Part shown: positions 1 to 64,000 of the stretch, one piece after another
Position numbering within the stretch: the stretch's first letter is position 1
How the letters are laid out: each line of letters begins with the position of its first letter
Source: a virus
Lineage: Duplodnaviria; Caudoviricetes
DNA: 64,000 nt
Reading direction: 5' to 3' (one strand)
IMG/VR virus record: IMGVR_UViG_3300021426_000063
Location: 32,001 to 96,000 of that record
Program-made: the position numbers and the translations under genes
The notes under the pieces: model-generated
Seen by the model: the letters and a program-made list of their open reading frames with translations, nothing else
What the model was told of the DNA's origin: nothing
Database searches by the model: none

Positions 1-521
1 AAATATTGAACTGGTACTTCCTTTACAAGCCAAACACCATTATTTGACAGGAAGAACTGGTAACCATCCTCAACCATCTCCTGGGTGTTGATGGTAAGAA
101 CAACTGGTTTACCATGCCTTTTACCAACAGTTGTAGCAGTCTGAATATCAGAAGACAGGTGGACATAAAGTCTTGACATAGGTTTCAAACCTTCCTTGAG
201 GATTAAAGGAATGAACCTATCAGCAGTCCCATGGTAAAGTATCTCCGGTGGAATAGTTGGAGTCAGTCCAACATCAACAGGAATGGAATGTCCCTGTCTT
301 GCCCTGAGCTTGGTATGGTCTTCATTATATTCATACCTGGCCTTGTTGTTGGTATTCACAATCTCCTCAATGAGTTCCTCTGTGAAACCTTTTTTAACCA
401 AGTCTGAAATGGACATATAACCAGACTCATCAATGAGTCCAGCATTGAAGTCCTCCATACTGTGCCGGAGGATGAATGAAAGGTATTTTCCTTTACTTGT
501 TAATTCTTCTTGGTATGTCAT
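1..521 (-). CDS. kptA: RNA 2'-phosphotransferase (Tpt1/KptA), 3' end runs off window
   Basis: Not in ORF track. Manual translation from ATG at 521: MTYQEELTSKGKYLSFILRH...KARY...KLRARQGHS...LYHGT...GLKPMSRLYVHLS...SNNGVWL, i.e. the Tpt1 motifs LRH, RY, RAxQGHS, HGT, VHLS and NGVWL. Confidence 0.93.
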   Translation of the reverse strand, partial: MTYQEELTSKGKYLSFILRHSMEDFNAGLIDESGYMSISDLVKKGFTEELIEEIVNTNNKARYEYNEDHTKLRARQGHSIPVDVGLTPTIPPEILYHGTADRFIPLILKEGLKPMSRLYVHLSSDIQTATTVGKRHGKPVVLTINTQEMVEDGYQFFLSNNGVWLVKEVPVQY

Positions 522-525
522 AATA

Positions 526-557
526 CAAATATAACAATAAAAATTTAGAAAAACAAA
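526..557 (-). promoter_or_regulatory. Bacteroidetes sigma-A-type promoter (TTTG-N20-TATATTTG)
   Basis: Reverse strand TTTG (557-554), 20-nt spacer, TATATTTG (533-526), ending 4 nt before the kptA ATG. Confidence 0.7.
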
Positions 558-560
558 AAA

Positions 561-592
561 AAAAAGATGAGGAACTACTTCCCATCTTTTTT
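561..592 (-). terminator. intrinsic terminator
   Basis: aaaagatg(a)ggaa/ttcccatctttt hairpin flanked by A/T tracts; overlaps the stop of the 575..1204 gene. Confidence 0.6.
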
Positions 593-1204
593 ATTAAAAA
601 TAGATAAATTTGCTGTCCTGGACACTGCCCTAAGATGTGTATGTTTATTATGAAATTCAAGAAAATCTCTACATACTTCTTCATCATCAAAATATGTATC
701 CATATCATTATCCTTATTTGATTTCAGAGTCTTTTTATATAATTCATCAATGTCTTTATCCTTAACCCACTCATCAAAAACCTCTTTAAATGTCCAATCA
801 TAATGATCAATATGAATATAATGTTTATCCCATATTGTTTCACCTGTTATAGGACATACAAAAGGTAATTGAATTGATTCCCTCATCTTCTCAATCTCTG
901 GTCTTATTACTGTTCTACATGCTTTTATAACATCTGCTTTCTTCTTTGGTGGAGAAATTGCAGTAACAAAAGATATATCTGTATATGAACCATCTTTCCT
1001 AACTATATAAAAACATTTACCTCCATAATTGTCTGGTCTTACTTCAAAATGGTCTACACCAACACCAACCTTTTCATCCCATTCTGGATGATTTGGAAAT
1101 ACATATTCCAGAAGAAATTCACTTGATTTCTTATCAACAACCTTATAGGTATTATATAATATATACCTACACATCTTTGTTTTTTCTGCTTTACTGAAAT
1201 CCAT
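575..1204 (-). CDS. DCL/DUF3223-domain protein with C-terminal HNH-like region
   Basis: HPEWDEKVGVGVDHF...CFYIVRKDGSYTDISF matches the DCL family; CPITGE...HIDH...H...RTANLS is HNH-like. Confidence 0.6.
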   Translation of the reverse strand: MDFSKAEKTKMCRYILYNTYKVVDKKSSEFLLEYVFPNHPEWDEKVGVGVDHFEVRPDNYGGKCFYIVRKDGSYTDISFVTAISPPKKKADVIKACRTVIRPEIEKMRESIQLPFVCPITGETIWDKHYIHIDHYDWTFKEVFDEWVKDKDIDELYKKTLKSNKDNDMDTYFDDEEVCRDFLEFHNKHTHLRAVSRTANLSIFNKKDGK

Positions 1205-1205
1205 A

Positions 1206-1631
1206 TTATTTTATATCTTCACAATTTATTCTTTTATACTTATATCCATATTCTGAAAAATATTCAGACCTTAACATATCATCAATCTCATTTCTTGTTT
1301 TTCTTTTATATGGGGTATCAATTTCTATAATCATATTTTGAAAAGGTAAATAGAAATCAACTATATAAAATCCTCCTGTTGGTTTTCTAATTATTTTTTG
1401 AAACTCATACTTTATATCTTTTGAGTCAAATTTTTTCATCATTTTAAGTTCTTCTGGTGTGACTCTTTCAACAAATTTGTCTTTCAAATCCTTTTGACTA
1501 TATTCACCAAACATATCTGTATAAAAGTCACCCCATTCAGGATTACACTTTTTAGAAATCAATTTGTTTCTTGTTTCAAGTTTTCTTGTATCAACTCCAC
1601 CATTAAATGTAATAAATTCATTCAAATCCAT
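1206..1631 (-). CDS. DUF559/Vsr-like endonuclease-domain protein
   Basis: YEFQK...FYIVDFYLP...IIEID...R..Y....GYKYKRI pattern. Confidence 0.6.
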   Translation of the reverse strand: MDLNEFITFNGGVDTRKLETRNKLISKKCNPEWGDFYTDMFGEYSQKDLKDKFVERVTPEELKMMKKFDSKDIKYEFQKIIRKPTGGFYIVDFYLPFQNMIIEIDTPYKRKTRNEIDDMLRSEYFSEYGYKYKRINCEDIK

Positions 1632-1638
1632 AGTAACT

Positions 1639-1932
1639 TTATTTTTTTGTAAGTCTTATATGTTCAGACACATTAGTTTTAATCACACATTGTTCATAAA
1701 CATATGGAAAATCATAATATATCTTATCAATATCCATTTTCACTCTCTGGTTTTCTGGAACATATTCAACCATGTATTTATCATTGTATATATAATGTCT
1801 ATTTCCAAGACATTTTAAAATTTCAAGTCTTTTGTTTTTCCTCTCTTCTGATAGAAGTTTATACTTATCTTCTATTTCAACTAATTCATTAATTAACTTA
1901 TTCTCTTCTTCATTACACTTGTGTGAAATCAT
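1639..1932 (-). CDS. hypothetical protein
   Basis: First gene of a tightly packed operon, downstream of a TGTTATCTTTA promoter-like motif (1955-1965). Confidence 0.7.
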   Translation of the reverse strand: MISHKCNEEENKLINELVEIEDKYKLLSEERKNKRLEILKCLGNRHYIYNDKYMVEYVPENQRVKMDIDKIYYDFPYVYEQCVIKTNVSEHIRLTKK

Positions 1933-2006
1933 AATACATTAGTTATTTTTAACATAAAGATAACAATAAATTTCCAAATTTCCAAGGTGTCAATATTGAC
2001 AGGTAT

Positions 2007-2039
2007 AAAAAAAGATGAGGAACTATGCCTCATCTTTTT
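2007..2039 (-). terminator. intrinsic terminator
   Basis: aaaaagatgagg-aactatg-cctcatcttttt inverted repeat at the end of the 1927-aa gene. Confidence 0.7.
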
Positions 2040-5000
2040 ACTTTTTTATACAACCAATATCTAAATGAATCATCTCCCCCATCTTCTTCATACCTTTCAT
2101 ACCATTTAGGATATGCATTTATCAACTCATCTTCATCATACTTTTCATCTTCTGGAATTTCAGGATTTGGGTCTAACCTCCTTGGGTCCAGGTCATAGAT
2201 ACTCTTTGGAAGGGATTCTGAACTGGATGGAGAGGAGTCTGGTTCAACAATCTCTTCCTCCTTCACCTTTGAGAAATCAATCTCCTTTCCATCATAACCA
2301 AGGATATCATCAGTTGTCTTTGGTTGAATATTTTCTCTTACAAATTTCCTGATGTCTTCAGGAACATTGTATTTATCAAAGAGACCTTCATCAATCTCAT
2401 CTATCTTATCAGAGTTCCAAAAGTCTTCTGAATAGTCTTGTATGGGAACAGAAACCCAATATTGTTTTAAATTATCTCGAGAATATTTTTTGTTAATTAA
2501 AAGTGCTCTTGCAAATTTACTTATACAATATTTTGCATGTTTTTTTGCTTCTTCAAAATCTTTACAATATCCAGATTCAAGATAGTTATCTGTACATATA
2601 TCATTTGGACCAACTATTATAATATCACCATATGTGCCTCCTAAATATTTTTTGTCAAAACCACCCCATGTCTTTGGTAATAAAATTTTCCATACACCTT
2701 TATGACAATCTATATGTGGTTTTGGTAAAGGATAATTTTTATCAACATATTTTATTGTTCTTAATCCATCCAATATACCAAAAATTTTTATATCATCATC
2801 ATTCTCTTTTTTGTCTTTAAATGTATTTGGTAAACCATATTTTTCTGGACTCTTGAAGAAATTTGTTTGTAAATTATAAGGTACTCTATTAGTAATAACT
2901 GTATCCATACCTGTACAATCTCCAACACAATCAACAAGTTTTTTAATTTCTTCTGGTTTTATAATATCATCATTTTTAATTGGTAATTTAATCTCTTTTG
3001 GATTTTTACCATCAGTATACACCAATTGTTTTCCTTCAAGTCCATTATCATATCCTTTTTTCCAATAAATAATATTTGTTTTTTTAGCACCTGTAACACC
3101 TTTAAATCCATCAAAAATATTATTAATTGAAATGATTTGTTTATCATATTTTACATCAGGTGTATTCATCAAACTTAAACCATTACCAGACTTTATATCC
3201 TGCCATCCAACCGGAAATATCATACTCATCTGGTCACAATTCTGTTTAGCCCAAATATAGAATTGTGGATATATTTGTTTTTTACCATTATTATATGGTG
3301 GATTCCCAACTATTACTGACCAGCGCATATTGTTACTTTCTATTATTTTTCCCCATTTTCTCTTAATTGATCTATCAAGACCATCTATCATTGACATATC
3401 TACTTCATCTGAATCTCCTTCATCATATTCATCATAATCTTCTTCATTCTCCTCATTTATCTTATGAATGAATGAATCAAATGTGTCAAGATTGATATAT
3501 CTGTTTTCATCCACTGGTGATGGTCCATCTATCAAATTACCATTCTCATCAACATTATAATCTGTTGTATCCTTCTCTCCATCATCACCAAGGACATTAT
3601 ATACAAGAATATGTTCATCCAACCACTGACGCCTCTCACTTATACTCTTACCCAATTGTTCAAGTAACATAGATAGAGTCTTCTTGTTAAGTGCTGCTAT
3701 CTTATCTGTTCTACACACAAGATAATAGTTATCAATATTAGCACTTGATAGATTATCTTCATTTGTATCACTAAATAGATAGTGAGCAATTTCTCCTATC
3801 TTACTTCCATAGAAGTCAAGAATAGTCATATCTTTATTAAATATAACAAAATCTCCATTACCATCCATAAACAGTTTCTTACAAATACCTCCATCTATTT
3901 TATCACCTGTTTTATATGGTGTAATGACTTCTGTATTACCCAATCTATCATAGAAGTCTTGTAGAGTTATTCTCATTTGCTCATAATCAGAATAATTACT
4001 CTTAAACAATGTCTGTGCTGAAACAATAATCTCCTTCAACTCTCCTTCTCTACCAAGTGGAACAATGATATCATTATACCAGGTCTGTAATTTGCCCTTA
4101 ATTCTTTTTGCTGTATATATATCATATGCCAATTGCTTATCCGGGTCATTCGAATGTCTCCACTTAATTCCAAGGTCATCTGCAAAGATGGCTGCTGTTA
4201 TAGATGCATTTGATGGATGGTCTTTGTGATACAGGTCATCCCAAACTCTGTTAATCTTATACACCTTCTCCTTATCCTTTGTGAACTTCAACAACATAAA
4301 GAGCAAAATGTCTCTGATGATAGTCTCATTCATCTGTGCCAAACTGTTGAGTTCATCTGCATATGTACCTTCATATTCATGTGTAGACATCTCCCTGGTA
4401 ATCTTTTTACCATCCTTACCTTTCATTTCTGGTGCCTCACCTTTGGCATGTGTACCAGGACCCTCCATAGCTGCTGTTGATTTTAATGGTGCAAATCTCT
4501 TTGACTTCTTAATAGTCTTCATCCAATCACCAGGTTTAACTCCTTCAACCCCCCAGTCATATGTTCTCTTCAACAATGTACTTACAGGTGTGTGTTTTCT
4601 ATAATCATCAATAATCTCTATCATTGATGTAGATTTACACCTTTCAAGTTTATTGTCTTTGAATATAAGATATGGCATACAATCCATCTCTTCCTCATAT
4701 TTCCTCTCTATTAAATCATCAGTATCATCCTTCTTTGCATCTTCACCTCTTGAATCATCACCATTCCTGGCCTCTGCCTCATACCTCTGCCTCATCATAT
4801 CCAATATTCTATATGGTGAGAAATCAACAAACAAAGTCTGTGGTTTCATATCAATCTTTGTTGGTGTTCCCAACTTAATATTACCTTCATCATCCAACTC
4901 TACTGTCTCTACCTCCTTGACATAAGGACTCATAATTCTGAATTTTGCCTGGTCATACTCCTGTGGAGACTTACAGTCCTTCATATAGAACATAGTATCC

Positions 5001-7813
5001 CAAGGTTCAACAGTAACACCTGTCAACATCTTGACCACAGTCAATGTAATAGTCTTGTTGCCTGCTTCTGCATACTCTCTAATCTGTTTCTTTGCCCATT
5101 CTGTACTTACAGGTTCAATCTTACTTGCTGCCTTTACAATCATATACTTTTTCAGATTAGGAAAATCTTTTATTGGAGCATCATTAATCATCTTCTCCAA
5201 GGCATCACAGCAGATTCTGTTTGGTAACACAATCACAATATGCTTACACATATTACCTTTCTTGATTTCAGGAAGGTTAATAAGTGACATCACACCGGTT
5301 TCCTTCACACCAGTACCTCCATCGAGAAGCTGGAACAACTTCTTGATGGCTTCTTTATATTTAAATACAGGTGTATCCTTATCTTTTGTCTCAAACAACT
5401 TACCAAATGTGAATTTGGTCTTCTTCTTCATATAAGTATCAAGTCTGAATTCCTCTAACTTATATCCATACTGTAACATCTGAGGAATACCAAAGTATGG
5501 ATTATCCTCCCAGTGTTTCTCCTTACCATTATCATTATATGGATCACCTGGAATGTCAACCTTACTATGTGACAAGATAAATGGTGCATGGTCTTCTGCC
5601 CACTTTTTCTTTGCACCAATCAATTCCTTGAATGAGAACTTTGCAATAATGTCCTTCTCTTTGAATTTACTTCCAAGCATCAGTTTATATGGTGTTCCTG
5701 AAAGATACAGTCTGATTGCATTCTTCAAATTCAACATTCTTTCTGCTGCATCCTCTGTCTCCTGGTCTCCACCATCATCTCCATCTTCTTCATCATCTGG
5801 AACATAATCTTCATCAGGAGTATATGCCTCATTGACTTTCTGCTCACCCGTTGCCTTACCAAGTTTCTGACCTTCAACAGCAAAGTGTGCCTCATCAAAG
5901 ATAATCAAATCAACAGGACACTCAAAGAAACTGATATGCCTATCCTTTACTTCTGCCTTGACCAATTCTCCATCCTTGTGTCTGTCATTAACATCACCAT
6001 TCAAGTCTTGTAATGAGACAAATATCACAATCTTCTTATCCTTATGTAACTGTAAATACTTTTCAAGAGATGGTGTCAATTTAACCTTTGGTTTTCCATC
6101 CTTATCCAATACTGGTTTTCCTTCCAAATCAACTTCTGGTTCTTTATCACACCAGTCTTCCTTCTTCATTTTGACTGTACCATCTGGATTAAGTTCATTA
6201 TTGTTCAACAGCCAACTGATACCCTGTTCTGTATCAGATGCATCATACATATCATAACCTTTGAAGTCACTATATGGATTGATTGTTTTGATCCATTCAT
6301 TCTTTACATCAACCTTTGCAGATGCAACAACTGTAAGTCCAGAAACATGTTCTGTATGATGTTTATAGAAATTCTTCATACACTCAAATGCTGTGTATGT
6401 CTTACCAAATCTCATAACAGCATACATAAGTAACTTCTTTCCACCAAGACCAACTCTCTCCTCAAACTTATCAACAGTCTCCTGCTGAAGTCCCCTCAAA
6501 GTATATTTCCTGGTTTCATTATGTGTAGGAGGAATAATATCATCATTCCTGGTATTTGTATATTCCTTTAATTTAGAAAGAATAGACTGTCTTCCTGCAA
6601 TTGCCTTTTCTTTTAATACTTCTATGGCCAATTCAACATCATCTGGTGTACAATTTTCAAAGAACTCCTTTGAATATTTCTTTGCCTGATAATCACTGTC
6701 TCTGAATTCATCTTCCGGAATAATCCTTCTGATGTCTTTATTATCATTCAATTTCTTAATATCTTCACCAACAAGGATATTATGGATTGTATAATCCCTG
6801 AACATCTTACCTTTCAATCCTTCACCACAGGATTTTGGTAATATTGCACTCCACTCCCAGGATTTCTCATGAATGACCATACCTTCTTCCTTACCAAACA
6901 CATCCTTCCATTCAGTTATTCTCTTTGCCACACCTCTGTTAGTATCTCCAACCTTTAATGGATGAATATCCCTTCCTGTTTTCTCCTTAATACTCTCATC
7001 AGCATAGTTTGAATAGAAAGCATATATTTTAGGTGTTGTAACACCCTTAATTAAATCACCCTCAACAGTGACATCACTCATCATATCTGACTCATCAAGT
7101 TCAACACCTGTGACACCACCACCTTTAACATCATCAATATTATTAAGATGGTCACCACTATTGGTAAATACAATTGACAACTGTCTCTCTGTCTTATCTG
7201 GGAATCTATACACCTTTGATGTTTTATCAGATGGGAATAAATCTGCCTTTGCTATATGAAGATGTCTTGATTTATATAGGATTTTATCAAACTGATTTGA
7301 CACATTACTTTCATCAAATGTGTAATACCTTGACTGACCCTTTGTATAGACAAATTCACCAGAAATATATGGGTAGTTAAATATGTATAAGTTCAAATCT
7401 GCAATAACACCATATGTGTAAGGTGGTTCAATTTTCAATGATATGTTATAGATATAATCAATTACACCTTTTATGTTCCACCCATCAAATATTTCCTGGA
7501 TTTGAGTTTTTGTTGAATCTGAAATCCCATCCTTTTCTTCACTTGGTGTGACTTCTACATACTGATAATTGTCTTTATGAATAGTTTCTGTGTCATCAAA
7601 ATAGATACACCACACTTTCATATCAAAATCTCTTTCCAATCTTTGAGCAAAAGGAACATCATTGATGACCAAACAGTTCAAACCACTATCAGCATCTTTT
7701 GATAGTGCTGTTCTACTTATCAGCTTATTATAAAACTTATCTTGATTTTCAATTTTGATTTTCTTGGTTATACTCTCATTCAAGAAATCTTCAAAACTTT
7801 TTAGATTCAACAT
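2030..7813 (-). CDS. Fused restriction-modification enzyme: GIY-YIG/T5orf172-like nuclease + SF2 helicase + N6-adenine MTase (Eco57I-like) + TRD, with capsid-targeting-like N-terminus
   Basis: KIYAF...LKVGDTNR..KRI (GIY-YIG-like); LRGLQ, MRFGKT, IFDEAH, LSGTPY, MLTGV (SF2 helicase); VIVGNPPY (MTase motif IV); N-terminus MLNLKSFEDFLNES. Confidence 0.85.
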   Translation of the reverse strand: MLNLKSFEDFLNESITKKIKIENQDKFYNKLISRTALSKDADSGLNCLVINDVPFAQRLERDFDMKVWCIYFDDTETIHKDNYQYVEVTPSEEKDGISDSTKTQIQEIFDGWNIKGVIDYIYNISLKIEPPYTYGVIADLNLYIFNYPYISGEFVYTKGQSRYYTFDESNVSNQFDKILYKSRHLHIAKADLFPSDKTSKVYRFPDKTERQLSIVFTNSGDHLNNIDDVKGGGVTGVELDESDMMSDVTVEGDLIKGVTTPKIYAFYSNYADESIKEKTGRDIHPLKVGDTNRGVAKRITEWKDVFGKEEGMVIHEKSWEWSAILPKSCGEGLKGKMFRDYTIHNILVGEDIKKLNDNKDIRRIIPEDEFRDSDYQAKKYSKEFFENCTPDDVELAIEVLKEKAIAGRQSILSKLKEYTNTRNDDIIPPTHNETRKYTLRGLQQETVDKFEERVGLGGKKLLMYAVMRFGKTYTAFECMKNFYKHHTEHVSGLTVVASAKVDVKNEWIKTINPYSDFKGYDMYDASDTEQGISWLLNNNELNPDGTVKMKKEDWCDKEPEVDLEGKPVLDKDGKPKVKLTPSLEKYLQLHKDKKIVIFVSLQDLNGDVNDRHKDGELVKAEVKDRHISFFECPVDLIIFDEAHFAVEGQKLGKATGEQKVNEAYTPDEDYVPDDEEDGDDGGDQETEDAAERMLNLKNAIRLYLSGTPYKLMLGSKFKEKDIIAKFSFKELIGAKKKWAEDHAPFILSHSKVDIPGDPYNDNGKEKHWEDNPYFGIPQMLQYGYKLEEFRLDTYMKKKTKFTFGKLFETKDKDTPVFKYKEAIKKLFQLLDGGTGVKETGVMSLINLPEIKKGNMCKHIVIVLPNRICCDALEKMINDAPIKDFPNLKKYMIVKAASKIEPVSTEWAKKQIREYAEAGNKTITLTVVKMLTGVTVEPWDTMFYMKDCKSPQEYDQAKFRIMSPYVKEVETVELDDEGNIKLGTPTKIDMKPQTLFVDFSPYRILDMMRQRYEAEARNGDDSRGEDAKKDDTDDLIERKYEEEMDCMPYLIFKDNKLERCKSTSMIEIIDDYRKHTPVSTLLKRTYDWGVEGVKPGDWMKTIKKSKRFAPLKSTAAMEGPGTHAKGEAPEMKGKDGKKITREMSTHEYEGTYADELNSLAQMNETIIRDILLFMLLKFTKDKEKVYKINRVWDDLYHKDHPSNASITAAIFADDLGIKWRHSNDPDKQLAYDIYTAKRIKGKLQTWYNDIIVPLGREGELKEIIVSAQTLFKSNYSDYEQMRITLQDFYDRLGNTEVITPYKTGDKIDGGICKKLFMDGNGDFVIFNKDMTILDFYGSKIGEIAHYLFSDTNEDNLSSANIDNYYLVCRTDKIAALNKKTLSMLLEQLGKSISERRQWLDEHILVYNVLGDDGEKDTTDYNVDENGNLIDGPSPVDENRYINLDTFDSFIHKINEENEEDYDEYDEGDSDEVDMSMIDGLDRSIKRKWGKIIESNNMRWSVIVGNPPYNNGKKQIYPQFYIWAKQNCDQMSMIFPVGWQDIKSGNGLSLMNTPDVKYDKQIISINNIFDGFKGVTGAKKTNIIYWKKGYDNGLEGKQLVYTDGKNPKEIKLPIKNDDIIKPEEIKKLVDCVGDCTGMDTVITNRVPYNLQTNFFKSPEKYGLPNTFKDKKENDDDIKIFGILDGLRTIKYVDKNYPLPKPHIDCHKGVWKILLPKTWGGFDKKYLGGTYGDIIIVGPNDICTDNYLESGYCKDFEEAKKHAKYCISKFARALLINKKYSRDNLKQYWVSVPIQDYSEDFWNSDKIDEIDEGLFDKYNVPEDIRKFVRENIQPKTTDDILGYDGKEIDFSKVKEEEIVEPDSSPSSSESLPKSIYDLDPRRLDPNPEIPEDEKYDEDELINAYPKWYERYEEDGGDDSFRYWLYKKVKR

Positions 7814-7844
7814 AACCTACCATTTTAAAATTCAATATACAAGT

Positions 7845-7852
7845 TATTTATG
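7845..7852 (-). promoter_or_regulatory. phage late promoter CATAAATA
   Basis: T4-late-like octamer about 30 nt upstream of the RM fusion; the same octamer precedes the capsid, portal, sheath and tube genes. Confidence 0.7.
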
Positions 7853-7860
7853 GGGTATGA

Positions 7861-7888
7861 AAAAAGTGAGGAACTTTCCTCACTTTTT
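7861..7888 (-). terminator. intrinsic terminator
   Basis: aaaaagtgaggaa-ct-ttcctcacttttt inverted repeat. Confidence 0.7.
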
Positions 7889-7891
7889 CTT

Positions 7892-8518
7892 CTAATCCAT
7901 AGGATGTGACCTTGAGAATTCAGGTATCCAACTCTTCGCATATTTCTCAATACCTTCCTGTCTAATAAAGTTTTCATATCTTTCCCTTCTAAACTGTGTC
8001 CTTTTGACATCATCATTTTTATCAGGATAAACTTTATGAGCAAGTTCAGTATATTTAATCCATTTTTCCATACACCTGTTATAGTTATAAGTTTTCCATT
8101 GATTTCTCTGCAATTCTCTTAAATATGATTTATAGTCATATAACCCCTTCTGTCTTTTTAGAATACTTTTAAATGTTGATAAAAGAAGTCTATCTTTTTC
8201 TGCAACTGTCAAACCCTGCAAACCATCATCTTCACCTTTCTTTACCCATTTTACCAATGACTGCCAAACCTCATTATATTTGTTTCCTTCAATTTGAGCC
8301 TTCTCATATGGATTGAAAGAATTTGTTGATATATTTGTATTAACAAATGATTTATCTTCCTTGTGTTTATATATTGCAGCAGCCAGATATGGGTCTGTTT
8401 TTGGGTCTCCTGTAAATTCTTCTGGCATATTACTTGGAACAACTTCTGGAAAATCGGGTTGTTCAACTTCTTCATAAATGAATCTTTCATTTATAAATTC
8501 TTCAAATTTAAGTACCAT
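7892..8518 (-). CDS. hypothetical protein, putative internal head protein
   Basis: N-terminus MVLKFEEFINE; own late promoter at 8541-8548. Confidence 0.75.
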   Translation of the reverse strand: MVLKFEEFINERFIYEEVEQPDFPEVVPSNMPEEFTGDPKTDPYLAAAIYKHKEDKSFVNTNISTNSFNPYEKAQIEGNKYNEVWQSLVKWVKKGEDDGLQGLTVAEKDRLLLSTFKSILKRQKGLYDYKSYLRELQRNQWKTYNYNRCMEKWIKYTELAHKVYPDKNDDVKRTQFRRERYENFIRQEGIEKYAKSWIPEFSRSHPMD

Positions 8519-8540
8519 AATACATATATAGTTATATGAT

Positions 8541-8548
8541 TATTTATG
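8541..8548 (-). promoter_or_regulatory. phage late promoter CATAAATA
   Basis: Octamer 22 nt upstream of ATG 8518. Confidence 0.7.
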
Positions 8549-8573
8549 AAAAGAGTGAGGACTAATCCTCACT

Positions 8574-8702
8574 CTATCTATACTTTGGAGAAAGATTCCC
8601 CTTATATGTCATTATCCCGGCAGATTTCAGGAACTTCATTGCTTCTTCCTTTGACGAAGTCACTTTCTTCGCAGCTTTCTTCAATAGTTTTTCACTCTTC
8701 AT
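8574..8702 (-). CDS. small basic hypothetical protein (42 aa)
   Basis: Manual ORF MKSEKLLKKAAKKVTSSKEEAMKFLKSAGIMTYKGNLSPKYR; ATG 1 nt after the upstream stop (TAGTATG coupling); ends at a hairpin at 8552-8575. Confidence 0.6.
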   Translation of the reverse strand: MKSEKLLKKAAKKVTSSKEEAMKFLKSAGIMTYKGNLSPKYR

Positions 8703-8703
8703 A

Positions 8704-9072
8704 CTAATCTACATTTAGTTTTAATCCATACTTGTTACAAAAAGTATCTATCTTCTCTCTTATATACTTCCCCCATTCTGTCTTGTCCTTTTGAGCATCT
8801 TCCATAGTCCTTAACCTGTTATTATGTCTCTCCCATATCCAACCTCTCAATTCTTCCAATTCATCACAATCCTTGATGAATTCTTCTCTTAATTCAGGTT
8901 TCAATACATCACAGATGAAATGAACAGCACCAGATATGAATGAAATACTATGAAGTTCAACATACCAATTTTCATCAGTATTTTTCTTACTTTCATCCAA
9001 TGTAATGAAATACTCTATATCAAAGAGTGTCTCACCTGGTCTCCTATCACCATAATAAATCTGATATACCAT
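8704..9072 (-). CDS. hypothetical protein
   Basis: Translationally coupled ORF in operon. Confidence 0.7.
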   Translation of the reverse strand: MVYQIYYGDRRPGETLFDIEYFITLDESKKNTDENWYVELHSISFISGAVHFICDVLKPELREEFIKDCDELEELRGWIWERHNNRLRTMEDAQKDKTEWGKYIREKIDTFCNKYGLKLNVD

Positions 9073-9073
9073 A

Positions 9074-9352
9074 CTAATTCTCCTTTTTCTTGTTCATCAA
9101 CATAGAATGAATTTCCTTCTTTACTTCTGCTGCCGCATACTCTGCACCATTGATACCATACTTCTGGAGTTCATCCAGTTGTTCTTTTGTCATCACCAAT
9201 CCAACTTTTCTTGGATTCTTTTCTGCCTTGATGAGTTTCAGGTTGTCACACACAATCCTTGCCAACTCAACCTCAATATCTATACCCCTCTCCTTTAATT
9301 CAGCAACATGCTCTGGGGATGGTAAGAGAATCTCTAATCTATTTTCATCCAT
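9074..9352 (-). CDS. hypothetical protein
   Basis: Start reassigned to ATG 9352 (MDENRL), downstream of the TGTTATATTTA motif at about 9377-9387. Confidence 0.65.
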   Translation of the reverse strand: MDENRLEILLPSPEHVAELKERGIDIEVELARIVCDNLKLIKAEKNPRKVGLVMTKEQLDELQKYGINGAEYAAAEVKKEIHSMLMNKKKEN

Positions 9353-9411
9353 AATATTACATACTTTCTTATGATATAAATATAACAAAAAGAGAAACCT
9401 GTTCAGTTTCT

Positions 9412-10131
9412 CTATTTTCCATATTTAACCCTGTTTGATACTATTTCACTCAACTTATGATTACCCTGTCTCATCATCTTATAATCTTCCATAATGCTTT
9501 TTTGTACAGTAACTGTATCCCAATGTTTATTGTACTTTATAACATCATGCTCTTTTATCTTAACAGAACCTCTTGAAAGTCTCATTTTTGATACAACTGA
9601 TGCTTTATCAAGATTGATGAAATAAATAATCATTATTTTATCTTCATTCATAAACTTTTCAAAGTCAGCACCTCGATGATTATAATAAGCATTATAACCA
9701 CCATATAATGGACTATAACTAACCTTAAACTCAACCTGTTCACCAGTTTCTCTATGAATCAAATCTAGTTCCCTGGTTGTTATATCTGTATCATACTTCA
9801 ATTTTTTATTTGTTGCCTTTGGATTTGGCATAAATTGAGGATTATCAATACAGAACAATGCTTCTTGTATATTACCAACAGCACAATCAAGTCTCACTTC
9901 TTCAGGTGTTCTCAATCCACTATCAGCAGCATAAAAGTCTCTTTTACCAATGTATTTTCCATCTTCACCTTTTATAAGTCCACCAGATTGAGTCAATATA
10001 TCATTAAACTCTGTGATCCCAGCACTATTAAGTCTATAATACACATCTGCATATGTGAGACCTTTCTTCTCCAATGCCTCTCCAAACTGAAGAGAATTTC
10101 TTGGAACATCAATATTACTTAATTTATCCAT
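9412..10131 (-). CDS. hypothetical protein, possible PD-(D/E)XK nuclease fold
   Basis: G.I.E...ELDL......VEFK resembles the D...ExK motif; weak. Confidence 0.45.
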   Translation of the reverse strand: MDKLSNIDVPRNSLQFGEALEKKGLTYADVYYRLNSAGITEFNDILTQSGGLIKGEDGKYIGKRDFYAADSGLRTPEEVRLDCAVGNIQEALFCIDNPQFMPNPKATNKKLKYDTDITTRELDLIHRETGEQVEFKVSYSPLYGGYNAYYNHRGADFEKFMNEDKIMIIYFINLDKASVVSKMRLSRGSVKIKEHDVIKYNKHWDTVTVQKSIMEDYKMMRQGNHKLSEIVSNRVKYGK

Positions 10132-10133
10132 AA

Positions 10134-10493
10134 TTATTCACTATCTGAATTATCATCTTCTTCATAAACCTCAACCACAGCCTTGTTTAAACCACAGAAG
10201 GTGGTCAAAGTGGTACACACATCCTTACTGGATGATATGACCATATGGGATCCTGGTTTTGGATTTGCCTGGCCATATCCCTGATGGTCAACTATATATC
10301 TTTCAGTTAATTTAATATCACCTTTTTTCACCATATAATCAATTGGGTCATCATATTCTTCAAGGACTGCTGTCATCAAAAATCTGTCTGGTCCATTCCA
10401 TGCTGCAAAATTACTTCGTCCACCTTTTGCATACCAGGCAACAATGGTTCTACAAGTTCCATCCTCACAGGTATTTATTGCTTTCTTTTTCAT
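10134..10493 (-). CDS. hypothetical protein
   Basis: Start reassigned to ATG 10493 (MKKKAINT), 1 nt after the upstream stop. Confidence 0.65.
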   Translation of the reverse strand: MKKKAINTCEDGTCRTIVAWYAKGGRSNFAAWNGPDRFLMTAVLEEYDDPIDYMVKKGDIKLTERYIVDHQGYGQANPKPGSHMVISSSKDVCTTLTTFCGLNKAVVEVYEEDDNSDSE

Positions 10494-10494
10494 A

Positions 10495-10896
10495 TCATTT
10501 ATTATACCAACAAACATATGTGAAATCTGGTCTGATAATCCCATCTACAAATGCTCTTGGACTGGCCTCTATATTAGACACTTCTTTGTCAGTTGCATAA
10601 TATCCAACACCATCAGAATCCATAATACCACCATATATACAATGGGATTTAAATTCATTAATGGTCATCAGACACTCCTTGTCCAAATCATCCATTGGTT
10701 TCATCTCTGGAGTTTCCTTCATAGACTTTGCTGCATAAAGAGCTTCATTGTCATCCCAATAAGGCTTACACTTCACTCTCCATCTCTCATATGAATTACC
10801 ATCATCAGTATCCCAGATTTCTTTCAATTTCTTGCTATTTTCCTCAATCCTGGATTCTATCTCTTCAAGAGTGAGGTTATTATAATTTCTTACCAT
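10495..10896 (-). CDS. hypothetical protein
   Basis: ORF overlapping the stop of the MTase alpha gene; ends VCWYNK. Confidence 0.7.
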   Translation of the reverse strand: MVRNYNNLTLEEIESRIEENSKKLKEIWDTDDGNSYERWRVKCKPYWDDNEALYAAKSMKETPEMKPMDDLDKECLMTINEFKSHCIYGGIMDSDGVGYYATDKEVSNIEASPRAFVDGIIRPDFTYVCWYNK

Positions 10897-11627
10897 AATT
10901 CTTCTTCTGGTTGTTCAACACTTTCATCTTTTGAATGTTCCACACTCATAGTCTGGATATACCTGTCAGTGACCTCCTGCTTCATATAATACTTTTCAGG
11001 TACATTATCCTCCAACAGGTCTTCAACTGTCTTTTTGAGTGGAATAGGTCTTGGGAACTCATAATAAGGTTCTGGTTCATCATCTGTCTTCAAGATAGAG
11101 ATCATGAAAATCCTCTCCCTGGACTGGGGAACACCATAATCCTTGGCATTGAGAACCTGATGGAAATTGGAATAACCATAAGATTCCAACTCCTTACACC
11201 ACTTCTCAAAGAGATACTTGAACTTATCTGTCACCAGGGCTTTCACATTCTCAAACATCAGATACTTTGGTTTCTTGGCAAGGATAGTCTTCCTACACTC
11301 CCAAAGAAGGGATGACCTGGTACCAGAACCCTCCTCACCACCAGCCTGCTGACCAGCATTCGAGAAATCGGTGCAAGGTGATGAATAAGTAAACAGGTCA
11401 AAATCAGGAACTTGTGACCAGTCAATCTTGGAGATGTCACCATAATTCCTGTCAGCATATTGGGGGAACAGAGCATTATGTGCCTTGATGGCTGCTGGGT
11501 CTATCTCTGACCAGCCTACCAAATCATAATCAATCCCCAGTCTGTTGAGTGCCAGACACTGGGAATCATAACCAGAGAATGCAGTGAACACTCTCAAAGG
11601 ATTTTCTTTTGTATATTTCTTTACCAT
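10890..11627 (-). CDS. C5 cytosine DNA methyltransferase, N-terminal catalytic half (motifs I-VIII only)
   Basis: FSGYDSQ (I), SEID (II), GDI (III), YSSPCTDFS (IV, catalytic Cys), FENV (VI), PQSRERIF (VIII); stops before the TRD and motifs IX-X. Confidence 0.9.
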   Translation of the reverse strand: MVKKYTKENPLRVFTAFSGYDSQCLALNRLGIDYDLVGWSEIDPAAIKAHNALFPQYADRNYGDISKIDWSQVPDFDLFTYSSPCTDFSNAGQQAGGEEGSGTRSSLLWECRKTILAKKPKYLMFENVKALVTDKFKYLFEKWCKELESYGYSNFHQVLNAKDYGVPQSRERIFMISILKTDDEPEPYYEFPRPIPLKKTVEDLLEDNVPEKYYMKQEVTDRYIQTMSVEHSKDESVEQPEEELW

Positions 11628-11631
11628 AAAC

Positions 11632-11874
11632 CTATTTATTATCAAGTTCTTGCTGCTTCTTTAACTTCTTTTCATCCAACCACTTTTGTATCCTCTCATT
11701 TAATTGTTCTCTTTCTGTCATTATTCTATAATATCCATCCTTTGTACATTTTTCTTTTGGACAATACTTATCATCTTTAAGAGAACAAACATCACATCCT
11801 TTTTCACCAAAACAATCCAATTCCCATTTATATCTAAATCTAAATTTATCTCCAATTATAAAAATATCATCCAT
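11632..11874 (-). CDS. small Cys-rich hypothetical protein
   Basis: CxxC...C...C pattern; coupled in operon. Confidence 0.6.
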   Translation of the reverse strand: MDDIFIIGDKFRFRYKWELDCFGEKGCDVCSLKDDKYCPKEKCTKDGYYRIMTEREQLNERIQKWLDEKKLKKQQELDNK

Positions 11875-11876
11875 AA

Positions 11877-12593
11877 CTATAACTTAATTTCATCTATTTT
11901 CTCAATCCATTCAGGTCTTATATTATCCATAGTAAAATATGAATCAAACCCTCTTGCATTTGGGTCTTTATAAAGTTTTATATTCTCAACTTTATTGAAA
12001 TCAATCCTGTAAACAGAGTATTCTTTAATCCTCTTTTTATTTAAAAGTGATTTATCAATTTCTTTTTTAAAAACTTGATTCATCATTTTATAGAAAATAG
12101 GTTCATATAATTTTATACATATCCTGTGCAAGAATTCTAAATCACCATTAGACAATAGATAAATTCTATCTGGATATTTGAATCTATAATTTCTACTTCT
12201 TGGTATCAAACCCATTGTCTGAATTTTCTTATCATTGATAGATGGTGTCAGATGATAAAAATATTGTATTTCACCAGATTGTTTTAATTTATCAAATATA
12301 TTTTCTTCATATATCTTCTCATATGTGTAATAATCATCAATATTTTCATCTGCTTGATAATATCCACCAAGTTTCAATACACTTTCAACATCATCAAACA
12401 AATTTTCATCTAATTTCTTACTCACAAGAATATATTCACCATCATCTATATATAATTCAACAGAATCATCATCAAGATTATACTTCTTTTGTATGTATCT
12501 TACAACCTTGTCTGCTGGATATGTCATCAGGAGACCCTCATTCAATGATGTCTCCTGAACAAACTCATCAAAATCCAATACATTCTTTACCAT
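11877..12593 (-). CDS. putative ADP-ribosyltransferase-fold protein with capsid-targeting-like N-terminus
   Basis: YFYHLTP...IQTMGLIPR...DRIYL...YRID...DP...YFT..NI.P resembles the Tpt1/ART NAD-binding lobe; N-terminus VLDFDEFVQETSLNEG. Confidence 0.55.
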   Translation of the reverse strand: MVKNVLDFDEFVQETSLNEGLLMTYPADKVVRYIQKKYNLDDDSVELYIDDGEYILVSKKLDENLFDDVESVLKLGGYYQADENIDDYYTYEKIYEENIFDKLKQSGEIQYFYHLTPSINDKKIQTMGLIPRSRNYRFKYPDRIYLLSNGDLEFLHRICIKLYEPIFYKMMNQVFKKEIDKSLLNKKRIKEYSVYRIDFNKVENIKLYKDPNARGFDSYFTMDNIRPEWIEKIDEIKL

Positions 12594-12811
12594 AACTGTA
12601 TATCTTTCTTTTTAGGTTCATTCCTGTTGATGAATAACTTGTCAAACATATGTACCATACAATCAACCACAATTGAGTTACCATACATTTTATAAAGTGC
12701 ATTGTCACTCAAATCACAGCTGAGCATAATATCAATATCCTTGTCATCAACTCCCATCAGTCTACCACACTCCCTTGGTGTCATCTTCCTGATTCTGTAG
12801 TACTTCTTCAT
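12587..12811 (-). CDS. C5-MTase C-terminal fragment beta-1 (motifs IX-X only, 74 aa)
   Basis: MKKYYRIRKMTPRECGRLMG (IX)...YGNSIVV (X); start at ATG 12811, immediately after a TTTGTTATATTTA motif. Confidence 0.85.
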   Translation of the reverse strand: MKKYYRIRKMTPRECGRLMGVDDKDIDIMLSCDLSDNALYKMYGNSIVVDCMVHMFDKLFINRNEPKKKDIQLW

Positions 12812-12828
12812 ACTATAAATATAACAAA

Positions 12829-13107
12829 TTATTTCCCTGAACATACAAGATAATACCTGTGGAGAAGACCATAAGGTACTTGTTTCCAAAGTACTTTCTC
12901 ATAAATCTTAATACTTGCATCAAGTGCTTCTTTTTCAGTTTCAAAAGAGACAAATCCTTCACCAGTGACAACTTCAATAAAAGTATCAACCTTGTAAGGG
13001 TATAATCTACACATATCACTCAACTTCTCTGGGAAGAAGTCAAGGTCTCGGAGTATCCATCTGTCTCCATACTTATTCACCAGTCTGGCAATAGTTTCTT
13101 TATTCAT
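12829..13107 (-). CDS. hypothetical protein
   Basis: Coupled ORF in operon. Confidence 0.65.
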   Translation of the reverse strand: MNKETIARLVNKYGDRWILRDLDFFPEKLSDMCRLYPYKVDTFIEVVTGEGFVSFETEKEALDASIKIYEKVLWKQVPYGLLHRYYLVCSGK

Positions 13108-13108
13108 A

Positions 13109-13315
13109 TTACTCTACATCAAAATCTAAATTATCAACATCAATATTATTATGATAAAGGACTTGTAAAAACTCATATATACCTGATGAGAAAGAATCCT
13201 TGACATCATCATATCTATATTCCTTATCCTTCCTCAAACTCACTCCAATGCTAAGTCCCCAGGAATAATTTTTCCACTTGTCTTCAATGAATTTGTTTAA
13301 TTTATCATTCTCCAT
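13109..13315 (-). CDS. hypothetical protein
   Basis: Coupled ORF in operon. Confidence 0.6.
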   Translation of the reverse strand: MENDKLNKFIEDKWKNYSWGLSIGVSLRKDKEYRYDDVKDSFSSGIYEFLQVLYHNNIDVDNLDFDVE

Positions 13316-13484
13316 AATTTTCCCAAGTTATTTTTAATTTTGATGGTTTATCCATAACAACAGGTGGATGTTGTTTCAGTACCTTTATGAGTTGATCAAC
13401 AGCATTGGATGCAGTCATCATCCAACAAGTAGTCTCTCTTCTCAACAACAAACATATTGTCTTCCTTTCTTCTTGTGTCAACAT
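13305..13484 (-). CDS. small hypothetical protein (59 aa)
   Basis: Manual ORF MLTQEERKTICLLLRRETTCW...WENYGE fills the gap between coupled genes. Confidence 0.55.
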   Translation of the reverse strand: MLTQEERKTICLLLRRETTCWMMTASNAVDQLIKVLKQHPPVVMDKPSKLKITWENYGE

Positions 13485-13486
13485 AT

Positions 13487-13831
13487 CTAAAACAATTTTA
13501 TTTCTTCTTTTGGTTTCCTTTCTTCATAAAAGAGTTCCCTGAATATCTCTGTCATCACATCAACAACAATGGAGTTTCCAAAGAGGGAATTGACCACACC
13601 TGGTGCAAGGACACCTGTCATCTTGTCAATATCAGAATCATCCACTCCCATCAGTCTCCCAATCTCCTTGGTTGTCATCTTCCTGATTCTTCCATTATCA
13701 AGTATTTTGAGATAACTGTTTGTGTTGTTATGCTGACCCACACAGATACAACGGCAGACCCCATCGGTGTACATCACTGTATCCTGCTGATGTGGACCAA
13801 CCTTGACTATGTGTATATCATTGTTTAGCAT
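13487..13831 (-). CDS. C5-MTase C-terminal fragment beta-2 (short TRD + motifs IX-X)
   Basis: HQQDTVMYTDGVCRCI...LKI (TRD-like), IRKMTTKEIGRLMG (IX), FGNSIVV (X). Confidence 0.85.
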   Translation of the reverse strand: MLNNDIHIVKVGPHQQDTVMYTDGVCRCICVGQHNNTNSYLKILDNGRIRKMTTKEIGRLMGVDDSDIDKMTGVLAPGVVNSLFGNSIVVDVMTEIFRELFYEERKPKEEIKLF

Positions 13832-14339
13832 CTACCAAACCTTTATCAACAAAACCCTTTACTATATTGTCTATCTTGTTCTGCCTGTGTTCATGAAGGT
13901 CAAGATTGTCACTTACAAACTTATAGGAAATAATATGTTCAAATCCAAGAGCCCTTATATATGCCAACTCCATATCAAACAGACAATCCTTTTCCTCTGT
14001 CTGTGTAACAAAGTCTGTACTTGTAAGACATTTCTTTATTTCAAGAGTTGTATCATTATCAATCCAACCAATAAAAGGGATATCCTGAAGTTTTTCATTA
14101 TATTCAACATTGGGATGATAAAGACCAACCTGACTTACAGCATAGAACTTACCTATTTCCAGGTCTTTACTTCCTGCATAACCAATATTTACAATCTCTG
14201 TATCTCTTGGAATATCCTTAAGGGCATCAATGACATTCATCGCCCCAACACCTGTAATAAGAACTGGTCTGTGTCCATAACCAAGTTTCTTGACCAGTTT
14301 CATTTCTTCTGCTTCTGCAATTACTACTAATTTCTTCAT
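13818..14339 (-). CDS. MTA/SAH nucleosidase-like protein (PNP_UDP_1 family)
   Basis: AEAEE, TGVGAMN, NIGYAG, TSTDFV, FDME, KFVSD motifs of the Pfs/MTAN fold. Confidence 0.7.
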   Translation of the reverse strand: MKKLVVIAEAEEMKLVKKLGYGHRPVLITGVGAMNVIDALKDIPRDTEIVNIGYAGSKDLEIGKFYAVSQVGLYHPNVEYNEKLQDIPFIGWIDNDTTLEIKKCLTSTDFVTQTEEKDCLFDMELAYIRALGFEHIISYKFVSDNLDLHEHRQNKIDNIVKGFVDKGLVDAKQ

Positions 14340-14348
14340 ACTTTTAAT

Positions 14349-14564
14349 CTATGTAATGTCAACAATTTCAAACTCATCCAAAAATGATTGTTTCTCCCGG
14401 GCAAAACAGTTGTACTCATTCTCATACAATGGTGCATATAAAATTGCATCAACCCAACCATTTGCTGAATCTTTTATTCTCATATTACATTCAACAATCT
14501 TATATTGTCTGTTGTACTTTACATGAACAACAACAAGTCCATTCTTCAATTCTTCTGATTTCAT
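14349..14564 (-). CDS. DUF1653-like SH3-fold protein
   Basis: HVK...YKIV...ILYAPLY....FARE...F pattern. Confidence 0.55.
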   Translation of the reverse strand: MKSEELKNGLVVVHVKYNRQYKIVECNMRIKDSANGWVDAILYAPLYENEYNCFAREKQSFLDEFEIVDIT

Positions 14565-14878
14565 AAATTATTTGTTTCAATGAATACTATATCTTTACTT
14601 TCAAACAAAATATCATTTATCTTTCCACACACACCATCTTCAACATTCTTCCTCTCTCCTTTAACAATCTTGAATATTGGATTGGCATCTATCCTGGACC
14701 AGGTAACATATTCTACCTCACATTCATTCTCTGTTCCTTTATTGAACACAATGGTCTTATCTTTTGGCCAAGTCTTCTGTATTTTTCTCAAAAAACCATA
14801 CCAAAATTCATCATCTGATTGTTTCCACATATCCATCAGATTGTTGCACTTACACTTAAAATATACTATATTATCCAT
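14561..14878 (-). CDS. hypothetical protein
   Basis: Coupled ORF in operon. Confidence 0.65.
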   Translation of the reverse strand: MDNIVYFKCKCNNLMDMWKQSDDEFWYGFLRKIQKTWPKDKTIVFNKGTENECEVEYVTWSRIDANPIFKIVKGERKNVEDGVCGKINDILFESKDIVFIETNNL

Positions 14879-14880
14879 AA

Positions 14881-15414
14881 TTAAAACAATGGTATTTCTG
14901 GATTCTTTCTTTCACTAAATAAATTTCTGAACATCTCTGTCATCACATTCACCACAATGGAATTGCCGGCAAGTTTCTTTCTGAATTTTGAAGGTACTGC
15001 ATCAATTATCTTCTGTGTATCTTCTGGATCCACATCCATCAGTCTGAATGCCTCCCTGTCAGTTAACTCTCTCACCTTGTAGTTCCTGTCCCAGACATAA
15101 TTGTCCATTGAGAAGGTGGTGAGAGTGTTGGAATATCCATCTCCCGTTGGTTCAGCATAGACCCCCTTTCCAAACTTCTTTCCTGCATCACCAAACCTGT
15201 GTCTCCTCAACTTCTCCTCTTCAGTTCTTTTCTGCTTCAATATCTGTGGTGGTTTCAATCCATCAGCAAAGAGATAAACATCATCACCAACCACCTTACA
15301 CATCATAGGAAGAGTAGTCCTGAGATACTTCCTTTTCTCCCAGTCCTTCTTTTTGAAATAGAGTTCTTCTGGAACATCTTTCTCAATTATCTCTTCCAGT
15401 GTGGTTTGCTTCAT
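14881..15414 (-). CDS. C5-MTase C-terminal fragment beta-3 (TRD + motifs IX-X)
   Basis: TLEEIIEKDVPEELY (post-VIII segment), SNTLTT (TRD TL motif), VRELTDREAFRLMDV (IX), LAGNSIVV (X). Confidence 0.85.
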   Translation of the reverse strand: MKQTTLEEIIEKDVPEELYFKKKDWEKRKYLRTTLPMMCKVVGDDVYLFADGLKPPQILKQKRTEEEKLRRHRFGDAGKKFGKGVYAEPTGDGYSNTLTTFSMDNYVWDRNYKVRELTDREAFRLMDVDPEDTQKIIDAVPSKFRKKLAGNSIVVNVMTEMFRNLFSERKNPEIPLF

Positions 15415-15673
15415 ATTCTTCTTTATCCATTAACATTCTCACAACATCTCTCCACCATTCATAATATTGCTTATTTTCATAACTCATATCATCCATATAA
15501 GTATTCCAAGCAATATAACACATATCCCTTGCTTCATCCAATTCTGTTTTGTCTTCTGTCAATAATCTGATATATTCTGCATATTCCTCCTTATTCAAAA
15601 ACAATGGAAAAAAGATTCTCTTATACCATTTAAGACCTTTCTTGAATGATATATATTCTAAATAGGTTGCCAT
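15383..15673 (-). CDS. hypothetical protein
   Basis: Overlaps both neighbours in operon. Confidence 0.6.
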   Translation of the reverse strand: MATYLEYISFKKGLKWYKRIFFPLFLNKEEYAEYIRLLTEDKTELDEARDMCYIAWNTYMDDMSYENKQYYEWWRDVVRMLMDKEEYEANHTGRDN

Positions 15674-18018
15674 ATCCTTTTCTTTAATTCATTACCAATT
15701 CGTTCAACAATTCCACACACAAGTGCATTACCCATCAGAAACCCTCTCTTTTTGTCAGTAGTACCCTCTGTATGATTATCTGGGAACATCTGTATCCTTT
15801 CCAGTTCAATGGGCACTAAACGCCTTAATTTGCCTGTTTCTGGGTCTTGTATAATATGTGTAAATCTGTTTGATACAATAGACACCTCACTTGTGATTAA
15901 TGTCCTTGCTGGTTTATCTAATGGGTCAGGAAATGCCATACTTCCCTCTGTGTACATATACTCATGTCCATCCTTACTGGTCCTGGGTATCTGCTTCGGA
16001 CCCTTGGCATACTTCCACTTCTCAACATCATCATTAGATAAATAATAATCTTCTGTAATATACTTCCTGTCATCTCCTTTCACCAGGATATCTCCAAGGG
16101 TTGTATATGGTCCAGAATAATCAGGAATGAGTTTATCTGTATATATAACCCCATCAATGACAACACCACCATTCTCAAATGGATTGGAAACAACATTACC
16201 CTTATTGAAGTTATCAGAGAGATAAACAAGGTCTGTATTCAATCTTCTTCCATCAAGACCCCACAATCCCTGATCTACATTGGGTTTGACAGGAAATGCC
16301 TTTGCCAATACACCATCTATATACAACCAGGAATCAGGAGAGGAAATCTTGAACTCACCTTTCAGAAATGCAAAGATGAATATTCTTCTTCTCTTCTGTG
16401 GCATACCATATTCAGCAGCATTGATAACCCTCCATTCAATGTTATATCCAAGGTTTATCAATGATTGGAGAATAAGTGCAAAATCCCTACCCCTTTGTTT
16501 GGATGGGGAGATAATCATCCTGTCCACATTCTCAAAAAGAAGGAACTTTGGTTTTTCCTTCATTTCAGAAAGAAGTCTGATGACCTGCCACCAGAGAACA
16601 CCTTTCTTTCCCTCAATACCAAGGGATTTGGTTTTATTCCTGGCAACACTATAATCCTGACAATTATGTGTTATACAATGATTTGCAATAAATGAATGAC
16701 TTTCATCTACTTCAATATCATACACAGGTTGTTCAATATATTCTTCAATCTTTGAAATTGGATACCAAATATATCCATCCTCATAGAAATATGTTGAATG
16801 AACAGGTTCAGAAAATCTATATTTTAATTGATAAAAATTATTCTGATTTACAAGTCTACCTTCTATTATCTTTTCTTCTGGAACTTTACATAATGACAAC
16901 ATTGTTGGTTTATGATATACCTTCTCAACACAATGTGCAATGCCATATAAAAGTTCCTTACTAACAGATGTAAACTGGTTATATATTCCTGTTACACATC
17001 CATCACTATCTTGATATCCTTTTAGTAACTGTTCAAGAAGATTTATAGGTAAATCAAATACAAATCCTGGTAATCTCTTTGTTCTTGCAGAATGTTCTTC
17101 TCCTGAATAAAATTGTTCACAGAAATGAGCAAGTTCTATATCACTAAATATAAAATTATATGTTGTTGTATTTTCAGCAATAGTATAATGATATTTATCT
17201 GATATTTTTGATGCAAATTCATCAATTTCATCTTTACCACAACAAATACCAATACCATTATATTTGTATCTGTGTTCACCTTTCTTCTGTTGCTTTCTCA
17301 ACCAACCATCTCCAAGAAATCTGCCAACAATATACCATAAATTTTCATCAGTCATATCCAAGTTACAATGTGTTTCCGAAACAAACTGATTTTTATTTAT
17401 GGTTAATCCTCTCCATTCTGGAATAATACTGTTTTGATTGATTGCAGATCCCATATAGTAATCCTTATAACAATCTTTCAGGTCATCAACAGATTTCCAT
17501 TCTGGTTGTGAGAATGATTTTATATATACAGGTTTTCCTTTTAATCTTGTACTTCTTTGTATCTTTTCCCGTACAAGAAATCTATGGTTTCCTGTTGCCT
17601 CAATAGTATCAAATCCACTTGCCTTAATCTTATAAGTTTGTTTGATACCTTGATTCATAAATTTATTGACTCTATGATACTGGTTATCATGTCCAAGTAC
17701 CATATCACCCTCTTTAACATCTGTGATATACTTATATCCATCAGATGTCAACACAAAGGTATTCCCAGACAAGCAAGGAAATCCACCAACCATAAGATCA
17801 GCTTCCAAATCCTTACCAGAAACCTTGCAAATATCATCATTTATCAATAAGTCATTTGGAAATCTCTTCCTGTATATATTGGCAGCAAACTGGTCTTTGG
17901 TACCAGGTTCCCACTGGTTGGCCAAAACACACTTATAGAATCCATTGCCTGCTCTGTCAAAGCCAACATGGAATCCACCAACACCAGCAAATAATTCTAT
18001 GTATCTACACTCTTTCAT
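15658..18018 (-). CDS. dcm: C5 cytosine DNA methyltransferase (M.Sau3AI-like), intein-containing
   Basis: ELFAGVGGF, ANQWEP, GGFP|CQDYSVAR, GKKGVLW, ENVDR...SP..QRGRDF, QKRRRIF, GNAL; very similar to recalled M.Sau3AI motifs. Confidence 0.9.
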   Translation of the reverse strand: MKECRYIELFAGVGGFHVGFDRAGNGFYKCVLANQWEPGTKDQFAANIYRKRFPNDLLINDDICKVSGKDLEADLMVGGFPCLSGNTFVLTSDGYKYITDVKEGDMVLGHDNQYHRVNKFMNQGIKQTYKIKASGFDTIEATGNHRFLVREKIQRSTRLKGKPVYIKSFSQPEWKSVDDLKDCYKDYYMGSAINQNSIIPEWRGLTINKNQFVSETHCNLDMTDENLWYIVGRFLGDGWLRKQQKKGEHRYKYNGIGICCGKDEIDEFASKISDKYHYTIAENTTTYNFIFSDIELAHFCEQFYSGEEHSARTKRLPGFVFDLPINLLEQLLKGYQDSDGCVTGIYNQFTSVSKELLYGIAHCVEKVYHKPTMLSLCKVPEEKIIEGRLVNQNNFYQLKYRFSEPVHSTYFYEDGYIWYPISKIEEYIEQPVYDIEVDESHSFIANHCITHNCQDYSVARNKTKSLGIEGKKGVLWWQVIRLLSEMKEKPKFLLFENVDRMIISPSKQRGRDFALILQSLINLGYNIEWRVINAAEYGMPQKRRRIFIFAFLKGEFKISSPDSWLYIDGVLAKAFPVKPNVDQGLWGLDGRRLNTDLVYLSDNFNKGNVVSNPFENGGVVIDGVIYTDKLIPDYSGPYTTLGDILVKGDDRKYITEDYYLSNDDVEKWKYAKGPKQIPRTSKDGHEYMYTEGSMAFPDPLDKPARTLITSEVSIVSNRFTHIIQDPETGKLRRLVPIELERIQMFPDNHTEGTTDKKRGFLMGNALVCGIVERIGNELKKRIWQPI
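16663..17775 (-). mobile_element. intein with LAGLIDADG homing endonuclease (371 aa)
   Basis: Begins CLSGNT, block B ATGNHRF, LAGLIDADG motifs VGRFLGDG and LKGYQDSDG, ends VYDIEV...ITHN before extein Cys (CQDYS). Confidence 0.93.
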
Positions 18019-18138
18019 AATTAACACCTTAAATATAACAAAAATAATTTATGGCCCATTTGTATATTATTAAAAAAATAAAGAACATAAAACAATTTAT
18101 TTGTTATTTTTATTTCATAACCATTTTATTCATGCCAT

Positions 18139-18852
18139 ATGGAAGTTATATTAGATGAATTGACACCATTGGAGTTCTTCAACCATGGTGGAATTGTAAA
18201 ACTTACTGTTAATGATGAACTGGTCAAAGAGTGTAATGTAAAGAAGAAATACACATTCTTTGACTATAAGACTTATGTCAGGTTCTTTAAGAATCTGTAT
18301 ATGACTTATCTACACAACCATCAGGATGAGAGTACATTTGATCTGTACAATCATGTGAATGAAGGACTGGAAATCAATCCGTCTATTGGTGTTTCCCAAT
18401 ATGTGGTTGACTTGAAGTATGACCAGGTAAAGTCTTATGAGACTGCCAGATTCTACTATTCCAATGACAGAAGAGATACAGATGTACAACCAAGAGATCC
18501 TTATGGTATTTCCAATGTCTGCTTCTCTCTTGTTGACAAGGATGACACCAGATGGGATGAGTATGAGAAACAAAGACTCAAAAGAGGGTTTGATGATTCA
18601 GAAACCTGGAATCTTGATGCTACAATTTCAAAGTTCATATATCCAAGACTTAAAGTATTCATTGATGATGTAAAAAGACTTGAATGTCATCCATCAAGTA
18701 TCCCATTTGATACCTGGGTTGATATCCTTGAAAGAATGTCAAAAGGCTTTGAAATTCTTTCACAAGATAATGAAAGAACAGAAGATGAAACAAAAGTCAT
18801 TGAAGAGGCACTTGACTTATTCAGACAATACTTTCATAACCTTTGGACTTAA
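18139..18852 (+). CDS. hypothetical phage protein
   Basis: Long ORF; C-terminal QR..RGFDD.ETWNLD...YFHNLW. Confidence 0.75.
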   Translation: MEVILDELTPLEFFNHGGIVKLTVNDELVKECNVKKKYTFFDYKTYVRFFKNLYMTYLHNHQDESTFDLYNHVNEGLEINPSIGVSQYVVDLKYDQVKSYETARFYYSNDRRDTDVQPRDPYGISNVCFSLVDKDDTRWDEYEKQRLKRGFDDSETWNLDATISKFIYPRLKVFIDDVKRLECHPSSIPFDTWVDILERMSKGFEILSQDNERTEDETKVIEEALDLFRQYFHNLWT

Positions 18853-18879
18853 TGTTAAACAATTAAATATCAAAAAATT

Positions 18880-19239
18880 ATGAACTTATTTCAATTAATT
18901 ATCGCTGTTTCAGTTGTTGTTTATGTACTCTCTTCACTGTATTTTGCCATTACCGGAAGAATACTTACTAAAAAGAAAGAACAGAAGGAAGATAAAAGGT
19001 ATGAACAACAACACACTGTTGAAAATCAGATTGATGTCCTCACACAAAGAATTGGAGCAATCACAGCAGAGAATGACAGACTCAATGCAGTTGTGAGAAG
19101 TTGGATGGCCCAGGCAAATGACTACAAAATCAGACTTGACACTGCTCTGAAGGAAAAAGAAGAATGGGAGAAAGAGGCTAATGATTTACAAGAACAGTTA
19201 AAGAAAAAGAAGAAAAATTCAAAGAAAGGGGATGAGTAA
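18880..19239 (+). CDS. membrane-anchored coiled-coil protein
   Basis: N-terminal hydrophobic helix followed by coiled coil; terminator at about 19222-19253. Confidence 0.7.
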   Translation: MNLFQLIIAVSVVVYVLSSLYFAITGRILTKKKEQKEDKRYEQQHTVENQIDVLTQRIGAITAENDRLNAVVRSWMAQANDYKIRLDTALKEKEEWEKEANDLQEQLKKKKKNSKKGDE

Positions 19240-19253
19240 TCATCTCCTTTCTT

Positions 19254-19261
19254 CATAAATA
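19254..19261 (+). promoter_or_regulatory. phage late promoter CATAAATA
   Basis: Octamer upstream of ATG 19281. Confidence 0.7.
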
Positions 19262-19280
19262 TAGTATATGATTTTTGTAT

Positions 19281-20840
19281 ATGAGCACATTAACAACTAA
19301 CATAATAAGGAATGTGTATAATATGGGTACTGGCGCTTGCGATGCTGGTACACAATATTGTACAGATGGTTATTCCCTCTACTTTCCTTGTCTGAAGGAC
19401 ATTACAAAAGGTCAAGGTGTGTGTTTTGACTTCTATGTTGCTGACAACACAACACATGAACCAATTGATTTAAGAAGAGTGGATGCCATCTCATTGAATC
19501 TCAATGGACAGTATAATTGTAATTATGGTACATTCTCTTATCCAGACAACATCTCATCTCTCCAGACAGAAAAGTATCCTGTTGTGTACAGAAATGATTT
19601 TGGTGAAAGGAAACCTTGTCATTTGAGTCTCTTTATGATTGATATTGAAAATAATGATGAATCAGAGACTTATAACACCCAGGAAGGTGATTTCTATTCT
19701 GGAACAGAGGTTGAACTTGGTGCATTTGACACACCAACACATATCTTCTTGGGATGGGCATTAATGAATATGGATGAAGATGATGATTGCCCGGGAGAGA
19801 GTTGGTATGACCAAATCATCAGTACATCCAATATCTACAAATTCACAATCAAGGAAGACACCATCATATTGGCACTTTACAGACCAAGGAGAAAGTATAA
19901 TGTAATATCTGACCCAACTAATAAGTCATCTCATTTTAATGTTGATTATGACCATATTGTCTATCACATTTCCAACAGGGATGAAGAGATTTTCAATGAT
20001 GACTATGATGTACTTGAAGGTGTATTGGAAGGATACAGTATGGTTATCAAGTGTATTCCAAGTACAGATGTGATTGGTGACAGTGTTGATTTCACCTATG
20101 ATTTTGTTGAATGGAAAGACAAGAACACATCCAGATGTAGATTATTGAAGATTGGTTCAGATACACTTCCATTTGAAGATGGAAACATCATAAAACTCAA
20201 AGCAAGATGTGATGGACCTGTACCTTACCATAATATTGAGGATGTTGATATATTCTATAATGATGAGTTTGATGAAGAAGGTATCCATATCCTTACTGAA
20301 CCATCAGAGGTTGATATCTTTGATTTCTATGGTGATGGTGTCCACATCAAAGAGTCAGAAGAGGTTTATCAGAAGTTCATAGATGAAACAGGTTATCTAT
20401 ACTTCCACTTTGGAACACTTGTACTCTCATCAGAAGGAATTGAAGATGGTATCAAGATTATTCTCCATGCAAAGGCAGATGATTACTGTGAATTCAATAT
20501 AACTGTAAATGGTTATACAATGAACCAGGTCATCTCAACAGATGAGTTCAAACAGTATGAGTTCTACTATAACAAATGTGAGAAATCAGACATCACAATA
20601 ACTGTATATGGTGAATGTCTTGTTGATATGATAGAAGTATGTAGAGAAGAGATTATTGATAAAGGAAAAGCACAGTTCTGTCTTGACCCAGAAACAACTA
20701 TCAATCTCCCATCTGGAAAAATATCTGTAGATGGTGCCATTTCAGTTGATGGTAGTTATTATGGTCTTCCATCAACAGAGATTGGTCAGGTGAACAGATT
20801 ACCAAAGATAATTATAAAAACAGATCCAATATATGAATAA
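19281..20840 (+). CDS. late (probably virion) protein with InlB-B-repeat-like beta domains
   Basis: Late promoter; F.GW...YKFTI.ED..I.A.Y and YDFVEW.D repeats; acidic and beta-rich. Confidence 0.55.
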   Translation: MSTLTTNIIRNVYNMGTGACDAGTQYCTDGYSLYFPCLKDITKGQGVCFDFYVADNTTHEPIDLRRVDAISLNLNGQYNCNYGTFSYPDNISSLQTEKYPVVYRNDFGERKPCHLSLFMIDIENNDESETYNTQEGDFYSGTEVELGAFDTPTHIFLGWALMNMDEDDDCPGESWYDQIISTSNIYKFTIKEDTIILALYRPRRKYNVISDPTNKSSHFNVDYDHIVYHISNRDEEIFNDDYDVLEGVLEGYSMVIKCIPSTDVIGDSVDFTYDFVEWKDKNTSRCRLLKIGSDTLPFEDGNIIKLKARCDGPVPYHNIEDVDIFYNDEFDEEGIHILTEPSEVDIFDFYGDGVHIKESEEVYQKFIDETGYLYFHFGTLVLSSEGIEDGIKIILHAKADDYCEFNITVNGYTMNQVISTDEFKQYEFYYNKCEKSDITITVYGECLVDMIEVCREEIIDKGKAQFCLDPETTINLPSGKISVDGAISVDGSYYGLPSTEIGQVNRLPKIIIKTDPIYE

Positions 20841-22128
20841 AATATTAAAAAGAGATGATTTCATCAGTGAGGTGTATACACCAATGATGGAAGAGAAAGA
20901 ATATGAGGAACTTGTCTCAATCAATGAAGGTCTTTTAAAGAACTTATTTGGAATGGTGAAGAATATGTTCAGAGGAGACTGGAATACCATAAAGGGTGAA
21001 CCAGAAATCATCAAAGTATATAAAGAGATTGATGATAGTCTTTCTGGATTCACAATTATGAAATTGAGTAAGAAAGATGTATGTAACAAGGTCCGTCAGG
21101 TACTTGTTGACTTTGCTTGTGATTGGTATGACCTCAAGATGAACAAGGCAAAGGAAAGTGGTAATGACCCAACACCAGCAAGGTCTATGAACTTCAAGAA
21201 TGATACATTAAGAGAAAATCTTGCAGCATGTGAAAAGAAAATTAAGGATATTATTGGTGAAGATGAACAGATGAAAAAATGGTCTAATACACTCATGTCT
21301 GAAATGAAGACTGTTATCAACAGGTCAATCCTTGATGATATTAAGAATGAAGAGACAAAGAAAGAGGTTCAAGAAGATATTGATAATTCTGCAAAGAAGA
21401 GAGATGAAGTAAACAAGGAAATGGTAAAGTGGCAGAAGAATCAACTTGAACAGATTCAGAAAGAAAGAGAGACACTAATTACAAGTTTTGATGCGACTCC
21501 TGAAAAAGGTGATACATCTGGTGATAAGGAAGTTGCTAAACTCTATGCTTTATTTAAAAATGATGATAAAAATAAATTTATTGAAGCAGCATCAAATGAT
21601 AATCTATTAGGATTTAATAGTATTTTTAAGAAAAGTAATGGTTCAAAGGGTATAGATATTGGTGATAAATCATATAATATGCTGAATGGTATATATAAAA
21701 AGATGAATGATGACATTAATATGTTTAAAGAAACCCCAGCACAATCTGTACAGGCAATGTGTATTGCAATCAATAATTTTGTAAAATTGTGTAATTCAAA
21801 GAATATGACTGTTAAACCATTACAACTTGAATTGATGGCAAAATGTGCTATATGTTCAGATGGTACAATAAGTTATAATCTTCCTCTTAATGGAAAAGAA
21901 GGAGATGATGTAGGTAACTATTTCACAGATATTGTTAAAAATATTATTAGTGATAAGATTAAATCATCCAAAAATGAGACAATAGAAGTAACACAAAATT
22001 TCAAAGATAATGCAAATAAGTTATCAAAACAGATTATTGATAAAGCAGAAGAATTGAAGAAAGAAGCAGATGAAAAATATAATAAAGCATTGAAATCATT
22101 GAAATCAGAAAAAGAAAAGGAGAGTTAA
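20833..22128 (+). CDS. putative internal head protein (helical)
   Basis: In late operon; N-terminus ILKRDDFISE...SINE|GLLKNLFG. Confidence 0.6.
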   Translation: MNKILKRDDFISEVYTPMMEEKEYEELVSINEGLLKNLFGMVKNMFRGDWNTIKGEPEIIKVYKEIDDSLSGFTIMKLSKKDVCNKVRQVLVDFACDWYDLKMNKAKESGNDPTPARSMNFKNDTLRENLAACEKKIKDIIGEDEQMKKWSNTLMSEMKTVINRSILDDIKNEETKKEVQEDIDNSAKKRDEVNKEMVKWQKNQLEQIQKERETLITSFDATPEKGDTSGDKEVAKLYALFKNDDKNKFIEAASNDNLLGFNSIFKKSNGSKGIDIGDKSYNMLNGIYKKMNDDINMFKETPAQSVQAMCIAINNFVKLCNSKNMTVKPLQLELMAKCAICSDGTISYNLPLNGKEGDDVGNYFTDIVKNIISDKIKSSKNETIEVTQNFKDNANKLSKQIIDKAEELKKEADEKYNKALKSLKSEKEKES

Positions 22129-22144
22129 TTAACTCTCCTTTTTT
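22115..22144. terminator. bidirectional terminator between convergent genes
   Basis: aaaaggagagttaattaactctcctttt perfect palindrome. Confidence 0.75.
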
Positions 22145-22461
22145 GTTGACCTTCTTGTAGTTTGTGGTGCTTCTACTGTTGGTTGAGGTTGTGGTTGAGG
22201 TTGTGGTTGAGGAATCACACTCTCATAGTTTGTGGTTGCAAGATAAAGTAGATATGCATCCTTCAATGTGTAAACTCCCTTCTTTTGTCCAAGAGCAGCA
22301 ACCTTTGACAAGATTCCAAATGCCTCAACATATGCAGTATTGTTTGCCAAAGCATCAAGTGCCTGTTTAGCATAATATGCTTCATCCAGTGTCAATACAC
22401 CATTCCTCTGGGCAATTTCAGCACCTTGTTTAAGGACATTAATCCTTTCCTGTAGTTCCAT
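22129..22461 (-). CDS. hypothetical protein with internal duplication and PQ repeat
   Basis: AQRNGVLTLDEAY / GQKKGVYTLKDAY repeat; PQPQPQPQ tail; TGTTATATTTA motif upstream. Confidence 0.7.
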   Translation of the reverse strand: MELQERINVLKQGAEIAQRNGVLTLDEAYYAKQALDALANNTAYVEAFGILSKVAALGQKKGVYTLKDAYLLYLATTNYESVIPQPQPQPQPQPTVEAPQTTRRSTKKES

Positions 22462-22502
22462 AATCTTTCAATTCATTATATATCTAAATATAACAAAATA
22501 TC

Positions 22503-22519
22503 CATAAATACTATAAATA
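22503..22519 (+). promoter_or_regulatory. tandem late promoters CATAAATA / TATAAATA
   Basis: 22503-22510 and 22512-22519. Confidence 0.65.
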
Positions 22520-22527
22520 AGAAAATA

Positions 22528-24009
22528 GTGTCTATGATAAATAAAAACACACAACAGACAACACAAATTTCATCTGGTATAAAGTCTGAATCAACAATCT
22601 ATTTAAAGAAGAGTGAACTTCCAAAAGACATAAGTTCATTCAGAAATGATGTTGGTTATATCTCCACATCTGCACTTGGTGTATGGATGAAGGAACATTC
22701 ATATTTAACAAAGAGTGAAATAAACACTCTCATCAAGAATGCTAACCTTGTGGTTGTTGATTCCATCAACAAATCTATGGATGATGATGCCATCAGTAGA
22801 CTCAATGATGATATAACAAACATCAAGGGTGAAATTGTTGCAATCAAAGACAGACTCACTGATCTTGATATAGAGTTCATACCATCAAGTAAAGAGTCAA
22901 AATTTGCAACAAAATCAGAACTCAATACTCTTTCAGGTAGAGTAAGTGAGATTGCCAGACTCATTCCAGATGATATAGATACATCATATTTTGCTACAAA
23001 GGATGAGATTCCTACAAAGGTATCTGATTTGGAGAATGATGCACACTATCTTACTGAACACCAGTCATTGGCCAAGTATGCCAAGAAGTCTGAAATTCCT
23101 GATGTATCTGGATTCATCACAATAGATGATGTTCCTTCAACAGAAGGTCTTGCATCAGAGGAGTGGGTGAACTCCCAGGGATTCCTCAAAGAACATCAAT
23201 CTCTTGTCAAATATGCAAAAAAGTCTGAAATTCCTGATGTATCTAACTTTGTTACAAAAGATGAGATTCCTTCCATAGATGGAATTGCATCAGAGGAGTG
23301 GGTGAACTCCCAGGGATTCCTTAAAGAACACCAGTCTCTTGCTAAATATGCCAAGAAGTCTGAAATTCCTGATGTATCTAACTTTGTTACAAAAGATGAG
23401 ATTCCTTCCATAGATGGAATTGCATCACAAGATTGGGTGAACTCCCAGGGATTCCTTAAAGAACACCAGTCTCTTGCTAAATATGCCAAGAAGTCTGAAA
23501 TCCCATCATTGGATGGATATGCAACACAGACCTGGGTAGAAGAACAAGGATACTTGAAGGAGATTGGTAATGATTATGCCAAGAAATCAGATCTTGATGG
23601 TTTTGTTTCAAAGACATCTCTTTCTGGTACATTGGGAGATTATGCAAAAAAGAACTCTGTTTATAATAAGACACAAATAGATAATACATTCCTTTCAAAA
23701 GAAGATGCATCTGGTATCTATCCTACAAAGGAATATGTTGATGAAACTTATCTTTCAAATCTTGAAGCGGCAAAGAACTACTTGAAAATCGAAGATTATA
23801 GAGGATTGAAGGATGCGACAGTCATCAATACAGATTTCAGGGAGAAAACCCTTGAAGAATTGAGTGATACTCTTGAATCATCTTATTTGAGAAATGGATT
23901 CTACATTGTTCATTACAATGATATAGTTATCATAAAGGACAATAAGATTGTCCAGATGTTTAAAGATGGAGTTCCACAAACAGTTATTGAGTGGGAAGTT
24001 GAAGAATAA
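22528..24009 (+). CDS. fibrous virion protein (tail/whisker fibre-like) with 45-aa repeats
   Basis: IPTKVSDLEND.YL.EHQSL..YAKK repeats typical of phage fibre shafts; late promoter. Confidence 0.7.
   Translation: MSMINKNTQQTTQISSGIKSESTIYLKKSELPKDISSFRNDVGYISTSALGVWMKEHSYLTKSEINTLIKNANLVVVDSINKSMDDDAISRLNDDITNIKGEIVAIKDRLTDLDIEFIPSSKESKFATKSELNTLSGRVSEIARLIPDDIDTSYFATKDEIPTKVSDLENDAHYLTEHQSLAKYAKKSEIPDVSGFITIDDVPSTEGLASEEWVNSQGFLKEHQSLVKYAKKSEIPDVSNFVTKDEIPSIDGIASEEWVNSQGFLKEHQSLAKYAKKSEIPDVSNFVTKDEIPSIDGIASQDWVNSQGFLKEHQSLAKYAKKSEIPSLDGYATQTWVEEQGYLKEIGNDYAKKSDLDGFVSKTSLSGTLGDYAKKNSVYNKTQIDNTFLSKEDASGIYPTKEYVDETYLSNLEAAKNYLKIEDYRGLKDATVINTDFREKTLEELSDTLESSYLRNGFYIVHYNDIVIIKDNKIVQMFKDGVPQTVIEWEVEE
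23056..23504 (+). repeat. 135-bp coding tandem repeat (3 full copies + partial)
   Basis: Units start at 23056, 23191, 23326 and 23461. Confidence 0.9.
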
Positions 24010-24060
24010 TCAAATTTTTTGTTATTTTTATATTTGATTATTTTTAAAGTTTTAGTAGTT

Positions 24061-24549
24061 ATGATTGAGATTGTAGATTTTAGGAAAACATCAGGAGAAA
24101 AAGTCAAAGATCTTGTACAGTATGTACAGAATTATGTACATGAAAACCCTAACATCGATGTTATGATTGGTACTGATTCACAGACCAAGGGGCAGAAGAC
24201 TTATTTCTCCACTGTTGTTGCATTGTATGATCATGGTGATGGTGTTCATGGTCATGGTGCTCACTGTATCTTTAAGAGATGGTCAACACCAAAGTACAAG
24301 AAAGAACAGAGGTTTGATAGACTACTTAAAGAAACAGAAGAAAGTATCAAGGTTGCAAAGGATTTGAGGAATTGTGGTATCAAGATTAAGTTTATTGATA
24401 TTGACATCAATCCAGATCCAAAATATAAATCAAATGAGGCATTTGATGCTTCTTATGGTTGGATAACTGGAGAAGGATTTGAGTGTAGATGGAAAACACT
24501 TGGAGCACTTATCACATCATTTGCTGACTGGTTGGTAAAAAGAAAATAA
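24061..24549 (+). CDS. RNase H-like YkuK (DUF458) family protein
   Basis: IGTDSQ...RL..E...S...IDIDIN..Y.SN...AD pattern; start at ATG 24061. Confidence 0.75.
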   Translation: MIEIVDFRKTSGEKVKDLVQYVQNYVHENPNIDVMIGTDSQTKGQKTYFSTVVALYDHGDGVHGHGAHCIFKRWSTPKYKKEQRFDRLLKETEESIKVAKDLRNCGIKIKFIDIDINPDPKYKSNEAFDASYGWITGEGFECRWKTLGALITSFADWLVKRK

Positions 24550-24572
24550 CACAAAATAAACAACATAACAAT

Positions 24573-24776
24573 ATGAAGAGTTTTAAAAAAGATTTGGAAA
24601 CCTTTGAATATGATTCAAGGAATCTACCATCAGAACACAAATGGGATCATCTTGCTTCTGAGGAAGAAACAAAGAAATTCTATGAGGCAAAGGAAAGGAT
24701 TAACTTTTCAAGAGTAAAAAGAAATAGAGTTCAGTCTGACCCAGAGACAACAGGTCAACATGGTACAATGATCTAA
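24573..24776 (+). CDS. hypothetical protein
   Basis: Short ORF followed by a hairpin at about 24776-24805. Confidence 0.55.
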   Translation: MKSFKKDLETFEYDSRNLPSEHKWDHLASEEETKKFYEAKERINFSRVKRNRVQSDPETTGQHGTMI

Positions 24777-24805
24777 AAGAGAGAGGTATTACCTTTCTCT
24801 TTTTT

Positions 24806-24824
24806 CATAAATACATTATAAATA
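24806..24824 (+). promoter_or_regulatory. tandem late promoters CATAAATA / TATAAATA
   Basis: 24806-24813 and 24817-24824. Confidence 0.65.
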
Positions 24825-24839
24825 ATAAAACATAACAGA

Positions 24840-26369
24840 ATGAAAACATTTAATAATTTCGAGCTCACAAACAAGCAGAAAGAATACTTGAAAAAAATAA
24901 ATGCAAAGAAGTTCATCAAGAAATACATTGAAGAAAATGGTGTTGAACCAAGTGCTGAACTTATAGAACAAAATCATACTTACACACAGGAACAGTATGA
25001 TAAATGTAAGAAATATTTGTATGCTTGTGCTGTTGTAGATTATGTTTCAGTTGTTCCTGAAAAACCAGTAGAAACTGAAAATACAATAAGCCAGGATCAG
25101 ACTGCATCTGCAATTTCTGATGCAATTGATGGTGGAGCCAACTCATACACAGTCAATGAAGGTGAAACTATCAATAATATTACTGTTCCTGCATCTGCAC
25201 AAAAAACAATAACTCTTAATGGTCCAGTCCAGGATGGTGCAACCATTATCAATGAAAGTTCAAAGGGTTTAACTATCAACAACACCAATGAGGATCCTAT
25301 TAACATCAGTGTATCCAATGCAAGTGCTTCAACAACAGTCACACTCAAAGGTGGTGAATACAATGACATCTATGCAGAAACCAATAAACTCACTGCCGGC
25401 ACAGTCAATGGTACAATATCACTTGTACCTGTTAATGATAACAGTTCAATGAATGTTGGTGCTGGATGGGAAGATGGTTCAAGTCTTGTGTCTGATGCTG
25501 CTGGTTCAATCACTATTTCCAACAGTAATTCAGCAAATGAACCTTCTGTAAATATCAATACACCTAATGCAACTGTTGTAATGTCAGGTGGTCAGTATAA
25601 TGAATTGACAGTTACCTGTTCAGAGAACACCTTGAAGATTTCTGGTGCATTCCATGCAAAGAAACTCATCATAAAGAATGGTACAGTTGAATTTGCTGCT
25701 GCTGACATTCATGACCTTGTTGATGAATTGGTCACTGAAGGAGAAGTTACACCTGTTACCTATGAAATCTCCAACTCTTCAATCTCTGGTCTCTCAAAGA
25801 ATGGTGTTTCAAATTTGGTAGAAGATGTTGTAAGTACAAGTAGAGTTGCATTTGGTATCTTTGCAAATGGTAGTTACAGATACAATATGAATGGTCACTC
25901 ACTTTCTTTGAAGGGTGGTAATTCAGCAGCAATGTTTTTCAGGGGTACTGACCCTACCATTAACATCTATGGTCCTGGTAAGATTGTTGAATCAAGTGGA
26001 ACATATGGTATTTGGGCAGCTTCTGAAGGTACAACAATTAATATCTATGACTGTGATGTTGAGGCATACACACATGTCTTGTATGCTGAAAAGGGTGTAA
26101 TCAATGTATATGGTGGTTCATTCAAGATGCTTGATGAAAATCCTATCCTTGATGAAAAGGGACACTGCAAATTCTTACTCAACTGTCAGGATGCAAACTA
26201 CAATTCAGGAATAGCGAAAATCAATGTATATGGTGGTAAGTTCTATAACTTCAACCCTGCTGAAACATACGGTGAACCAGGTGGTCCTGTAAGTTATGTA
26301 CCAGAAGGATACCATGTAGTTGAATCAGTTGAAGATGGTGTTTCTGTATTTGAAGTAGTTGCTGACTAA
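24840..26369 (+). CDS. beta-helix/beta-rich virion surface protein
   Basis: Late promoter; TINIYG/INVYGG repeats; terminator at 26386-26418. Confidence 0.6.
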   Translation: MKTFNNFELTNKQKEYLKKINAKKFIKKYIEENGVEPSAELIEQNHTYTQEQYDKCKKYLYACAVVDYVSVVPEKPVETENTISQDQTASAISDAIDGGANSYTVNEGETINNITVPASAQKTITLNGPVQDGATIINESSKGLTINNTNEDPINISVSNASASTTVTLKGGEYNDIYAETNKLTAGTVNGTISLVPVNDNSSMNVGAGWEDGSSLVSDAAGSITISNSNSANEPSVNINTPNATVVMSGGQYNELTVTCSENTLKISGAFHAKKLIIKNGTVEFAAADIHDLVDELVTEGEVTPVTYEISNSSISGLSKNGVSNLVEDVVSTSRVAFGIFANGSYRYNMNGHSLSLKGGNSAAMFFRGTDPTINIYGPGKIVESSGTYGIWAASEGTTINIYDCDVEAYTHVLYAEKGVINVYGGSFKMLDENPILDEKGHCKFLLNCQDANYNSGIAKINVYGGKFYNFNPAETYGEPGGPVSYVPEGYHVVESVEDGVSVFEVVAD

Positions 26370-26400
26370 TTAAAGTAAAATAAAACAAAAAGGAGAGTGA

Positions 26401-26625
26401 TTATTCACTCTCCTTTTTTAATATATCTATACATAATGGATAACTCTCATCTACTGGTTGTCTTAAAAACCTGTCCAGTTGTTCCTTGGTGTCAAACCTC
26501 CTGGATCTCCTGTTACAGAAATACATCCTGAAAGGGAGATTATTATAGAACAATGAATCATCATCTACAATGCTCCACCATTCATTTAATCTTAATCTAT
26601 ATGTTTTAACGACTTTTTCTTTCAT
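26401..26625 (-). CDS. hypothetical protein
   Basis: Overlaps the exonuclease stop; ends in the terminator. Confidence 0.5.
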   Translation of the reverse strand: MKEKVVKTYRLRLNEWWSIVDDDSLFYNNLPFRMYFCNRRSRRFDTKEQLDRFLRQPVDESYPLCIDILKKESE

Positions 26626-27364
26626 AAATCAACTTTGCATAATGCCTGGTATCGACAGGGAAGGTCTCATTCTCCATCATCCATTTGAAGTAAGATGCAT
26701 CTACCTTGTCAATACTGTATCCCTTCCACTTACCAAAATCAACATATACATCCTTGGCACCATTCTCCAGAAGTCTCACCTTGAAGTTTCCAGGTAAATC
26801 CAGTCTATCTGCAAAGTAATTGAGATCTACATCCTCAAACTCCTCCTGGCGACTTCTCATCACCTTATATACCTCTAATGTGGCATCAATATCTGCTGCT
26901 GCATGATGAGCATCATTGAGGTCTTTCCCAGTGTATTTCTTATACACATCTGCCAACTTACCAGAATTGAACTTCCTGTAAAGAGTATAGATGTCATAAT
27001 TCTTCAAGTTCTTGTAATCCCAAGTCAATCCTGCTCTAATGAATGAGTAATACAGGATAGGAATATCAAAGACAGAGCAGTAATAACCACCAACATCACA
27101 ACCCTGGAAGAAATCAAAGGTTGCTTTTGCACATTCCTGGAAGGTAGGACATCCAGCAAGATCTGCTTCTACCATTCCATGCCTTTCTGTTGCATCATGG
27201 TCAATAGGAACACCATCATTACTACACTTGTAATACAACTCATCAATCTTCTCCAAGGTTTCAGGATCCACCTTGATAGCAGAGATTTCAATGATTCTCA
27301 CATTATCTGGATTGGAATGTTTTCCGGTTGTTTCCAGATCAAAAAATACAATTGGTTTACTCAT
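26606..27364 (-). CDS. DEDDh 3'-5' exonuclease (DnaQ/ExoX-like)
   Basis: FDLETTG, HG, FDI, DIY, HHAAAD; C-terminal FGKWKG...YFKW domain. Confidence 0.88.
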   Translation of the reverse strand: MSKPIVFFDLETTGKHSNPDNVRIIEISAIKVDPETLEKIDELYYKCSNDGVPIDHDATERHGMVEADLAGCPTFQECAKATFDFFQGCDVGGYYCSVFDIPILYYSFIRAGLTWDYKNLKNYDIYTLYRKFNSGKLADVYKKYTGKDLNDAHHAAADIDATLEVYKVMRSRQEEFEDVDLNYFADRLDLPGNFKVRLLENGAKDVYVDFGKWKGYSIDKVDASYFKWMMENETFPVDTRHYAKLIYERKSR

Positions 27365-27370
27365 ATATAA

Positions 27371-27943
27371 CTAATCTAAATATTCAATGTTTATATGTAC
27401 TATTCCCCTCTTATACTCAATCTCATCCCTTACCATTTTCTTCTTCATCTTTTCAAAATCATCCATATCAACATATGGTGAACCACAATTAGAAGTATTT
27501 GGGAATAAATCATACTTCTCTTCAAAGGCCTTGACTAAATCATGTGATGCATGCTCATAGTAGAAACCTATGAGTTTCAGGTCATTCTTCAACTCTTTAA
27601 CCACTTCTGGATTCATATCTTTCAGATACACATAATCTTTATATGAAATATCATATATACCCTCAAATTGTCTGTTTGACAGATTATATTTATATAATGA
27701 AGAATCCTTTGAAGGATTAAAGGTAAACAAATGTTTCTTATTAAGTCTATTCACACACTCATGTGTCCTGACATACTCTTCCTTTCCACCAAATTTTTCA
27801 TACACATCCTTATCTGGAATGTCTAACATAAATTTCTGGGCAGATTTCTTGTTTGAAAATCCAAACTCTGTTTTACCCATATACTTTCCATTGTAAAAAG
27901 GAAATATCCTCTCTTCATTGTTCTTTATCTGATCATAATTCAT
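27371..27943 (-). CDS. hypothetical protein
   Basis: ORF behind a TGTTATCTTTA motif (about 27969-27979). Confidence 0.7.
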   Translation of the reverse strand: MNYDQIKNNEERIFPFYNGKYMGKTEFGFSNKKSAQKFMLDIPDKDVYEKFGGKEEYVRTHECVNRLNKKHLFTFNPSKDSSLYKYNLSNRQFEGIYDISYKDYVYLKDMNPEVVKELKNDLKLIGFYYEHASHDLVKAFEEKYDLFPNTSNCGSPYVDMDDFEKMKKKMVRDEIEYKRGIVHINIEYLD

Positions 27944-27978
27944 ATCTATACAACATTAGTTATCACTATAAAGATAAC

Positions 27979-28010
27979 AAAAAAAGAGAGAATCCCGAAA
28001 GATTCTCTCT
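27979..28010 (-). terminator. terminator of major capsid gene with UUCG loop
   Basis: AGAGAGAATCT-TTCG-GGATTCTCTCT-TTTTTT on the reverse strand. Confidence 0.8.
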
Positions 28011-28034
28011 AATTTTTTGACTATTACTCAACTA

Positions 28035-29777
28035 TTAATAAAGACTTACGCCTTCACCAAGTTTGATGTCGAATGAGTAGTAGTACAACTGTGGGTGATG
28101 ACCAGCACGAACGATTGCATAACGAGACTTCAATGAAGTAACAGGAGCACCTTCCATACCTTCAGCAGGATATGAGAGTTTGTCAGCCATCAAGTAAGGC
28201 ATGAATACAAGACCAGGCTCGTTATCCTTACCCTTTCTACCAACAACAACCTTTGTTGAAGCCCAAGGCATATTAGGATCAACATAGATAGAAACACCTG
28301 AAATTGCACCTACTGGGTAGAGTGAACCAGCGTTCTGGTTGATAGTATTTGAAAGAGGATATGCTACGAAACCAGCGCAATCCTGGAGAGCAGTAGCAAT
28401 AGCAGCTGAGCAAACTGCGAAGGTACCAGCACCTCTACGACCTCTCTGAGCGATGAGGTTAGAAGCAGCAAGAATCTTACTCATGATTCTCCTCTGGATA
28501 GTACCGAGGGTCTCAGCACCACCACCTACATATGACTTGGTGTAACCTTCAACATCAGCAGCAGTAGGATCAACTACAAAGTAAGTATTGAGGTTGATAC
28601 CTTCGAATGCCTCTGCTTCAATGTGGTTCTGGTCACCGAGAGCAAAGATTTCATCAAGAAGTTCACGGTTGATGTGCTGTGTCAACTCATTTACAAGCTC
28701 TGCTTCTACCTGAGCAACTGCATCAATACCATAAGCCTTCAAGTCCTGGATCTGCTCACGAGTGATAGCACCCTTAACCTGGATGGTCTTAGCCTTAACA
28801 CTCAAAGTGAAGGTATTAAGAGACATCATATTTGAAGGAGTTGATTCACCAGTCTCTCTGTCATATGCCTTTGCAGACATAGGATCACCATTCTTGAAAC
28901 CATTACCTGAGAAACCAGGGATGAAGTCTTCGAGAGCCTTTACAGTGTCAATGTCAACTACATAGAACTTTGAACCATCCTTACCAGTGATAATAGGTTC
29001 GTCAACAAGGAGAGTTTCTGCAAGTGAAGCAGCAGCACCCTCACCACCATTAACCTTACCAAGACCAGCATAGTAAGCCTTTTCCTTTACCTGGAAGATA
29101 GGACGACCGTCGATACGACCAAGAGCAACAAAGATGAGCTCATAATCACCAACAGAGATAGGATCCATATGAGGAACAAAAGCCTTCTGGAGGTCTTTGA
29201 ATTTAAGAGCATGGTTGATTGCATCTTCGTTTACCAATGCAGCATCTGACTTAAGAGCATTCTCGATATCGCTATCAGAGTTTGCATCACCTGCTGAAAG
29301 GGTCAACTTAACCATAAGAGGAGCAGTCTTTGATTCATCTGCACCCTCGAAACGAGGACGGAAGTTAGTCTTACCACCTTCATATACATAATCCATGTAC
29401 TGGAGGATACCAAGAGGTCCCTGCATAGGTACTACTGGAACAAGATCAAGAGCGATTGTCTGAGCAGCTACCTGAACAGCAAGTGGAAGAAGTGAGAATG
29501 GGTTATCACCTGAACCACGAACACCATCATAACCATTGTTAGGATTTGCGCCTGGGAAGTAAGCAGCACCCATACCACCAACATTCATATTAGGATTGAG
29601 ATGTGCATAACCAAGAGCACTCTCATTAAGACTCTGCTTCTCATTCATATCATGATAAGCACAGTACTTTGACATCCAAGTCAATTTTGCACGATCAGTA
29701 ACGCCAGTTGACTCAGTGATAAAACCTGACCAAGTTTTCAAAACCTCAGCCTCGTTCAAAATAACATTCTGTAACAT
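28035..29777 (-). CDS. major capsid protein (T4 gp23-like)
   Basis: DLVPVVPMQGP, TREQIQDLKAYGIDA..EL.NELTQ.INRE, RRGAGTF, GLVFMPY, SRYA. Confidence 0.93.
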   Translation of the reverse strand: MLQNVILNEAEVLKTWSGFITESTGVTDRAKLTWMSKYCAYHDMNEKQSLNESALGYAHLNPNMNVGGMGAAYFPGANPNNGYDGVRGSGDNPFSLLPLAVQVAAQTIALDLVPVVPMQGPLGILQYMDYVYEGGKTNFRPRFEGADESKTAPLMVKLTLSAGDANSDSDIENALKSDAALVNEDAINHALKFKDLQKAFVPHMDPISVGDYELIFVALGRIDGRPIFQVKEKAYYAGLGKVNGGEGAAASLAETLLVDEPIITGKDGSKFYVVDIDTVKALEDFIPGFSGNGFKNGDPMSAKAYDRETGESTPSNMMSLNTFTLSVKAKTIQVKGAITREQIQDLKAYGIDAVAQVEAELVNELTQHINRELLDEIFALGDQNHIEAEAFEGINLNTYFVVDPTAADVEGYTKSYVGGGAETLGTIQRRIMSKILAASNLIAQRGRRGAGTFAVCSAAIATALQDCAGFVAYPLSNTINQNAGSLYPVGAISGVSIYVDPNMPWASTKVVVGRKGKDNEPGLVFMPYLMADKLSYPAEGMEGAPVTSLKSRYAIVRAGHHPQLYYYSFDIKLGEGVSLY

Positions 29778-29870
29778 AGTTTTAATTTTGATTTTTTGTA
29801 TATTTTATTATTGAATCAACCTAAAAATAGATCTTTGCTTCTATTATCTTTTTTAGATTTTTCCATGTTG

Positions 29871-29923
29871 TTTACTATATTTATGTAAATACTTTTTCAA
29901 GTATTTTACTATATTTATGTAAA
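29871..29923 (-). promoter_or_regulatory. duplicated late promoter (19-bp direct repeat, each with CATAAATA)
   Basis: tttactatatttatgtaaa at 29871-29889 and 29905-29923. Confidence 0.75.
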
Positions 29924-29984
29924 ATATTTTTTAAGATTTTTTATTTGCTCTATGAAGAGGTTTCACCCTCATCATAGAATATTT

Positions 29985-30464
29985 TTAAATGTAATCCGGG
30001 TCTGGATTCTCAATAGGACTCATTGCATCTTTTGGGAAATCCATCTCACCATATTTTCTCGGAGGACGTCTGTAAGGGCAACCATTGACTTCACATCTGT
30101 ACCAATTAAGTTCGGCAATAACCATATCTTTTTTGTTACATTCTGCTCTACAATCACTGAATCTATCCCAGGCAGCATCTTTTGACTTATAAACCTCATC
30201 TAATCGATCTGACATCTTCTCAACGTCTGATTCAAGTTTTGTTTTCTCCTCCAAGCAATTATGATAGAGTTTTATCCATTCCTCATTGGATGCAGAAAGG
30301 TTTGAAATCTCTGCTGATTTAACCTCAACCTCAGCTGCTTTCACCTCTGCCTCTTTCATTCTCTTTTGAAGTCTGAAATAGAAGATACTTCCAATACCTC
30401 CGGTTGTGAGAAAAGTAATCAAATTAGGGATCACATATGTAAGAAGTACTTCTGACCAGTCCAT
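29985..30464 (-). CDS. membrane-anchored coiled-coil protein (possible holin/lysis-related)
   Basis: N-terminal TM helix, coiled coil, C-terminal CEVNGCPYRRPP. Confidence 0.5.
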   Translation of the reverse strand: MDWSEVLLTYVIPNLITFLTTGGIGSIFYFRLQKRMKEAEVKAAEVEVKSAEISNLSASNEEWIKLYHNCLEEKTKLESDVEKMSDRLDEVYKSKDAAWDRFSDCRAECNKKDMVIAELNWYRCEVNGCPYRRPPRKYGEMDFPKDAMSPIENPDPDYI

Positions 30465-30521
30465 TTTATATATGTTTGCTTTTGTTATGTATTTTTGTTT
30501 TGGAAGAATGAGGAAATACTA

Positions 30522-32459
30522 TTAATATTTCCTCATTCTTCTTTGAATCTGTTCCTTCATTGCCTGAAGTCTTTCATCTGAAACTACATTCTCATTAACA
30601 GCGGTTGGCTGTGCAACAGCAGCTTCATCAACCTTCTTGAGTTCAATCTGCTTGTCTCTGAAATCTCTGGTGTTCCAGAAATATTCTGCACTGGCCTGGT
30701 TGTTAATTACAAACATCTTTGCTTCTGCCAGAATTTCTTGTTTTCTCTCATCTGAAAGTTTTGACCATCTTTCATTGAGTCTTTCAGGAAGATAGTTGAT
30801 AAGTGTGAAGTTCTTTGTATCAACTCCCTTCTTTGACTCTTCAAGTGCCTTTGCCTCTGCTGCCTTTGCTTCTGCATAAGCTGCTTTTGCTGTGGCAAGG
30901 ATTGCATCAAGTCTCTCTGAAAGTTCAGTTCTGTATGCCTTTGCATCAAACTTCTCTTCCTTAACAGTAGTTGCAGGTTCTGTTGTACCTTCACCCTCTG
31001 TGTTGGTGTTCTCATTGACTGACTCATTCTCAACTGTTGCAGCAGGTTCTGTTGTTGCTGCTGGTTCAGCAGGAGTATCTTCCTTATTTTCTACAATAAT
31101 GTTTCCACCCATCTTGTTAACTTCCTCAACAATGTAATCCTGATGCTCAATCATCTGGTTCATCTTTTCTGCAAGGTAGTCATTGTGAGCAATACTCTTG
31201 TTCTGTTCCTCTGCGAGCATATTTGAATAATCAATAGACTTATCCAACATTTCTGCTACATAGTTCTGATAAGAGATGGTGTCATTGATGTTCTCTGCAA
31301 GATAATCCTGGTGAGCAATCATCTGGTTCATCTTCTCTGCAAGATAATCATTGTAACCAACCATCTTGTTCATATTCTCTGCAAGATAATTGTTGTGCTC
31401 AATGATCTTGTTTGCCTCATCAGCAATGTAATCCTGGTGAGTGATTGACTTATCAAGTGTCTCTGCAAGATACTTGGTATAAGCTTTGAGATTATTGTAG
31501 GTCTCTTCAACAACAGCAAGTTTTGCTTCAAGTTCAACAACCTTCTGCTCATTAGCTGCACCTTCACCCTTTGCCTTTGCTACTTCCTTTGCTACAAGAT
31601 CAGCGATCAAAGAGTTATCAATAGTTGCTGGGTCAAAAGTCTGGGTAGGAGTTTCTCCACCTTTCTCTTTATAACTAATCAACTCATCCTTGATATTGGA
31701 AATGGCAGACTGAAGTTCACCAACAATCTCTGAGAGATGTTCACTGTACTTCTGAAAATCAGCGTACTGAATGAATTTGTTGTCTTCCATATTTGTATTT
31801 TTTAATGTATCTTCATTTCTCTGTGCCTGTGGTTCTGCATAGTCAACAGTCTTCTCAACCTTTGGATCCAACTCTGTATTGGCATCTTCTGAAATATCAT
31901 AGATGTCAATGTTTTCATCATCACCAAATCCATAAGATTCATTGACCCTCTTCAACTGTGCATTGGCAAAACCAGGATCTGCAACAAGGTCATAAGTGAA
32001 GAGTTGCTGGAGTTTTACATGTCCAGACTCATCTACTGTACCTGCTGCTCTTGAAGAGATATTCAGAGGAATTCCATCTCTTACAAGTGCCTGTGCTTCC
32101 TTACCAGCTGTGGTGTTAAGGAGTCTAATCTTACCAACAATTGCATTCTGCTGTGGATCAAATTCAAGACTTTCAACAACATGTGAAACATTACCAAGTG
32201 AGATTTCAAATCCATGTGGATGATCCAACTCACCAAGAAGTCTCTTACTCTCAATCTGCTCTCTCAAAGCTTCAACATGTGGAAGGAAATCAGCAGACTC
32301 ATAGATTCTACCATTACGGTTTTTTGTATTGAATGATGTGAAAAGTCCAGTTAATACAATAGAATCGCTGTGTTCATTGTTTTCATTCAATGTCTGTTCC
32401 ACTGAATAATCAAGTGGGGCATTAGAGCGTTCTACTATCAATAGTTTCTTCTCTTTCAT
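30522..32459 (-). CDS. prohead protease (gp21-like) fused to scaffolding/core protein (gp22-like)
   Basis: NRNGRIY, LGELDHP, SH, ISSRAAG, YDLVADPGF; C-terminal coiled coil with 14-aa repeats. Confidence 0.92.
   Translation of the reverse strand: MKEKKLLIVERSNAPLDYSVEQTLNENNEHSDSIVLTGLFTSFNTKNRNGRIYESADFLPHVEALREQIESKRLLGELDHPHGFEISLGNVSHVVESLEFDPQQNAIVGKIRLLNTTAGKEAQALVRDGIPLNISSRAAGTVDESGHVKLQQLFTYDLVADPGFANAQLKRVNESYGFGDDENIDIYDISEDANTELDPKVEKTVDYAEPQAQRNEDTLKNTNMEDNKFIQYADFQKYSEHLSEIVGELQSAISNIKDELISYKEKGGETPTQTFDPATIDNSLIADLVAKEVAKAKGEGAANEQKVVELEAKLAVVEETYNNLKAYTKYLAETLDKSITHQDYIADEANKIIEHNNYLAENMNKMVGYNDYLAEKMNQMIAHQDYLAENINDTISYQNYVAEMLDKSIDYSNMLAEEQNKSIAHNDYLAEKMNQMIEHQDYIVEEVNKMGGNIIVENKEDTPAEPAATTEPAATVENESVNENTNTEGEGTTEPATTVKEEKFDAKAYRTELSERLDAILATAKAAYAEAKAAEAKALEESKKGVDTKNFTLINYLPERLNERWSKLSDERKQEILAEAKMFVINNQASAEYFWNTRDFRDKQIELKKVDEAAVAQPTAVNENVVSDERLQAMKEQIQRRMRKY
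31120..31485 (-). repeat. about 9 degenerate 42-bp (14-aa) coiled-coil repeats in scaffold
   Basis: (H/Y)xxY(L/I/V)AExxx(K/Q)xIx repeated. Confidence 0.8.
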
Positions 32460-32494
32460 TTTTAATGAATTTTCTTGTATATAATTTTATATGG

Positions 32495-32502
32495 TATTTA
32501 TG
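32495..32502 (-). promoter_or_regulatory. phage late promoter CATAAATA
   Basis: Upstream of the protease gene. Confidence 0.75.
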
Positions 32503-32523
32503 AAAAATATTTTTTACTAATTT

Positions 32524-34242
32524 TTAAAGTCCTGCAAGAGGGTTTCTTCCACCACCACCATTGTCTTCTTCCTTCTCTTCATTCTCTTTCTTTTTCTTCT
32601 TGTCAGGTTCAAAATCAGATTTTGGAGCACCATCAAGAATCTTAGCAATGTCCTCTTGCTTGTAACCTTCCTTCTTGAGTTTCTTCTCATCTTTATATCT
32701 CTGGTTGAGTTGAAGTTTCTCATCACTCAATCCAAGATACTCACGGACCATAAAGTCAATATCAAAATAAGGGGTTTCATTACCTTCATCATCAGTAACA
32801 ACAATAGAACCCATAATAGATGAGATGAAGTCGGCCTTCTTCTGGAGAAGTTCAATCTCTTTGTTCTCTTCAAAGACAGAATCCTTGTTGTATTCAAGAC
32901 CAAGGTTCACACGGAAGTTCATATCTGTCATGATGTTCTTGTGTTTCAAGCACATCTGGAGATATGTAGGTTTGATAAGGATTTCAGAGAAGATTGCTCT
33001 CAATCTACCAATGAACTTACTGAATCTGATTTCCTCCCTGGCAATACCTTCAGCACTCATAGTGTACTGACCTTCACCCTGTTCCTTCTCAAACCTGGTG
33101 AAAGGAATCTTTGATGCCTGACGGAGTTTATCCCTGAAGTATCTCAATGCCTCTGTATCAGAAATCTCTGGACCATCATTACCAATGTTCTGAATCTGTG
33201 GAGTCTCACCACCCTCTGATGCCATAAAGATGTCCTTATAGAACTGCAACATTGGTCTACCATTGGTCTTAATCTCACCAGAATCCCAGTCAAAATCAAC
33301 CAACTCCTTATAGTTTGCCATTGCCTGAGCCAAGGTCTGACGACCTCTTGGTGATTGTACAGAACCAACAGGAATGATATACTGTGTCTTATATGAAGCA
33401 TTGGTAACAGCCCAGATGATACGGGTTGCCTCCATAGTCCTTAAAATATTGAATGACCTGATAAGTCTTTCAACATAAGATATCCTGGAAACAGTGTCTG
33501 CCTTTGCATAAGAAAGGTAAATAATCTGGGAATCATAAAGAATCCTGTCCTGTGTGGTCTGGCCATTGATACCAACTCTCTGGTTGACAAACCAGATTTT
33601 CTCATTGGTGTTAGGGTCAATACCAGGAGTAAGACAGGCAGGATCCAACTCAATGAAACCAATAATCTCTGTTTGGTCTTCATTGTAAACAATTTCAAAT
33701 GCAAGGAAACCATCAATCAACCATTTCCTGAAATAATCAGTTGCCTGGACAGTATCATAGAATCCAAAATAATTGTAAATCTTATTATACTCATCTGCAA
33801 ACTCATCAAGGATGGCCTGGTCTGCCTTGTAGTTGAGCTTTATATTTGCGAACTTGTTCGCACCGTCAAACACAATACTCTCCTCACAGATAATATCAAG
33901 TATTTCCTCAATTTCATCCTGTAAGGCAAACCTTCTCAACTGTTCCTTTTTCTTCTGATAGTTCTCCTCTGAAAGATTGAAATAACCCTTTGAGATAGTA
34001 GGGTCAGTTGCAGACATCCTTGCAAAAAGAACCTGTATATTCTCATCATTGATTGAACCAACCTGACCAGTCACAGGATTAGTCTGTAACTGGGCAGTCT
34101 GTAAATCAAGGTTCATGGAACGAACATTCTTGATGACATCATCCTTATAGTTCATTCCAAAACTTGACAAACTTCTCAACATCCTTGTTACAGGATTGGG
34201 ATTACTAGTATTATTTCTATTTGTATTTGTAAAACCAGCCAT
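32524..34242 (-). CDS. portal vertex protein (T4 gp20-like)
   Basis: EIEEILDII.EE, FRKWLIDG, SYVERL..FN.LR.ME, YFRDKL..ASKIP..R, REEIRFSKFI.RLR..F; late promoter at 34280-34287. Confidence 0.92.
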   Translation of the reverse strand: MAGFTNTNRNNTSNPNPVTRMLRSLSSFGMNYKDDVIKNVRSMNLDLQTAQLQTNPVTGQVGSINDENIQVLFARMSATDPTISKGYFNLSEENYQKKKEQLRRFALQDEIEEILDIICEESIVFDGANKFANIKLNYKADQAILDEFADEYNKIYNYFGFYDTVQATDYFRKWLIDGFLAFEIVYNEDQTEIIGFIELDPACLTPGIDPNTNEKIWFVNQRVGINGQTTQDRILYDSQIIYLSYAKADTVSRISYVERLIRSFNILRTMEATRIIWAVTNASYKTQYIIPVGSVQSPRGRQTLAQAMANYKELVDFDWDSGEIKTNGRPMLQFYKDIFMASEGGETPQIQNIGNDGPEISDTEALRYFRDKLRQASKIPFTRFEKEQGEGQYTMSAEGIAREEIRFSKFIGRLRAIFSEILIKPTYLQMCLKHKNIMTDMNFRVNLGLEYNKDSVFEENKEIELLQKKADFISSIMGSIVVTDDEGNETPYFDIDFMVREYLGLSDEKLQLNQRYKDEKKLKKEGYKQEDIAKILDGAPKSDFEPDKKKKKENEEKEEDNGGGGRNPLAGL

Positions 34243-34299
34243 AAAAAGTCTGTATTTAAATAAATTACACTATTCTATATATTTATGTTTATCTTGTAA

Positions 34300-37077
34300 T
34301 TAAACAGAACCAATTGTATAAGTTAAAGTAGAGGCATCACTAAAACGTAAAATAATCTCTAAATCAGCAACGATATCTCCCAAAAGAGAAACACTACCAG
34401 GATTACCCTCAAAAACACCATTTCCAGAAAACATTTTAACATTACTATTTCTTATAAAATCTGTCACAGATGATGTTATATCAGATGAATGTGTGGCAAA
34501 TTTTACATGTGCACTTATTTGTGATAATTTTCCATATTTTGAACCACCAATCCAAATATCTTCTTGCAGTTGAGAAATTGTTATATGAACATCATCTATG
34601 ACATATCTTTCAGCAGATGATGAAGATAATGTACCAGAAGAATATGTTTCAGGTGATATTACATAAATTGATTCAATACAATTTGCATTACTATAATTGG
34701 TACTTGAAAATGAATTGGTTTGTACACCTTGTTTATTTCCAGGATACCAAGATACTGAACTATCAGTTACTATATTATATATCAACTTATAAATATTATC
34801 ATTTAAAGTTAAAGAATTTACATTAGCATCACTAATTGTTGATGTCATATAATATACTGTTCCTGAATATAACAATGCTTTAAATACAGAAGCATTAAAT
34901 TCTGTAATATTGATTTTAGAAGAACTGTTTTGAATATATCTGCTATTTGGGTCAAAACCATATAATGTTTTTACATTTCCACTTGAATCAGCAAGACCTT
35001 CATTAATCAATATTGGTTTCATCTTATTGATACTTGTTATATCAGTTGTTCCATAATCAAATCCAAACTTGTATCTTGCACTTGATGATGAAGATGATAT
35101 TTGTGATGACATAAACACCTGGAATGCCTTTGAATTATAGGTTCCATTGATCACGGGAGCACCGGTGTTTATGCCATACTGTTTGTAATAGCCGGTGTTC
35201 CTGTTAGAAAAAAAAAGGTTTGAAGATGTAGTGTTAATTGTTCCTGTTACCCAAGTTGCAGGAGTTAAATAATATGTTTCAATTTCATTACCTCCTGGAG
35301 ATTTATAGTCAAAACATAAAGCTGGAACATTTTTAAGATATTTCTTTCCATCTTCTTCTTCGGCCTTTTCATACAATTCAGAATTGGTATCTGTAATTTC
35401 AAATTTATCAATTATTTTAATATAAATTTTAGAATTATGTTCAGATGATTCTATAGAAAAATCTGTAGAATTTATTGTTGTTGTTCTTTTAATGTTAGAT
35501 ACACTATCTGTATTTTCTGCTCTAAATGAATTTGCTGTTATTGTACCAGATATTTCAGCATCTGTAGCAATAAGTTTTCCACTCTTATAAACTCTAAATT
35601 TTGCATTTTCTCTATCATTAAAATTATCACATCCAGCAAAAAATCTCAAATTATCAGCAGAATTATCTGCCCCCATCATACCAGCAGTAGTATTTCCCTT
35701 TGAAGAACCAACAAAAATATTACCAGCAAGCAATAAACCATTTTCACCTTCAATTTTACTAAATGCATCTGTTAACCATTTATCATCATATGGTTCTTGG
35801 TCAGAATCTCCTCCACCACCATTTTCATCCCAACCTTCATCATGTCCAACACCTTTAATGAAGTCCTTTAAAGATTTATTTCCTCCTGTTCCTTCAATTG
35901 TCAATGAAGTTGCAGTAATCTTACCCCTAACTTCAACTCCACCCTCACCATCTGTATTAACTTTGAAATTAGGAGAATCTATTGTAATATTATCTGTTGC
36001 TGATATCTCACAGTTTTCAGAATTCAATCTTAATTTATGATTGGCATCAAGTATAATCTGGTCGGCATTCAAATGAATACCAGAACCATACTGATTTGCC
36101 CAGGATGTGATAGATGCTTTAATCTCTTCACCATGCTCACCAAATGCCTTATTAATAATTTCAGTTTCAGAATATCCATCACCAACAGATACAACAATTG
36201 TTGCAACCTCTGTTGCAATAGTCTTGAATACTTTTTTACAAACAGTCATAAAAACCTTATATGCCTTATCATATGCCATAAGTTTAAGACAGTTTTTCTC
36301 ATAGTATTGATCATCTTCTGGCCAATGAATAAATGGTTCTTCATCTTCACCACAAGGGAAATATTCTTTAAGTTCTTCTTGATCTGTTATATTCTCAAAT
36401 GTTTCAAGTATATCATCCTGTTCTTTTGATGTTAAACCACTATACAAAAAATCTTCAAGTGATTTAAATAATGAATGTGCTTCAACCTCTGGATCACTTG
36501 AAACTGTATTTTCTCTTGAAGTTGAATTGTTATAATCACCAAGTTCACCAGTATTGTAAACAAGATACTCCTGATTCTCATTTTTTTCATATACTGTATA
36601 GAACTTATTATTTGCAGCAGCAATAGTAACACTACCAAATTTATCACCAGATTGCTGATAAATCATAGTTTGGTTTATTCTTGAATCAAGATCTTCAAAT
36701 TTATCATTAACTTCTGATGTATAACCATCCAAATATTCATCAACATATACATTAGATAACTTCTGAATGGTATTAGACAAAATACCTTCAGTATTCCTTA
36801 ATGCATTATCAACCATAGCCTGAATATCACTCTGTGTAGGCATACGGTTAACCTTATCAGACAATCCATTAATGATTCTTGAAACATCAATGTTCCTCAA
36901 ATCAACAACCTGCTTTAATCCTTCTATTTCTTCCTTAATACTCTTGATATAACTGTCCCATTTATATCTGTCTTGTTCATCCTGTTCTGCAAGAATCCTG
37001 AAATTATCATTGATTTTATGCATTGACTCAGATATAATGTCAGAGCCTTCAAGTTCTATGATTGTATTATTCTTCAT
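34300..37077 (-). CDS. tail fibre/spike-like structural protein
   Basis: N-terminal S...INDNF, coiled coil, LNADQI and AKFRVYKSGKLIATDAEISGTITANS beta-repeat segments; Ser/Asn-rich C-terminus. Confidence 0.6.
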   Translation of the reverse strand: MKNNTIIELEGSDIISESMHKINDNFRILAEQDEQDRYKWDSYIKSIKEEIEGLKQVVDLRNIDVSRIINGLSDKVNRMPTQSDIQAMVDNALRNTEGILSNTIQKLSNVYVDEYLDGYTSEVNDKFEDLDSRINQTMIYQQSGDKFGSVTIAAANNKFYTVYEKNENQEYLVYNTGELGDYNNSTSRENTVSSDPEVEAHSLFKSLEDFLYSGLTSKEQDDILETFENITDQEELKEYFPCGEDEEPFIHWPEDDQYYEKNCLKLMAYDKAYKVFMTVCKKVFKTIATEVATIVVSVGDGYSETEIINKAFGEHGEEIKASITSWANQYGSGIHLNADQIILDANHKLRLNSENCEISATDNITIDSPNFKVNTDGEGGVEVRGKITATSLTIEGTGGNKSLKDFIKGVGHDEGWDENGGGGDSDQEPYDDKWLTDAFSKIEGENGLLLAGNIFVGSSKGNTTAGMMGADNSADNLRFFAGCDNFNDRENAKFRVYKSGKLIATDAEISGTITANSFRAENTDSVSNIKRTTTINSTDFSIESSEHNSKIYIKIIDKFEITDTNSELYEKAEEEDGKKYLKNVPALCFDYKSPGGNEIETYYLTPATWVTGTINTTSSNLFFSNRNTGYYKQYGINTGAPVINGTYNSKAFQVFMSSQISSSSSSARYKFGFDYGTTDITSINKMKPILINEGLADSSGNVKTLYGFDPNSRYIQNSSSKINITEFNASVFKALLYSGTVYYMTSTISDANVNSLTLNDNIYKLIYNIVTDSSVSWYPGNKQGVQTNSFSSTNYSNANCIESIYVISPETYSSGTLSSSSAERYVIDDVHITISQLQEDIWIGGSKYGKLSQISAHVKFATHSSDITSSVTDFIRNSNVKMFSGNGVFEGNPGSVSLLGDIVADLEIILRFSDASTLTYTIGSV

Positions 37078-37118
37078 AATTATTGATTATCTTCTTTATT
37101 ACAAATTTATTAAAGTTA

Positions 37119-37421
37119 TTAAGCACTTCGTACCCAACTATACTCAACTGTATTTCCAGTTTTTCTTGCTTTTAAGATATAATTTCCATCTTCATTTGGC
37201 ATATCTGCACCAAGCATGGCAATATATTCAGACCTCAATTTATTGAGTGCTGAATTGAATGATACTTTCATATCATTAATTTCTTTATTTTTCTGATCAA
37301 TAGCATCTTCTAACTCATTAATTTTATTAACAAGTGCCCCTATATCTTGATTATAATATCCTGGAAATTCTTTAATTGGTGTTCCAGGTGTAATTTCTTC
37401 AAATGGATTACGTTCTGCCAT
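37119..37421 (-). CDS. hypothetical coiled-coil late protein
   Basis: In late operon; C-terminal PNEDGNYILKA...YSWV. Confidence 0.65.
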   Translation of the reverse strand: MAERNPFEEITPGTPIKEFPGYYNQDIGALVNKINELEDAIDQKNKEINDMKVSFNSALNKLRSEYIAMLGADMPNEDGNYILKARKTGNTVEYSWVRSA

Positions 37422-37432
37422 AATATCTAAAT

Positions 37433-37726
37433 TTAACTCTTATATCCAATATATGCTGCAACAGCAGATGTGAATGCTCTACTGTTCAATAAATCATAAA
37501 GAATGCCTGTTGTTATACCAAGTGCTTTACAGATTGCCCTACCAATCATAGGTCCAATGGATGCGCCGGCAACACCACCAACAAGAGAACCAAAAAGTCC
37601 CTCATCAACCTCTTCACCATTCTTAATCTTTTCAGCAATAACCTCTGCTGCTTCATTTATCATCTTTTCCTGTGATTCATCCAACTGAATATCCTCACTG
37701 AAAAACTCTTCATATTTCTGTATCAT
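37433..37726 (-). CDS. glycine-zipper membrane protein with capsid-targeting-like propeptide
   Basis: Start at ATG 37726, downstream of late promoter 37750-37757: MIQKYEEFFSE...LDES...INEA...VDE|GLFGSLVGGVAGASIG. Confidence 0.7.
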   Translation of the reverse strand: MIQKYEEFFSEDIQLDESQEKMINEAAEVIAEKIKNGEEVDEGLFGSLVGGVAGASIGPMIGRAICKALGITTGILYDLLNSRAFTSAVAAYIGYKS

Positions 37727-37815
37727 ACTCTTATAGATATAGTATATAGTATTTATGAGAAACAAAAAAGAGAGGGTAGTTTCCTACTCTCTCTTTTATT
37801 ATTGTTTGTGATTGA

Positions 37816-40689
37816 TTATTCATCAAATCCACCTGCTGCAATAGCACCAGTCTTGAGGATTGTGAGTCTCTGAGCAATGATTTCAAGACCACGAACAATC
37901 TCAACATAGATATCAATAACACCCATATTGTGGTCAATAACCTCTGCTGTGTTATTGGTTGTATCCATTACTGTTCTGAAATCATAAAGGCCACCATTGT
38001 GCTTCATATTATTAAGGAACTCATCAACAAGAGTCTTGATTTCAAGTCTTGTCTGTGGAGTATTGAACTCAAAGACATACTTTCTCAAGATTTCCTCAAC
38101 GCCATCCTGGATGTAGATAGCAGCCTCACGGACATGTGCAGAAGAAAGTGCTGAAACAGGAGTCTGTTTTGCAGTCTTGTTAGCATATACCTCAACACCA
38201 ACACCAGGTTCCCAGATAATAGAGTTGATACCCATTGGTTCAAGCCAGTCTCTGTTGTCAGATACAAGTGTTGCTTCAACACCAACAACCTGGTTACCAG
38301 AGATGACACCCCTCTTCTGACCAGCAACAATTGACCAAGCAAATCCTCTACTGTACTTCTGGATATAAAGGTTAGATACATATGCTGCTGGTGGTACTGA
38401 CTTAGGAGCACTCAAATCAGTAATCCTCAAGTATGGATAGTAGTAAGCACCCCAAGATGCACCATTCTCAATCTTTGGAAGTGAGAACAAGAATGAAGGA
38501 TTCTTTGAAAGGTCACCACCCTTTGCAATAAACTCAACCTCTACACCACCACTCTTATTTACAAATGAAGGATCCAAACTCTTCTTGAAGTCAAGCTGTG
38601 AAGGACAGTTAACAATTGCGAATGCACTCTTCCTACCCTTACACAACTGGGTGTAAACCTTCTTACATTCCTCTTCAAGACCAAGACCGAAGGTATCAAC
38701 AACATATCTGAATCTGATATAATCCCTGTCAATAAGGGCTTTGTAAAGATTAGATACAGTTGAAGTGAATTCAGGATTCTCTCTAATCATATCAAGAATC
38801 ATATTCTGACGCTCATTTGTACCATCAGGTGTTGCTTCCTTTCTTACCTGGAAACCATTGAGACATACCCACTGGAGTCTGTCAGCAATCTTATCCATAG
38901 GTGTAACCTTGATGATGGTGTTATCCATTGTACTGTGAGCAGTCTTATAAACCTTATCTGCACATACAACAAGGATACCTGCCTTTGTAGCAGTCTTTGT
39001 ACACTTACCTGTTACAGGATCCTTTACTGCATCACCATTGTATACATTCTTTACCTCAACAACTCTTGTAAGTCTTGAATGTCTTTCACCCTGTTCATCC
39101 TTATAGGTATCTGAAAGGAGATAATCACCAACAACTACATTTGAAAGTCTGTCAAGAATAACCTCATTGTCTCTTTCAACATAAGGTTTGTTGTTATTTG
39201 CATCCAAATACAAATCATCTGGTGTATTAAATACAAACTCTGTCACCAAAGGTTTTACATCCTTTACAATCTCACTTACTGTACCAATCTCATCAAGTTC
39301 ACTGCCGGCATCAGAATTTGCATAAAGTTTGGCACCAACTGTGAGATATGAAGAATCAGAGTAAACTATCTCTTCTGGATTTGAATCACCTTCTGTAACC
39401 TTCACCCAAGCGAATGGATGTGTAGAAGTATTATCAGCATCAGCATCAAGCTTCTTTTCATATTCATCCGCACCAACCTTTACAACCTGTGCTTCATTCT
39501 TATACTTGAAGTTATAACCCAAGAAGTCAAAAGTAAGTTCATTAGGAATAACAGTTGAATCATCTGAACCAATAACCATATCACAGATACTGTGACCAAT
39601 AAGGTCAATATTCTCATCAATGAAATCTGTATCAAGATTTACATCTTCAAGAAGATTTACATTCTCTGTACATATAAGACCAATTGTATCAACATCATCA
39701 TTAACCAACTTCTGAATCCAGATGTTCCTACCAAGTTTGTCAACAAAGTTAGGAATCAATGAACCAACATACTTTGCACGGAGGTCAACTGATGGAAGGT
39801 TCAAGAACTTTGTAAGATTTGCATCATCAGTACCTCTGATGAAACCATTCTCATCAAAGAATGACTGATAGATGATGTCTGAAGAGAATCTCTTGTAAGG
39901 TTCAGAAGTAACAGTGTACTTGGTGAGTGCATCACCATTCTGTTCCTGGTTGTCATCATCAAAATCAATACCAGAATAAATTGTACTCTTTGTAAGTGCT
40001 GGACCAAAGTCACCACCTACAACATAAACCTCTACAAGATAATCACTTACATATGAACTACCATTGAGATATTCAGGGACATTACCTTCACCATACCATT
40101 CATTAAGTGTAAGTTGATAACCCTTTGAAGAATAATCACTAGCCTTCTTTACCAAGATAGAAACTGGTTTCTTACCTACATTTGAGAAGTGAAGAATACT
40201 CTCATTCCACTTTGAGTCATCACTTGCTGAACCAAGACAGGTATCAATAGCATCAAGGAATGCCTCATCACTTGCATACCAGAACTTATCTGTATTATAC
40301 AATGACTGTAATGGGAGAGTAACAGATGGTTTGTTCTTATCACCTGAATTGATTGAGAATGACTTCTCAACAACCTGGTCAAGATCAGGGTCAAGATTCA
40401 AGAGATTCAAACAAAGGATTGGACCTGCACTCAATGCAACCAATGCACTTCTATGGAAGAATGAACCCTTCTTCTCCAAAGAACGGTCAATGTTTCCATA
40501 CAACTTGATAAACTGGGCAGGAGATGTAACCAATTTGACTGTATTGAATGGACCAGTCTTACTAAAACCTACAACCAATCTAACATTAGACAAAGTTGTA
40601 ATACTATCATTTGAAATTTCAGACTTATCTCTCTCAAAACGATAAGTACCAGCTGATTTCAAATTAATCAATTCTGCATCTAAAGCCAT
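37816..40689 (-). CDS. tail sheath protein (gp18-like)
   Basis: SAGTY..E.D, VGFSKTGP, YYPY, VPPAAYV, AG..RG, INSI, FEFN, DTTNNT.EVID; late promoter at 40718-40725. Confidence 0.92.
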   Translation of the reverse strand: MALDAELINLKSAGTYRFERDKSEISNDSITTLSNVRLVVGFSKTGPFNTVKLVTSPAQFIKLYGNIDRSLEKKGSFFHRSALVALSAGPILCLNLLNLDPDLDQVVEKSFSINSGDKNKPSVTLPLQSLYNTDKFWYASDEAFLDAIDTCLGSASDDSKWNESILHFSNVGKKPVSILVKKASDYSSKGYQLTLNEWYGEGNVPEYLNGSSYVSDYLVEVYVVGGDFGPALTKSTIYSGIDFDDDNQEQNGDALTKYTVTSEPYKRFSSDIIYQSFFDENGFIRGTDDANLTKFLNLPSVDLRAKYVGSLIPNFVDKLGRNIWIQKLVNDDVDTIGLICTENVNLLEDVNLDTDFIDENIDLIGHSICDMVIGSDDSTVIPNELTFDFLGYNFKYKNEAQVVKVGADEYEKKLDADADNTSTHPFAWVKVTEGDSNPEEIVYSDSSYLTVGAKLYANSDAGSELDEIGTVSEIVKDVKPLVTEFVFNTPDDLYLDANNNKPYVERDNEVILDRLSNVVVGDYLLSDTYKDEQGERHSRLTRVVEVKNVYNGDAVKDPVTGKCTKTATKAGILVVCADKVYKTAHSTMDNTIIKVTPMDKIADRLQWVCLNGFQVRKEATPDGTNERQNMILDMIRENPEFTSTVSNLYKALIDRDYIRFRYVVDTFGLGLEEECKKVYTQLCKGRKSAFAIVNCPSQLDFKKSLDPSFVNKSGGVEVEFIAKGGDLSKNPSFLFSLPKIENGASWGAYYYPYLRITDLSAPKSVPPAAYVSNLYIQKYSRGFAWSIVAGQKRGVISGNQVVGVEATLVSDNRDWLEPMGINSIIWEPGVGVEVYANKTAKQTPVSALSSAHVREAAIYIQDGVEEILRKYVFEFNTPQTRLEIKTLVDEFLNNMKHNGGLYDFRTVMDTTNNTAEVIDHNMGVIDIYVEIVRGLEIIAQRLTILKTGAIAAGGFDE

Positions 40690-40717
40690 AATTTTCTTTT
40701 TTTATTGTATTATATGG

Positions 40718-40782
40718 TATTTATGAAAAAAGTTTTTTAATGTGAGGGGTCATCATACCATCATATTTGAATTTCATAAATA
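40718..40782. promoter_or_regulatory. back-to-back late promoters for sheath (-) and tube (+)
   Basis: CATAAATA at 40725-40718 (-) and at 40775-40782 (+). Confidence 0.75.
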
Positions 40783-40841
40783 ATGTATGAATGAAGGCGG
40801 AGTCTTCATTTAGATATAAAAAATAAAATAACAACAAAGAT

Positions 40842-41426
40842 ATGGCACTTAGTCACTTTAAAAATTCACATGCCGCTGTTAATAAGTGGGAAGTTGTGAA
40901 TCCTGCCTTGTTTGAGGTTACTATTCTTCCTCCAACACTTGATGGTGAACAGGATGACCTTACAACACAGCTTCTCCTTGAGCATGTTAGATCAGTTTCT
41001 GGTCTTGATGGACTTAATCCAGCAATGGGTACAGTTATCCAGAAATACAAGCAAGCTGAAAGGGTTTACCTTGGTGTTCCTGAAACCACTCACCTTGAGT
41101 TGGCAATGACCTTCTCCTTGAACCTCAATGATTCAAATGAGAACTACATCTACACCACTCTCCGTAAATGGTACAACAGGGCATTCAACCCAGCAACCGG
41201 TGCATATGGTCTCAAAAAAGATTACTGTGGTTCAATGGTAATTGTTGAGTACAACCGTGATGGTTCAATCTGGAGAAAGACTACTTGTATCAATGTAATA
41301 CCTGGACAGCCAACTGGTATGAATGACAGGAACTATGATTCTGGTAATGAGGCCAATGAAATTACTATGACCTTCCAAGCAGACTGCTGGGATGATCAAA
41401 CTGTTGGACTTCCTGTCTATGAATAA
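40842..41426 (+). CDS. tail tube protein (gp19-like)
   Basis: 194 aa; LRKW....FNP.TG..GLKKDY...EY.RDG...F..D.W pattern; late promoter. Confidence 0.85.
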   Translation: MALSHFKNSHAAVNKWEVVNPALFEVTILPPTLDGEQDDLTTQLLLEHVRSVSGLDGLNPAMGTVIQKYKQAERVYLGVPETTHLELAMTFSLNLNDSNENYIYTTLRKWYNRAFNPATGAYGLKKDYCGSMVIVEYNRDGSIWRKTTCINVIPGQPTGMNDRNYDSGNEANEITMTFQADCWDDQTVGLPVYE

Positions 41427-41485
41427 AAAAATGAGTGGGACAACTGTCTCACTCATTTTTTATATATCTAAAATAGTTATTTTAT

Positions 41486-42211
41486 ATGCCCAAAAAGAAA
41501 AAATCTGATGATCAACTAATACCTGAATTGATGGTAGATAAAAATCCAATCACTCTTCTACCACTTAAATGCAGGAATCCAAAACAAAAACATTTTTTGA
41601 GTGAAATTAGAAATCATGATATTACAATATGTGATGGAATAGCAGGGTCTGGAAAAACTTACATAGCACTTTATGAAGGACTATTAGGTGTACTTGCAAA
41701 AAGATTTGACAAATTAGTCTTATGTAAATCAGTAATATCAACCCCAAATGAAGACATCGGATTCATCCCTGGAACAATAGAAGAAAAAATGGAACCACAC
41801 ATAATGTCCTACAAAGGAAATATGAAAAAGATGGTTAAGAATGAGGGAGATGTCGAGAGGTTGTTCAAGGAAAAGAAAGTAGAAGTTCTACCACTTGCAT
41901 ATATAAGAGGTGTTACACTTGACAAAGCTTACATCATTATTGATGAATCACAGAACATCACAATGAATCTTTTTAAATCAATAATTACAAGAATTGGTGA
42001 TGACAGTAAGATGATATTCCTTGGTGATATTGAACAGGTTGATTTTGACCAGGAAAAGAAAAGGAAACTATCAGCATTACAACATATCATAGATATCTTC
42101 AAAGAAGAAGATTATATTGGATACTGTCATTTCAATGATGATGAGGTAGTAAGAAACCCAATTATACCAAAAGTAATTAAGAAGTTAAGAGATTGGAATG
42201 ATAAAAAATAA
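41486..42211 (+). CDS. phoH: PhoH family ATPase
   Basis: GIAGSGKT, IGFIPG, PLAYIRG.T, IIDESQN, TRIG, GD..Q.D, VRNP. Confidence 0.93.
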   Translation: MPKKKKSDDQLIPELMVDKNPITLLPLKCRNPKQKHFLSEIRNHDITICDGIAGSGKTYIALYEGLLGVLAKRFDKLVLCKSVISTPNEDIGFIPGTIEEKMEPHIMSYKGNMKKMVKNEGDVERLFKEKKVEVLPLAYIRGVTLDKAYIIIDESQNITMNLFKSIITRIGDDSKMIFLGDIEQVDFDQEKKRKLSALQHIIDIFKEEDYIGYCHFNDDEVVRNPIIPKVIKKLRDWNDKK

Positions 42212-42245
42212 GAAAAGAGGAAGGTTTGATACCTTCCTCTTTTGT

Positions 42246-44048
42246 TTATTCTCTGATACTTGTTGCTTTTGTTGTGATGACATTCTTCAATCCAACCAGT
42301 TCCTTCAAATATGCAATCTCTCCAGCATATGTACTATCTGGATATATATAATATGTCAATGCACATATATCATCAAGAACCTTTACACCACAAATAATTT
42401 TAAGATACATAGGTGGTTTCTCATTACCATAACAACTCCAAAGAGCATCACCAAAGATAAGGAATACAGAATTCTTATCTTTTCTCCTAATCTCATTTAT
42501 CTCATGTGCAACATCCTCAAAGTTTTCAATTGCACCACCAGGATTCTGACTATCAATATAATCCCAAGTCTGTGAAAGTACTACTTCTTTACCTTTTGAT
42601 CTTAACATCTTACCATTTATCTTTCTTGGAAGAACAAGTCTTTCACCAAAACCATACACAACAACATCTGTATATGACAACTCCTGACACAAATCTATAA
42701 CCCTACCCAAGAAAGTATATACCAAATCCTTGTTTACAGAACCAGAAAAGTCAACAAAACAATAAATCTTCTGAATCTCACCATGACCATAAGTCCTGGT
42801 TGGAAGAACAGCACCTCTCCACAAATGGTTCTTGTGACCATATACAGTCTTGTTCTTGGCCTTTGTTGTATCTCCCTTCATTACAGATTTACCTTTAAGG
42901 AAGAGTTTCAAGAGTTCTTTCCATTCATCATTCTCTATCTTTGACTTCATTGCACTCTTCACAATGGTTTTAGACAATGCTGAACCACCTCTCTTCTCAC
43001 ATTTCTTTTCAAGACCATCAACAATATCCTTTTTGAGTTTATTCAACTCATCTTCAGACATATCTTCTGTTGTATCTGTATTCTTTGTATCTGTCATTTC
43101 TTTGATGTCTTCTTCTGATATACCTGCTCTCTCCATATCACTCTTGAGGTCTTCATCAGATATATCTCCTCTATGTTCACCAGCAAGTTTACCAGTACCA
43201 TCTTCACCCTCTTTGAGTTTATCCATTGCACTACCAAAACCACCTTCATCACCACTTTCAAGAGCATCCTTCAAATCAGACAACTTCTTATCTTTTTCAG
43301 ACATTGGTTTTCCTGGTGTTCCTGAACCAGAACTTCTTTCTGTTCCACCAGATTCAGAGCCAGATGATCCTGATGAACTACCAGATTCAGAACCAGATTC
43401 ACTACCAGGTTTTGATTCACCAGATGATGAACTCTCACCACTTGAACCTTTACTTGAATCACCACCAGTTTCTTTATCCTGTCTTAATTTATCAATTGCT
43501 TTCTCAATTGTATCTTTAAGTTTATCTTTTTCAGATTTATCTGAATCATCAGATGAACTACCACTACCACCAGATGGATCCATATCAGAAGTATCAAGGT
43601 CTGATGTATCTGCATCATCATCACCAAATTCATTATCCTGATAATCAAAATCATCAAAATCATCAGAATCACCAGACATATTGAGTTCAATTTCTTTCTT
43701 CAATTTCTCCAACTCATCATTGTCATCCCAAAGAACCTTGTTCTTCTTGAACTCCTTATCCTGCATCTTTCCTGATAATTTACCTTTCAAAACAGGATCC
43801 AGAAAATCATCTGGAAGATCCATATCATCAGTTGAAGATATTGAATCACCTCCACCACCTGCTGCTTGTAACTTATAGAAATACTTGGCAAACTTCTCCC
43901 ATGCCTTTTCAAGACCCTGTTTTTCTGTCTTCATTTCAGGATTGATAGGTATAGATTTGACAATCTCTTCTGCCTTTGATTCAGCAGATTCCTCTGATTC
44001 ATTGACAGACTTTAATATAGTATCCAATTGTTCAAATATGCTTATCAT
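42246..44048 (-). CDS. vWA-domain protein (DUF2201 C-terminal-like) with long acidic Ser/Gly linker
   Basis: W.ELL..F...P, MIDAS-like FVDFSGSV, GG, FGD; N-terminal VNES. Confidence 0.75.
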   Translation of the reverse strand: MISIFEQLDTILKSVNESEESAESKAEEIVKSIPINPEMKTEKQGLEKAWEKFAKYFYKLQAAGGGGDSISSTDDMDLPDDFLDPVLKGKLSGKMQDKEFKKNKVLWDDNDELEKLKKEIELNMSGDSDDFDDFDYQDNEFGDDDADTSDLDTSDMDPSGGSGSSSDDSDKSEKDKLKDTIEKAIDKLRQDKETGGDSSKGSSGESSSSGESKPGSESGSESGSSSGSSGSESGGTERSSGSGTPGKPMSEKDKKLSDLKDALESGDEGGFGSAMDKLKEGEDGTGKLAGEHRGDISDEDLKSDMERAGISEEDIKEMTDTKNTDTTEDMSEDELNKLKKDIVDGLEKKCEKRGGSALSKTIVKSAMKSKIENDEWKELLKLFLKGKSVMKGDTTKAKNKTVYGHKNHLWRGAVLPTRTYGHGEIQKIYCFVDFSGSVNKDLVYTFLGRVIDLCQELSYTDVVVYGFGERLVLPRKINGKMLRSKGKEVVLSQTWDYIDSQNPGGAIENFEDVAHEINEIRRKDKNSVFLIFGDALWSCYGNEKPPMYLKIICGVKVLDDICALTYYIYPDSTYAGEIAYLKELVGLKNVITTKATSIRE

Positions 44049-44069
44049 AATATATATTCAAATTTATTT

Positions 44070-46316
44070 TTATTCTACTGATTCCCATTCACCCATTTCA
44101 TAATCTGGATGTGCTTCAAGTTTCTCATTTAATTCATCAATATCCACATAATCATATGTGTCTTTATAGCAAACTTCAAAAACAGACTCTTGAAGTTCTT
44201 CAACTCTATATTCTGGGAAATCTTTTTCAAATCTCAAACCAAACTGTTCATAATTACTATCCTCTAATCCATCTGATATATCTGAAAGTTCAAGTATTGT
44301 TTCTGAATCCTCATTAATCCAAGCACTGTAATAGAGTTTACCTTCATATGGTTCTATTTTTCCTTCATCAAAATCTGAATCAGAACCATTAATAATATCT
44401 GTATAACTCATAGGTTTATCTTCATCAGTTGGAATATCTGTTATTCTTGTGTCACTTCCTTCTTCTTCACCGGTTATTTTAGAGAATAATTTCATACTCT
44501 CTTCATCAAGTGCCAATGGATTAATAACACCTTTATCTAACAAATATTTCAATACTACTTCTGGACCATCCTTTTTAAGGATTTCTGTGAGTTTCTTCAT
44601 CTCACTTATGTATGCTTCCTTGAATTCATCACCAACCTTCCATACCTTCTGTGTCTTCAATACCTTACCAATGATCCTCAATCTTTCTGCTGCCATCTTT
44701 ACAACAGAACCCTTCTCATCTTCATTGAGTTCTGGATTAAGAATATTTTCAAATGCTTTAAATACTGTTTCAAAGACACCATCAAGAAGTCTTTGCATAT
44801 CTTCCTCTGTCTTGTTGAGAATTGTTTCATTATCAATCAATGTAACCAAATCAGGAAGGAATGATTCTTTCAATTTCTTCAATGTCTCAACAACACCATC
44901 AATATCTTCTTTCTTCATATCCTTGAAGTAAAGTTCTGTCAATGGTTCAAGTTTATCAGCACATTCTCCCAATATTTCAACAGTCTCTGTTGAAATCAAA
45001 TCAATCTTATAAAGGTCAATGAAATTCTTGAATACAACAATCATTCTCCTGAGAGGATGTGCTTTTTTGAATTTCTCCTTTCTTTCTTCTGCTTTCTTTG
45101 CATCCCTTTCTTCTCTCTTCTTCTTCAACCTTTCCTTTTCAACATCATCTGAAATGATATCTTCAAGGTCATCCTTGGCCTTATCTATCAAGTCTTCTTT
45201 TTCCTCTTTTGTAAGACCTCCTTCCTTCATCTTCTCCATTGCTTTCTTCAATGACTCCCTTGCCTTTTCAGTATCACTTGTGACATCATCACTTGTTTTT
45301 CCAAACTTACTGGCAACTTCATCTGCATTTTCAGATATGTTATCCATCATCTTATCAATATCTCTCAATGTCTTATCCATTTCTTCTTCTGACATACCAG
45401 CAGGATTCTTATACAAATCTTCAACAACATCTTCAATATCCATCTTCAAACTACCAATATCTCCAAGTTTTGATTCAGCAAGTTCTTCAAGTTCATCCTG
45501 GATGGTCTTGTCACCTCTATTTTCCTTACCAAGAAGTTCATCAAGAGTCTTCTGGAGTTCCTTTCTTGCATATCTCTTTTCTTCATCTTCTGCATCTGGA
45601 TCCATCAATACTTTTGATGCCTTTTCAACAGCTTCAAGAATCTTCAATTCAATATCATCAAGAGAAAAACCATTTCTATCCAACCATTCCTTGTATTCTT
45701 TGTCACCAACCTTATCCATAATCTCCTCCCAGGTCATACCTGTATATTCTTTCTTATAGAGAAGATTCATCCTCTTGAAGAAACCAGCATCAACAATACC
45801 ATCTTCAACCATTGAAGCATTTACCTCATAGTCCATACAGATATTAGCTTTCATATTGGCTTTCTTTCTTGCACCTTCCAATCCACCAGTGAACATATCT
45901 TTTGGATACATCTCATTGAATCTCAATAAGTGATTGAAGAACACATGAAACATCTCATGGAACAGAATACCAAATACCCTGTTACTGTCCATCTTACAAT
46001 CATTATAAACATAATTGAGATTTATCCAGAGATTGTTCCTGTCATCAACACACATAGTGTCTGTAATGTCACTTGGCCAGACAGGAAGATACATAGGTTT
46101 GCACTTTGCCATAAACTGATAAAGATATGGATAATCTCTCATCATTTTATATATACCATCTGAACAAACCTTAAGAAGATCTGCTGATTTAACTTTTACA
46201 TATTCTTTTTTATTAAGATCATATATATCAATTTCACCCATTTTTTCAATGATATCTTCATTACCAACTTCTGGACTATAAGATTCATTCAAACGATTAT
46301 ACATCTGATTATACAT
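44070..46316 (-). CDS. HExxH metallopeptidase (DUF2201 N-terminal-like) with long helical extension
   Basis: TMCVD..LWIN, LFHEMFHVFFNH..R, ANICMDYEVN; start at ATG 46316 after late promoter 46342-46349; LNES near N-terminus. Confidence 0.8.
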   Translation of the reverse strand: MYNQMYNRLNESYSPEVGNEDIIEKMGEIDIYDLNKKEYVKVKSADLLKVCSDGIYKMMRDYPYLYQFMAKCKPMYLPVWPSDITDTMCVDDRNNLWINLNYVYNDCKMDSNRVFGILFHEMFHVFFNHLLRFNEMYPKDMFTGGLEGARKKANMKANICMDYEVNASMVEDGIVDAGFFKRMNLLYKKEYTGMTWEEIMDKVGDKEYKEWLDRNGFSLDDIELKILEAVEKASKVLMDPDAEDEEKRYARKELQKTLDELLGKENRGDKTIQDELEELAESKLGDIGSLKMDIEDVVEDLYKNPAGMSEEEMDKTLRDIDKMMDNISENADEVASKFGKTSDDVTSDTEKARESLKKAMEKMKEGGLTKEEKEDLIDKAKDDLEDIISDDVEKERLKKKREERDAKKAEERKEKFKKAHPLRRMIVVFKNFIDLYKIDLISTETVEILGECADKLEPLTELYFKDMKKEDIDGVVETLKKLKESFLPDLVTLIDNETILNKTEEDMQRLLDGVFETVFKAFENILNPELNEDEKGSVVKMAAERLRIIGKVLKTQKVWKVGDEFKEAYISEMKKLTEILKKDGPEVVLKYLLDKGVINPLALDEESMKLFSKITGEEEGSDTRITDIPTDEDKPMSYTDIINGSDSDFDEGKIEPYEGKLYYSAWINEDSETILELSDISDGLEDSNYEQFGLRFEKDFPEYRVEELQESVFEVCYKDTYDYVDIDELNEKLEAHPDYEMGEWESVE

Positions 46317-46401
46317 AAAACTGTAAATAAATAATATATTGTATTTATGAAACAAAAAGGAAGTGGATAACCACTTCCTTTCAATTTATATTTAAATTCT
46401 A

Positions 46402-49188
46402 TTAAGCAAAATCTGCTCTTTCAAAATGGAATCTTGCATCAGTTGCATCAAGATATTTCTTCAAAGATGTAAGTGCTTCTTTGTTCTTCATAACATCAAG
46501 GAACTTGATGATATTGATATGCATAATCTTAACAAAGTTATCCTTTGATTTTGAATAAGTTCTATCAAGATTATTGAACATATTCATAAGAACATCAACA
46601 CTTGGGATATTATCAGGTGAGTAAACAACCTTTACATAATTCTCAATTCTCTTACATACCTCTGAACATTTTGCATCAGAAGGAATTACATAATCTGGAT
46701 CCTCCAAAATCTTTTCTACATTCACAGATGTCTTTGCATGTGTTTCAAGGAACTTTACATACTTCTTTGACATTTCTGTACCAATGATAGCATCTGCTTT
46801 CAAACGGACTTCATCAGATGGAATATCTGTAACCTCTACATATCCATGGTTCTTCTTATAAAGATAGAGTTCATGCATAAGTGCTGACCAGGTACGAGGT
46901 GTTGGCCAACCAGATTTACCCTTTTCATATTCCTCTGGTCTTATGGTATGCCAGTTGGTGTATTCACCATTCTCATCCTTTTCAAACATAAGGAACTCAA
47001 GAGTTACATCATCAAAGTGACCCTTTGTTACAGCCCACTTCTTCCAATCATCAAATGAAGGGATGAAGTTATACTGACCACCAAGGAAACGAGTACCAAC
47101 CACAGCACCAGTTGCACTATAACCTCTTTCAACTTCAGCATCATCCTGTGGACGGTTAGAACAGCATATGATTGCCCACTTATCACCAAGAACAAACTCA
47201 TCATTGTAAGTTCTGTTAAGGAGAATCTGCATCAAAATCTTAAATATCATCTCATCTGCACGGAAGAACTCATCAAAGAGAAGGATACCTCCTTCTGTTG
47301 TTTCAGTAACAACCAAGCGACCCTTCTTCATACTCTTATCAACATGACCATTTGCAATATCATTAAGAATATCATTCTCTTCCTGACTTGCAGATACACG
47401 GTAACAAGGTAACCAGGTCTTTGGTGCTTCTGTTGAAACCTTATGGATATTACCTTTAATCTTTTCAACAATATCTGTTGATACACCAGACTTCATAATG
47501 ATTTCTTTTACTCTTGGTCTGTCATTAAGATAATCTTCAACAGTTTTATCAATAGGAATAGGAAGTGTAAAACCATCAACAGTAAGGTCACCACATTCAA
47601 CAACCATCAAAGCCTTCTGATGGAAAGCATCCTGATTACTGTTCCATTCTTTTATAACACTCTTTGGAATACTTGATTTACCAATACCAGGAGCACCCCA
47701 AATGAGAACTGATCCACCACCTTCATCTTCACCTTCCATATATGCAGGTACATTCTTGATGGCATCATTAAGAATCATTCCAAGTTGCTTTGAATTGATA
47801 TTTGGAATATCCCTCAATCCACCAGCTTCTCCACTGAAACCAACTCTCTTGAAGTTCTCTTCATTAACCATCTGAAGATAACCAGTGTTACCATACTTTT
47901 CATAGTGTTCATTAATCATACCCTTGAAGGTCTCATAGTTCCTGTATTCAAGACTATCTTTATCTATGATTCCATAATATTCAGGACTTTCAACAATGTT
48001 GGCATGCTTTTCAACACCATCAAGAAGTTCATTCTCAATGCCACAGAAAGCAGTTACACCAGGAACACTACCAGCCGCTGCTACATTCAATGCTGTATAA
48101 GAACTTACAGCAGGATACATTTCACCATTATCCTTGAAGAATGCAATTACATTACCAAACTTCAAAGCAATTGATTTGAAAAATCCTTTTATTTTATCAA
48201 GACCCTTATCAATGAAGTCTTTTACCTTTCCTTCATTAACAAAGGAATCAAAATCAAGTACATGATTCATATTATCCATATCTGTTGTATTTTTATTTTC
48301 TGAAACAGCCTCATCATCCTCTTCTGCCATAGACTTAAAGAGATCTCTTCTGTATTTTTTATTCATTGTCCTAGTCTCATCTTCTGTACCACCAATGATA
48401 GGGAGATCTGCCCTTACAGTCTTGGTTTCAAGAGTTCCATCTGGATTTCTGAACTTCTTTTCAATCCACTTTGGAGTCCATTTCTTCAATGACTGTGAGA
48501 ATGAACCAAACAAGAACATATTCTTGAAATCAGCACAAGATGATACATCCCAGTTACAAATGGAATCATTATTGAATGTTGATTTGTAAAACATTCCTTC
48601 CATTGTCTTTACTCTACCTGTATCCCAAGTACTCAAATCAATATTTGGTAAATCAGTAAATGCAAACAATGCTGCCATATTTGTAACAGAAGAAACATCC
48701 AATTTTCTCAAAATACCCTTATGAGTCATTTCATTGGTGTGCTCTTCCTCTACCATATCATAGAAATCATTGATGAATCCAAAGATATTGTACTTTGATA
48801 CCTTATTATCTGTGAGTTTAACAGCACCTGTGATTGTTCTCTTCTCTTCTGGTTCATCAGGATCAGTCTTTTCACCTTCCACATCATCATCTTCAACTTC
48901 ACCAGTAAGAGGTTCATCTTCAACATCTACTTCCTTTGCAAAATCTTCATCCCAGAAACCCTCATTGATTGCTTGAACCTTCAATCTGTTTCTTTCAATG
49001 GTTTCATTGATATGCTCAATGTTGTCATCTACGGATTTATTGATAAGTTCTTCATTCTCAACAAGCCACTTATCAAACTCATCTGCAATTTCATCATCAG
49101 ACATTGTAATATTACTCTCATTTAGAAGCTTTCTAAACTCTGCTTCCCACCTAATAACAGCAGGACATAGTAATTGTTCTATTGTCAT
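46402..49188 (-). CDS. BspA/DUF285-repeat + MoxR-like AAA+ ATPase fusion
   Basis: LDVSSVTNM..LF / WDTGRVKTM..MF / WDVSS repeats; WGAPGIGKS, LLFDEFFRA, SNR, TRF, PTPRTW. Confidence 0.85.
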   Translation of the reverse strand: MTIEQLLCPAVIRWEAEFRKLLNESNITMSDDEIADEFDKWLVENEELINKSVDDNIEHINETIERNRLKVQAINEGFWDEDFAKEVDVEDEPLTGEVEDDDVEGEKTDPDEPEEKRTITGAVKLTDNKVSKYNIFGFINDFYDMVEEEHTNEMTHKGILRKLDVSSVTNMAALFAFTDLPNIDLSTWDTGRVKTMEGMFYKSTFNNDSICNWDVSSCADFKNMFLFGSFSQSLKKWTPKWIEKKFRNPDGTLETKTVRADLPIIGGTEDETRTMNKKYRRDLFKSMAEEDDEAVSENKNTTDMDNMNHVLDFDSFVNEGKVKDFIDKGLDKIKGFFKSIALKFGNVIAFFKDNGEMYPAVSSYTALNVAAAGSVPGVTAFCGIENELLDGVEKHANIVESPEYYGIIDKDSLEYRNYETFKGMINEHYEKYGNTGYLQMVNEENFKRVGFSGEAGGLRDIPNINSKQLGMILNDAIKNVPAYMEGEDEGGGSVLIWGAPGIGKSSIPKSVIKEWNSNQDAFHQKALMVVECGDLTVDGFTLPIPIDKTVEDYLNDRPRVKEIIMKSGVSTDIVEKIKGNIHKVSTEAPKTWLPCYRVSASQEENDILNDIANGHVDKSMKKGRLVVTETTEGGILLFDEFFRADEMIFKILMQILLNRTYNDEFVLGDKWAIICCSNRPQDDAEVERGYSATGAVVGTRFLGGQYNFIPSFDDWKKWAVTKGHFDDVTLEFLMFEKDENGEYTNWHTIRPEEYEKGKSGWPTPRTWSALMHELYLYKKNHGYVEVTDIPSDEVRLKADAIIGTEMSKKYVKFLETHAKTSVNVEKILEDPDYVIPSDAKCSEVCKRIENYVKVVYSPDNIPSVDVLMNMFNNLDRTYSKSKDNFVKIMHINIIKFLDVMKNKEALTSLKKYLDATDARFHFERADFA

Positions 49189-49200
49189 AATCTATATAAT

Positions 49201-51192
49201 TTATTTTCTTGATAATTCTCTTCTAAGTTTCTTCTTCCAGAATTCACGACCTTCTGCACCATTCAATACATCATGGAACATACTCAATGTACGCCAGTTG
49301 ATTGACTGGTAGTTTGGATCAGCCAAGAGTTTTTCAACTTCCTCAATGAACTCTTCAACCATATCCCTTGGAATAGCACACTTATCATCTGGAATTGACT
49401 TATCTGCATATTCAGACAAAATCTTCTTCTTCATAACAGTCCAGATAGATTCTGCAAGAGGTGCAATATCATAGTTCTCAAAACGAGATGAAATAGCATC
49501 CCAGTTACCCTTACCCACTTCATTAACAAATACATCTCTTTCAGAATTGGAAATGATAATTACAACACCTCTGAATATGAACTCATTAGGCATTGCAGGT
49601 TGAGTATTTTCCTCTTCATCCTTCCAAGAGTCATCAATCTTTTGCATCCACAAATCAATCATCTCCTGGTCAGCATCCTCCTTACTTGCTACACCACCAG
49701 GTGCAGTTGGACTATAATAAAGACTATATTTCTTCATCTCTTTCTTATAGAAATCAGTCTTATCATCAGCAGACTTACGACCAATCTCTGTGAAGTACTG
49801 TTTCTGTCTGTCACCTTTAAGTCTTCTTACATTGTAAACCTTCAACTTTGACTCCTTACCAGGGAAACCAATCAAACAGTCTTCAATATCAGTCTGGAGA
49901 GCATTCTTCCACATAGAGATACGGTAATCACCATCAAAGAGGTTAGGTGAATCATCAAACACCAACATCTTACCATTATACTCATACATCAACTGATATA
50001 CAGAATCAGCGGTTGAACAACCAGAACCAGCCCAAACATAGTCCCTATTCAACACCATATTTTTCTCTTTAAGGATTTTCTTAAGTGTATGGGTCTTACC
50101 AATACCACCCTTACCAGTGAGGAGAACACCACGCCTTGACATAATTGATGTATCATTCTTATCAAGGACACCATTCTGATGAACATAATTACACATAGCA
50201 CTTATAACCAACTCCAATTCAGTAATAGTTGATTCATAGTTCTCTGTATCCTCCTCAATCTTGGCCTTCATTGCATCCTCTCTGGCCTTCATTCTCTTCT
50301 CGAGTTCTGCCTCTGCATCTGATACCTCATATGCAACACCAGCAGATGTTGAAATAGCTGGGCCTTCACCACTATAAGATTTAACAAGATTATCAAATAC
50401 ACCAGCATCAACAGCTTTCTGTACAGAACCTGGTACTCTACCACCAGATGCCAATGTCATAACACTATTGGCACAATCCATCATATATCTTGTCTGACCA
50501 TCTCTGGTTGCCAATGGACCACCAACAAATGCTTTAAGAATCCTTGTAGCCATAGGATCATTATCCTGTATTAACAAGAAATACTGTTCAACAGCATTCT
50601 TTAAACCATAATCACGGATAAATCCATATACATACTGTCTGTCATCATCTGACATCTTTTCAAAATTCCTTACATTCTTCTCAACATAACCAGCGCCAAT
50701 TCTACCAGCAAATGCCTCATCAATAGGTTCTGTGTTCTGTAAATCATAAACCAACTGATCAAGCATATCCTTGAAACCAAGTTTCTTTGTTGAATAGGTA
50801 ACTATTGCAACATTTTCCTTACCAACCTCAAAATCATCAAATATTGAAATTGATTTCTCATTTGTATCACGACAACATACAATATTTTTATGTCCACCCT
50901 TTTCAAAGAATCTTACACCTGGGACACCATTCAAATAAACAATATTATATCCAATACCAAAATCACCAATATTCTTCAATCTCTTTGAAACAATATTGGA
51001 AATTTTCAAAAGATATTTGTCTTCATAAACAGGTGTACCTATGATAACTTCTTCCTCAGGAAAATTTGGATCAATCTCTGGAATCTCCATTGTTTGCTTT
51101 TCAGGTTCCAATGCTACTTCAGTTGATTCTTTCAATGCCTTTTTCTTTTCAATAAATTCTTTGGCATCAAAATTTTTGAACTTATTTATCAT
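49201..51192 (-). CDS. AAA+-type P-loop ATPase
   Basis: LTGKGGIGKT (Walker A), LVFDD (Walker B), IIISN, AISSR; late promoter at 51223-51230. Confidence 0.8.
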   Translation of the reverse strand: MINKFKNFDAKEFIEKKKALKESTEVALEPEKQTMEIPEIDPNFPEEEVIIGTPVYEDKYLLKISNIVSKRLKNIGDFGIGYNIVYLNGVPGVRFFEKGGHKNIVCCRDTNEKSISIFDDFEVGKENVAIVTYSTKKLGFKDMLDQLVYDLQNTEPIDEAFAGRIGAGYVEKNVRNFEKMSDDDRQYVYGFIRDYGLKNAVEQYFLLIQDNDPMATRILKAFVGGPLATRDGQTRYMMDCANSVMTLASGGRVPGSVQKAVDAGVFDNLVKSYSGEGPAISTSAGVAYEVSDAEAELEKRMKAREDAMKAKIEEDTENYESTITELELVISAMCNYVHQNGVLDKNDTSIMSRRGVLLTGKGGIGKTHTLKKILKEKNMVLNRDYVWAGSGCSTADSVYQLMYEYNGKMLVFDDSPNLFDGDYRISMWKNALQTDIEDCLIGFPGKESKLKVYNVRRLKGDRQKQYFTEIGRKSADDKTDFYKKEMKKYSLYYSPTAPGGVASKEDADQEMIDLWMQKIDDSWKDEEENTQPAMPNEFIFRGVVIIISNSERDVFVNEVGKGNWDAISSRFENYDIAPLAESIWTVMKKKILSEYADKSIPDDKCAIPRDMVEEFIEEVEKLLADPNYQSINWRTLSMFHDVLNGAEGREFWKKKLRRELSRK

Positions 51193-51222
51193 ATCTTATT
51201 TTTATACTTATATAATATATGT

Positions 51223-51230
51223 TATTTATG
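51223..51230 (-). promoter_or_regulatory. phage late promoter CATAAATA
   Basis: Heads the AAA/AAA/peptidase/vWA cluster; a second copy lies at 46342-46349. Confidence 0.7.
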
Positions 51231-51236
51231 AAAGTG

Positions 51237-52079
51237 TCAATTTATGTACAATTTTTCATATACATTATCATTATCCATCTTCTGCTTAATCTGCCTGTAT
51301 CCCCAGTTTCTTGTATTGATATCAACACAGTTCTCATAACAATCACCCGGGACAATCAACATATCATCAACAGAATCAAAACTCAATGCATACTTTATAC
51401 CCCTTTCATTCATAAGTGCCAGTTTACCAAACAACTCATAATAATCAACCTTTCCAAAGTACTTTCCAGTACTCCTGGTCATCTCATAAGGAGGATCCAG
51501 GTAAGTAAAATCATCAAGGTTCATTGCATCCAACATCATCCTGTAATCACACCTCTTGAAAAGAACATTATGTTCATTGAGTAGTCTGCTCCATTCATCC
51601 AGAACTTTCTTTAATCTCTTTGGTTTGATGCCCTCTCTGGTGAGATGAAAAGTATTATTGAAGTTACCATACTTATTGTATCTTGGAATTCCATTAGTAC
51701 AAGTCCTCATCAAGAAGAAGAAACAATAAGGACTCCTGGTCTGGTTGAACTCTTCCCTGATCATCTCAAAGTATTTCCTCCTATCCTGAATATTTTCAAG
51801 TGCATGCATCTCTTCCCACATCCTGGTGTACTCATTAAAAAGACCTTCCGGGTCTCTCTTGACTGTATTCCATAAATCAATCAAGTCACCATTTATATCT
51901 GAACAGACACACCTGTTCACATAATGCTCTGATGACTTGAGTAGTTGGAAAAGAACTGAACATCCACCACAAAATGGTTCATAATATGTATCAATGAAAT
52001 TTGGGAAGTATTGAACAATATCCCCACTCTGAATCCTCTTGGATCCAATCCATTTTATTATTGGTTGAACATCTACCAT
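51237..52079 (-). CDS. dam: Dam-like N6-adenine DNA methyltransferase (D12 class)
   Basis: KWIGSK, YYEPFCGG.SV, SDIN, YLDPPY. Confidence 0.9.
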   Translation of the reverse strand: MVDVQPIIKWIGSKRIQSGDIVQYFPNFIDTYYEPFCGGCSVLFQLLKSSEHYVNRCVCSDINGDLIDLWNTVKRDPEGLFNEYTRMWEEMHALENIQDRRKYFEMIREEFNQTRSPYCFFFLMRTCTNGIPRYNKYGNFNNTFHLTREGIKPKRLKKVLDEWSRLLNEHNVLFKRCDYRMMLDAMNLDDFTYLDPPYEMTRSTGKYFGKVDYYELFGKLALMNERGIKYALSFDSVDDMLIVPGDCYENCVDINTRNWGYRQIKQKMDNDNVYEKLYIN

Positions 52080-52158
52080 ATACTAAAAAATAACAAAAAA
52101 AACCTCCCACCTACTTATTTATAGGTGGGAGGAAAAACAATAAGAATATGAACAACAA

Positions 52159-52950
52159 TTACTTCACATTACGAAATGAAGTCTTTTTATCAAAACCATG
52201 GGATTCCAGATGTTGTACATCAGTCCTGTTATCCACAATCACAGGTTCTTTGATGGAAAGAAGATAATCTGTGATGTTGTTCCAGACCTCTTCTGCCGGA
52301 ATCAATGAAGGAATCCAGGTACCTTCCATAATAGGATTCTCATCATAGTCACCATTCTTGTCTGGTGAAACATAGCCAACCTGTGCAATTGTCTCATAAT
52401 ATTCATCAGAACCTTGTTTGAATCGAAGATTACAAGGAACATCTAAGTAATTATAGGTCAGTTGACCAATAAGAATAGGTGCTTTGGATTTAGTCTTTGA
52501 CCTATCAAAAGTAAACTTCCTCATCAGTTCAGGAACAATCTTCACCTCTTTATCATTCTCATTCTGGAGTACCCTGTAAACCAGGAAAACATAAGCAACA
52601 GAACCAATGACAAGACCAAACCAACTATAAGTCACATTATAGGCATCTGGGAACTTTCCTGACTTTATAGGTTGATAACCTTTACCCCATTTCCTATATG
52701 CCCATCCCCCATTCTCATATCCATTATCCCAGTTTTGACCAGCATAAACACTGTTACTATTAGGATCTTTTCCATTTTTCCAAGTACAGAAGCATGGAGC
52801 ATAACCCATAGGATACCTATCTGTAAGGAGCATTGATGTCTTATTGACCAACCTGGTTGAGTTCCTACGGTCATAGGTGATGTAACCATCTATTCCAAGG
52901 ACACCTGCCAGGTAATCATAATAATCTTTCTTATTATCTATTATTCTCAT
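52159..52950 (-). CDS. conserved hypothetical phage protein
   Basis: MRIID..KDYYD...HGFD.KTSFR termini; host-type promoter upstream. Confidence 0.75.
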   Translation of the reverse strand: MRIIDNKKDYYDYLAGVLGIDGYITYDRRNSTRLVNKTSMLLTDRYPMGYAPCFCTWKNGKDPNSNSVYAGQNWDNGYENGGWAYRKWGKGYQPIKSGKFPDAYNVTYSWFGLVIGSVAYVFLVYRVLQNENDKEVKIVPELMRKFTFDRSKTKSKAPILIGQLTYNYLDVPCNLRFKQGSDEYYETIAQVGYVSPDKNGDYDENPIMEGTWIPSLIPAEEVWNNITDYLLSIKEPVIVDNRTDVQHLESHGFDKKTSFRNVK

Positions 52951-52969
52951 ATCTCAAAGTTTTACAATA

Positions 52970-53000
52970 CAAAGATAATAGATTTTTCTGACATTCCAAA
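52970..53000 (-). promoter_or_regulatory. Bacteroidetes sigma-A-type promoter (TTTG-N19-TATCTTTG)
   Basis: TTTG at 53000-52997; TATCTTTG at 52977-52970. Confidence 0.75.
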
Positions 53001-53003
53001 ATT

Positions 53004-54149
53004 TTAATTTACATTAAATCCAATTTTCTTCTTCTTTTTGGATTCAGATGTATATTCAATCTCTGGATTGAAGAGTTCTGCCAAAGAAACATCCTTGTTT
53101 ACCTTTTGTAGTCCAAGTTTCTCTGCCACCTTGTTTGCCTTGTCCTTGTCAAGAAGTTCAAACTCATACTTACACTTACATCTACCAGGCCTCAACAGAG
53201 CCTCATCAATCTTATGGTAATCTGTATTGAAGGTACAGATAATCTTGATATTGAGAGCATCTGCAAGAATACCATCTGTCATATTAAGCAAATCAGAAAT
53301 ACCATCACTCCTTTCACCATCATCAACAGTTATAAGGTCTTCACAGTCTTCAATCACAAACACACAACCTCTGTTCCTCAAAAGGAATGGAAGGATGGCA
53401 GGGTCTGTGAAATCCTCAAACAACTTACTTGGTACATAGATGAACTTCCTCTTGTCAGTTTCACATTCAGAAATGAGATATCTGATATAAGTACTCTTAC
53501 CAGTACCAGGTTTACCATAAAGAAGATAAAGACCATTCTTGTCTTTCAAGATTGAATTGACAATAGATTTATGTGCTTCCTCAAACCCATCATTATAGAG
53601 GTCAAAATCAAGTTTACCTTCAATATCAACATTGAAGTTATCAAGATATAAATCAGGATCTTTCACAATGACATAACACTTAACCCTGTCATCATCCTGA
53701 TCATACTTCTTCAAATACTTATTGACAACCTCTTCAATCTTATCTGTACCAAGATGAGAAACAACATTTATCATCTCAAAATCCAGATAAATCATAACTG
53801 GTTCTTTGTTTGACACAAGGATGAACCGGTTAGTCTCAATCTTTTCAGTGTTTGATTCTTCAATACTCTCCTCACATCTTGGTTTTGTCTTACAATAATT
53901 GAGTTTACCATAATCATATAAAAGAGGTACAAAATCACCAGATGCAACAAGGTCATTGAAGATGACATTGTAAATATCAAAATCCTCATCCTCATCAATC
54001 CTGTTAATATCCATTGAATACCTATACACAGGAAGTGCATCAAAAATCTCCATATACCAATGGTCCTGATCAACAGCCTTCATCTGTGACATTGCATACA
54101 GATTGTTTCCAACCTCCTTCACAGTATTTCCAATATTTACTTTTACCAT
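53004..54149 (-). CDS. AAA+ ATPase (classical clade, SRH motif)
   Basis: LYGKPGTGKS, VIEDCE, LLNMTDG, IDEALLRPGR, C-terminal KIGF. Confidence 0.88.
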   Translation of the reverse strand: MVKVNIGNTVKEVGNNLYAMSQMKAVDQDHWYMEIFDALPVYRYSMDINRIDEDEDFDIYNVIFNDLVASGDFVPLLYDYGKLNYCKTKPRCEESIEESNTEKIETNRFILVSNKEPVMIYLDFEMINVVSHLGTDKIEEVVNKYLKKYDQDDDRVKCYVIVKDPDLYLDNFNVDIEGKLDFDLYNDGFEEAHKSIVNSILKDKNGLYLLYGKPGTGKSTYIRYLISECETDKRKFIYVPSKLFEDFTDPAILPFLLRNRGCVFVIEDCEDLITVDDGERSDGISDLLNMTDGILADALNIKIICTFNTDYHKIDEALLRPGRCKCKYEFELLDKDKANKVAEKLGLQKVNKDVSLAELFNPEIEYTSESKKKKKIGFNVN

Positions 54150-54154
54150 ACTTT

Positions 54155-55492
54155 TTATCCTAAATGTTCATTTGTATCTATACAATCAGTCCTCTCAATG
54201 AGTTTCATCTTTCCATAGTTGATGTCAACCCTGAACTTGTGTCCCTTACCTTCACCTTCCCTGATTTTCAGAATCTTCATCCAGTAATAAGGTGTGGCAA
54301 CACCATTGATGAGTTCACCTATCCTCATCTCTTCTGTCTGGATGATACCAATACCATTATCAACAGTGTGCATAAGACCCATTGATTCTGATACATCAGT
54401 AAGGTTGATGTCTGAACTGTCAAGAGCACCCCTACCAATCTGTGATGCAGTAATCATCAGTACATCATACTTCACAGCAAGACCTCTCAAATCCTCTGCC
54501 AGTGTCTTAATCTTCAGATAAGTGTTCTCTGAATTAGGCTGACGGTAGTTGCACATAATGTTGATATAGTCAATAATGACAACATCAACCTTATATTTCA
54601 TTGTCTCCTCAACCTCCTTGATGTATCTCTCCACATCAATGACAGTACCCTGACCTGTCGGTAGTTCCTTCACACGGAGTTTACCTGGTTCAAAGAAACT
54701 GGAGTTCCTGAACTGTTTGATCTTCTTCTTTACATTGGCAGGATTCTCAACCAGTTTGTCATAATCCTCCAATGTCATATCAAACATGTTGGCAGAAATT
54801 CTCCTTGTCACCTTCTCTTTCGCCATTTCGCAGGTGATGAACAGGACATTCTTACCCTGTCTCACATAACTGGCTGCATCATTACAAAGGACAATTGATT
54901 TACCAACATTAGTACCACCAATATAACAAGTAAGTGTCTTCCTATCCAGACCACCATGGGAAACCTTGTTCCAATATTCCCAGGTTGATGGTACCTTGTC
55001 ACTCTTAATATTGTGGTGACTGTCAGGATCCCAGAAATCATCACCCAAATCCCTGTCAAAAGAGATGAGATTAGTGTCACCAACCATTGATGCTGCCTTT
55101 TGTACAATGTCTCCAACATTATCTAAAGTGATGTCTGATGTCTTTACCAGTGCAGCAGCCTCAAAAAGATTGTGGTTTAGTGCCCTGAACTTAATCCAGT
55201 TCTCTGTAATATCTCCCAGCCAATCACTGTCATATGCTGCAATCTCAACATTATACAGTGTATCAACAATTTCAGGAGACAATTCCTTCTTGTCTCCCTT
55301 GATGATAGCCTTCATCTGTTCACAAGATGGAGATTCCTTATATTCTTCAAAGAACAGTTTAGCATTATTGGCCAGATACTGTATCTCTGGATTTGAAAAG
55401 AAATCACCACCCATACTCAGGAGATACTGTGGTTTCTTCAATGCATATGCAAAGATGATCTTCTCCTGATCTATTGTAGTCTTCATTCCCAT
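54155..55492 (-). CDS. DnaB-like replicative helicase (T4 gp41-like)
   Basis: GGTNVGKS, ITCEM, IIDYINI, AEDLRGLA, TASQ, SESMGL..TVD, K.R.G. Confidence 0.93.
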   Translation of the reverse strand: MGMKTTIDQEKIIFAYALKKPQYLLSMGGDFFSNPEIQYLANNAKLFFEEYKESPSCEQMKAIIKGDKKELSPEIVDTLYNVEIAAYDSDWLGDITENWIKFRALNHNLFEAAALVKTSDITLDNVGDIVQKAASMVGDTNLISFDRDLGDDFWDPDSHHNIKSDKVPSTWEYWNKVSHGGLDRKTLTCYIGGTNVGKSIVLCNDAASYVRQGKNVLFITCEMAKEKVTRRISANMFDMTLEDYDKLVENPANVKKKIKQFRNSSFFEPGKLRVKELPTGQGTVIDVERYIKEVEETMKYKVDVVIIDYINIMCNYRQPNSENTYLKIKTLAEDLRGLAVKYDVLMITASQIGRGALDSSDINLTDVSESMGLMHTVDNGIGIIQTEEMRIGELINGVATPYYWMKILKIREGEGKGHKFRVDINYGKMKLIERTDCIDTNEHLG

Positions 55493-55503
55493 AATCTAAC
55501 AAT

Positions 55504-55794
55504 TTAATCCCAGGGTGTTTTAACTATTTTATATCTTGTATTGTTTTTCTTGATATATTCCAGGTTAGTTAGTACATCAATGATTTTTGCCACACCTTCC
55601 TCATCCAAATTATACTTGTTCTGTAACTTTGCATCAGAGAACAAATTAGAATCTGGACTCTCTATACAACTATCATATAATACATCCAATGGTGTTGGAT
55701 AATCAGGTAAACACTTATTAATACCTGTTATATATCTAACTTGTACTTTTTCCTTATCTATACTTACCATTTCATTAATAGTTCTTATCAGCAT
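55504..55794 (-). CDS. hypothetical protein (winged-helix-like)
   Basis: Directly upstream of the helicase; start uncertain. Confidence 0.6.
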   Translation of the reverse strand: MLIRTINEMVSIDKEKVQVRYITGINKCLPDYPTPLDVLYDSCIESPDSNLFSDAKLQNKYNLDEEGVAKIIDVLTNLEYIKKNNTRYKIVKTPWD

Positions 55795-55819
55795 AAAAAT
55801 AACAAAAAATCAATAATAT

Positions 55820-55827
55820 CATAAATA
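55820..55827 (+). promoter_or_regulatory. phage late promoter CATAAATA
   Basis: 28 nt upstream of ATG 55856. Confidence 0.7.
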
Positions 55828-55855
55828 ATTTATACTGTATATAAAAGAAAAAACT

Positions 55856-58800
55856 ATGCTTTTAGGATTTAAAGATTATCAATCTTATAGTATTGATTTT
55901 AATGAATTAGGACAGATTAATGAATCACATCAGTATTCTGATGCAATCAGTTCTGTTATGGATAAACTCACTTTCTATGTAAAAAGGAGTGTTGCTCTTG
56001 AAAACAGCAGTCTCAATGAGTCTGCAAAGAGAGCATATAGTAAGGACATCAGGTTCAACAGGGATGAGAGAATTGCTGCTGCTTGCATCTTCAATGAGAT
56101 GCTTAAACAGTATGAAGAGAATATGAAAGAAGAATTATCTTTGTGTGAAACAATCCTCAATCAGGAATCAGTTCTTGAAGAAGGTGTTGAGTATGATGAA
56201 AAGACTCTTTCAGAAATTCTTTCTCTCAATGAAGAAATCAAGATTTTCCACAAGTTGAAGAATGTAACAAAAACTGTCATTGATGGTGCAAAGGAACTCA
56301 CAGTAAAAGGTGTTGAGGTTGTAAAGGCAAAGAAAGAAGATCTTGTTGCATGGGCAAAAGAAGCAAAGAAAGATTTTGAAGAAAAGTATGAAACTCTTAA
56401 AAAACTCATCAAAGAGATTGTTGATAAGGGTGTTGATACAATTGAAAAATTCATCAATAAGATTCTTGAAGTGTTCACATCAATTGGTGATGACCTTGTT
56501 GATGCTGTTAAGAAACTTGGCGGTCTCAAAATGGAAGATGGTGAGAAACCAGCAACCATTGATCTTGAAGATACAGATGAATTATACAAAGATAAAAATG
56601 ATGAAGAAAAATCTTTCATCAACAATATTATATTAAGAGTTCAGGCAATCCTTTCAGAAGATAAGGAGAATGCAGTAAAATTGATGACAGAATCATATGT
56701 TGCTGAATCTATTGTTGATAACAAATTCATTGCCTGGTTGTCAGGTTACAAGTCTGACGGTACAAAGATGAGTTGGTGGAAATGTATTCTCATCGGTCTT
56801 TGTGCATCACTCATTGTATGGTTACTTCCAAAGGTACTTGTAGTTGCTGGTCTTGGTGGTGCTCTTGCAGCATTCATTGCTGCTCTTGTAGGTGTTACCT
56901 GGAATGGTATTGGTATGCTTAAACTCATATACAGGAGAAACAAAGAAAGAAAACCTGGTGAGAAATTCTTCAACAGAAAGACTTCTATCTTCTTTGCACT
57001 CTCATTGTTCTCAATGATATTCAGTGTTGCTACATTCATCAAGACTATTGGTCCTCTTTTGAGAGAAATCTGCAACACTATGGAATGGACTGGTGGTGAT
57101 GATATGAACAAGTTTGGTGAATTTATTTATGGTATCACAAAGAAAGTAAGTCCAAAGGATGCTTTTGTTGATGGTGGATACAAAGAGATTTCAGAAGAGA
57201 TTCAGAACTTTGGAGGTGATTTCAGAGGAAATGATCTTCTTAAATCAAAAGAAGATGTTCTTAATGCAGTAAAGGAAATGCCTGGTGCAACAGAAGCAAA
57301 TGTAAATGCTCTTGACAAGTTCCTTTCTGCACCTATTGATGCAAAGGGTACATCTGCTGTATATGATGCATTGTCACAGTTTAAAGATAATGCAGACCTT
57401 CCATTTGTTGCAGTATTTGATACATCAAAATGGGGTGGTACTGGTCCTATCAGAGATGCTATCAAGGCATTGAAAGACCAACTTCCTGATTCTGCAATCC
57501 TTGGTACTGTTGGATCAGAAGCAACAAAGAAAGCATCAAAGGGATTGTATGGTTTTGCAACCTATCTTACTGGTGTAAACCAGGAACAAGCAAATATGAT
57601 TTTTCAGAAAGCTGCTGAACTTGCCGGTAAAGATGTAGCATCTCTTCAACTCCATACTTATGGTACTGGTTCAATTGCTGATGTAATCACAACAGTTGAA
57701 CCAATCAAGGGTATGTTTGATGTACTTACTCCTAATGTTCCTTTCCTTCCTATGGTTATGCCATTCTTTGATGAGAAGAAATGGGGTGAATACAAAATTA
57801 GGTTTGCATCTGCAACAAGAGGTGCCGCTGCTTATGTGGTTGACAGAGTTGAGATGCTTCCTTCTGACAAGATTGAGGGTTCAAGTAAAGCATTTGATAC
57901 ATTAAAAACTATTCATAATGGTGCCTGGAAAGAATTCCAGTCATTAGAAATTGAAGACAAAAAGGATATTGAAGAACCTCAATATATTGTATTCTTCATA
58001 AAACCAGATGAAGAAACTGGTAATGAAAATGATAAACCCAAAGAAGGTAACAATGAAGAAAACAAGAAAGATGTTGTTGGTGTTGTAATTGATACACTCA
58101 CAATGATGTGTGCTGATGTATGTAACTTCAATGAATCAGTAAAGGTGAGAAGAAGACCACAACCATACTTTATGAAGGGTCTCCTTTCAAGACTTTCATT
58201 CAGACCATTGAAGGACAATGATAATGATACAAAGGATTACATCAGAACAACACTTGGTCAGACAATGAAGACTCTTGCTACACAGAATGTACTTTATGGT
58301 GTTGGCAAGAAATACATTGACTCAAAAGTTGAAGATAAGAAAGCATCCTATTCTATAAGAGCAACTGTTCTTGGTGATGATAAGAAAAAGGTATCTCCAA
58401 AGAAGACAATGTTTGAACTTGGTAACTTCTCTCCAGAAGAACTTATTAACATCCTTTCAGATGAAAGTAAGAACAATAAAATCGCTTATGACTTCCTTGA
58501 TGGTTCATTTGCTTCAAAGGTATCTATCAAGACAGATGGTAATGGTGACATCACTTCAAAAACAGTCTTGAAAGATGAATCTACTATTGAGAATGTAAAG
58601 TATTATAGAGTATCAAAAGATAAATATCAGGAGATAATGGATGAATATGAGAAAGAATTGAAGAAGTTTAAAGATGGTAAGTTAGATAAGAAACCTAATA
58701 AACCTTCATTTATAAAAGGTGAAGACAAAGAATACTATAAAAGAGCATCAAAGAAATTTATGCAGGAGAATAAAAGAAAAAGAACTTATGACTTTGTTGA

Positions 58801-59332
58801 CATCAGAATTGTTCCACTCTTGAAGAAAGGTGAACTCTATAAGAAACTTATTGAGAATGATAAATTCAAGAAACTCATTTATAAAGAGGATGAGGAAAAC
58901 AATGTAAAACTCAATAAGGAAGTAATCAAGGTTCTCAAACCATTCCTCTTCAGACCTGAAAAGACATTTGCAAAGGATGATGAATATCAACTTACACAAC
59001 TCTTGAAAGAACAGGGTGTAGAAGGTGAACATCTTGGATGGTTCAAGAATCTCTTCAAAGATGAAGAACAACTCAATGATACTTTCAAGGATCTCGTAGA
59101 GGTAATCTGGGATTACTTATCAGAAAACAGAAGAAAGGTATTCAAGGGTAGAGACCTTACACCAAATCATAAAACAAATGAAGATGTTGAATACACTTTA
59201 TTTGATGAGTTAATTGAAGAGTTCTTCAATGATGAATATGATGAGGAAACTGAATATGAGTATGATATGGAAATACTCAATGAAGAACAGGATGTTCTTT
59301 CATTCGAAGACTTCTTAATTGAAAGATATTAA
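55856..59332 (+). CDS. large late membrane protein, putative ejection/internal head protein
   Basis: Late promoter; several INES/LNES/LNEE sites; 2-3 TM helices (ILIGLCASLIVWLL, VVAGLGGALAAFIAALVG, IFFALSLFSMIFSV); C-terminal VLSFEDFLIE. Confidence 0.7.
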   Translation: MLLGFKDYQSYSIDFNELGQINESHQYSDAISSVMDKLTFYVKRSVALENSSLNESAKRAYSKDIRFNRDERIAAACIFNEMLKQYEENMKEELSLCETILNQESVLEEGVEYDEKTLSEILSLNEEIKIFHKLKNVTKTVIDGAKELTVKGVEVVKAKKEDLVAWAKEAKKDFEEKYETLKKLIKEIVDKGVDTIEKFINKILEVFTSIGDDLVDAVKKLGGLKMEDGEKPATIDLEDTDELYKDKNDEEKSFINNIILRVQAILSEDKENAVKLMTESYVAESIVDNKFIAWLSGYKSDGTKMSWWKCILIGLCASLIVWLLPKVLVVAGLGGALAAFIAALVGVTWNGIGMLKLIYRRNKERKPGEKFFNRKTSIFFALSLFSMIFSVATFIKTIGPLLREICNTMEWTGGDDMNKFGEFIYGITKKVSPKDAFVDGGYKEISEEIQNFGGDFRGNDLLKSKEDVLNAVKEMPGATEANVNALDKFLSAPIDAKGTSAVYDALSQFKDNADLPFVAVFDTSKWGGTGPIRDAIKALKDQLPDSAILGTVGSEATKKASKGLYGFATYLTGVNQEQANMIFQKAAELAGKDVASLQLHTYGTGSIADVITTVEPIKGMFDVLTPNVPFLPMVMPFFDEKKWGEYKIRFASATRGAAAYVVDRVEMLPSDKIEGSSKAFDTLKTIHNGAWKEFQSLEIEDKKDIEEPQYIVFFIKPDEETGNENDKPKEGNNEENKKDVVGVVIDTLTMMCADVCNFNESVKVRRRPQPYFMKGLLSRLSFRPLKDNDNDTKDYIRTTLGQTMKTLATQNVLYGVGKKYIDSKVEDKKASYSIRATVLGDDKKKVSPKKTMFELGNFSPEELINILSDESKNNKIAYDFLDGSFASKVSIKTDGNGDITSKTVLKDESTIENVKYYRVSKDKYQEIMDEYEKELKKFKDGKLDKKPNKPSFIKGEDKEYYKRASKKFMQENKRKRTYDFVDIRIVPLLKKGELYKKLIENDKFKKLIYKEDEENNVKLNKEVIKVLKPFLFRPEKTFAKDDEYQLTQLLKEQGVEGEHLGWFKNLFKDEEQLNDTFKDLVEVIWDYLSENRRKVFKGRDLTPNHKTNEDVEYTLFDELIEEFFNDEYDEETEYEYDMEILNEEQDVLSFEDFLIERY

Positions 59333-59477
59333 AAACAAAGGGTGAGATTTAATTCTCACCCTTTCATTTTCAAGTAGATATTTCTTTTTAGTTCCCCAGT
59401 ATTGTTTCCATCTCTTTACACAAGCAAGATATATCAAATCCCACTGTTGATACTTATTGAGTTTATTCCATTGTCCT

Positions 59478-59942
59478 TTAAGATTCATCGTCAGGATATT
59501 GGAAATTAAGAGTCAGACAACCCTCTTCAATACCAGAGGTGAACTTATATCCAACATGCTCCAGGAAGGAAGGAATGGAACTCTTCAAATCCTCATAAGT
59601 GGTCTTATCAAAAGTCAACTTATTATAAGATTTGTTATTCAGAGCAGCAACAATATTGACACTCTTCTCATAATCATTGAAATAAAGACAATACATCTTG
59701 GTCTTGTCATTCTTCAACATGATCCACTTATAAGGGAACATCTTCTTGATGAACTTGGGAAGCTTAGACCAGTAGGTAATAGGTTTGCGGATAGCAAAGT
59801 ATCCATATCCACCATCACCATGAGCATTTACAATAACACCATTATACTGCTTACGGAATTCAGTATCAATACCTCCCTCAAAATAAACAGAGTGTGAACT
59901 GGTGAAACAGTCAAACATAATCTTATTGTTGGAATTTCTCAT
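59478..59942 (-). CDS. hypothetical protein
   Basis: ORF behind a host-type promoter. Confidence 0.7.
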   Translation of the reverse strand: MRNSNNKIMFDCFTSSHSVYFEGGIDTEFRKQYNGVIVNAHGDGGYGYFAIRKPITYWSKLPKFIKKMFPYKWIMLKNDKTKMYCLYFNDYEKSVNIVAALNNKSYNKLTFDKTTYEDLKSSIPSFLEHVGYKFTSGIEEGCLTLNFQYPDDES

Positions 59943-59964
59943 ATCTCATTTCTTTTTCTCATTA

Positions 59965-59996
59965 CAAAGATAATGGATTTTTTTGAAATATCCAAA
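59965..59996 (-). promoter_or_regulatory. Bacteroidetes sigma-A-type promoter (TTTG-N20-TATCTTTG)
   Basis: TTTG at 59996-59993; TATCTTTG at 59972-59965. Confidence 0.75.
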
Positions 59997-60002
59997 TATT
60001 TT

Positions 60003-60698
60003 TTAACTTTTTTGTATAGATTCTATAATATAATCCACTTTAAATGTATCCCCTAGAGTTCCATCTTCTTTTATTTCATACAGATAAGTACCCCAATTAT
60101 CTACATCATCTTCATTATCATACTCATATCCAAGACATAACTTACCATTTAATGGTGGAGTTTTAGCATATTGGCATAATGGATACCATCTGTCAAGAAG
60201 TGGTGTTTTATCTTGTTCTGATTTACAAAGATTATACTCACCATCTTCATTCTTTATCAACCAAACATTCTTAAACAACTGTTTCTCAACAGTAATCTTA
60301 TTCAACTTTTCAAGTTCTGATTTCTTCAAACCAGTTTCCCTATCATAATCTTTCAATACAGACTTGAATGGATCCTTGATAGCACTGCACCAACGTTCCC
60401 AAGGAATATTATTAATCATTTTTGGGTCACCATTCTTATAGAAATCATCAATAGCAATTTCCCTTATCCTGTCAAGTACTTCCGGGTCAACTTTCTTGTT
60501 CCAATCATCACTATGACCATGTTTAAGATGACCATTGGCACTTCTGTCTTTATATATAAATGTGACATTATCACCACCATTACTATGGCGATATGTCCAT
60601 CCAAATTGTTTTAATGTTTTCCATACATCACCAAATGAAGCAGAACTATATACTTCATTTATCTGTACATATTCTTCAAATTTTAACACTTTACTCAT
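60003..60698 (-). CDS. putative internal head protein with HicA-like N-terminal domain
   Basis: MSKVLKFEEYVQINE; VWKTLKQFGWTYRHSNGGDNVTF...H.KH is weakly HicA-like; late promoter at 60704-60711. Confidence 0.55.
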   Translation of the reverse strand: MSKVLKFEEYVQINEVYSSASFGDVWKTLKQFGWTYRHSNGGDNVTFIYKDRSANGHLKHGHSDDWNKKVDPEVLDRIREIAIDDFYKNGDPKMINNIPWERWCSAIKDPFKSVLKDYDRETGLKKSELEKLNKITVEKQLFKNVWLIKNEDGEYNLCKSEQDKTPLLDRWYPLCQYAKTPPLNGKLCLGYEYDNEDDVDNWGTYLYEIKEDGTLGDTFKVDYIIESIQKS

Positions 60699-60711
60699 AT
60701 GAATATTTATG

Positions 60712-60741
60712 AAAAAATCCAGGATTAATCCTGGATTTTTC
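60712..60741 (-). terminator. intrinsic terminator after uvsX
   Basis: aaaaaatccaggattaatcctggattttt palindrome. Confidence 0.75.
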
Positions 60742-60743
60742 TT

Positions 60744-61955
60744 TTAACCTAACTGGTTTGCAATCAAATCTGTCTCATCTGGTTCATCATCTTCCTCAAA
60801 GACTTCTTCCACATTAGCACCACTGTCAGCATACTTAAACTCTGATTTGATGTACTCATCCAATCTTTCAAGTCTCTCCTTGGTGAATGCCTTTGCAGTA
60901 AACAACTGGTTGAGAGGAATGGTTGTACCATCATCAAGGCAGAATCCCCTGGCAGTCTCTGATGGAACAAAGTACTGGACTGTACCATTGGCATCACACT
61001 TGATATACTCTGGTTTGGGGTCTTTCTGATATTCTTTCTCTGTGATGAACTTACCTCTTTGGATACCACACCTCTCAAAAGAGATGTATTCTTCCAAACC
61101 AACATAAGGATTCATACCATTCACATAAGAAATGTAGAACTTCACCTTCACAGGCTTACAGAACCTATTCTTCTCTGGTTGTGCAGTAACAATGATACCT
61201 GTCTGTGTATTGTCAGATCCTTCCTTCAACTTGGCCTTTGAAAGGTTCAAGATGATACTTGCACCATAAACAAGACCCTTACCACCAGATTGAATATTGG
61301 TAGGAACATAAGCATCAGTAGCAGCATACACATGGTTAGAGAAAGCAAATGTGCCTCCAATGATACCCATCTTCTGCATCAGAATCCTGAAAATTGACCT
61401 AATCTGCTTTGCCCTTGTCATATCTGACTTGTCATTACCAGACTTGGCATCATCAATCTCCTTCTGTGTTGCAAGATTACCAACTGAATCCAGGATGAAC
61501 AACACCTTTGGGATGTTCATTCCCTGTTCCTTCTTTTCAATAAGAAGGTCAACAGTCTGTGTGATATTGGTCTTGAACTCCTGAACAGTACCAACTGGTT
61601 CATAACGGAACTTGGATGGATCCACACCAAACTGTTTCAACTGTGCCTGTTCAATAGCATTCTCTGAATCATACCAGATGACAAAGATGTCTTTCTTCTG
61701 TGCTTCCCTGGCAATGTTCAAAAGAAGATAAGTCTTACCAACACCAGACTCACCACTGATACAGATAGACCTGTTGTTAGGAATACCTCCAAAGAGACTA
61801 CCAGTAAGGCAGGCATTACAGATGTAGTTACCAACTGGGATGTAATCTGTGATAGCAGAGACTCCATGTCCTTCTGACATAAGACCTCCCCATCGTGAGT
61901 TTTTTGACATTTCCTTATTTAAATCACTAAAACTAAAATCTCCACCTTTTGCCAT
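60744..61955 (-). CDS. uvsX: RecA/UvsX-like recombinase
   Basis: GESGVGKT, YDSE, LDSVGNL, DMTRAK, NHVY, SGGKG, KNRF. Confidence 0.93.
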   Translation of the reverse strand: MAKGGDFSFSDLNKEMSKNSRWGGLMSEGHGVSAITDYIPVGNYICNACLTGSLFGGIPNNRSICISGESGVGKTYLLLNIAREAQKKDIFVIWYDSENAIEQAQLKQFGVDPSKFRYEPVGTVQEFKTNITQTVDLLIEKKEQGMNIPKVLFILDSVGNLATQKEIDDAKSGNDKSDMTRAKQIRSIFRILMQKMGIIGGTFAFSNHVYAATDAYVPTNIQSGGKGLVYGASIILNLSKAKLKEGSDNTQTGIIVTAQPEKNRFCKPVKVKFYISYVNGMNPYVGLEEYISFERCGIQRGKFITEKEYQKDPKPEYIKCDANGTVQYFVPSETARGFCLDDGTTIPLNQLFTAKAFTKERLERLDEYIKSEFKYADSGANVEEVFEEDDEPDETDLIANQLG

Positions 61956-62007
61956 AAACTAAAACTATAAAATGTTATATACTAAATATAACAAAAAAGA
62001 GAGTGAA

Positions 62008-62556
62008 TTACTCACTCTCCTTCTTTGCTTTCTTTTTCTTTTTAATCTCTTTCTTATCAGTAAGTTTGAATTCCTTACTTGGGTCAACCACAACCTTAGC
62101 TCTGGACATAAAATCCTTACAGAGTAACATCCTACTCCTGTAAGTCTTTGTACCAGACAAATCAGAAATCTTCAAGTCAACAAGTTCATCCTTGTATTCC
62201 TTACCATTGAATTTGATGTCAACCTTGATAACAGGTCTTTCAGTTGCCTTTCCATGATGCCAGATTTTGATATGTTTTACAATATCATATTCTTTCTTCT
62301 CACCATTGAACTCAAATGAGACCTTGCCATCTTTCTCTTCAAAATCCTGAACAATAATGGCATTGTATGCTGTGTTACCAGTATCAAGTTTTGCTTTCAT
62401 CTTTCCAAGACCAATGACCTCAATCATTTCCTTGAATCCAGATACTTCCTTACCATCATGTGTTTCCTTTGTTTCTGAATGGACAGGAGTCTCTGGTATG
62501 AAAGCTTCTTCCTTCATACCTCTGTTCTTTATGAATTCTTCAAATTTCTGTAACAT
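62008..62556 (-). CDS. RimK-associated retropepsin-like protease (RimB/'ATP-dependent Zn protease' family)
   Basis: KAKLDTGN, ERPVI, MLL..DFM...VVDPS; N-terminus MLQKFEEFIK. Confidence 0.8.
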   Translation of the reverse strand: MLQKFEEFIKNRGMKEEAFIPETPVHSETKETHDGKEVSGFKEMIEVIGLGKMKAKLDTGNTAYNAIIVQDFEEKDGKVSFEFNGEKKEYDIVKHIKIWHHGKATERPVIKVDIKFNGKEYKDELVDLKISDLSGTKTYRSRMLLCKDFMSRAKVVVDPSKEFKLTDKKEIKKKKKAKKESE

Positions 62557-62557
62557 A

Positions 62558-62722
62558 TTAGTTAATTTCTTTAAATCCTAATTCATCTTTTGTTGATGTA
62601 ATCTTTCCATCAGCACTTTCCTCCCAGAGTTTTTTTACCTCTGCAACTTTCTGTTTAAACTCCCTTCTTAATTTCTGTTTCACTGTCAAGGTAGTTTTAT
62701 CATGTGAACAATTACATCCCAT
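62558..62722 (-). CDS. small hypothetical protein (54 aa, MGCNC N-terminus)
   Basis: Manual ORF that fills the gap between the RimK and protease genes. Confidence 0.55.
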   Translation of the reverse strand: MGCNCSHDKTTLTVKQKLRREFKQKVAEVKKLWEESADGKITSTKDELGFKEIN

Positions 62723-62730
62723 AATTTATA

Positions 62731-64000
62731 TTAGTCAACATTCTTATACTTTGATAAGTCAACCTCATGTCCATAGAATGCCTCAATCACACCAGCAACC
62801 TTACAAGCATCCTCAAATGGGATAACATCATTGCTGAAATAAGCATAATTCTCTTTACATTCTATGAGTTCATTACCATTGTAACTCAATGTCCAGGTAT
62901 CCTTACCTTCATCAAGACCTTCAATCTTCCAGTTGTCATTCTCATATACTGACTGTTTACCCTGGATGTATCTTGTGATGAGTTTCTTCAAACCACAAAG
63001 TCTGATGTTCTCACCTTCTTCAATAGTATTACTCTCATTAATCATAACACTCTCATCAACCTTCTCTACAGGAACATCAAAATTTGTTGTATTATCTGTA
63101 AGGATGAATGATCCTTCAACAACAACTGCCTTATCAGAAATCCTGTGAAGGAATTTACTACCACCAATTGCAATGTTGATATTAATATTGTCATTGACAG
63201 TCTTCAAAACAACAAGTTCATTCTTGTAGATTGTACCATTGAACCTGATGTTCATCTCTATCATAGGATCTCCCTTTCTCATACCAGAGAGTTCCATCTT
63301 ATAAGTAACACCATTGAATACAAATGATACATCATCATCCTTTGCATTGACTGAACTACACTGGAGTTCTGTGAATGTCTTATTGTCATCAAACTTCATA
63401 GCAGCATCAACACCATCACCCAAATCCTTGAAAGTGACTGTCTCATACTTACCAATCTGGTCTGAATCATACTTGGTGTACTTGAAGTCCTTGAACATAT
63501 CCATCAATGTACCAACTACATCATCGCCGGCAGCAGTGGTGATACCCTTTGTACCTGGTGATGAGTTAACCTCAATAACATAAGACTGCTTGGTCCTGGA
63601 ATCCATAATGAGGTCAACACCAGCCCATCTACAACCTGTGGCCTTTGCTGCCATCTTTGCAATCTTCTCCTGTTCAGATGTAAGGTGACCCTTCTCTGCT
63701 GTTGAACCAAGTGAATAATTACTTCTGAAATCACCAGCAAGCTGATTCCTCTGCATACAACCAATAATCTCAAAGTTCTCAATACCTGGAGTCATTCTTT
63801 CAAATCCCTTATAGAGAACATGTACACGGAGGTCATAATCTGAATTGATCTTCTCTTGAAGAAGAATATCTGCCTTTGGTACAAGAGCAAAAATGGCCTG
63901 AAGAACAGATTTCAATGAAATCATCGAATCAATCTGAGCAACACCAATACCCTGTGTACCCTTTGTAATCTTAATGATAAGAGGGAAACCACCACCAACA
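62731..64000 (-). CDS. rimK: RimK-family ATP-grasp ligase fused to a degenerate RimB-like domain; 5' end outside window
   Basis: Frame open to the window edge: FPLIIK..GTQGIGV, LLQE, DLRV, DFRSNYSLG, AGVDL, IEVNSSPG; then IG.YE.V...AAMKFDDN...PMI...IGG..FL. Confidence 0.85.
   Translation of the reverse strand, partial: VGGGFPLIIKITKGTQGIGVAQIDSMISLKSVLQAIFALVPKADILLQEKINSDYDLRVHVLYKGFERMTPGIENFEIIGCMQRNQLAGDFRSNYSLGSTAEKGHLTSEQEKIAKMAAKATGCRWAGVDLIMDSRTKQSYVIEVNSSPGTKGITTAAGDDVVGTLMDMFKDFKYTKYDSDQIGKYETVTFKDLGDGVDAAMKFDDNKTFTELQCSSVNAKDDDVSFVFNGVTYKMELSGMRKGDPMIEMNIRFNGTIYKNELVVLKTVNDNININIAIGGSKFLHRISDKAVVVEGSFILTDNTTNFDVPVEKVDESVMINESNTIEEGENIRLCGLKKLITRYIQGKQSVYENDNWKIEGLDEGKDTWTLSYNGNELIECKENYAYFSNDVIPFEDACKVAGVIEAFYGHEVDLSKYKNVD

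Follow-up and report, generated by a model that had tools for sequence, protein, structure and literature searches.

Decay of CpG under a resident CG methyltransferase is known from vertebrates. The multispecific C5-methyltransferases (C5-MTases) of Bacillus phages, M.SPR, M.phi3TI and M.rho11s, serve an anti-restriction role with one catalytic core and several target-recognition domains (TRDs), which lie in tandem in one chain and have known specificities of 4–6 bp. M.MpeI and M.SssI are CG-specific C5-MTases of Mollicutes, and CpG is under-represented in Mycoplasma penetrans (PMC11282364, PMC10899764). Decay by the CG methyltransferase has been proposed for that organism, although surveys doubt that methylation shapes prokaryotic dinucleotides generally (PMC11282364). 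In the split enzyme M.AquI, the large subunit carries motifs I–VIII and the small subunit the distal variable region with motifs IX–X (PMC3404938). Dinucleotide specificity has been described for phage C5-MTases linked to TET, whose target is GpC (PMC8256090). In a limited literature search, neither a phage-encoded CG methyltransferase nor an enzyme with one alpha and many beta subunits was described.

We analysed a 64,000-nt stretch (the window) of a giant gut phage genome from which about 90% of CG dinucleotides are missing. It encodes a catalytic C5-MTase subunit, alphaA, and three separate beta genes with motifs IX–X, two of which have a TRD of their own. The cassette is divided in the same way as M.AquI, which like M.EcoHK31I is a two-polypeptide C5-MTase: the break falls within the variable region, past motif VIII, and the halves lie on separate genes. 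Whereas M.AquI has one small subunit, one 6-bp specificity and a cognate nuclease, here each alpha is accompanied by three small subunits (four in the relatives L186–L188), one of them lacking a TRD, and no nuclease was identified as a partner of the cassette. In contrast to the M.SPR type, each TRD has a gene to itself, together with a separate set of motifs IX–X. M.MpeI is the best PDB match for alphaA and for the beta2 profile, and in both systems genome-wide CpG loss occurs beside an orphan C5-MTase; however, M.MpeI and M.SssI are monomers of cellular organisms, while here the enzyme is split, belongs to a phage and has a TRD of another family (HQQD type). In addition, CCGG is partly spared here; M.MpeI, by contrast, shows no preference at its 3' flank (PMC10899764). 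A GpC signature is shared with the TET-linked phage enzymes, but the presumed target here is CpG, and no Tet_JBP (PF12851) match was found in the 233-kb record (62% complete), for which reason TET-type hypermodification was dropped from consideration.

CpG and GpC depletion in a Lak-related phage

The phage is a Lak-related jumbo phage, its host probably a member of the Bacteroidota. Its major capsid protein is 33% identical to that of the Lak megaphages of Prevotella, its gene set is T4-like and its DnaK is of the Bacteroidota type, the host being placed to phylum level only; near-complete relatives measure 345–412 kb. Unlike the Lak megaphages, with which it shares the related capsid and T4-like genes, it fits the standard genetic code and has no tRNAs in the record. 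An alternative code is not needed, since 95% of the sequence is coding with TAG used as a stop.

The strong CpG depletion claimed in the original prediction was borne out. CpG o/e is 0.104 in the window (199 CG against 1905 expected; z about -39) and 0.095 across the whole record, and it is low throughout, at 0.04–0.27 per 5 kb. A by-eye count of about 20 CG per 10 kb over the first 20 kb proved exact (40 CG in bases 1–20000, against 533 expected), and the accompanying expectation of 200–250 per 10 kb was of the right order, the computed 266 being slightly higher. TpG and CpA, whose ratios had been proposed for computation along with that of CpG, are in excess (o/e 1.36–1.39). A codon or amino-acid artefact is ruled out as the source: the loss is seen at all codon positions, o/e is 0.10 where C and G meet at codon boundaries and 0.12 in non-ORF DNA, NCG makes up 1% of NCN codons, and CGN 9% of Arg codons. 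The depletion is partial and spans all NCGN contexts. In the gene for the major capsid protein, a local high point, the remaining CG consist of 11 CGT Arg codons and 24 codon-boundary pairs, with no NCG.

GC dinucleotides had been described as common, which did not hold: GpC o/e is only 0.62 in the window, which hides a second depletion, a roughly 7-fold deficit of C following G at silent sites. In the four largest cassette genomes, the C in GCG is 3–15 times commoner than the product of the CG and GC effects predicts. Such a failure to multiply is expected if a C gets methylated once; it could also stem in part from gene-to-gene differences.

Anatomy of the cassette

The genes of the cassette and other features of the window are listed in Table 1.

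Table 1. Coordinates of features in the 64,000-nt window
Feature	Position	Strand	Remarks
alphaA, catalytic half of C5-MTase, 245 aa	10890..11627	-	PF00145 at positions 6-225, E 1e-52
Two unrelated genes, 80 and 238 aa, between beta1 and alphaA	11632..12593	-	variable among strains
beta1, 74 aa	12587..12811	-	motifs IX-X only, no TRD; ends in LW
beta2, 114 aa	13487..13831	-	short HQQD-type TRD and motifs IX-X; ends in LF
beta3, 177 aa	14881..15414	-	different TRD and motifs IX-X; ends in LF
Full-length C5-MTase with LAGLIDADG intein	15658..18018	-	44-48% identity to plasmid dcm genes
Major capsid protein gene	28035..29777	-	local CpG high point, 35 CG, o/e 0.42
D12-class (Dam-like) adenine MTase	51237..52079	-	PF02086, E 8e-35

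AlphaA has motifs I–VIII, including the catalytic PC, ENV and motif VIII, with a variant motif I (FSGYD) common to the family; it has neither a TRD nor motifs IX–X, and it ends in LW. The M.SssI-like motifs quoted in the original prediction are indeed present in it, but as a predictor of CG specificity the alpha motif fails. The best PDB match, the CG enzyme M.MpeI (88.6 bits), is nearly tied with M.HhaI, which targets GCGC (84 bits), catalytic halves like alphaA occur in more than 100 loci of normal CpG, and M.MpeI is matched better (96 bits) by an alphaA paralogue that also occurs in relatives with normal CpG. Because alphaA lacks a TRD, specificity must presumably come from the beta subunits, on which the original prediction was silent.

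Beta1 is present in every cassette examined and overlaps the start of alphaA in several relatives, and the beta genes adjoin each other in G007 and L186; free-standing TRD genes are not conserved next to beta1. The two halves are split in all cassette carriers, and a search of longer proteins returned no alphaA-beta2 fusion, a weak negative. The full-length C5-MTase has a putatively Sau3AI-like (GATC) TRD. The LW/LF ends of alphaA and the beta subunits are the same tail as that of the phage DNA polymerase; a Gp44-type clamp loader was identified, and no sliding-clamp gene was matched by Pfam or PHROGs.

For beta2, the M.MpeI match is aligned over recognition loop 2, which is longer in beta2. 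N324 and S325 of M.MpeI are matched, A323 is replaced by T and R326 by Y, and F302 is not evident. Manual alignment pairs E305 with a Gln that is invariant in beta2, and changing E305 to Gln keeps CG activity in M.MpeI (PMC10899764). A structural model of alphaA with beta2 scored 0.89, against 0.17 for the best of three controls. It thereby passes a mark that 58 of 80 solved complexes attain, as do 2 of 110 mismatched pairs; between runs, 89% or more of the contacts are shared, and partner pLDDT is at least 83. The model supports a predicted pairing of alphaA with beta2, though it probably passes because the pair resembles monomeric MTases of solved structure.

Relatives with and without the cassette

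Cassette carriers (G000–G004, G009 and G013, along with strains from further gut samples) have a CpG o/e of 0.09–0.39, against 0.79–1.09 in those genomes of the sister clade in which no cassette was detected, and TpG falls in step from 1.33–1.39 to 1.02–1.22. Thus the equal depletion that the original prediction had considered for relatives lacking the enzyme was not seen, the 96%-complete, cassette-free G006 standing at 1.09 (G000 and G007 are 62% and 54% complete). Among 247 loci screened, 42 have CpG below 0.40, and all but two of these (40/42) belong to the cassette clade; the median is 1.08 in the 199 loci without a beta2-type TRD. One lineage with an intact cassette and 44% GC (L347/L348) is at 0.67, and the Bacillus phages PK16 and Hobo, which have related unsplit enzymes, are at 0.89–0.95. 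What tracks CpG loss is the cassette, not the SssI-like alpha motif. The cassette-free relatives form one clade (support 100/100), so the within-clade contrast is a single evolutionary event and might equally reflect a host switch.

Loss and gain of CpG among strains

In close strain pairs, silent CpG is lost by transition about 2–7 times faster than other C's, as compared with only 1.5–1.8 times in cassette-free pairs, and TG/CA is the most frequent product. Among minor alleles, CpG gains occur at 0.77 (0.59–1.00) times the background rate; under selection by itself, a gain of 0.2–0.4 would be predicted for fixed differences. Fast CpG-to-TpG loss with near-normal gain favours deamination of 5-methylcytosine (5mC) over avoidance. 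Nevertheless, since minor alleles are less filtered than fixed differences and pairwise gain ratios are 0.2–0.85, selection remains compatible with the turnover data. Transversion counts are too few to tell mutation from selection, and G000–G003, at 66–76% protein identity, are too diverged for polarised substitutions.

Discussion

From the compositional and substitution footprint we infer that the phage probably carries out C5 methylation at the CG sites of its own genome and that deamination drains them, most CG having turned into TG/CA over the history of the phage. The enzyme would be an M.AquI-type heterodimer of one catalytic alphaA with three alternative small subunits encoded nearby, the bound beta setting the specificity, and it would probably serve to block a large number of host restriction sites in one step. 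Self-methylation followed by deamination, as originally proposed, is the best-supported reading, but the argument from the alpha motif does not carry it. The alternative offered with it, avoidance of a host CpG-directed defence, is disfavoured. More broadly, selection against CG seems unlikely to be the explanation, whether the pressure came from the many restriction sites that contain CG, from an unrecognised host system that senses CG, or from methylation-dependent restriction directed at the m5CG that the phage itself makes. It would agree with the restriction-type words GATC, CGCG, CTGCAG and GTGCAC, which are near zero in relatives (GATC is zero in G005 and G006), and with pairwise CpG gains of 0.2–0.5 in two of three strain sets, under the mutation-only value of 1. 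Yet where restriction-type avoidance reaches zero, the window retains 199 CG and the capsid gene 35, which counts for methylation, as do the spread over all NCGN contexts, the loss mostly to TG/CA, the minor-allele gain and the failure of the CG and GC effects to multiply. A mixture of CG selection with self-methylation is possible. We regard as quite improbable a CG-specific host methyltransferase that acts on the phage DNA, with the cassette a passenger and the cassette-free clade in another host. The contrast is indeed of one clade against another, the host is known to phylum only, and 3 of 80 Bacteroidota loci have CpG below 0.5; but such a host should itself be depleted, whereas Bacteroidota loci have a median of 0.93 and the gut Bacteroidales loci sampled lie at 0.63–1.15, and G015, an unrelated phage, has the same TRD and context profile. 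Least probable is a methylation-independent replisome or repair bias toward context-dependent C-to-T change: CpG o/e climbs with GC content in both clades, and segments of Lak-A1 (0.62) and LR756500 (0.44) are mildly low, but at like GC the cassette clade is several-fold lower (0.28 in G009 against 0.79 in G005 at 33% GC; 0.32 in G003 against 1.09 in G006 at 39–40%), and both clades have the same family-B polymerase.

Within the self-methylation reading, beta2 is, tentatively, the most likely candidate for CG recognition. G007, in which no beta2 was detected, is only down to 0.57, and the best PDB hit of the beta2 profile is the CG enzyme M.MpeI. G015, found through a beta2-domain search, is at CpG 0.185 and TpG 1.43, with CCGG spared in the same way, and the 106 kb examined contain no beta1; it also has two further C5-MTases and a second TRD-like segment. 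The beta2-type TRD was found in no cultured phage. That the CG activity comes instead from alphaA with the TRD-less beta1 (with relaxed, minimal specificity) or with beta3, or from an enzyme encoded in the part of the genome outside the record, is an outside chance. It would fit the constant presence of beta1, G007, which has alphaA, beta1 and beta3 with no beta2 detected and is still depleted (CpG 0.57; silent-site odds ratio 0.3), and 11 of 12 outside loci with a beta2-type TRD, which are mildly depleted or normal (0.40–1.04). Against it, the context profile of G007 differs, with CGC spared and not CCGG only, a beta3 homologue (36% identical) with a close TRD occurs in a CpG-rich phage (1.38), and G015 has its depletion with a beta2-type TRD. 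In strain L353, beta2 has a stop and CpG is nonetheless 0.10; the stop could be recent.

For targeted methylation, a CG or GpC enzyme that is split by nature and whose targeting subunits can be exchanged would make a useful scaffold. We offer as a more speculative and rather doubtful picture a modular multispecific C5-MTase in which one catalytic subunit would swap between targeting subunits from separate genes. One of these would owe its CG specificity to a TRD family with no relation to that of M.SssI, and a paralogous pair would mark GpC; the LW/LF tails may tether the first set to the sliding clamp, and the genome would decay in a vertebrate-like manner by its own enzyme. The sister phages with and without the cassette provide a natural control for CpG decay.

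Results

CpG is indeed strongly depleted, as the original prediction claimed: a dinucleotide count gives 199 CG in the window against 1905 expected (observed/expected ratio, o/e, 0.104) and 40 against 533 in bases 1-20 kb, with TG and CA at 1.38 and 1.35, and the ratio is 0.095 across the entire 233-kb record. GC dinucleotides, said there to be common, reach an o/e of only 0.62. Since the loss is found alike at codon boundaries (0.10), in NCG and Arg codons and outside ORFs (0.12), a coding artefact is ruled out as its cause. The CpG peak lies in the capsid gene (0.42) and stems from CGT Arg codons and junctions of NNC with a following G. Other words depleted in the whole record are CATG (0.22), CTAG (0.29), CTNAG (0.14-0.23), CTGCAG (0.04) and GTGCAC (0.11).

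The record is viral, T4-like and 62% complete; the standard genetic code fits it, and its capsid protein is 33% identical to that of Lak megaphages. The best 80 matches of the phage DnaK are all from Bacteroidota, loci of which have a median CpG o/e of 0.93. Judged by record names, the relatives come from gut metagenomes, which we take to be pig and ruminant studies.

The C5-methyltransferase (MTase) halves form a cassette, one catalytic gene (alphaA) with three separate beta genes (table), whose order is kept in relatives although variable genes are inserted between its parts; one lineage carries a fourth beta. A second pair, alphaB and beta4, is a single fused gene in one relative (G007), which shows that halves of this kind are parts of a single enzyme. 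Two small-phage relatives are circularly permuted, with motifs IX-X fused ahead of I-VIII, an order that matches beta1 followed by alphaA. Strains differ in whether an intein sits at the catalytic PC motif of alphaA, of alphaB or of the full-length C5-MTase.

Features of the methyltransferase loci and other genes
Feature	Location	Description
RNA 2'-phosphotransferase	window 3-521	Tpt1/KptA-like, phrog_5470; truncated by window edge
alphaA	window 10890-11627	C5-MTase motifs I-VIII only
beta1	upstream of alphaA	74 aa; motifs IX-X, no target-recognition domain (TRD)
beta2	upstream of alphaA	114 aa; motifs IX-X and short TRD
beta3	upstream of alphaA	177 aa; motifs IX-X and another TRD, unlike that of beta2
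Full-length C5-MTase	window 15658-18018	contains intein; precedes beta genes
alphaB and beta4	record (G000) 4260-5801	second pair, outside window
LW/LF tail loci	window 10890-15414; G000:110123-113053	
Intein examples	L128; L048; L186; G002:172521-174371; window 15658-18018	
Permuted relatives	L126:9668-10678; L132:9674-10678	small phages
Broken beta2	L353:8473-8809	in-frame TAG in one strain assembly
L358	G015:54895-56001	monomeric C5-MTase, beta2-type TRD
L541 enzyme	L541:4560-5630	small phage contig, GC 49%

The cassette tracks CpG loss across relatives. CpG is 0.09 in our record (G000), 0.19 in G002, 0.21 in G001, 0.28 in G009, 0.30 in G013 and 0.32 in G003, all with the cassette, and 0.79 in G005, 0.81 in G012, 1.05 in G011, 1.07 in G010 and 1.09 in G006, in which it was not found, G006 alone of these being near complete. 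Equal depletion in relatives lacking the enzyme was thus not seen. G007 (54% complete; CpG 0.57) has alphaA, beta1 and beta3, and beta2 was not found in it. Because the cassette-free genomes form one clade, with G007 outside it or at its base, the absence probably reflects a single loss. One lineage (L347/L348, 44% GC) has an intact cassette and a CpG of only 0.67. GATC is absent in the cassette-free clade. In the cassette clade, where the full-length C5-MTase and a Dam-like gene are present, it is only reduced (0.3-0.5), a pattern that fits protection, not avoidance.

At silent sites, C following G shows a 4-8-fold depletion in all large relatives, G006 among them, and in nearly all of G000-G013, with or without the cassette; in G009 the depletion is weaker and RGCY-like. 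The distribution of this signature follows that of alphaB-beta4, the one C5-MTase that both clades have and a candidate source of the signature.

LW or LF forms the C-terminus of 11 of 202 ORFs, where 0.8 would be expected; alphaA, beta1, beta2, beta3, the DNA polymerase (family B) and many other MTases have this ending. Similar hydrophobic C-termini attach T4 polymerase, gp55 and gp33 to the clamp (PMC2988020), and a Gp44-type clamp loader gene is present; by analogy, LW/LF is a candidate sliding-clamp tail that may tether the subunits. A run of about nine LW/LF-ending MTase-like genes adjoins the polymerase in G006.

Discussion

The M.SssI-like alpha motif offered in the original prediction fails as a clue to CG specificity. 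Catalytic halves 55-70% identical occur in more than 100 loci (a redundant set) with CpG of 0.63-1.5, and the median CpG of 199 loci lacking a beta2-type TRD is 1.08. The bit score of alphaA is 88.6 with M.MpeI and 84 with M.HhaI; the alphaB-beta4 fusion reaches 96 bits against M.MpeI, yet alphaB and beta4 also occur in CpG-normal G006. Separately, the monomeric C5-MTase of L541 (CpG 0.25, TpG 1.45) belongs to the alpha family, and its only TRD contains a PTLTASA stretch resembling M.MpeI; it is a candidate further CG-MTase.

We tentatively regard beta2 as the CG subunit, at somewhat under even odds. Its profile finds M.MpeI best among PDB entries (E 2e-8; M.HhaI, 2e-4), aligned from recognition loop 2 onward, with motifs IX-X supplying part of the score. 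Searching with the TRD alone leads to an HQQD-type family in other MTases, present in 12 viral loci, of which one, G015, shows strong CpG loss (CpG 0.185, TpG 1.43, CCGG spared as in the cassette phage), lending modest independent support; the other 11 (CpG 0.40-1.04) are mostly small phages, several with more than one TRD or with interrupted frames. G015 is an unrelated large phage (106 kb, GC 27%), about 20 of whose 109 ORFs match the clade of our record at 24-45%, and its enzyme lies in an MTase gene cluster of about ten members. The strain assembly with the broken beta2 still has a CpG of 0.10. A structure model of alphaA with beta2 scored 0.89 against 0.17 for the best control, with contacts agreeing at least 89% and partner pLDDT at least 83; the mark it passed is attained by 58 of 80 solved complexes and by 2 of 110 mismatched pairs. 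Similarity to solved monomers most likely accounts for the score, which does not demonstrate binding.

CpG could be lost by mutation or by selection. Between strain pairs 86-97% identical, 22-67% of CpG-containing sites show a transition, against 3-21% of other C's; silent-site CpG loss is estimated at about 2-7 times background, and at 1.5-1.8 times in cassette-free pairs. Selection alone predicts CpG gains at 0.2-0.4 of background among fixed differences, and mutation alone predicts 1. Observed silent-site gain is 0.2-0.85 in strain pairs, and new CpGs as minor alleles reach 0.77 (0.59-1.00) over 19 strain loci, where CpG is the major allele at just 9 of 1030 sites. The minor-allele test leans towards mutation without settling the matter, because minor alleles are less filtered than fixed differences. 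True avoidance words drop to zero in these phages, and CG remains above it. GCG occurs 46 times in our record against 3 expected if CG and GC effects multiplied; the ratio of observed to product is 3-15 in G000-G003 and below 1 in G005 and G006. Effects that do not multiply would be expected if a given C can accept only a single methyl group, and between-gene differences could also contribute.

Taken together, we favour, with some confidence, self-methylation followed by 5mC deamination as the cause of CpG loss. That part of the original prediction stands as the likeliest cause, though not through alpha as an M.SssI orthologue: by the features tested, the phage enzyme is not a member of that family. 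It resembles M.MpeI in its effect on genome CpG, M.AquI in its build, with a matching split (PMC3404938), and, in its logic, the multispecific enzymes of Bacillus phages. A C5-MTase of one alpha and many betas would methylate CG in the phage DNA, and the resulting 5mC would then deaminate.

Follow-up and report, generated by a model that had tools for sequence, protein, structure and literature searches.

Leaders resembling the T4 capsid-targeting sequence on about twenty unrelated proteins of an uncultured ruminant-gut phage

In bacteriophage T4, the internal proteins IPII and IPIII carry the capsid-targeting sequence (CTS) MKTYQEFIAE, which is removed by gp21 (Mullaney and Black 1996, cited in PMC9958956, PMC8442874 and PMC3012670); both the function and the cleavage of the CTS are documented (PMC8442874, PMC9958956, PMC3012670), and IPI bears the variant MKTFKEFTST. 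In phiKZ, 201phi2-1 and SPN3US, many head or ejection proteins are likewise cut after Glu by a gp21-related protease, and their propeptides are believed to guide them into the prohead (PMC5694885). Phage P1 offers a third case, DarB, a 250-kDa methyltransferase-helicase packaged via its N-terminal 30 residues (PMC9024508). Iyer et al. (2021, PMC7824862) propose that the MoxR AAA+/vWA-metallopeptidase pair of group 2.2 jumbo phages acts in virion assembly.

The phage studied here is an uncultured T4 relative from the ruminant gut, with a 233-kb genome of 35% GC. All positions refer to the window, that is, the whole stretch of 64,000 nt that was analysed (positions 32,001 to 96,000 of IMGVR_UViG_3300021426_000063 in IMG/VR), and whole-genome statistics are based on 227 greedy ORFs. 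About 20 unrelated proteins of this phage open with a short peptide very like the T4 tag for head loading and cleavage. The leader has two elements: a short acidic amphipathic helix with two aromatics three apart, Phi-K-x-[FY]-[EDN]-[ED]-[FY]-Phi, and a Phi-N/x-E site, which either adjoins the helix or lies past a variable spacer and is followed by S, G or A. The core, defined as the regex [FY][EDNQ][ED][FY]-hydrophobic and scored within the first 20 residues, starts 1-6 residues after the Met; there are 11 strict and about 5 relaxed cases, about 16 carriers in total, and an additional 5 proteins have a different N-terminal helix ending in xNE/S (a slash marks the predicted cut). Complete leader units are also present internally and at the C-terminus of proteins.

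The leaders of IPII and IPIII, read from NC_000866, have the same register as those found here, and a regex derived from the window matched only these two proteins in T4 (150 ORFs, 60 kb). A position-weight matrix built from 12 leaders also scored the T4 internal proteins best at their N-termini, though by few bits under harsh pseudocounts, and for the T4 comparison it was replaced by the regex test. Shared with the T4 CTS are the N-terminal position right after Met, the x-K-x-[FY]-x-E-F-Phi-x-E register with its final Glu, the occurrence on unrelated, fast-changing proteins and a head machinery of gp23, gp20, gp21 and scaffold. The systems differ in scale and layout: about 16-21 proteins carry the leader here against 3-4 in T4, and they include large enzymes of up to 1927 aa, whereas those of T4 are small and basic; a spacer of variable length often precedes the cut site, in which Asn is strongly preferred at P2; whole leader units stand inside proteins and at C-termini; and the scaffold appears fused to the protease. 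Unlike that of T4, the function of these leaders is predicted from sequence. The initial annotation had proposed a CTS-like tag matured by the prohead protease, and at the level of sequence comparison the T4 register, the gp21-type protease and the conserved PhiNE site bear this out; we give a probability of about 0.65 to the reading that these N-terminal peptides serve as T4-type capsid-targeting propeptides and are cleaved off by the prohead protease. The ten motifs quoted in that annotation were all found, at 7813, 8518, 12593, 20833, 37726, inside a 928-aa protein, at 51192, at the C-terminus of a 1158-aa protein (59285-59329), at 60698 and at 62556; the one at 51192 is a variant longer by one residue that ends in LKE/S, and the one at 62556 has the core without a PhiNE site.

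The leader is far too frequent to be a chance product of protein composition. Against the 11 ORFs with an N-terminal core, 0.58 were expected from whole-protein shuffles and 0.48 when residues 2-25 alone were shuffled, an enrichment of about 20-fold under both controls. The two elements are coupled: the first 45 residues of the proteins contain 38 instances of [LIVMF]NE (15.2 +/- 4.3 expected), and 9 of the 11 core-bearing proteins have (L/I/V/M)NE within 30 residues of the core, where 5% would be expected (p 1.2e-10); the two others, of 182 and 99 aa, lack PhiNE. Since Phi-x-E is a loose motif, the individual cut sites are guesses. That the motifs sit on unrelated proteins, as had been claimed, was confirmed by all-against-all BLASTP of the carriers, in which a few pairs share domains and the bodies are otherwise unrelated, and their Pfam domains are diverse. 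One might still suspect an artefact of AT-rich N-terminal codon bias, paralogy or a repeated DNA cassette, given a 35% GC genome with frequent Lys, Phe, Glu, Asn and Ile and stereotyped promoter and start regions, but we give this explanation almost no credence. In addition to the shuffles of residues 2-25 and the unrelated bodies, whole leader copies exist internally and C-terminally, and the phage Lak-C1, at 26% GC, yields 0 matches, so that base composition did not create the motif. Synonymous codons differ at 41% of identical leader residues; the leader is thus not a DNA repeat, and the codon differences indicate that selection on it acts at the protein level. All three sources of artefact (paralogy, a DNA cassette, composition) were rejected on the strength of BLASTP, the codon comparison, the shuffles and Lak-C1.

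The (L/I/V)NE sites that the initial annotation had claimed for the capsid and protease proteins are all there, and PhiNE is found again at the boundary of the capsid propeptide and immediately past the protease domain. The gp23-type major capsid protein (28035..29777, minus strand; Pfam Gp23) has propeptide sites ILNE/A at residues 6-9 and SLNE/S at residues 49-52; LNES is invariant in 17 orthologues, and the LNE/S boundary lies near that of the T4 gp23 propeptide, E65/A66. The prohead protease (30522..32459, minus strand), an S77, gp21-like enzyme in residues 1-150 (Pfam S77, PHROG head maturation protease), aligns with T4 gp21 in pairwise BLASTP and keeps GELDHP and SSR, with the catalytic His and Ser; a PDB sequence search with it gave no match. 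Just after the protease domain, at residues 172-175, stands RVNE/S, a site conserved as RVNE/S/G/A in relatives that include the huge phage LR756500.1, and the protein also holds TLNEN, SVNEN and AVNEN. In its C-terminal extension, a 14-residue repeat with a Y-L-A-E site occurs about eight times (residues 345-455), and this part of the protein resembles a scaffold fused to the protease. The gp20-type portal protein (32524..34242, minus strand) has a late promoter and no leader.

The largest cargo candidate is a 1927-aa protein (2030..7813, minus strand) with the leader MLNLKSFEDFLNE/S (7775-7813) and the late promoter CATAAATA at 7845-7852. It combines a ResIII helicase with an Eco57I-type methyltransferase; the nuclease domain also attributed to it was not confirmed. 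Like P1 DarB, it is a very large myovirus helicase-methyltransferase with an N-terminal head signal, predicted in our case. The likeness is one of architecture only: no P1 sequence matched it at E 1e-5, and none of the 6 tblastn matches among 50,697 phage records was P1-like. Moreover, no consensus tag is common to the Dar proteins of P1, unlike the leader carriers here, and the DarB signal is not known to be cleaved, whereas the 1927-aa leader has a predicted cut site. In tblastn, this protein and a 730-aa protein matched Lak phages and a few gut phages only, with no cultured phage with a virion proteome among them. A second candidate, of 238 aa (11877..12593, minus strand), has a probable Tpt1/KptA-like ADP-ribosyltransferase fold, the leader MVKNVLDFDEFVQETSLNE/G (12537-12593) and no late promoter directly upstream. 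It has no Pfam match; Foldseek compared its AF2 model to Tpt1/KptA with a probability of 1.0, although TM was only 0.3-0.43, and DarT1 and toxin ART folds scored lower. In its family alignment (A1; down to 29% identity), E19 and G20 of the leader are invariant, as is H114 in YHLTP, F8 and L21 are kept in at least 90% of the rows, and indels fall in the spacer.

Several carriers are small or have no assigned function, and PHROGs returned nothing for 8 of the 10 carriers in the window. A 208-aa protein (7892..8518, minus strand; CATAAATA at 8541-8548) opens with MVLKFEEFINE/R (8486-8518); F5 and F8 are invariant in its family alignment (A2), and the linker is hypervariable. Its AF2 model has a helix at residues 5-13 followed by disorder, with a pLDDT of 68, too weak for a fold search; with that caveat for the 208-aa model, it and the model of the 238-aa protein both run from a short helix through a disordered linker into a fold. 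In a 431-aa protein (20833..22128, plus strand), the leader ILKRDDFISE ... SINE/G spans residues 1-32 (20833-20928), and the core and NE/G are retained in orthologues of as little as 27% identity, with spacers of varying length; an Atlas search with this protein found nothing. Its gene overlaps the end of a late gene and is therefore probably part of a late operon. The 97-aa protein at 37433..37726 (minus strand; CATAAATA at 37750-37757) is small, Gly-rich and hydrophobic and bears MIQKYEEFFSE..LDE/S..INE/A (37652-37726); position 37726 is the true ATG, 31 nt after a CATAAATA, and the orthologues retain [FY][EDN][ED][FY]...LNES. The 1158-aa protein (55856..59332, plus strand; CATAAATA at 55820-55827) has an N-terminal GFKDYQSY..QINE/S (55856-55924) and ends in ILNE/EQDVLSFEDFLIERY (59273-59329). 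Finally, a 231-aa protein (60003..60698, minus strand; CATAAATA at 60704-60711) has the leader MSKVLKFEEYVQINE/V (60654-60698), and its orthologue in L025 opens with MILKFNEYIQLNEV. In three cargo families, the leader aromatics and the NE/G/S site are among the best-conserved residues.

Further carriers include ATPases and a member of a metallopeptidase family. A 600-aa protein (42246..44048, minus strand), which has a domain in common with proteins of 751 and 761 aa, begins with the helix ISIFEQLDTILKSVNE/S (43998-44048), and its NE/S or NE/A is conserved in 5 orthologues. The next gene encodes a 748-aa protein of the DUF2201_N metallopeptidase family (44070..46316, minus strand), whose true start is MYNQMYNRLNE/S (46284-46316); its CATAAATA at 46342-46349 falls inside a longer ORF call. 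Beside it is a 928-aa protein (46402..49188, minus strand) with DUF285 and a MoxR-type AAA domain and an N-terminal ...WEAEFRKLLNE/S (49117-49188). Between its two domains, this protein has a complete internal leader, VLDFDSFVNE/G (48232-48261, residues 310-319), and a paralogue at genome position 171494 starts exactly at that internal leader. A probable AAA ATPase of 663 aa (49201..51192, minus strand; CATAAATA at 51223-51230) has the leader MINKFKNFDAKEFIEKKKALKE/S (51127-51192). The genome has two MoxR-vWA-metallopeptidase pairs, both with leaders. The domain pair is that of group 2.2 jumbo phages; the available part of the published description mentions no leader, whereas the pairs here carry CTS-like leaders and protease sites.

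Another explanation is that the leader is indeed a prohead-targeting propeptide but that many carriers are assembly or maturation factors acting within or on the prohead, later degraded or inert, and not an injected arsenal. The MoxR-vWA-metallopeptidase pairs, the AAA ATPases and the RimK/MATCAP/PF05618 set are its candidates; the jumbo-phage study proposes assembly work for such a pair (PMC7824862), both pairs here bear leaders, and in T4 the targeting of core proteins gp67 and gp68 is followed by their destruction. This would not account for the 1927-aa helicase-methyltransferase and the Tpt1-like enzyme, which have no evident role in assembly and parallel the packaged P1 DarB and T4 Alt, and the single clean leader sites are more like those of T4 internal proteins than like a diced scaffold. 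We consider this explanation unlikely, if well worth keeping in mind, and that the carriers form a packaged and injected arsenal is plausible. The cargo had been described as nuclease, helicase and methyltransferase, ADP-ribosyltransferase, AAA ATPases, peptidases, ligase and membrane proteins; apart from the nuclease domain, this survives as a helicase/methyltransferase, a Tpt1/KptA-like fold, AAA ATPases, peptidases, a RimK ligase and a small Gly-rich hydrophobic protein. Calling the arsenal unusually large is apt in relation to T4 but not to the heads of phiKZ or SPN3US, with about 50 proteins (PMC5694885). The DnaB-like helicase, the RecA/UvsX-like protein, PhoH, Dam and Dcm lack the motif, in agreement with the initial annotation.

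Two further carriers bring in the idea of a tag for quite another purpose. A 182-aa protein of the PF05618 (Zn_protease) family (62008..62556, minus strand) has the core MLQKFEEFIK (62527-62556) with no PhiNE after it, and a 589-aa RimK-like ATP-grasp protein with a late promoter, whose C-terminal part lies at 62731..64000 (minus strand), starts with MIMKYSSKGYAPLNE/S just outside the window. RimK, MATCAP and PF05618 proteins are all encoded in the genome, and the EE[FY] of the core loosely recalls the tubulin tail, a substrate handled by ATP-grasp and MATCAP families; the leader could then be a tag for docking to, or modification by, another phage hub, such as the ATP-grasp/MATCAP-like enzymes or a chaperone, with no relation to the capsid. 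We find this quite improbable, as T4 has the same motif without RimK, MATCAP or PF05618 enzymes, LR756500.1 has 20 leaders but no tblastn-detectable homologue of any of the three, and the tight coupling to a gp21-type site, also present at the maturation points of capsid and protease, would be left unexplained. A tag serving the RimK/MATCAP enzymes thus gained no support from the co-occurrence test in LR756500.1.

The promoter CATAAATA precedes structural genes, and its association with the leaders is moderate. Genome-wide, it stands upstream of 8 of the 15 leader genes against 46 of the 212 others (odds ratio 4.1, p 0.01); the 7 leader genes that have no late promoter directly upstream are in late operons or have no visible promoter. 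As to the initial statement that most motif genes follow such promoters, CATAAATA is directly upstream of 6 of the 10 genes in the window, and two more are in late operons.

Among other phages, LR756500.1, a 462-kb huge phage with 45% capsid identity, has 20 N-terminal matches where 1.8 are expected, seven of them in neighbouring genes that form a cluster. No FEEF leaders were found in Lak-C1 (100 kb, read with TAG=Gln) or PTm1 (25 kb), two phages with related heads, and thus the tag is lineage-restricted, and convergence could explain why it resembles that of T4. The propeptides of phiKZ, 201phi2-1 and SPN3US, a different phage lineage, have 100 or more residues and no common short motif, and are cut at A/S/G-x-E, in contrast to the short leader and Phi-N-E site here. 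The PTm1 record has no proteomics flags, we found no virion proteome for a close relative, and our literature search turned up no paper describing such a leader in huge or rumen phages.

If the peptide is a capsid-targeting propeptide, its course may be sketched as follows. The leader helix would dock the protein on the scaffolding core, which in this phage the C-terminal, repeat-rich half of the protease protein probably provides, and the capsid shell would then close round the core. The S77 (gp21-like) protease would cut after the Glu of the leaders, and the same enzyme would trim the capsid propeptide, free itself from the scaffold and dice the latter at the YLAE repeats. We infer that the small leaders then exit the head and the mature proteins remain inside, and that at infection at least some of the packaged proteins leave with the DNA. 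Internal and C-terminal units would mark splits of two-domain proteins or the removal of a C-terminal tag. A bolder reading, which we hold tentatively and rate somewhat short of even odds, is that T4-type heads, from that of T4 to those of 460-kb huge phages, share the FEEF-helix and PhiNE unit as an ancient, portable address code that works N-terminally, between domains and C-terminally, and that loads a tenth of this phage's proteome: the DarB-like helicase-methyltransferase, the Tpt1-like ADP-ribosyltransferase, two MoxR-vWA-peptidase pairs and an ATP-grasp/MATCAP/peptidase set.

The leaders closely resemble the T4 tag, and the packaged cargo can therefore probably be read from sequence. 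If the leader works as it does in T4, it would provide such a read-out of the head proteins of an uncultured jumbo phage, pointing to DNA- and RNA-modifying enzymes, ATPases and peptidases as a kit for the first strike and locating where the enigmatic MoxR-vWA pairs of T4-like jumbo phages act. Foreign proteins could then also be loaded into large capsids by means of this compact tag, whose cut site is defined. The binding partner of the CTS, an open question in T4, is narrowed by the fact that the sole scaffold-like partner here is the repeat-bearing tail of the protease. Should the address-code reading be true as well, the packaged and injected proteome of uncultured phages across the T4 superfamily would become predictable by sequence alone.

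Every motif quoted in the initial annotation, which had claimed capsid-targeting-like motifs and xNE sites on many enzymes, was found in its place, and the pattern extends over the genome. A greedy whole-genome set of 227 ORFs, totalling 75,401 residues, yields 11 copies of the core [FY][EDNQ][ED][FY][LIVMFT] that begin no later than residue 20, against 0.58 expected from whole-protein shuffles and 0.48 when only residues 2–25 are shuffled and the N-terminal composition is kept; [LIVMF]NE occurs in the first 45 residues 38 times versus 15.2 ± 4.3. The core helix and the PhiNE site (Phi, hydrophobic; a slash marks the predicted cut) are coupled, (L/I/V/M)NE lying at most 30 residues away in 9 of the 11 cores where 5% is expected (p = 1.2e-10). 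With relaxed cores (RDDF, NFDAKEF, LDFGSY, LDFNNY, NYTEF) the carriers of this leader total about 16, and another short N-terminal helix, ending in PhiNE/S, is found on five further proteins (600, 748, 928, 1158 and 589 aa). A few pairs of carriers have a domain in common; otherwise similarity between carriers ends with the leader. Codons differ at 41% of comparisons between identical leader residues, so it is the peptide that is under selection and not a DNA cassette.

The leader is conserved within cargo families. Across 21 homologues of the 238-aa protein (11877–12593), the most divergent at 29% identity, both E19 and G20 (in LNE/G) are invariant, F8 and L21 are retained in at least 90% of rows, and indels fall in the spacer separating FDEF from NEG. 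The 208-aa family has an invariant F5 and F8, and past the leader come 20 hypervariable residues; in the 431-aa family, core and NE/G persist at 27% identity around a spacer that differs between members, and orthologues of the 97-, 600-, 663-, 748- and 928-aa proteins retain the aromatic pattern and an NE/S or NE/A site. In AF2 models of two carriers, the core forms a short helix of low confidence, and a disordered linker containing the site connects it to the folded body. P0077, a homologue of the 208-aa protein (7892–8518), has the 1927-aa protein's leader, MLNLKSFEDFLNE, at its start; leaders seem to be swapped between genes. In one relative (locus L024, 2299–2420, minus strand), the leader of the orthologue of the 238-aa protein (MVMDFETFISEG...) is out of frame and hits stops just ahead of the body, which has a separate ATG start; decay of the leader, an error in assembly or a frameshift may explain this.

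The source is a single contig of 233,103 bp (35% GC), of which bases 32001–96000 make up the window; gene coordinates refer to the window unless marked otherwise. The window encodes a head module of T4 type, comprising a major capsid protein of the gp23 family (28035–29777, minus strand), an S77 prohead protease that is extended far beyond its catalytic domain at the C-terminus (30522–32459) and a gp20-type portal (32524–34242), with tail sheath and tail tube genes also present. Its closest match in the phage collection is the uncultured 462-kb LR756500.1 (capsid identity 45%), followed by Lak megaphages (33%) and Tenacibaculum jumbo phages (29%), and IMG/VR relatives form a family with capsid identity of 66–97% and contigs up to 411 kb. 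Residues 1–145 of the protease align with T4 gp21 (25% identity, E = 2e-9), pairing GELDHP with GELNHP and SSRA with SSRG, the motifs that hold the gp21 catalytic His and Ser. Directly after the catalytic domain comes RVNE/S, kept in all relatives and also in LR756500.1 (as RVNE/A). In the C-terminal half of the protein (30522–31500, residues ~320–645), the extension contains about eight tandem 14-residue repeats (consensus DYLAEKMNQMIxHQ), their spacing conserved among relatives and each bearing a Y-L-A-E that conforms to the L-x-E rule. This C-terminal half looks like a scaffold made for dicing, and the PTm1 homologue is annotated "prohead core scaffolding protein and protease." The capsid protein has ILNE/A at residues 6–9 and SLNE/S at 49–52. 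In the second of these, LNES is the same in all 17 orthologues, unlike the residues beside it, and its position is close to that of the propeptide boundary in T4 gp23.

In T4 (sequences from NC_000866), the first ten residues are MKTYQEFIAE in IPII and IPIII and MKTFKEFTST in IPI, in a register identical to that of the phage leaders (e.g., MVLKFEEFINE), and the regular expression derived from the window matched 2 of 150 T4 ORFs (60 kb, six frames, at least 50 aa), namely IPII and IPIII. Their ten-residue capsid targeting sequence has a single cut and can carry foreign proteins into T4 heads (PMC8442874; PMC9958956), and the T-even internal proteins are described as diverse, with this sequence as their sole common feature (PMC3012670). 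Judged from sequence, the best-supported explanation is that the leader is a T4-type targeting propeptide removed by the prohead protease, to which, processing and targeting taken jointly, we give a probability of about 0.65.

A late-promoter-like sequence, CATAAATA, similar to the T4 late promoter TATAAATA, occurs 62 times where about 31 are expected, almost always 12–70 nt upstream of an ATG-started ORF, and precedes the protease, portal, sheath, tube and many further structural genes. Of the 15 leader genes, 8 have it directly upstream, against 46 of the 212 remaining ORFs (odds ratio 4.1, p = 0.01), and two additional leader genes in the window sit in late operons; the initial annotation's "most" for leader genes following such promoters is acceptable, but the association is only moderate. 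The DnaB-like helicase, RecA/UvsX-like protein, PhoH, Dam and Dcm lack the leader, as had been proposed. At many late promoters a terminator abuts the promoter, as TTTTTCATAAATA; G+C-rich hairpins with a T run directly precede it at 7852–7880, 8548–8580, 37757–37790 and 60711–60740.

The 1927-aa carrier (2030–7813) joins a ResIII helicase to an Eco57I-type methyltransferase and parallels P1 DarB, packaged via its N-terminal 30 residues (PMC9024508); the 238-aa carrier, whose fold is probably that of a Tpt1/KptA-like ADP-ribosyltransferase (Foldseek probability 1.0, TM 0.3–0.4), parallels T4 Alt. Two MoxR-type AAA carriers each have a DUF2201 metallopeptidase protein as neighbour, and one of these neighbours, of 751 aa, carries a VWA domain as well; the MoxR–vWA–peptidase pair is known from group 2.2 jumbo phages, with a proposed role in virion assembly (PMC7824862). 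Other carriers are a further, probable AAA protein, a WYL_2 protein, a Gly-rich, hydrophobic 97-aa protein and several proteins with no assigned role. A RimK-like ATP-grasp enzyme (62731–64000), a PF05618 peptidase (62008–62556) and a MATCAP-family carboxypeptidase (genome 159205–160362) all have the leader or a PhiNE/S start. Since the core EE[FY] loosely resembles the tubulin tail handled by enzymes of these types, the tag might instead serve them, a reading disfavoured because LR756500.1 has the tag and a search there for co-occurring RimK, MATCAP and PF05618 homologues detected none. Elsewhere in the genome, a C5 cytosine methyltransferase (15658–18027) harbours an intein that contains a LAGLIDADG domain (Pfam DNA_methylase, Intein_splicing, LAGLIDADG_3), and just past the window end two late genes (genome 100130 and 103578) start MRKISE/SAWGDMMRRGSGE and MKKLSKIDE/SAWGDMMRRGAGE, a second shared tag behind a short Phi-x-E leader.

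Whole units are not confined to N-termini: they are found internally at residues 310, 490, 297 and 276 of the 928-, 690-, 751- and 321-aa proteins, respectively, and the 1158-aa protein has one at its C-terminal end in reversed order, the cut site ILNE preceding the core. A 730-aa paralogue of the 928-aa ATPase starts exactly at the internal leader, as expected if the unit marks a module boundary.

The whole LR756500.1 genome has 20 N-terminal matches versus 1.8 expected (e.g., MKYIKEYEEFILE and MKFLKSYEEFLNEN), and seven adjacent genes at 313382–322543 (locus L049), all starting MKYI(L/K)EYEEF..., recall the polymorphic internal-protein loci of T-even phages. FEEF-type leaders are absent from 100 kb of Lak-C1 (26% GC, TAG = Gln) and from a 25-kb stretch of PTm1, so the motif is not a product of base composition. 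The same Lak-C1 sequence has four N-terminal PhiNE/S sites, one on an AAA homologue; from this distribution the FEEF helix is lineage-restricted and the NE/S site spread wider. With TAG taken as sense in Lak-C1 1–100000 (loci L047–L048), the coding fraction is 0.91 instead of 0.68 and ORFs are on average twice as long, which fits stop-codon recoding in this megaphage.

The further step to an injected arsenal, also made in the initial annotation, is weaker than the targeting and processing reading, and some carriers may act during assembly. The principle of the leader is already known from T4; the new features are how many and how large the carriers are, the two-part design with its variable spacer and strong P2 Asn preference, the use of the unit internally and at C-termini, and the protease–scaffold fusion bearing periodic sites. 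The phenomenon is probably common across the T4 superfamily and not special to one phage.

Follow-up and report, generated by a model that had tools for sequence, protein, structure and literature searches.

A probable multi-subunit, modular DNA cytosine-5 methyltransferase system in a ruminant-gut jumbo myovirus

Described C5-methyltransferase architectures and the layout of the cluster

To our knowledge, the cytosine-5 methyltransferases of DNA (C5-MTases) have been treated as single-chain enzymes with their TRDs in cis, apart from two exceptions made of two polypeptides. The multispecific MTases of Bacillus phages (SPR, phi3T, rho11s and H2) carry all of their TRDs in cis on one polypeptide. 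M.AquI and M.EcoHK31I function as two polypeptides: in M.AquI, alpha holds motifs I-VIII and beta the distal variable region with motifs IX-X, and in M.EcoHK31I, alpha holds motifs I-VIII, motif X and the TRD, while a small beta supplies motif IX (PMC3404938). Circularly permuted C5-MTases, called 'type H', comprise M.BssHII, M.Alw26I, M2.Eco31I, M.Esp3I and M2.BsaI (PMC5944983).

We analysed a window of 64,000 nucleotides (positions 32,001 to 96,000 of the IMG/VR record IMGVR_UViG_3300021426_000063, which is 62% complete by CheckV). It carries a split C5-MTase of a giant gut phage, whose parts are separate conserved small genes. Every gene of the cluster is on the minus strand. The features are listed below, with related contigs given as L numbers.

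10134-10493, minus strand: TRD protein, 119 aa, two TRD modules without a catalytic motif; upstream, the frame stays open as far as 10544
10495-10896, minus strand: cassette separating alpha from the TRD protein in the window and in L006; L007 and L008 lack it
10890-11627, minus strand: alpha, the C5-MTase catalytic half with motifs I-VIII, the PC cysteine, ENV and QxRxR, its tail ending in EELW; a TTG at 11645 is an alternative start
11632-12593, minus strand: two genes (11877-12593 and 11632-11874) inserted between beta1 and alpha; L006 and L008 lack them
12587-12811, minus strand: beta1, 74 aa, motifs IX-X only
12829-13484, minus strand: three small ORFs between beta2 and beta1, not MTase-like and with no Pfam match, their presence varying among L006, L007 and L008
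13487-13831, minus strand: beta2, 114 aa, one short TRD module and motifs IX-X
13818-14878, minus strand: three ORFs between beta3 and beta2, not MTase-like, missing from the compact operon of L024-L026
14881-15414, minus strand: beta3, 177 aa, a hinge segment, a long TRD (TL motif SNTLTT) and motifs IX-X
15658-18027, minus strand: neighbouring full-length C5-MTase of another subfamily, with a LAGLIDADG intein interrupting its PC motif

The single-chain order of PF00145 enzymes (I-VIII, TRD, IX-X) is absent here, the parts being separate ORFs. As in M.AquI, the cut falls in the variable region and leaves the catalytic half and the TRD/IX-X half on different polypeptides, but here one alpha stands against three upstream betas interleaved with other genes, and beta1 lacks a TRD, its TRDs lying on a third protein. 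The M.AquI arrangement of an alpha followed by an adjacent or overlapping beta is absent from the cluster; it is matched exactly by a second pair of this genome, alpha2 and beta4, and by pairs in Streptococcus Javan phages. M.EcoHK31I shows how an enzyme can depend on a very small subunit that bears a C-terminal motif, but its TRD is on the large subunit and it has one specificity only. The order of beta1 before alpha, placing IX-X ahead of I-VIII, is shared with the type H enzymes, yet the known ones are single chains with an N-terminal TRD, whereas here two to three genes are involved and the TRD protein follows motif VIII. The single-chain permuted form is absent from the window, where beta1 and alpha are separate ORFs, and fusions were found only in L013 (9680-10678, TRD-IX-X-I..VIII) and L019 (9815-10678, IX-X-I..VIII). 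With the Bacillus phage enzymes the locus shares several short TRD modules per catalytic core and a phage anti-restriction setting, with two modules on the TRD protein and about six on a related protein, P0087. However, tandem TRDs between VIII and IX of one polypeptide, as in SPR and phi3T, are absent; the TRDs are spread over beta2, beta3 and the two-module protein. A separate two-TRD protein directing a methylase core also recalls HsdS of Type I R-M systems, by analogy only, as there is no sequence relationship (no Pfam match) and both the N6-adenine chemistry and the architecture differ.

Domain content and conservation of the parts

The alpha ORF (10890-11645) matched Pfam PF00145 over profile positions 6-225 (E 1e-52), and its sequence carries the SSPC catalytic motif, ENV and QSRER before it stops. 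Beta1 (12587-12811) matched positions 270-322 of the same profile with 33 bits, beta2 (13487-13831) positions 269-322 with 27 bits and beta3 (14881-15414) positions 188-323 with 22.9 bits, all above the curated cut-off of 22 bits. These matches bear out the first-pass annotation, which had described a catalytic half ending after motif VIII and three intact ORFs that carry IX-X and differ in their TRD (none, short or long). It had also placed the betas transcriptionally upstream of alpha and among unrelated genes, which agrees with the ORF order and with the ORFs without Pfam match that separate them. The start of beta3 does duplicate the end of alpha, as had been noticed, TLEEIIEKDVPEELY in beta3 paralleling TVEDLLEDNVPEKYY in alpha. 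The columns of motif IX (R..T..E) and motif X (GNS/A.V) were invariant in alignments A2 and A4. Identity of the betas' IX-X segments was 33-53% with full-length enzymes from the subfamily of alpha and no more than 19-25% with the neighbouring full-length MTase, and by this measure the segments belong to the subfamily of alpha and not to that of the neighbour. An AF2 model of beta3 (pLDDT 81) had C5-MTase C-terminal parts as its best structural matches, with weak Z scores of 5.2-5.5. The neighbouring MTase matched PF00145, Intein_splicing and LAGLIDADG_3, and its orthologues in L006-L008 have no intein; beta3 is retained in L032, L034 and L035, where this neighbour is absent.

Among members of this gene family, inteins are found in the neighbouring MTase, in alpha (L015, L024-L028, L030 and L042) and in alpha2 (L022). 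They might point to a reassembly of the parts into a single chain, whether through trans-splicing, split inteins, or frameshifting or hopping of ribosomes. We find this hardly credible, given that each intein is inserted in one piece at the PC motif, away from the split sites, and that each part has its own start codon and a conserved C-terminal tail. As argued before our analysis, splicing or frameshifting cannot rebuild one gene: the order of betas before alpha, with variable unrelated genes between them, excludes read-through. Stops of all three kinds follow alpha, indicating that recoding is not involved.

All parts were intact and in identical order in at least five related jumbo-phage contigs: L006 (345 kb), L007 (412 kb), L008/L018 and L015. 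The compact operon of L024-L026 runs in the order full MTase, beta3, beta2, beta1, alpha and TRD protein, and the betas shared an operon with alpha in every case among the relatives compared. Across the parts, dN/dS was 0.04-0.32 at a near-saturated dS of 0.5 to >2. Alpha had 83-88% amino-acid identity in L006-L008 (dN/dS 0.09-0.13). For beta1 (dN/dS 0.08-0.32), stand-alone relatives formed 341 clusters, many of 71-74 aa among those listed. Beta2 showed 74-92% identity in five relatives (dN/dS 0.06-0.20) and was also intact in the L027-L035 clade, while beta3 was 175-179 aa throughout about 50 clusters, with 54-90% identity (dN/dS 0.04-0.10), and the TRD protein had 73 clusters (dN/dS 0.07-0.16). 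The families of the parts each number from tens to hundreds of gut-metagenome clusters, and almost none is named or assigned a function in the source databases. Related phages retain alpha with a variable beta set, a point that the first-pass annotation had named as a check, and the beta ratios are far from the value near 1 that it had associated with decayed fragments. Because the parts are intact in relatives with such ratios at near-saturated dS, they are selected genes and not debris. Phage genomes commonly contain MTase genes in fragments, and frame breaks within the TRD arrays of L011 and L017 may reflect decay or sequencing errors; against pseudogene remnants of formerly complete MTase genes, however, stand the five intact parts in each related contig examined, the selection, the fixed protein lengths over dozens of clusters and the conserved stop/start overlaps. 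This explanation is very improbable and close to refuted.

The beta1-alpha-TRD protein unit

The TRD protein is a fifth part of the cluster, recognized here and absent from the earlier annotation. The stop of beta1 overlaps the start of alpha (ATGGTAA) in L006, L008, L015 and L042, and the start of the TRD protein overlaps the stop of alpha in L007, L008, L024-L028, L030 and L042, indicating that beta1, alpha and the TRD protein form a coupled three-gene unit. In the window, cassette insertions occupy both junctions. The cassette at 10495-10896 takes over the overlapping MV(R) start, the TRD protein abutting alpha in L007 and L008. The two-gene insertion (11632-12593), flanked on each side by a copy of the junction TTATGGTAAAGAA, lies where beta1 and alpha overlap in L006 and L008; a homologue of 11877-12593 is located elsewhere in L028. 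Judged from sequence, the unit corresponds to a circularly permuted MTase in split form. Beta1 had been taken for a TRD-less alternative beta, a role that has to be given up: it is instead the IX-X piece of the coupled unit, with the TRDs on a separate protein.

We searched Pfam and the PDB with the TRD protein and identified no match in either. In a profile search of 1.8 billion proteins, it matched P0087 in four stretches of a tandem TRD array (E 1.5e-6). P0087, of the beta type, has some six TRD modules in tandem before IX-X and an alpha ORF just upstream; its TRD region aligns with the TRD and motif IX of annotated phage C5-MTases. By this profile link, the TRD protein is homologous to the TRDs that directly precede motif IX. 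Outside P0087, its matches to TRDs of full-length enzymes were weak (local HMM E 0.0025-0.045). Single TRD modules also occur as their own ORFs of 52-65 aa.

A complex model of alpha, beta1 and the TRD protein reached an ipSAE of 0.67, with 0.10 for the best of three controls and a partner pLDDT of at least 58. Among 80 solved complexes 58 came up to this mark, against 2 among 110 mismatched pairs, counts that are only approximate here owing to the use of own alignments and a three-chain job. Agreement between the runs was at least 0% of contacts, such that the three may have no contacts in common, and the TRD protein's module 1 was left unplaced. In the best run, TRD module 2 was predicted at the canonical TRD site, with residues 105-111 of the TRD protein against residues 3-9 of beta1 and T95 against alpha S169, within QSRER. 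The score may echo the model's memory of, or likeness to, solved intact C5-MTase structures.

We propose that the core unit would be a circularly permuted MTase cut into three polypeptides encoded by translationally coupled genes. Alpha would provide the AdoMet-binding and catalytic domain (motifs I-VIII). It has neither motif IX, which makes up the small domain's core, nor the helix of motif X that packs on the large domain, and would for that reason be inactive by itself. The last strand of a TRD module may pair with the first strand of beta1 (RIRK, motif IX), restoring a hairpin that is continuous in ordinary enzymes, and the TL motif would then adjoin motif VIII of alpha. The TRD protein holds two self-contained modules, with one target sequence expected for each.

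Beta2, beta3 and the second split pair

The second split pair is at G000:C1:4260-5802, outside the window and about 37 kb away, where beta4 abuts alpha2, a 61%-identical paralogue of alpha. The genome therefore has two alphas against four betas. A PF00145 search of the whole records of two 94%-complete relatives returned one full MTase, two alphas, four betas and nothing further, with no private alpha for beta2 or beta3. The first-pass annotation had held that further alpha halves pairing one-to-one with the betas would speak against its proposal; alpha2 does exist, but it pairs with its own adjacent beta4, so beta2 and beta3 are still without private alphas.

Beta2 and beta3, with their own TRDs fused to IX-X, might compete for alpha or alpha2 and add further specificities. 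Since beta3 repeats a segment already in alpha, one copy would have to be displaced in such a complex. Because alpha2 and beta4 are an ordinary one-to-one pair, beta2 and beta3 might also have other partners or roles. On a rival reading, only beta1, alpha and the TRD protein would assemble, and beta2 and beta3 would be kept as sequence-specific DNA binders or regulators, as partners of alpha2 only, or as decoys against host C5-MTases. That beta1, alpha and the TRD protein are the sole coupled unit, that beta2 and beta3 are more distant with unrelated genes in between in most genomes, that the beta3 hinge segment is redundant with the alpha tail and that alpha2 is present would all fit this. 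However, beta2 and beta3 retain under strong selection the invariant IX/X residues (R..T..E and GNSIVV) and the X-helix pattern of alpha's subfamily, residues that serve catalytic-domain packing and not DNA binding; the betas are always in the operon of alpha, and beta4 already abuts alpha2. We consider a single assembling enzyme unlikely.

Established for the parts are the integrity of their genes, selection, synteny, coupling and homology, while assembly and methylation are what we infer; multispecificity of one core we infer only from the TRD-bearing parts outnumbering the alphas. The reading that we favour, with somewhat better than even confidence, is a multi-subunit modular C5-MTase system of a ruminant-gut jumbo myovirus, in which swapping of subunits may direct one catalytic core to several DNA sequences. 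The combinatorial MTase proposed at first pass keeps its footing in the conserved and selected parts, the variable beta sets and the excess of betas over alphas, and loses beta1 as a TRD-less alternative. More tentatively, and with somewhat less confidence than even, free-standing TRD modules of 50-60 aa (as single ORFs or two-module proteins) could plug in trans into a TRD-less alpha-beta1 pair while TRD-bearing betas compete for the same alpha, giving an m5C specificity-subunit system like HsdS that evolves by cassette exchange at stop/start junctions. The likely benefit of the favoured modular system would be shielding of phage DNA from several host restriction systems, and turnover of specificity would be cheap, with cassettes of 50-180 aa gained, lost and exchanged at the conserved stop/start junctions.

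If true, one catalytic subunit served by alternative C-terminal subunits and TRD-only proteins would be new for this enzyme class and would explain the cheap diversification of anti-restriction methylation in large phages. Targetable cytosine methylases have so far been pursued through artificial fragments of M.SssI and M.HhaI (PMC3404938, PMC5944983), and the locus would supply the engineering of such enzymes with split points already optimised by nature and with recognition modules that act in trans. The C-terminal L-F/W tails common to the subunits may also tether them to the phage replisome.

A catalytic half and three separate C-terminal halves

The source record of the window (IMG/VR; window at G000:C1:32001-96000) is 233 kb long and 62% complete (CheckV estimate), and the window has a GC content of about 35%. 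Other products encoded here include a major head protein, a prohead protease, a tail sheath and a UvsX-like recombinase, and the phage is therefore a jumbo myovirus. We found that four ORFs in the split C5-methyltransferase (MTase) cluster matched PF00145 (curated cut-off, 22 bits), and that all genes in the MTase region lie on the minus strand.

MTase parts in the window, with dN/dS against related contigs (Nei-Gojobori for alpha and the betas)
10134-10544, minus: putative target-recognition-domain (TRD) protein, 119 aa, conserved start at 10493; family of 73 clusters; dN/dS 0.07-0.16
10890-11645, minus: alpha, catalytic half; PF00145 positions 6-225, E 1e-52; dN/dS 0.09-0.13
12587-12889, minus: beta1; PF00145 positions 270-322, 33 bits; dN/dS 0.08-0.32
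13487-13831, minus: beta2; PF00145 positions 269-322, 27 bits; dN/dS 0.06-0.20
14881-15414, minus: beta3; PF00145 positions 188-323, 22.9 bits; dN/dS 0.04-0.10
15658-18027, minus: full C5-MTase, 789 aa, with a LAGLIDADG intein at the PC motif (Pfam)

Alpha carries SSPC, ENV and QSRER motifs and stops about 70 residues past motif VIII. Read from its conserved ATG start at 12811, beta1 is 74 aa long, and many stand-alone relatives have 71-74 aa. The PF00145 matches, motif content and ORF layout thus bear out the first-pass description of one catalytic half and three separate C-terminal halves. The ORFs separating these parts matched no Pfam family. The AF2 model of beta3 had no match in the PDB at E <= 0.001 by Foldseek, and a VIA wide search with it returned no more than weak C5-MTase matches (Z 5.2-5.5).

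The same annotation had allowed that the betas might be decayed fragments, and this did not hold. An alpha-query scan of IMG/VR identified 14 loci, and the order full MTase, beta3, beta2, beta1, alpha was common to four other jumbo-phage contigs (L006, 345 kb; L007, 412 kb; L008/L018, 248 kb; L015). Every part was an intact ORF in each of these contigs, with amino acid identities to the window of 82-88% for alpha, 61-80% for beta1 and 74-92% for beta2 and beta3. The dS values for the MTase parts were 0.5 to >2, and an unrelated neighbour gene used for comparison gave a dN/dS of 0.14-0.28. Moreover, the beta3 family comprises about 50 clusters, all 175-179 aa long at 54-90% identity and conserved in the hinge segment at the N-terminus, in the TRD and in the tail, while stand-alone IX-X proteins of the beta1 type form 341 clusters. 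Given intact ORFs in relatives, low dN/dS, the fixed length of beta3 and the many beta1-like clusters, the MTase parts are not debris.

We then searched whole records with PF00145 for the window genome and two 94%-complete relatives (G001 and G002). Each genome yielded one full-length MTase, alpha, beta1-3 and one more split pair about 37-41 kb away, consisting of alpha2 (239-242 aa, 61% identity to alpha) and beta4 (155 aa, TRD plus IX-X). Alpha2 adjoins beta4 in both relatives and carries an intein in G002; in the window genome an insertion, a 121-aa ORF, separates the two. A candidate second full-length MTase at G000:C1:4266-5771 of the window genome was rejected, being alpha2, the inserted ORF and beta4. 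There are thus two alphas and four betas per genome, the window record being 62% complete, and neither beta2 nor beta3 has an alpha of its own. The possibility that further alphas pair one-to-one with the betas was therefore realized for beta4, and not for beta2 or beta3, in the PF00145 matches of the three genomes.

The IX-X segments of the betas share 40-54% identity among themselves, 33-53% with full-length members of the alpha subfamily and 19-25% with the neighbouring full MTase; beta3 is kept in three contigs without that neighbour (L032, L034 and L035). The suggested check of whether related phages keep alpha with variable beta sets came out positive: the window clade has beta3, beta2 and beta1, contig L042 has only beta3 and beta1, and L027 and L031 have an additional beta of 131 aa whose TRD differs.

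A putative three-gene permuted methyltransferase

Folding and activity of C5-MTases need motifs IX and X, and alpha must therefore have a partner. M.SssI fragments work whether overlapping or non-overlapping, so the duplicated hinge segment of beta3 is no longer an objection. M.AquI and M.EcoHK31I function as two polypeptides (PMC3404938). By analogy, assembly from separate parts is plausible. A Stx-phage 'two-subunit methyltransferase' from the literature was set aside as a precedent, being an MT-A70 enzyme. Streptococcus phage Javan179 (L003:2498-3776) and other Javan phages, which are temperate, carry adjacent alpha (264 aa) and beta (128 aa) genes for a split C5-MTase of the same subfamily, annotated as two different methyltransferase genes.

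In four related contigs (L006, L008, L015 and L042), the beta1 stop overlaps the alpha start (TTATGGTAA, Leu-Trp-stop read over Met-Val), and the alpha stop overlaps the TRD-protein start in the same manner in L007, L008, L024-L028, L030 and L042. Fused forms were also identified, a single ORF reading TRD-IX-X-I..VIII in L013 and IX-X-I..VIII in L019. This permutation is the same as the 'type H' circular permutation of M.BssHII and about 27 REBASE entries (PMC5944983). Because of these conserved overlaps and fused forms, beta1, alpha and the TRD protein would represent one permuted MTase divided among three genes.

In the window, both junctions are interrupted by cassettes, which start with the same MV(K/R) and have the same junction word on their flanks; the cassette gene at 11877-12593 has a homologue elsewhere in L028. 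MTase parts and cassettes alike are bordered by copies of the junction word, TTATGGTAA(A/G)(G)AA, in which Leu-Trp-stop overlaps Met-Val-Lys/Arg. This pattern suggests that cassettes are gained and lost by recombination at junction microhomology.

Cassettes and junction words in the window
11632-12593, minus: inserted cassette
10495-10896, minus: inserted cassette
12587-12593, 11627-11632 and 10890-10896: junction word (same junctions in L006-L008)

Candidate target-recognition modules encoded as separate genes

The TRD protein, encoded directly after alpha in the direction of transcription apart from the cassette, is a fifth part of the cluster. It had no meaningful match among Pfam and PDB sequences, none was found among phages by tblastn, and its AF2 model alone was unusable (pLDDT 54.7). 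It consists of two modules, INT..DG.CRTI...Y.KGG...TAVLEEY and GYG...GSH.V....CTTLTT.....VVEVYE, each with a T-[IL] 'TL motif' and, at its end, a hydrophobic strand and then acidic residues. As the full-length relatives L009 and L012 show, the same strand of ordinary C5-MTases continues directly into motif IX (RIRK..T..E). An exhaustive profile search of 1.8 billion representatives with the family alignment identified single-module ORFs of 52-65 aa and also matched P0087 (E 1.5e-6, four stretches), a beta-type protein of 415 aa with about six tandem TRD modules immediately before motifs IX and X. P0087 is without motifs I-VIII, its start is overlapped by the end of an alpha ORF, and the matched region aligns with the TRD and motif IX of annotated phage C5-MTases. 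A local HMM comparison with cis TRDs gave weak matches (E 0.0025-0.045 among 8587 ORFs). The modules are thus probably TRDs, with P0087 as the main formal link.

The modules also occur apart from one another. The two modules are separate ORFs in different places in L015, L030 has one more ORF with a single, third module after the two-module protein, and the protein 3′ of alpha is module 2 only in L042. Among other split MTases (L011, L013, L016 and L019), alpha or a fused enzyme has behind it a series of small TRD-like ORFs whose frames alternate.

We modelled a complex of alpha, beta1 and the TRD protein, the scored partner, with an own alignment for each chain. The score was 0.67, compared with 0.10 for the best of three controls; 58 of 80 solved complexes attain the score mark, as do 2 of 110 mismatched pairs, counts that are only rough here because of the own alignments and the three-chain job. 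Partner pLDDT was at least 58, and contact agreement between runs was at least 0%. The best run predicts an antiparallel pairing of residues 105-111 (VVEVYEE) of the TRD protein with beta1 residues 3-9 (KYYRIRK), with T95 of the TL motif placed beside S169 of the alpha QSRER motif and alpha 197-227 also in contact; the model left module 1 unplaced. As the geometry is that expected of intact enzymes, the passing score may reflect resemblance to solved structures.

C5-MTases made of two polypeptides are already known, as are circularly permuted forms and multispecific phage MTases whose TRDs form arrays in cis. Neither TRD proteins acting in trans nor C5-MTases with several betas were described in the openly searchable literature. 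Three features predicted from sequence thus went unreported in those papers: a TRD-less IX-X subunit, TRD-only proteins as separate genes, and alternative C-terminal subunits that outnumber catalytic ones and are kept by selection throughout a phage clade. A trans-TRD mechanism, if it holds, would make the system one of high interest.

Occurrence, genome composition and neighbouring features

DNA near-identical to the window was present in gut metagenome runs; leaving out the sample that is the likely source, relatives at 90-99% identity occurred in goat-gut runs from a second study. Megablast of window positions 10000-18100 against GenBank phages gave no match. Metatranscriptome contigs from two studies cover parts of alpha and the TRD protein, with DNA carry-over possible; none covers the betas, an absence that carries no weight.

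CpG depletion in the window genome is extreme (O/E 0.09, TpG/CpA 1.39 over 233 kb). Close relatives (L006-L008, L015, L024-L026 and L030) showed 0.07-0.27 and L042/L043 0.55, while the sister clade L027-L035, with the same MTase operon and GC, is near 1.0. The profile is similar to that of 5mC deamination at CG sites, but none of the MTase parts could be tied to it. Beta2 was rejected as the cause, being intact in the CpG-normal sister clade, where its absence would be expected. The end of the beta4 TRD aligns weakly with CpG-specific M.MpeI (E 0.012). Restriction-site avoidance was selective (Markov O/E): CATG 0.22, CTAG 0.29, GATC 0.30, AGCT 0.44, CTGCAG 0.04 and GTGCAC 0.11 are avoided, and the classic C5-MTase targets are not (GGCC 0.94, CCGG 1.39, GCGC 1.14, CCWGG 1.09, GCWGC 1.45).

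Only 11 of the 204 genome ORFs of at least 80 aa end in L-F/W, among them alpha, beta1-3, a B-family DNA polymerase and an N6/N4 DNA MTase. Relatives' N6/N4 MTases adjoining beta3 have the same tail type (..SQLW, ..EVPLF); alpha2, beta4 and the full C5-MTase are without it. The tail is compatible with a sliding-clamp docking function. The full MTase, alpha and alpha2 are paralogous genes, and the inteins found in all three occupy one shared site at the Pro-Cys catalytic motif. Their +1 residue is the catalytic Cys, their presence varies by genome, and they range from mini-inteins to LAGLIDADG-bearing forms.

Tail and intein sites
L-F/W tails: window 10890, 12587, 13487 and 14881 (C-termini); G000:C1:110123-113053; G000:C1:162222-162977; L031:5039-5818; L042:9050-9910
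Intein-bearing loci: window 15658-18027; L015:8666-10477; L022:28-1872; L024:2205-4007; L027:2856-4007; L042:10771-12420

In the related phage contig L031, a Cas12f1-like TnpB gene and an adjacent resolvase/MerR gene (17508-19753) lie about 7 kb downstream of the MTase operon.
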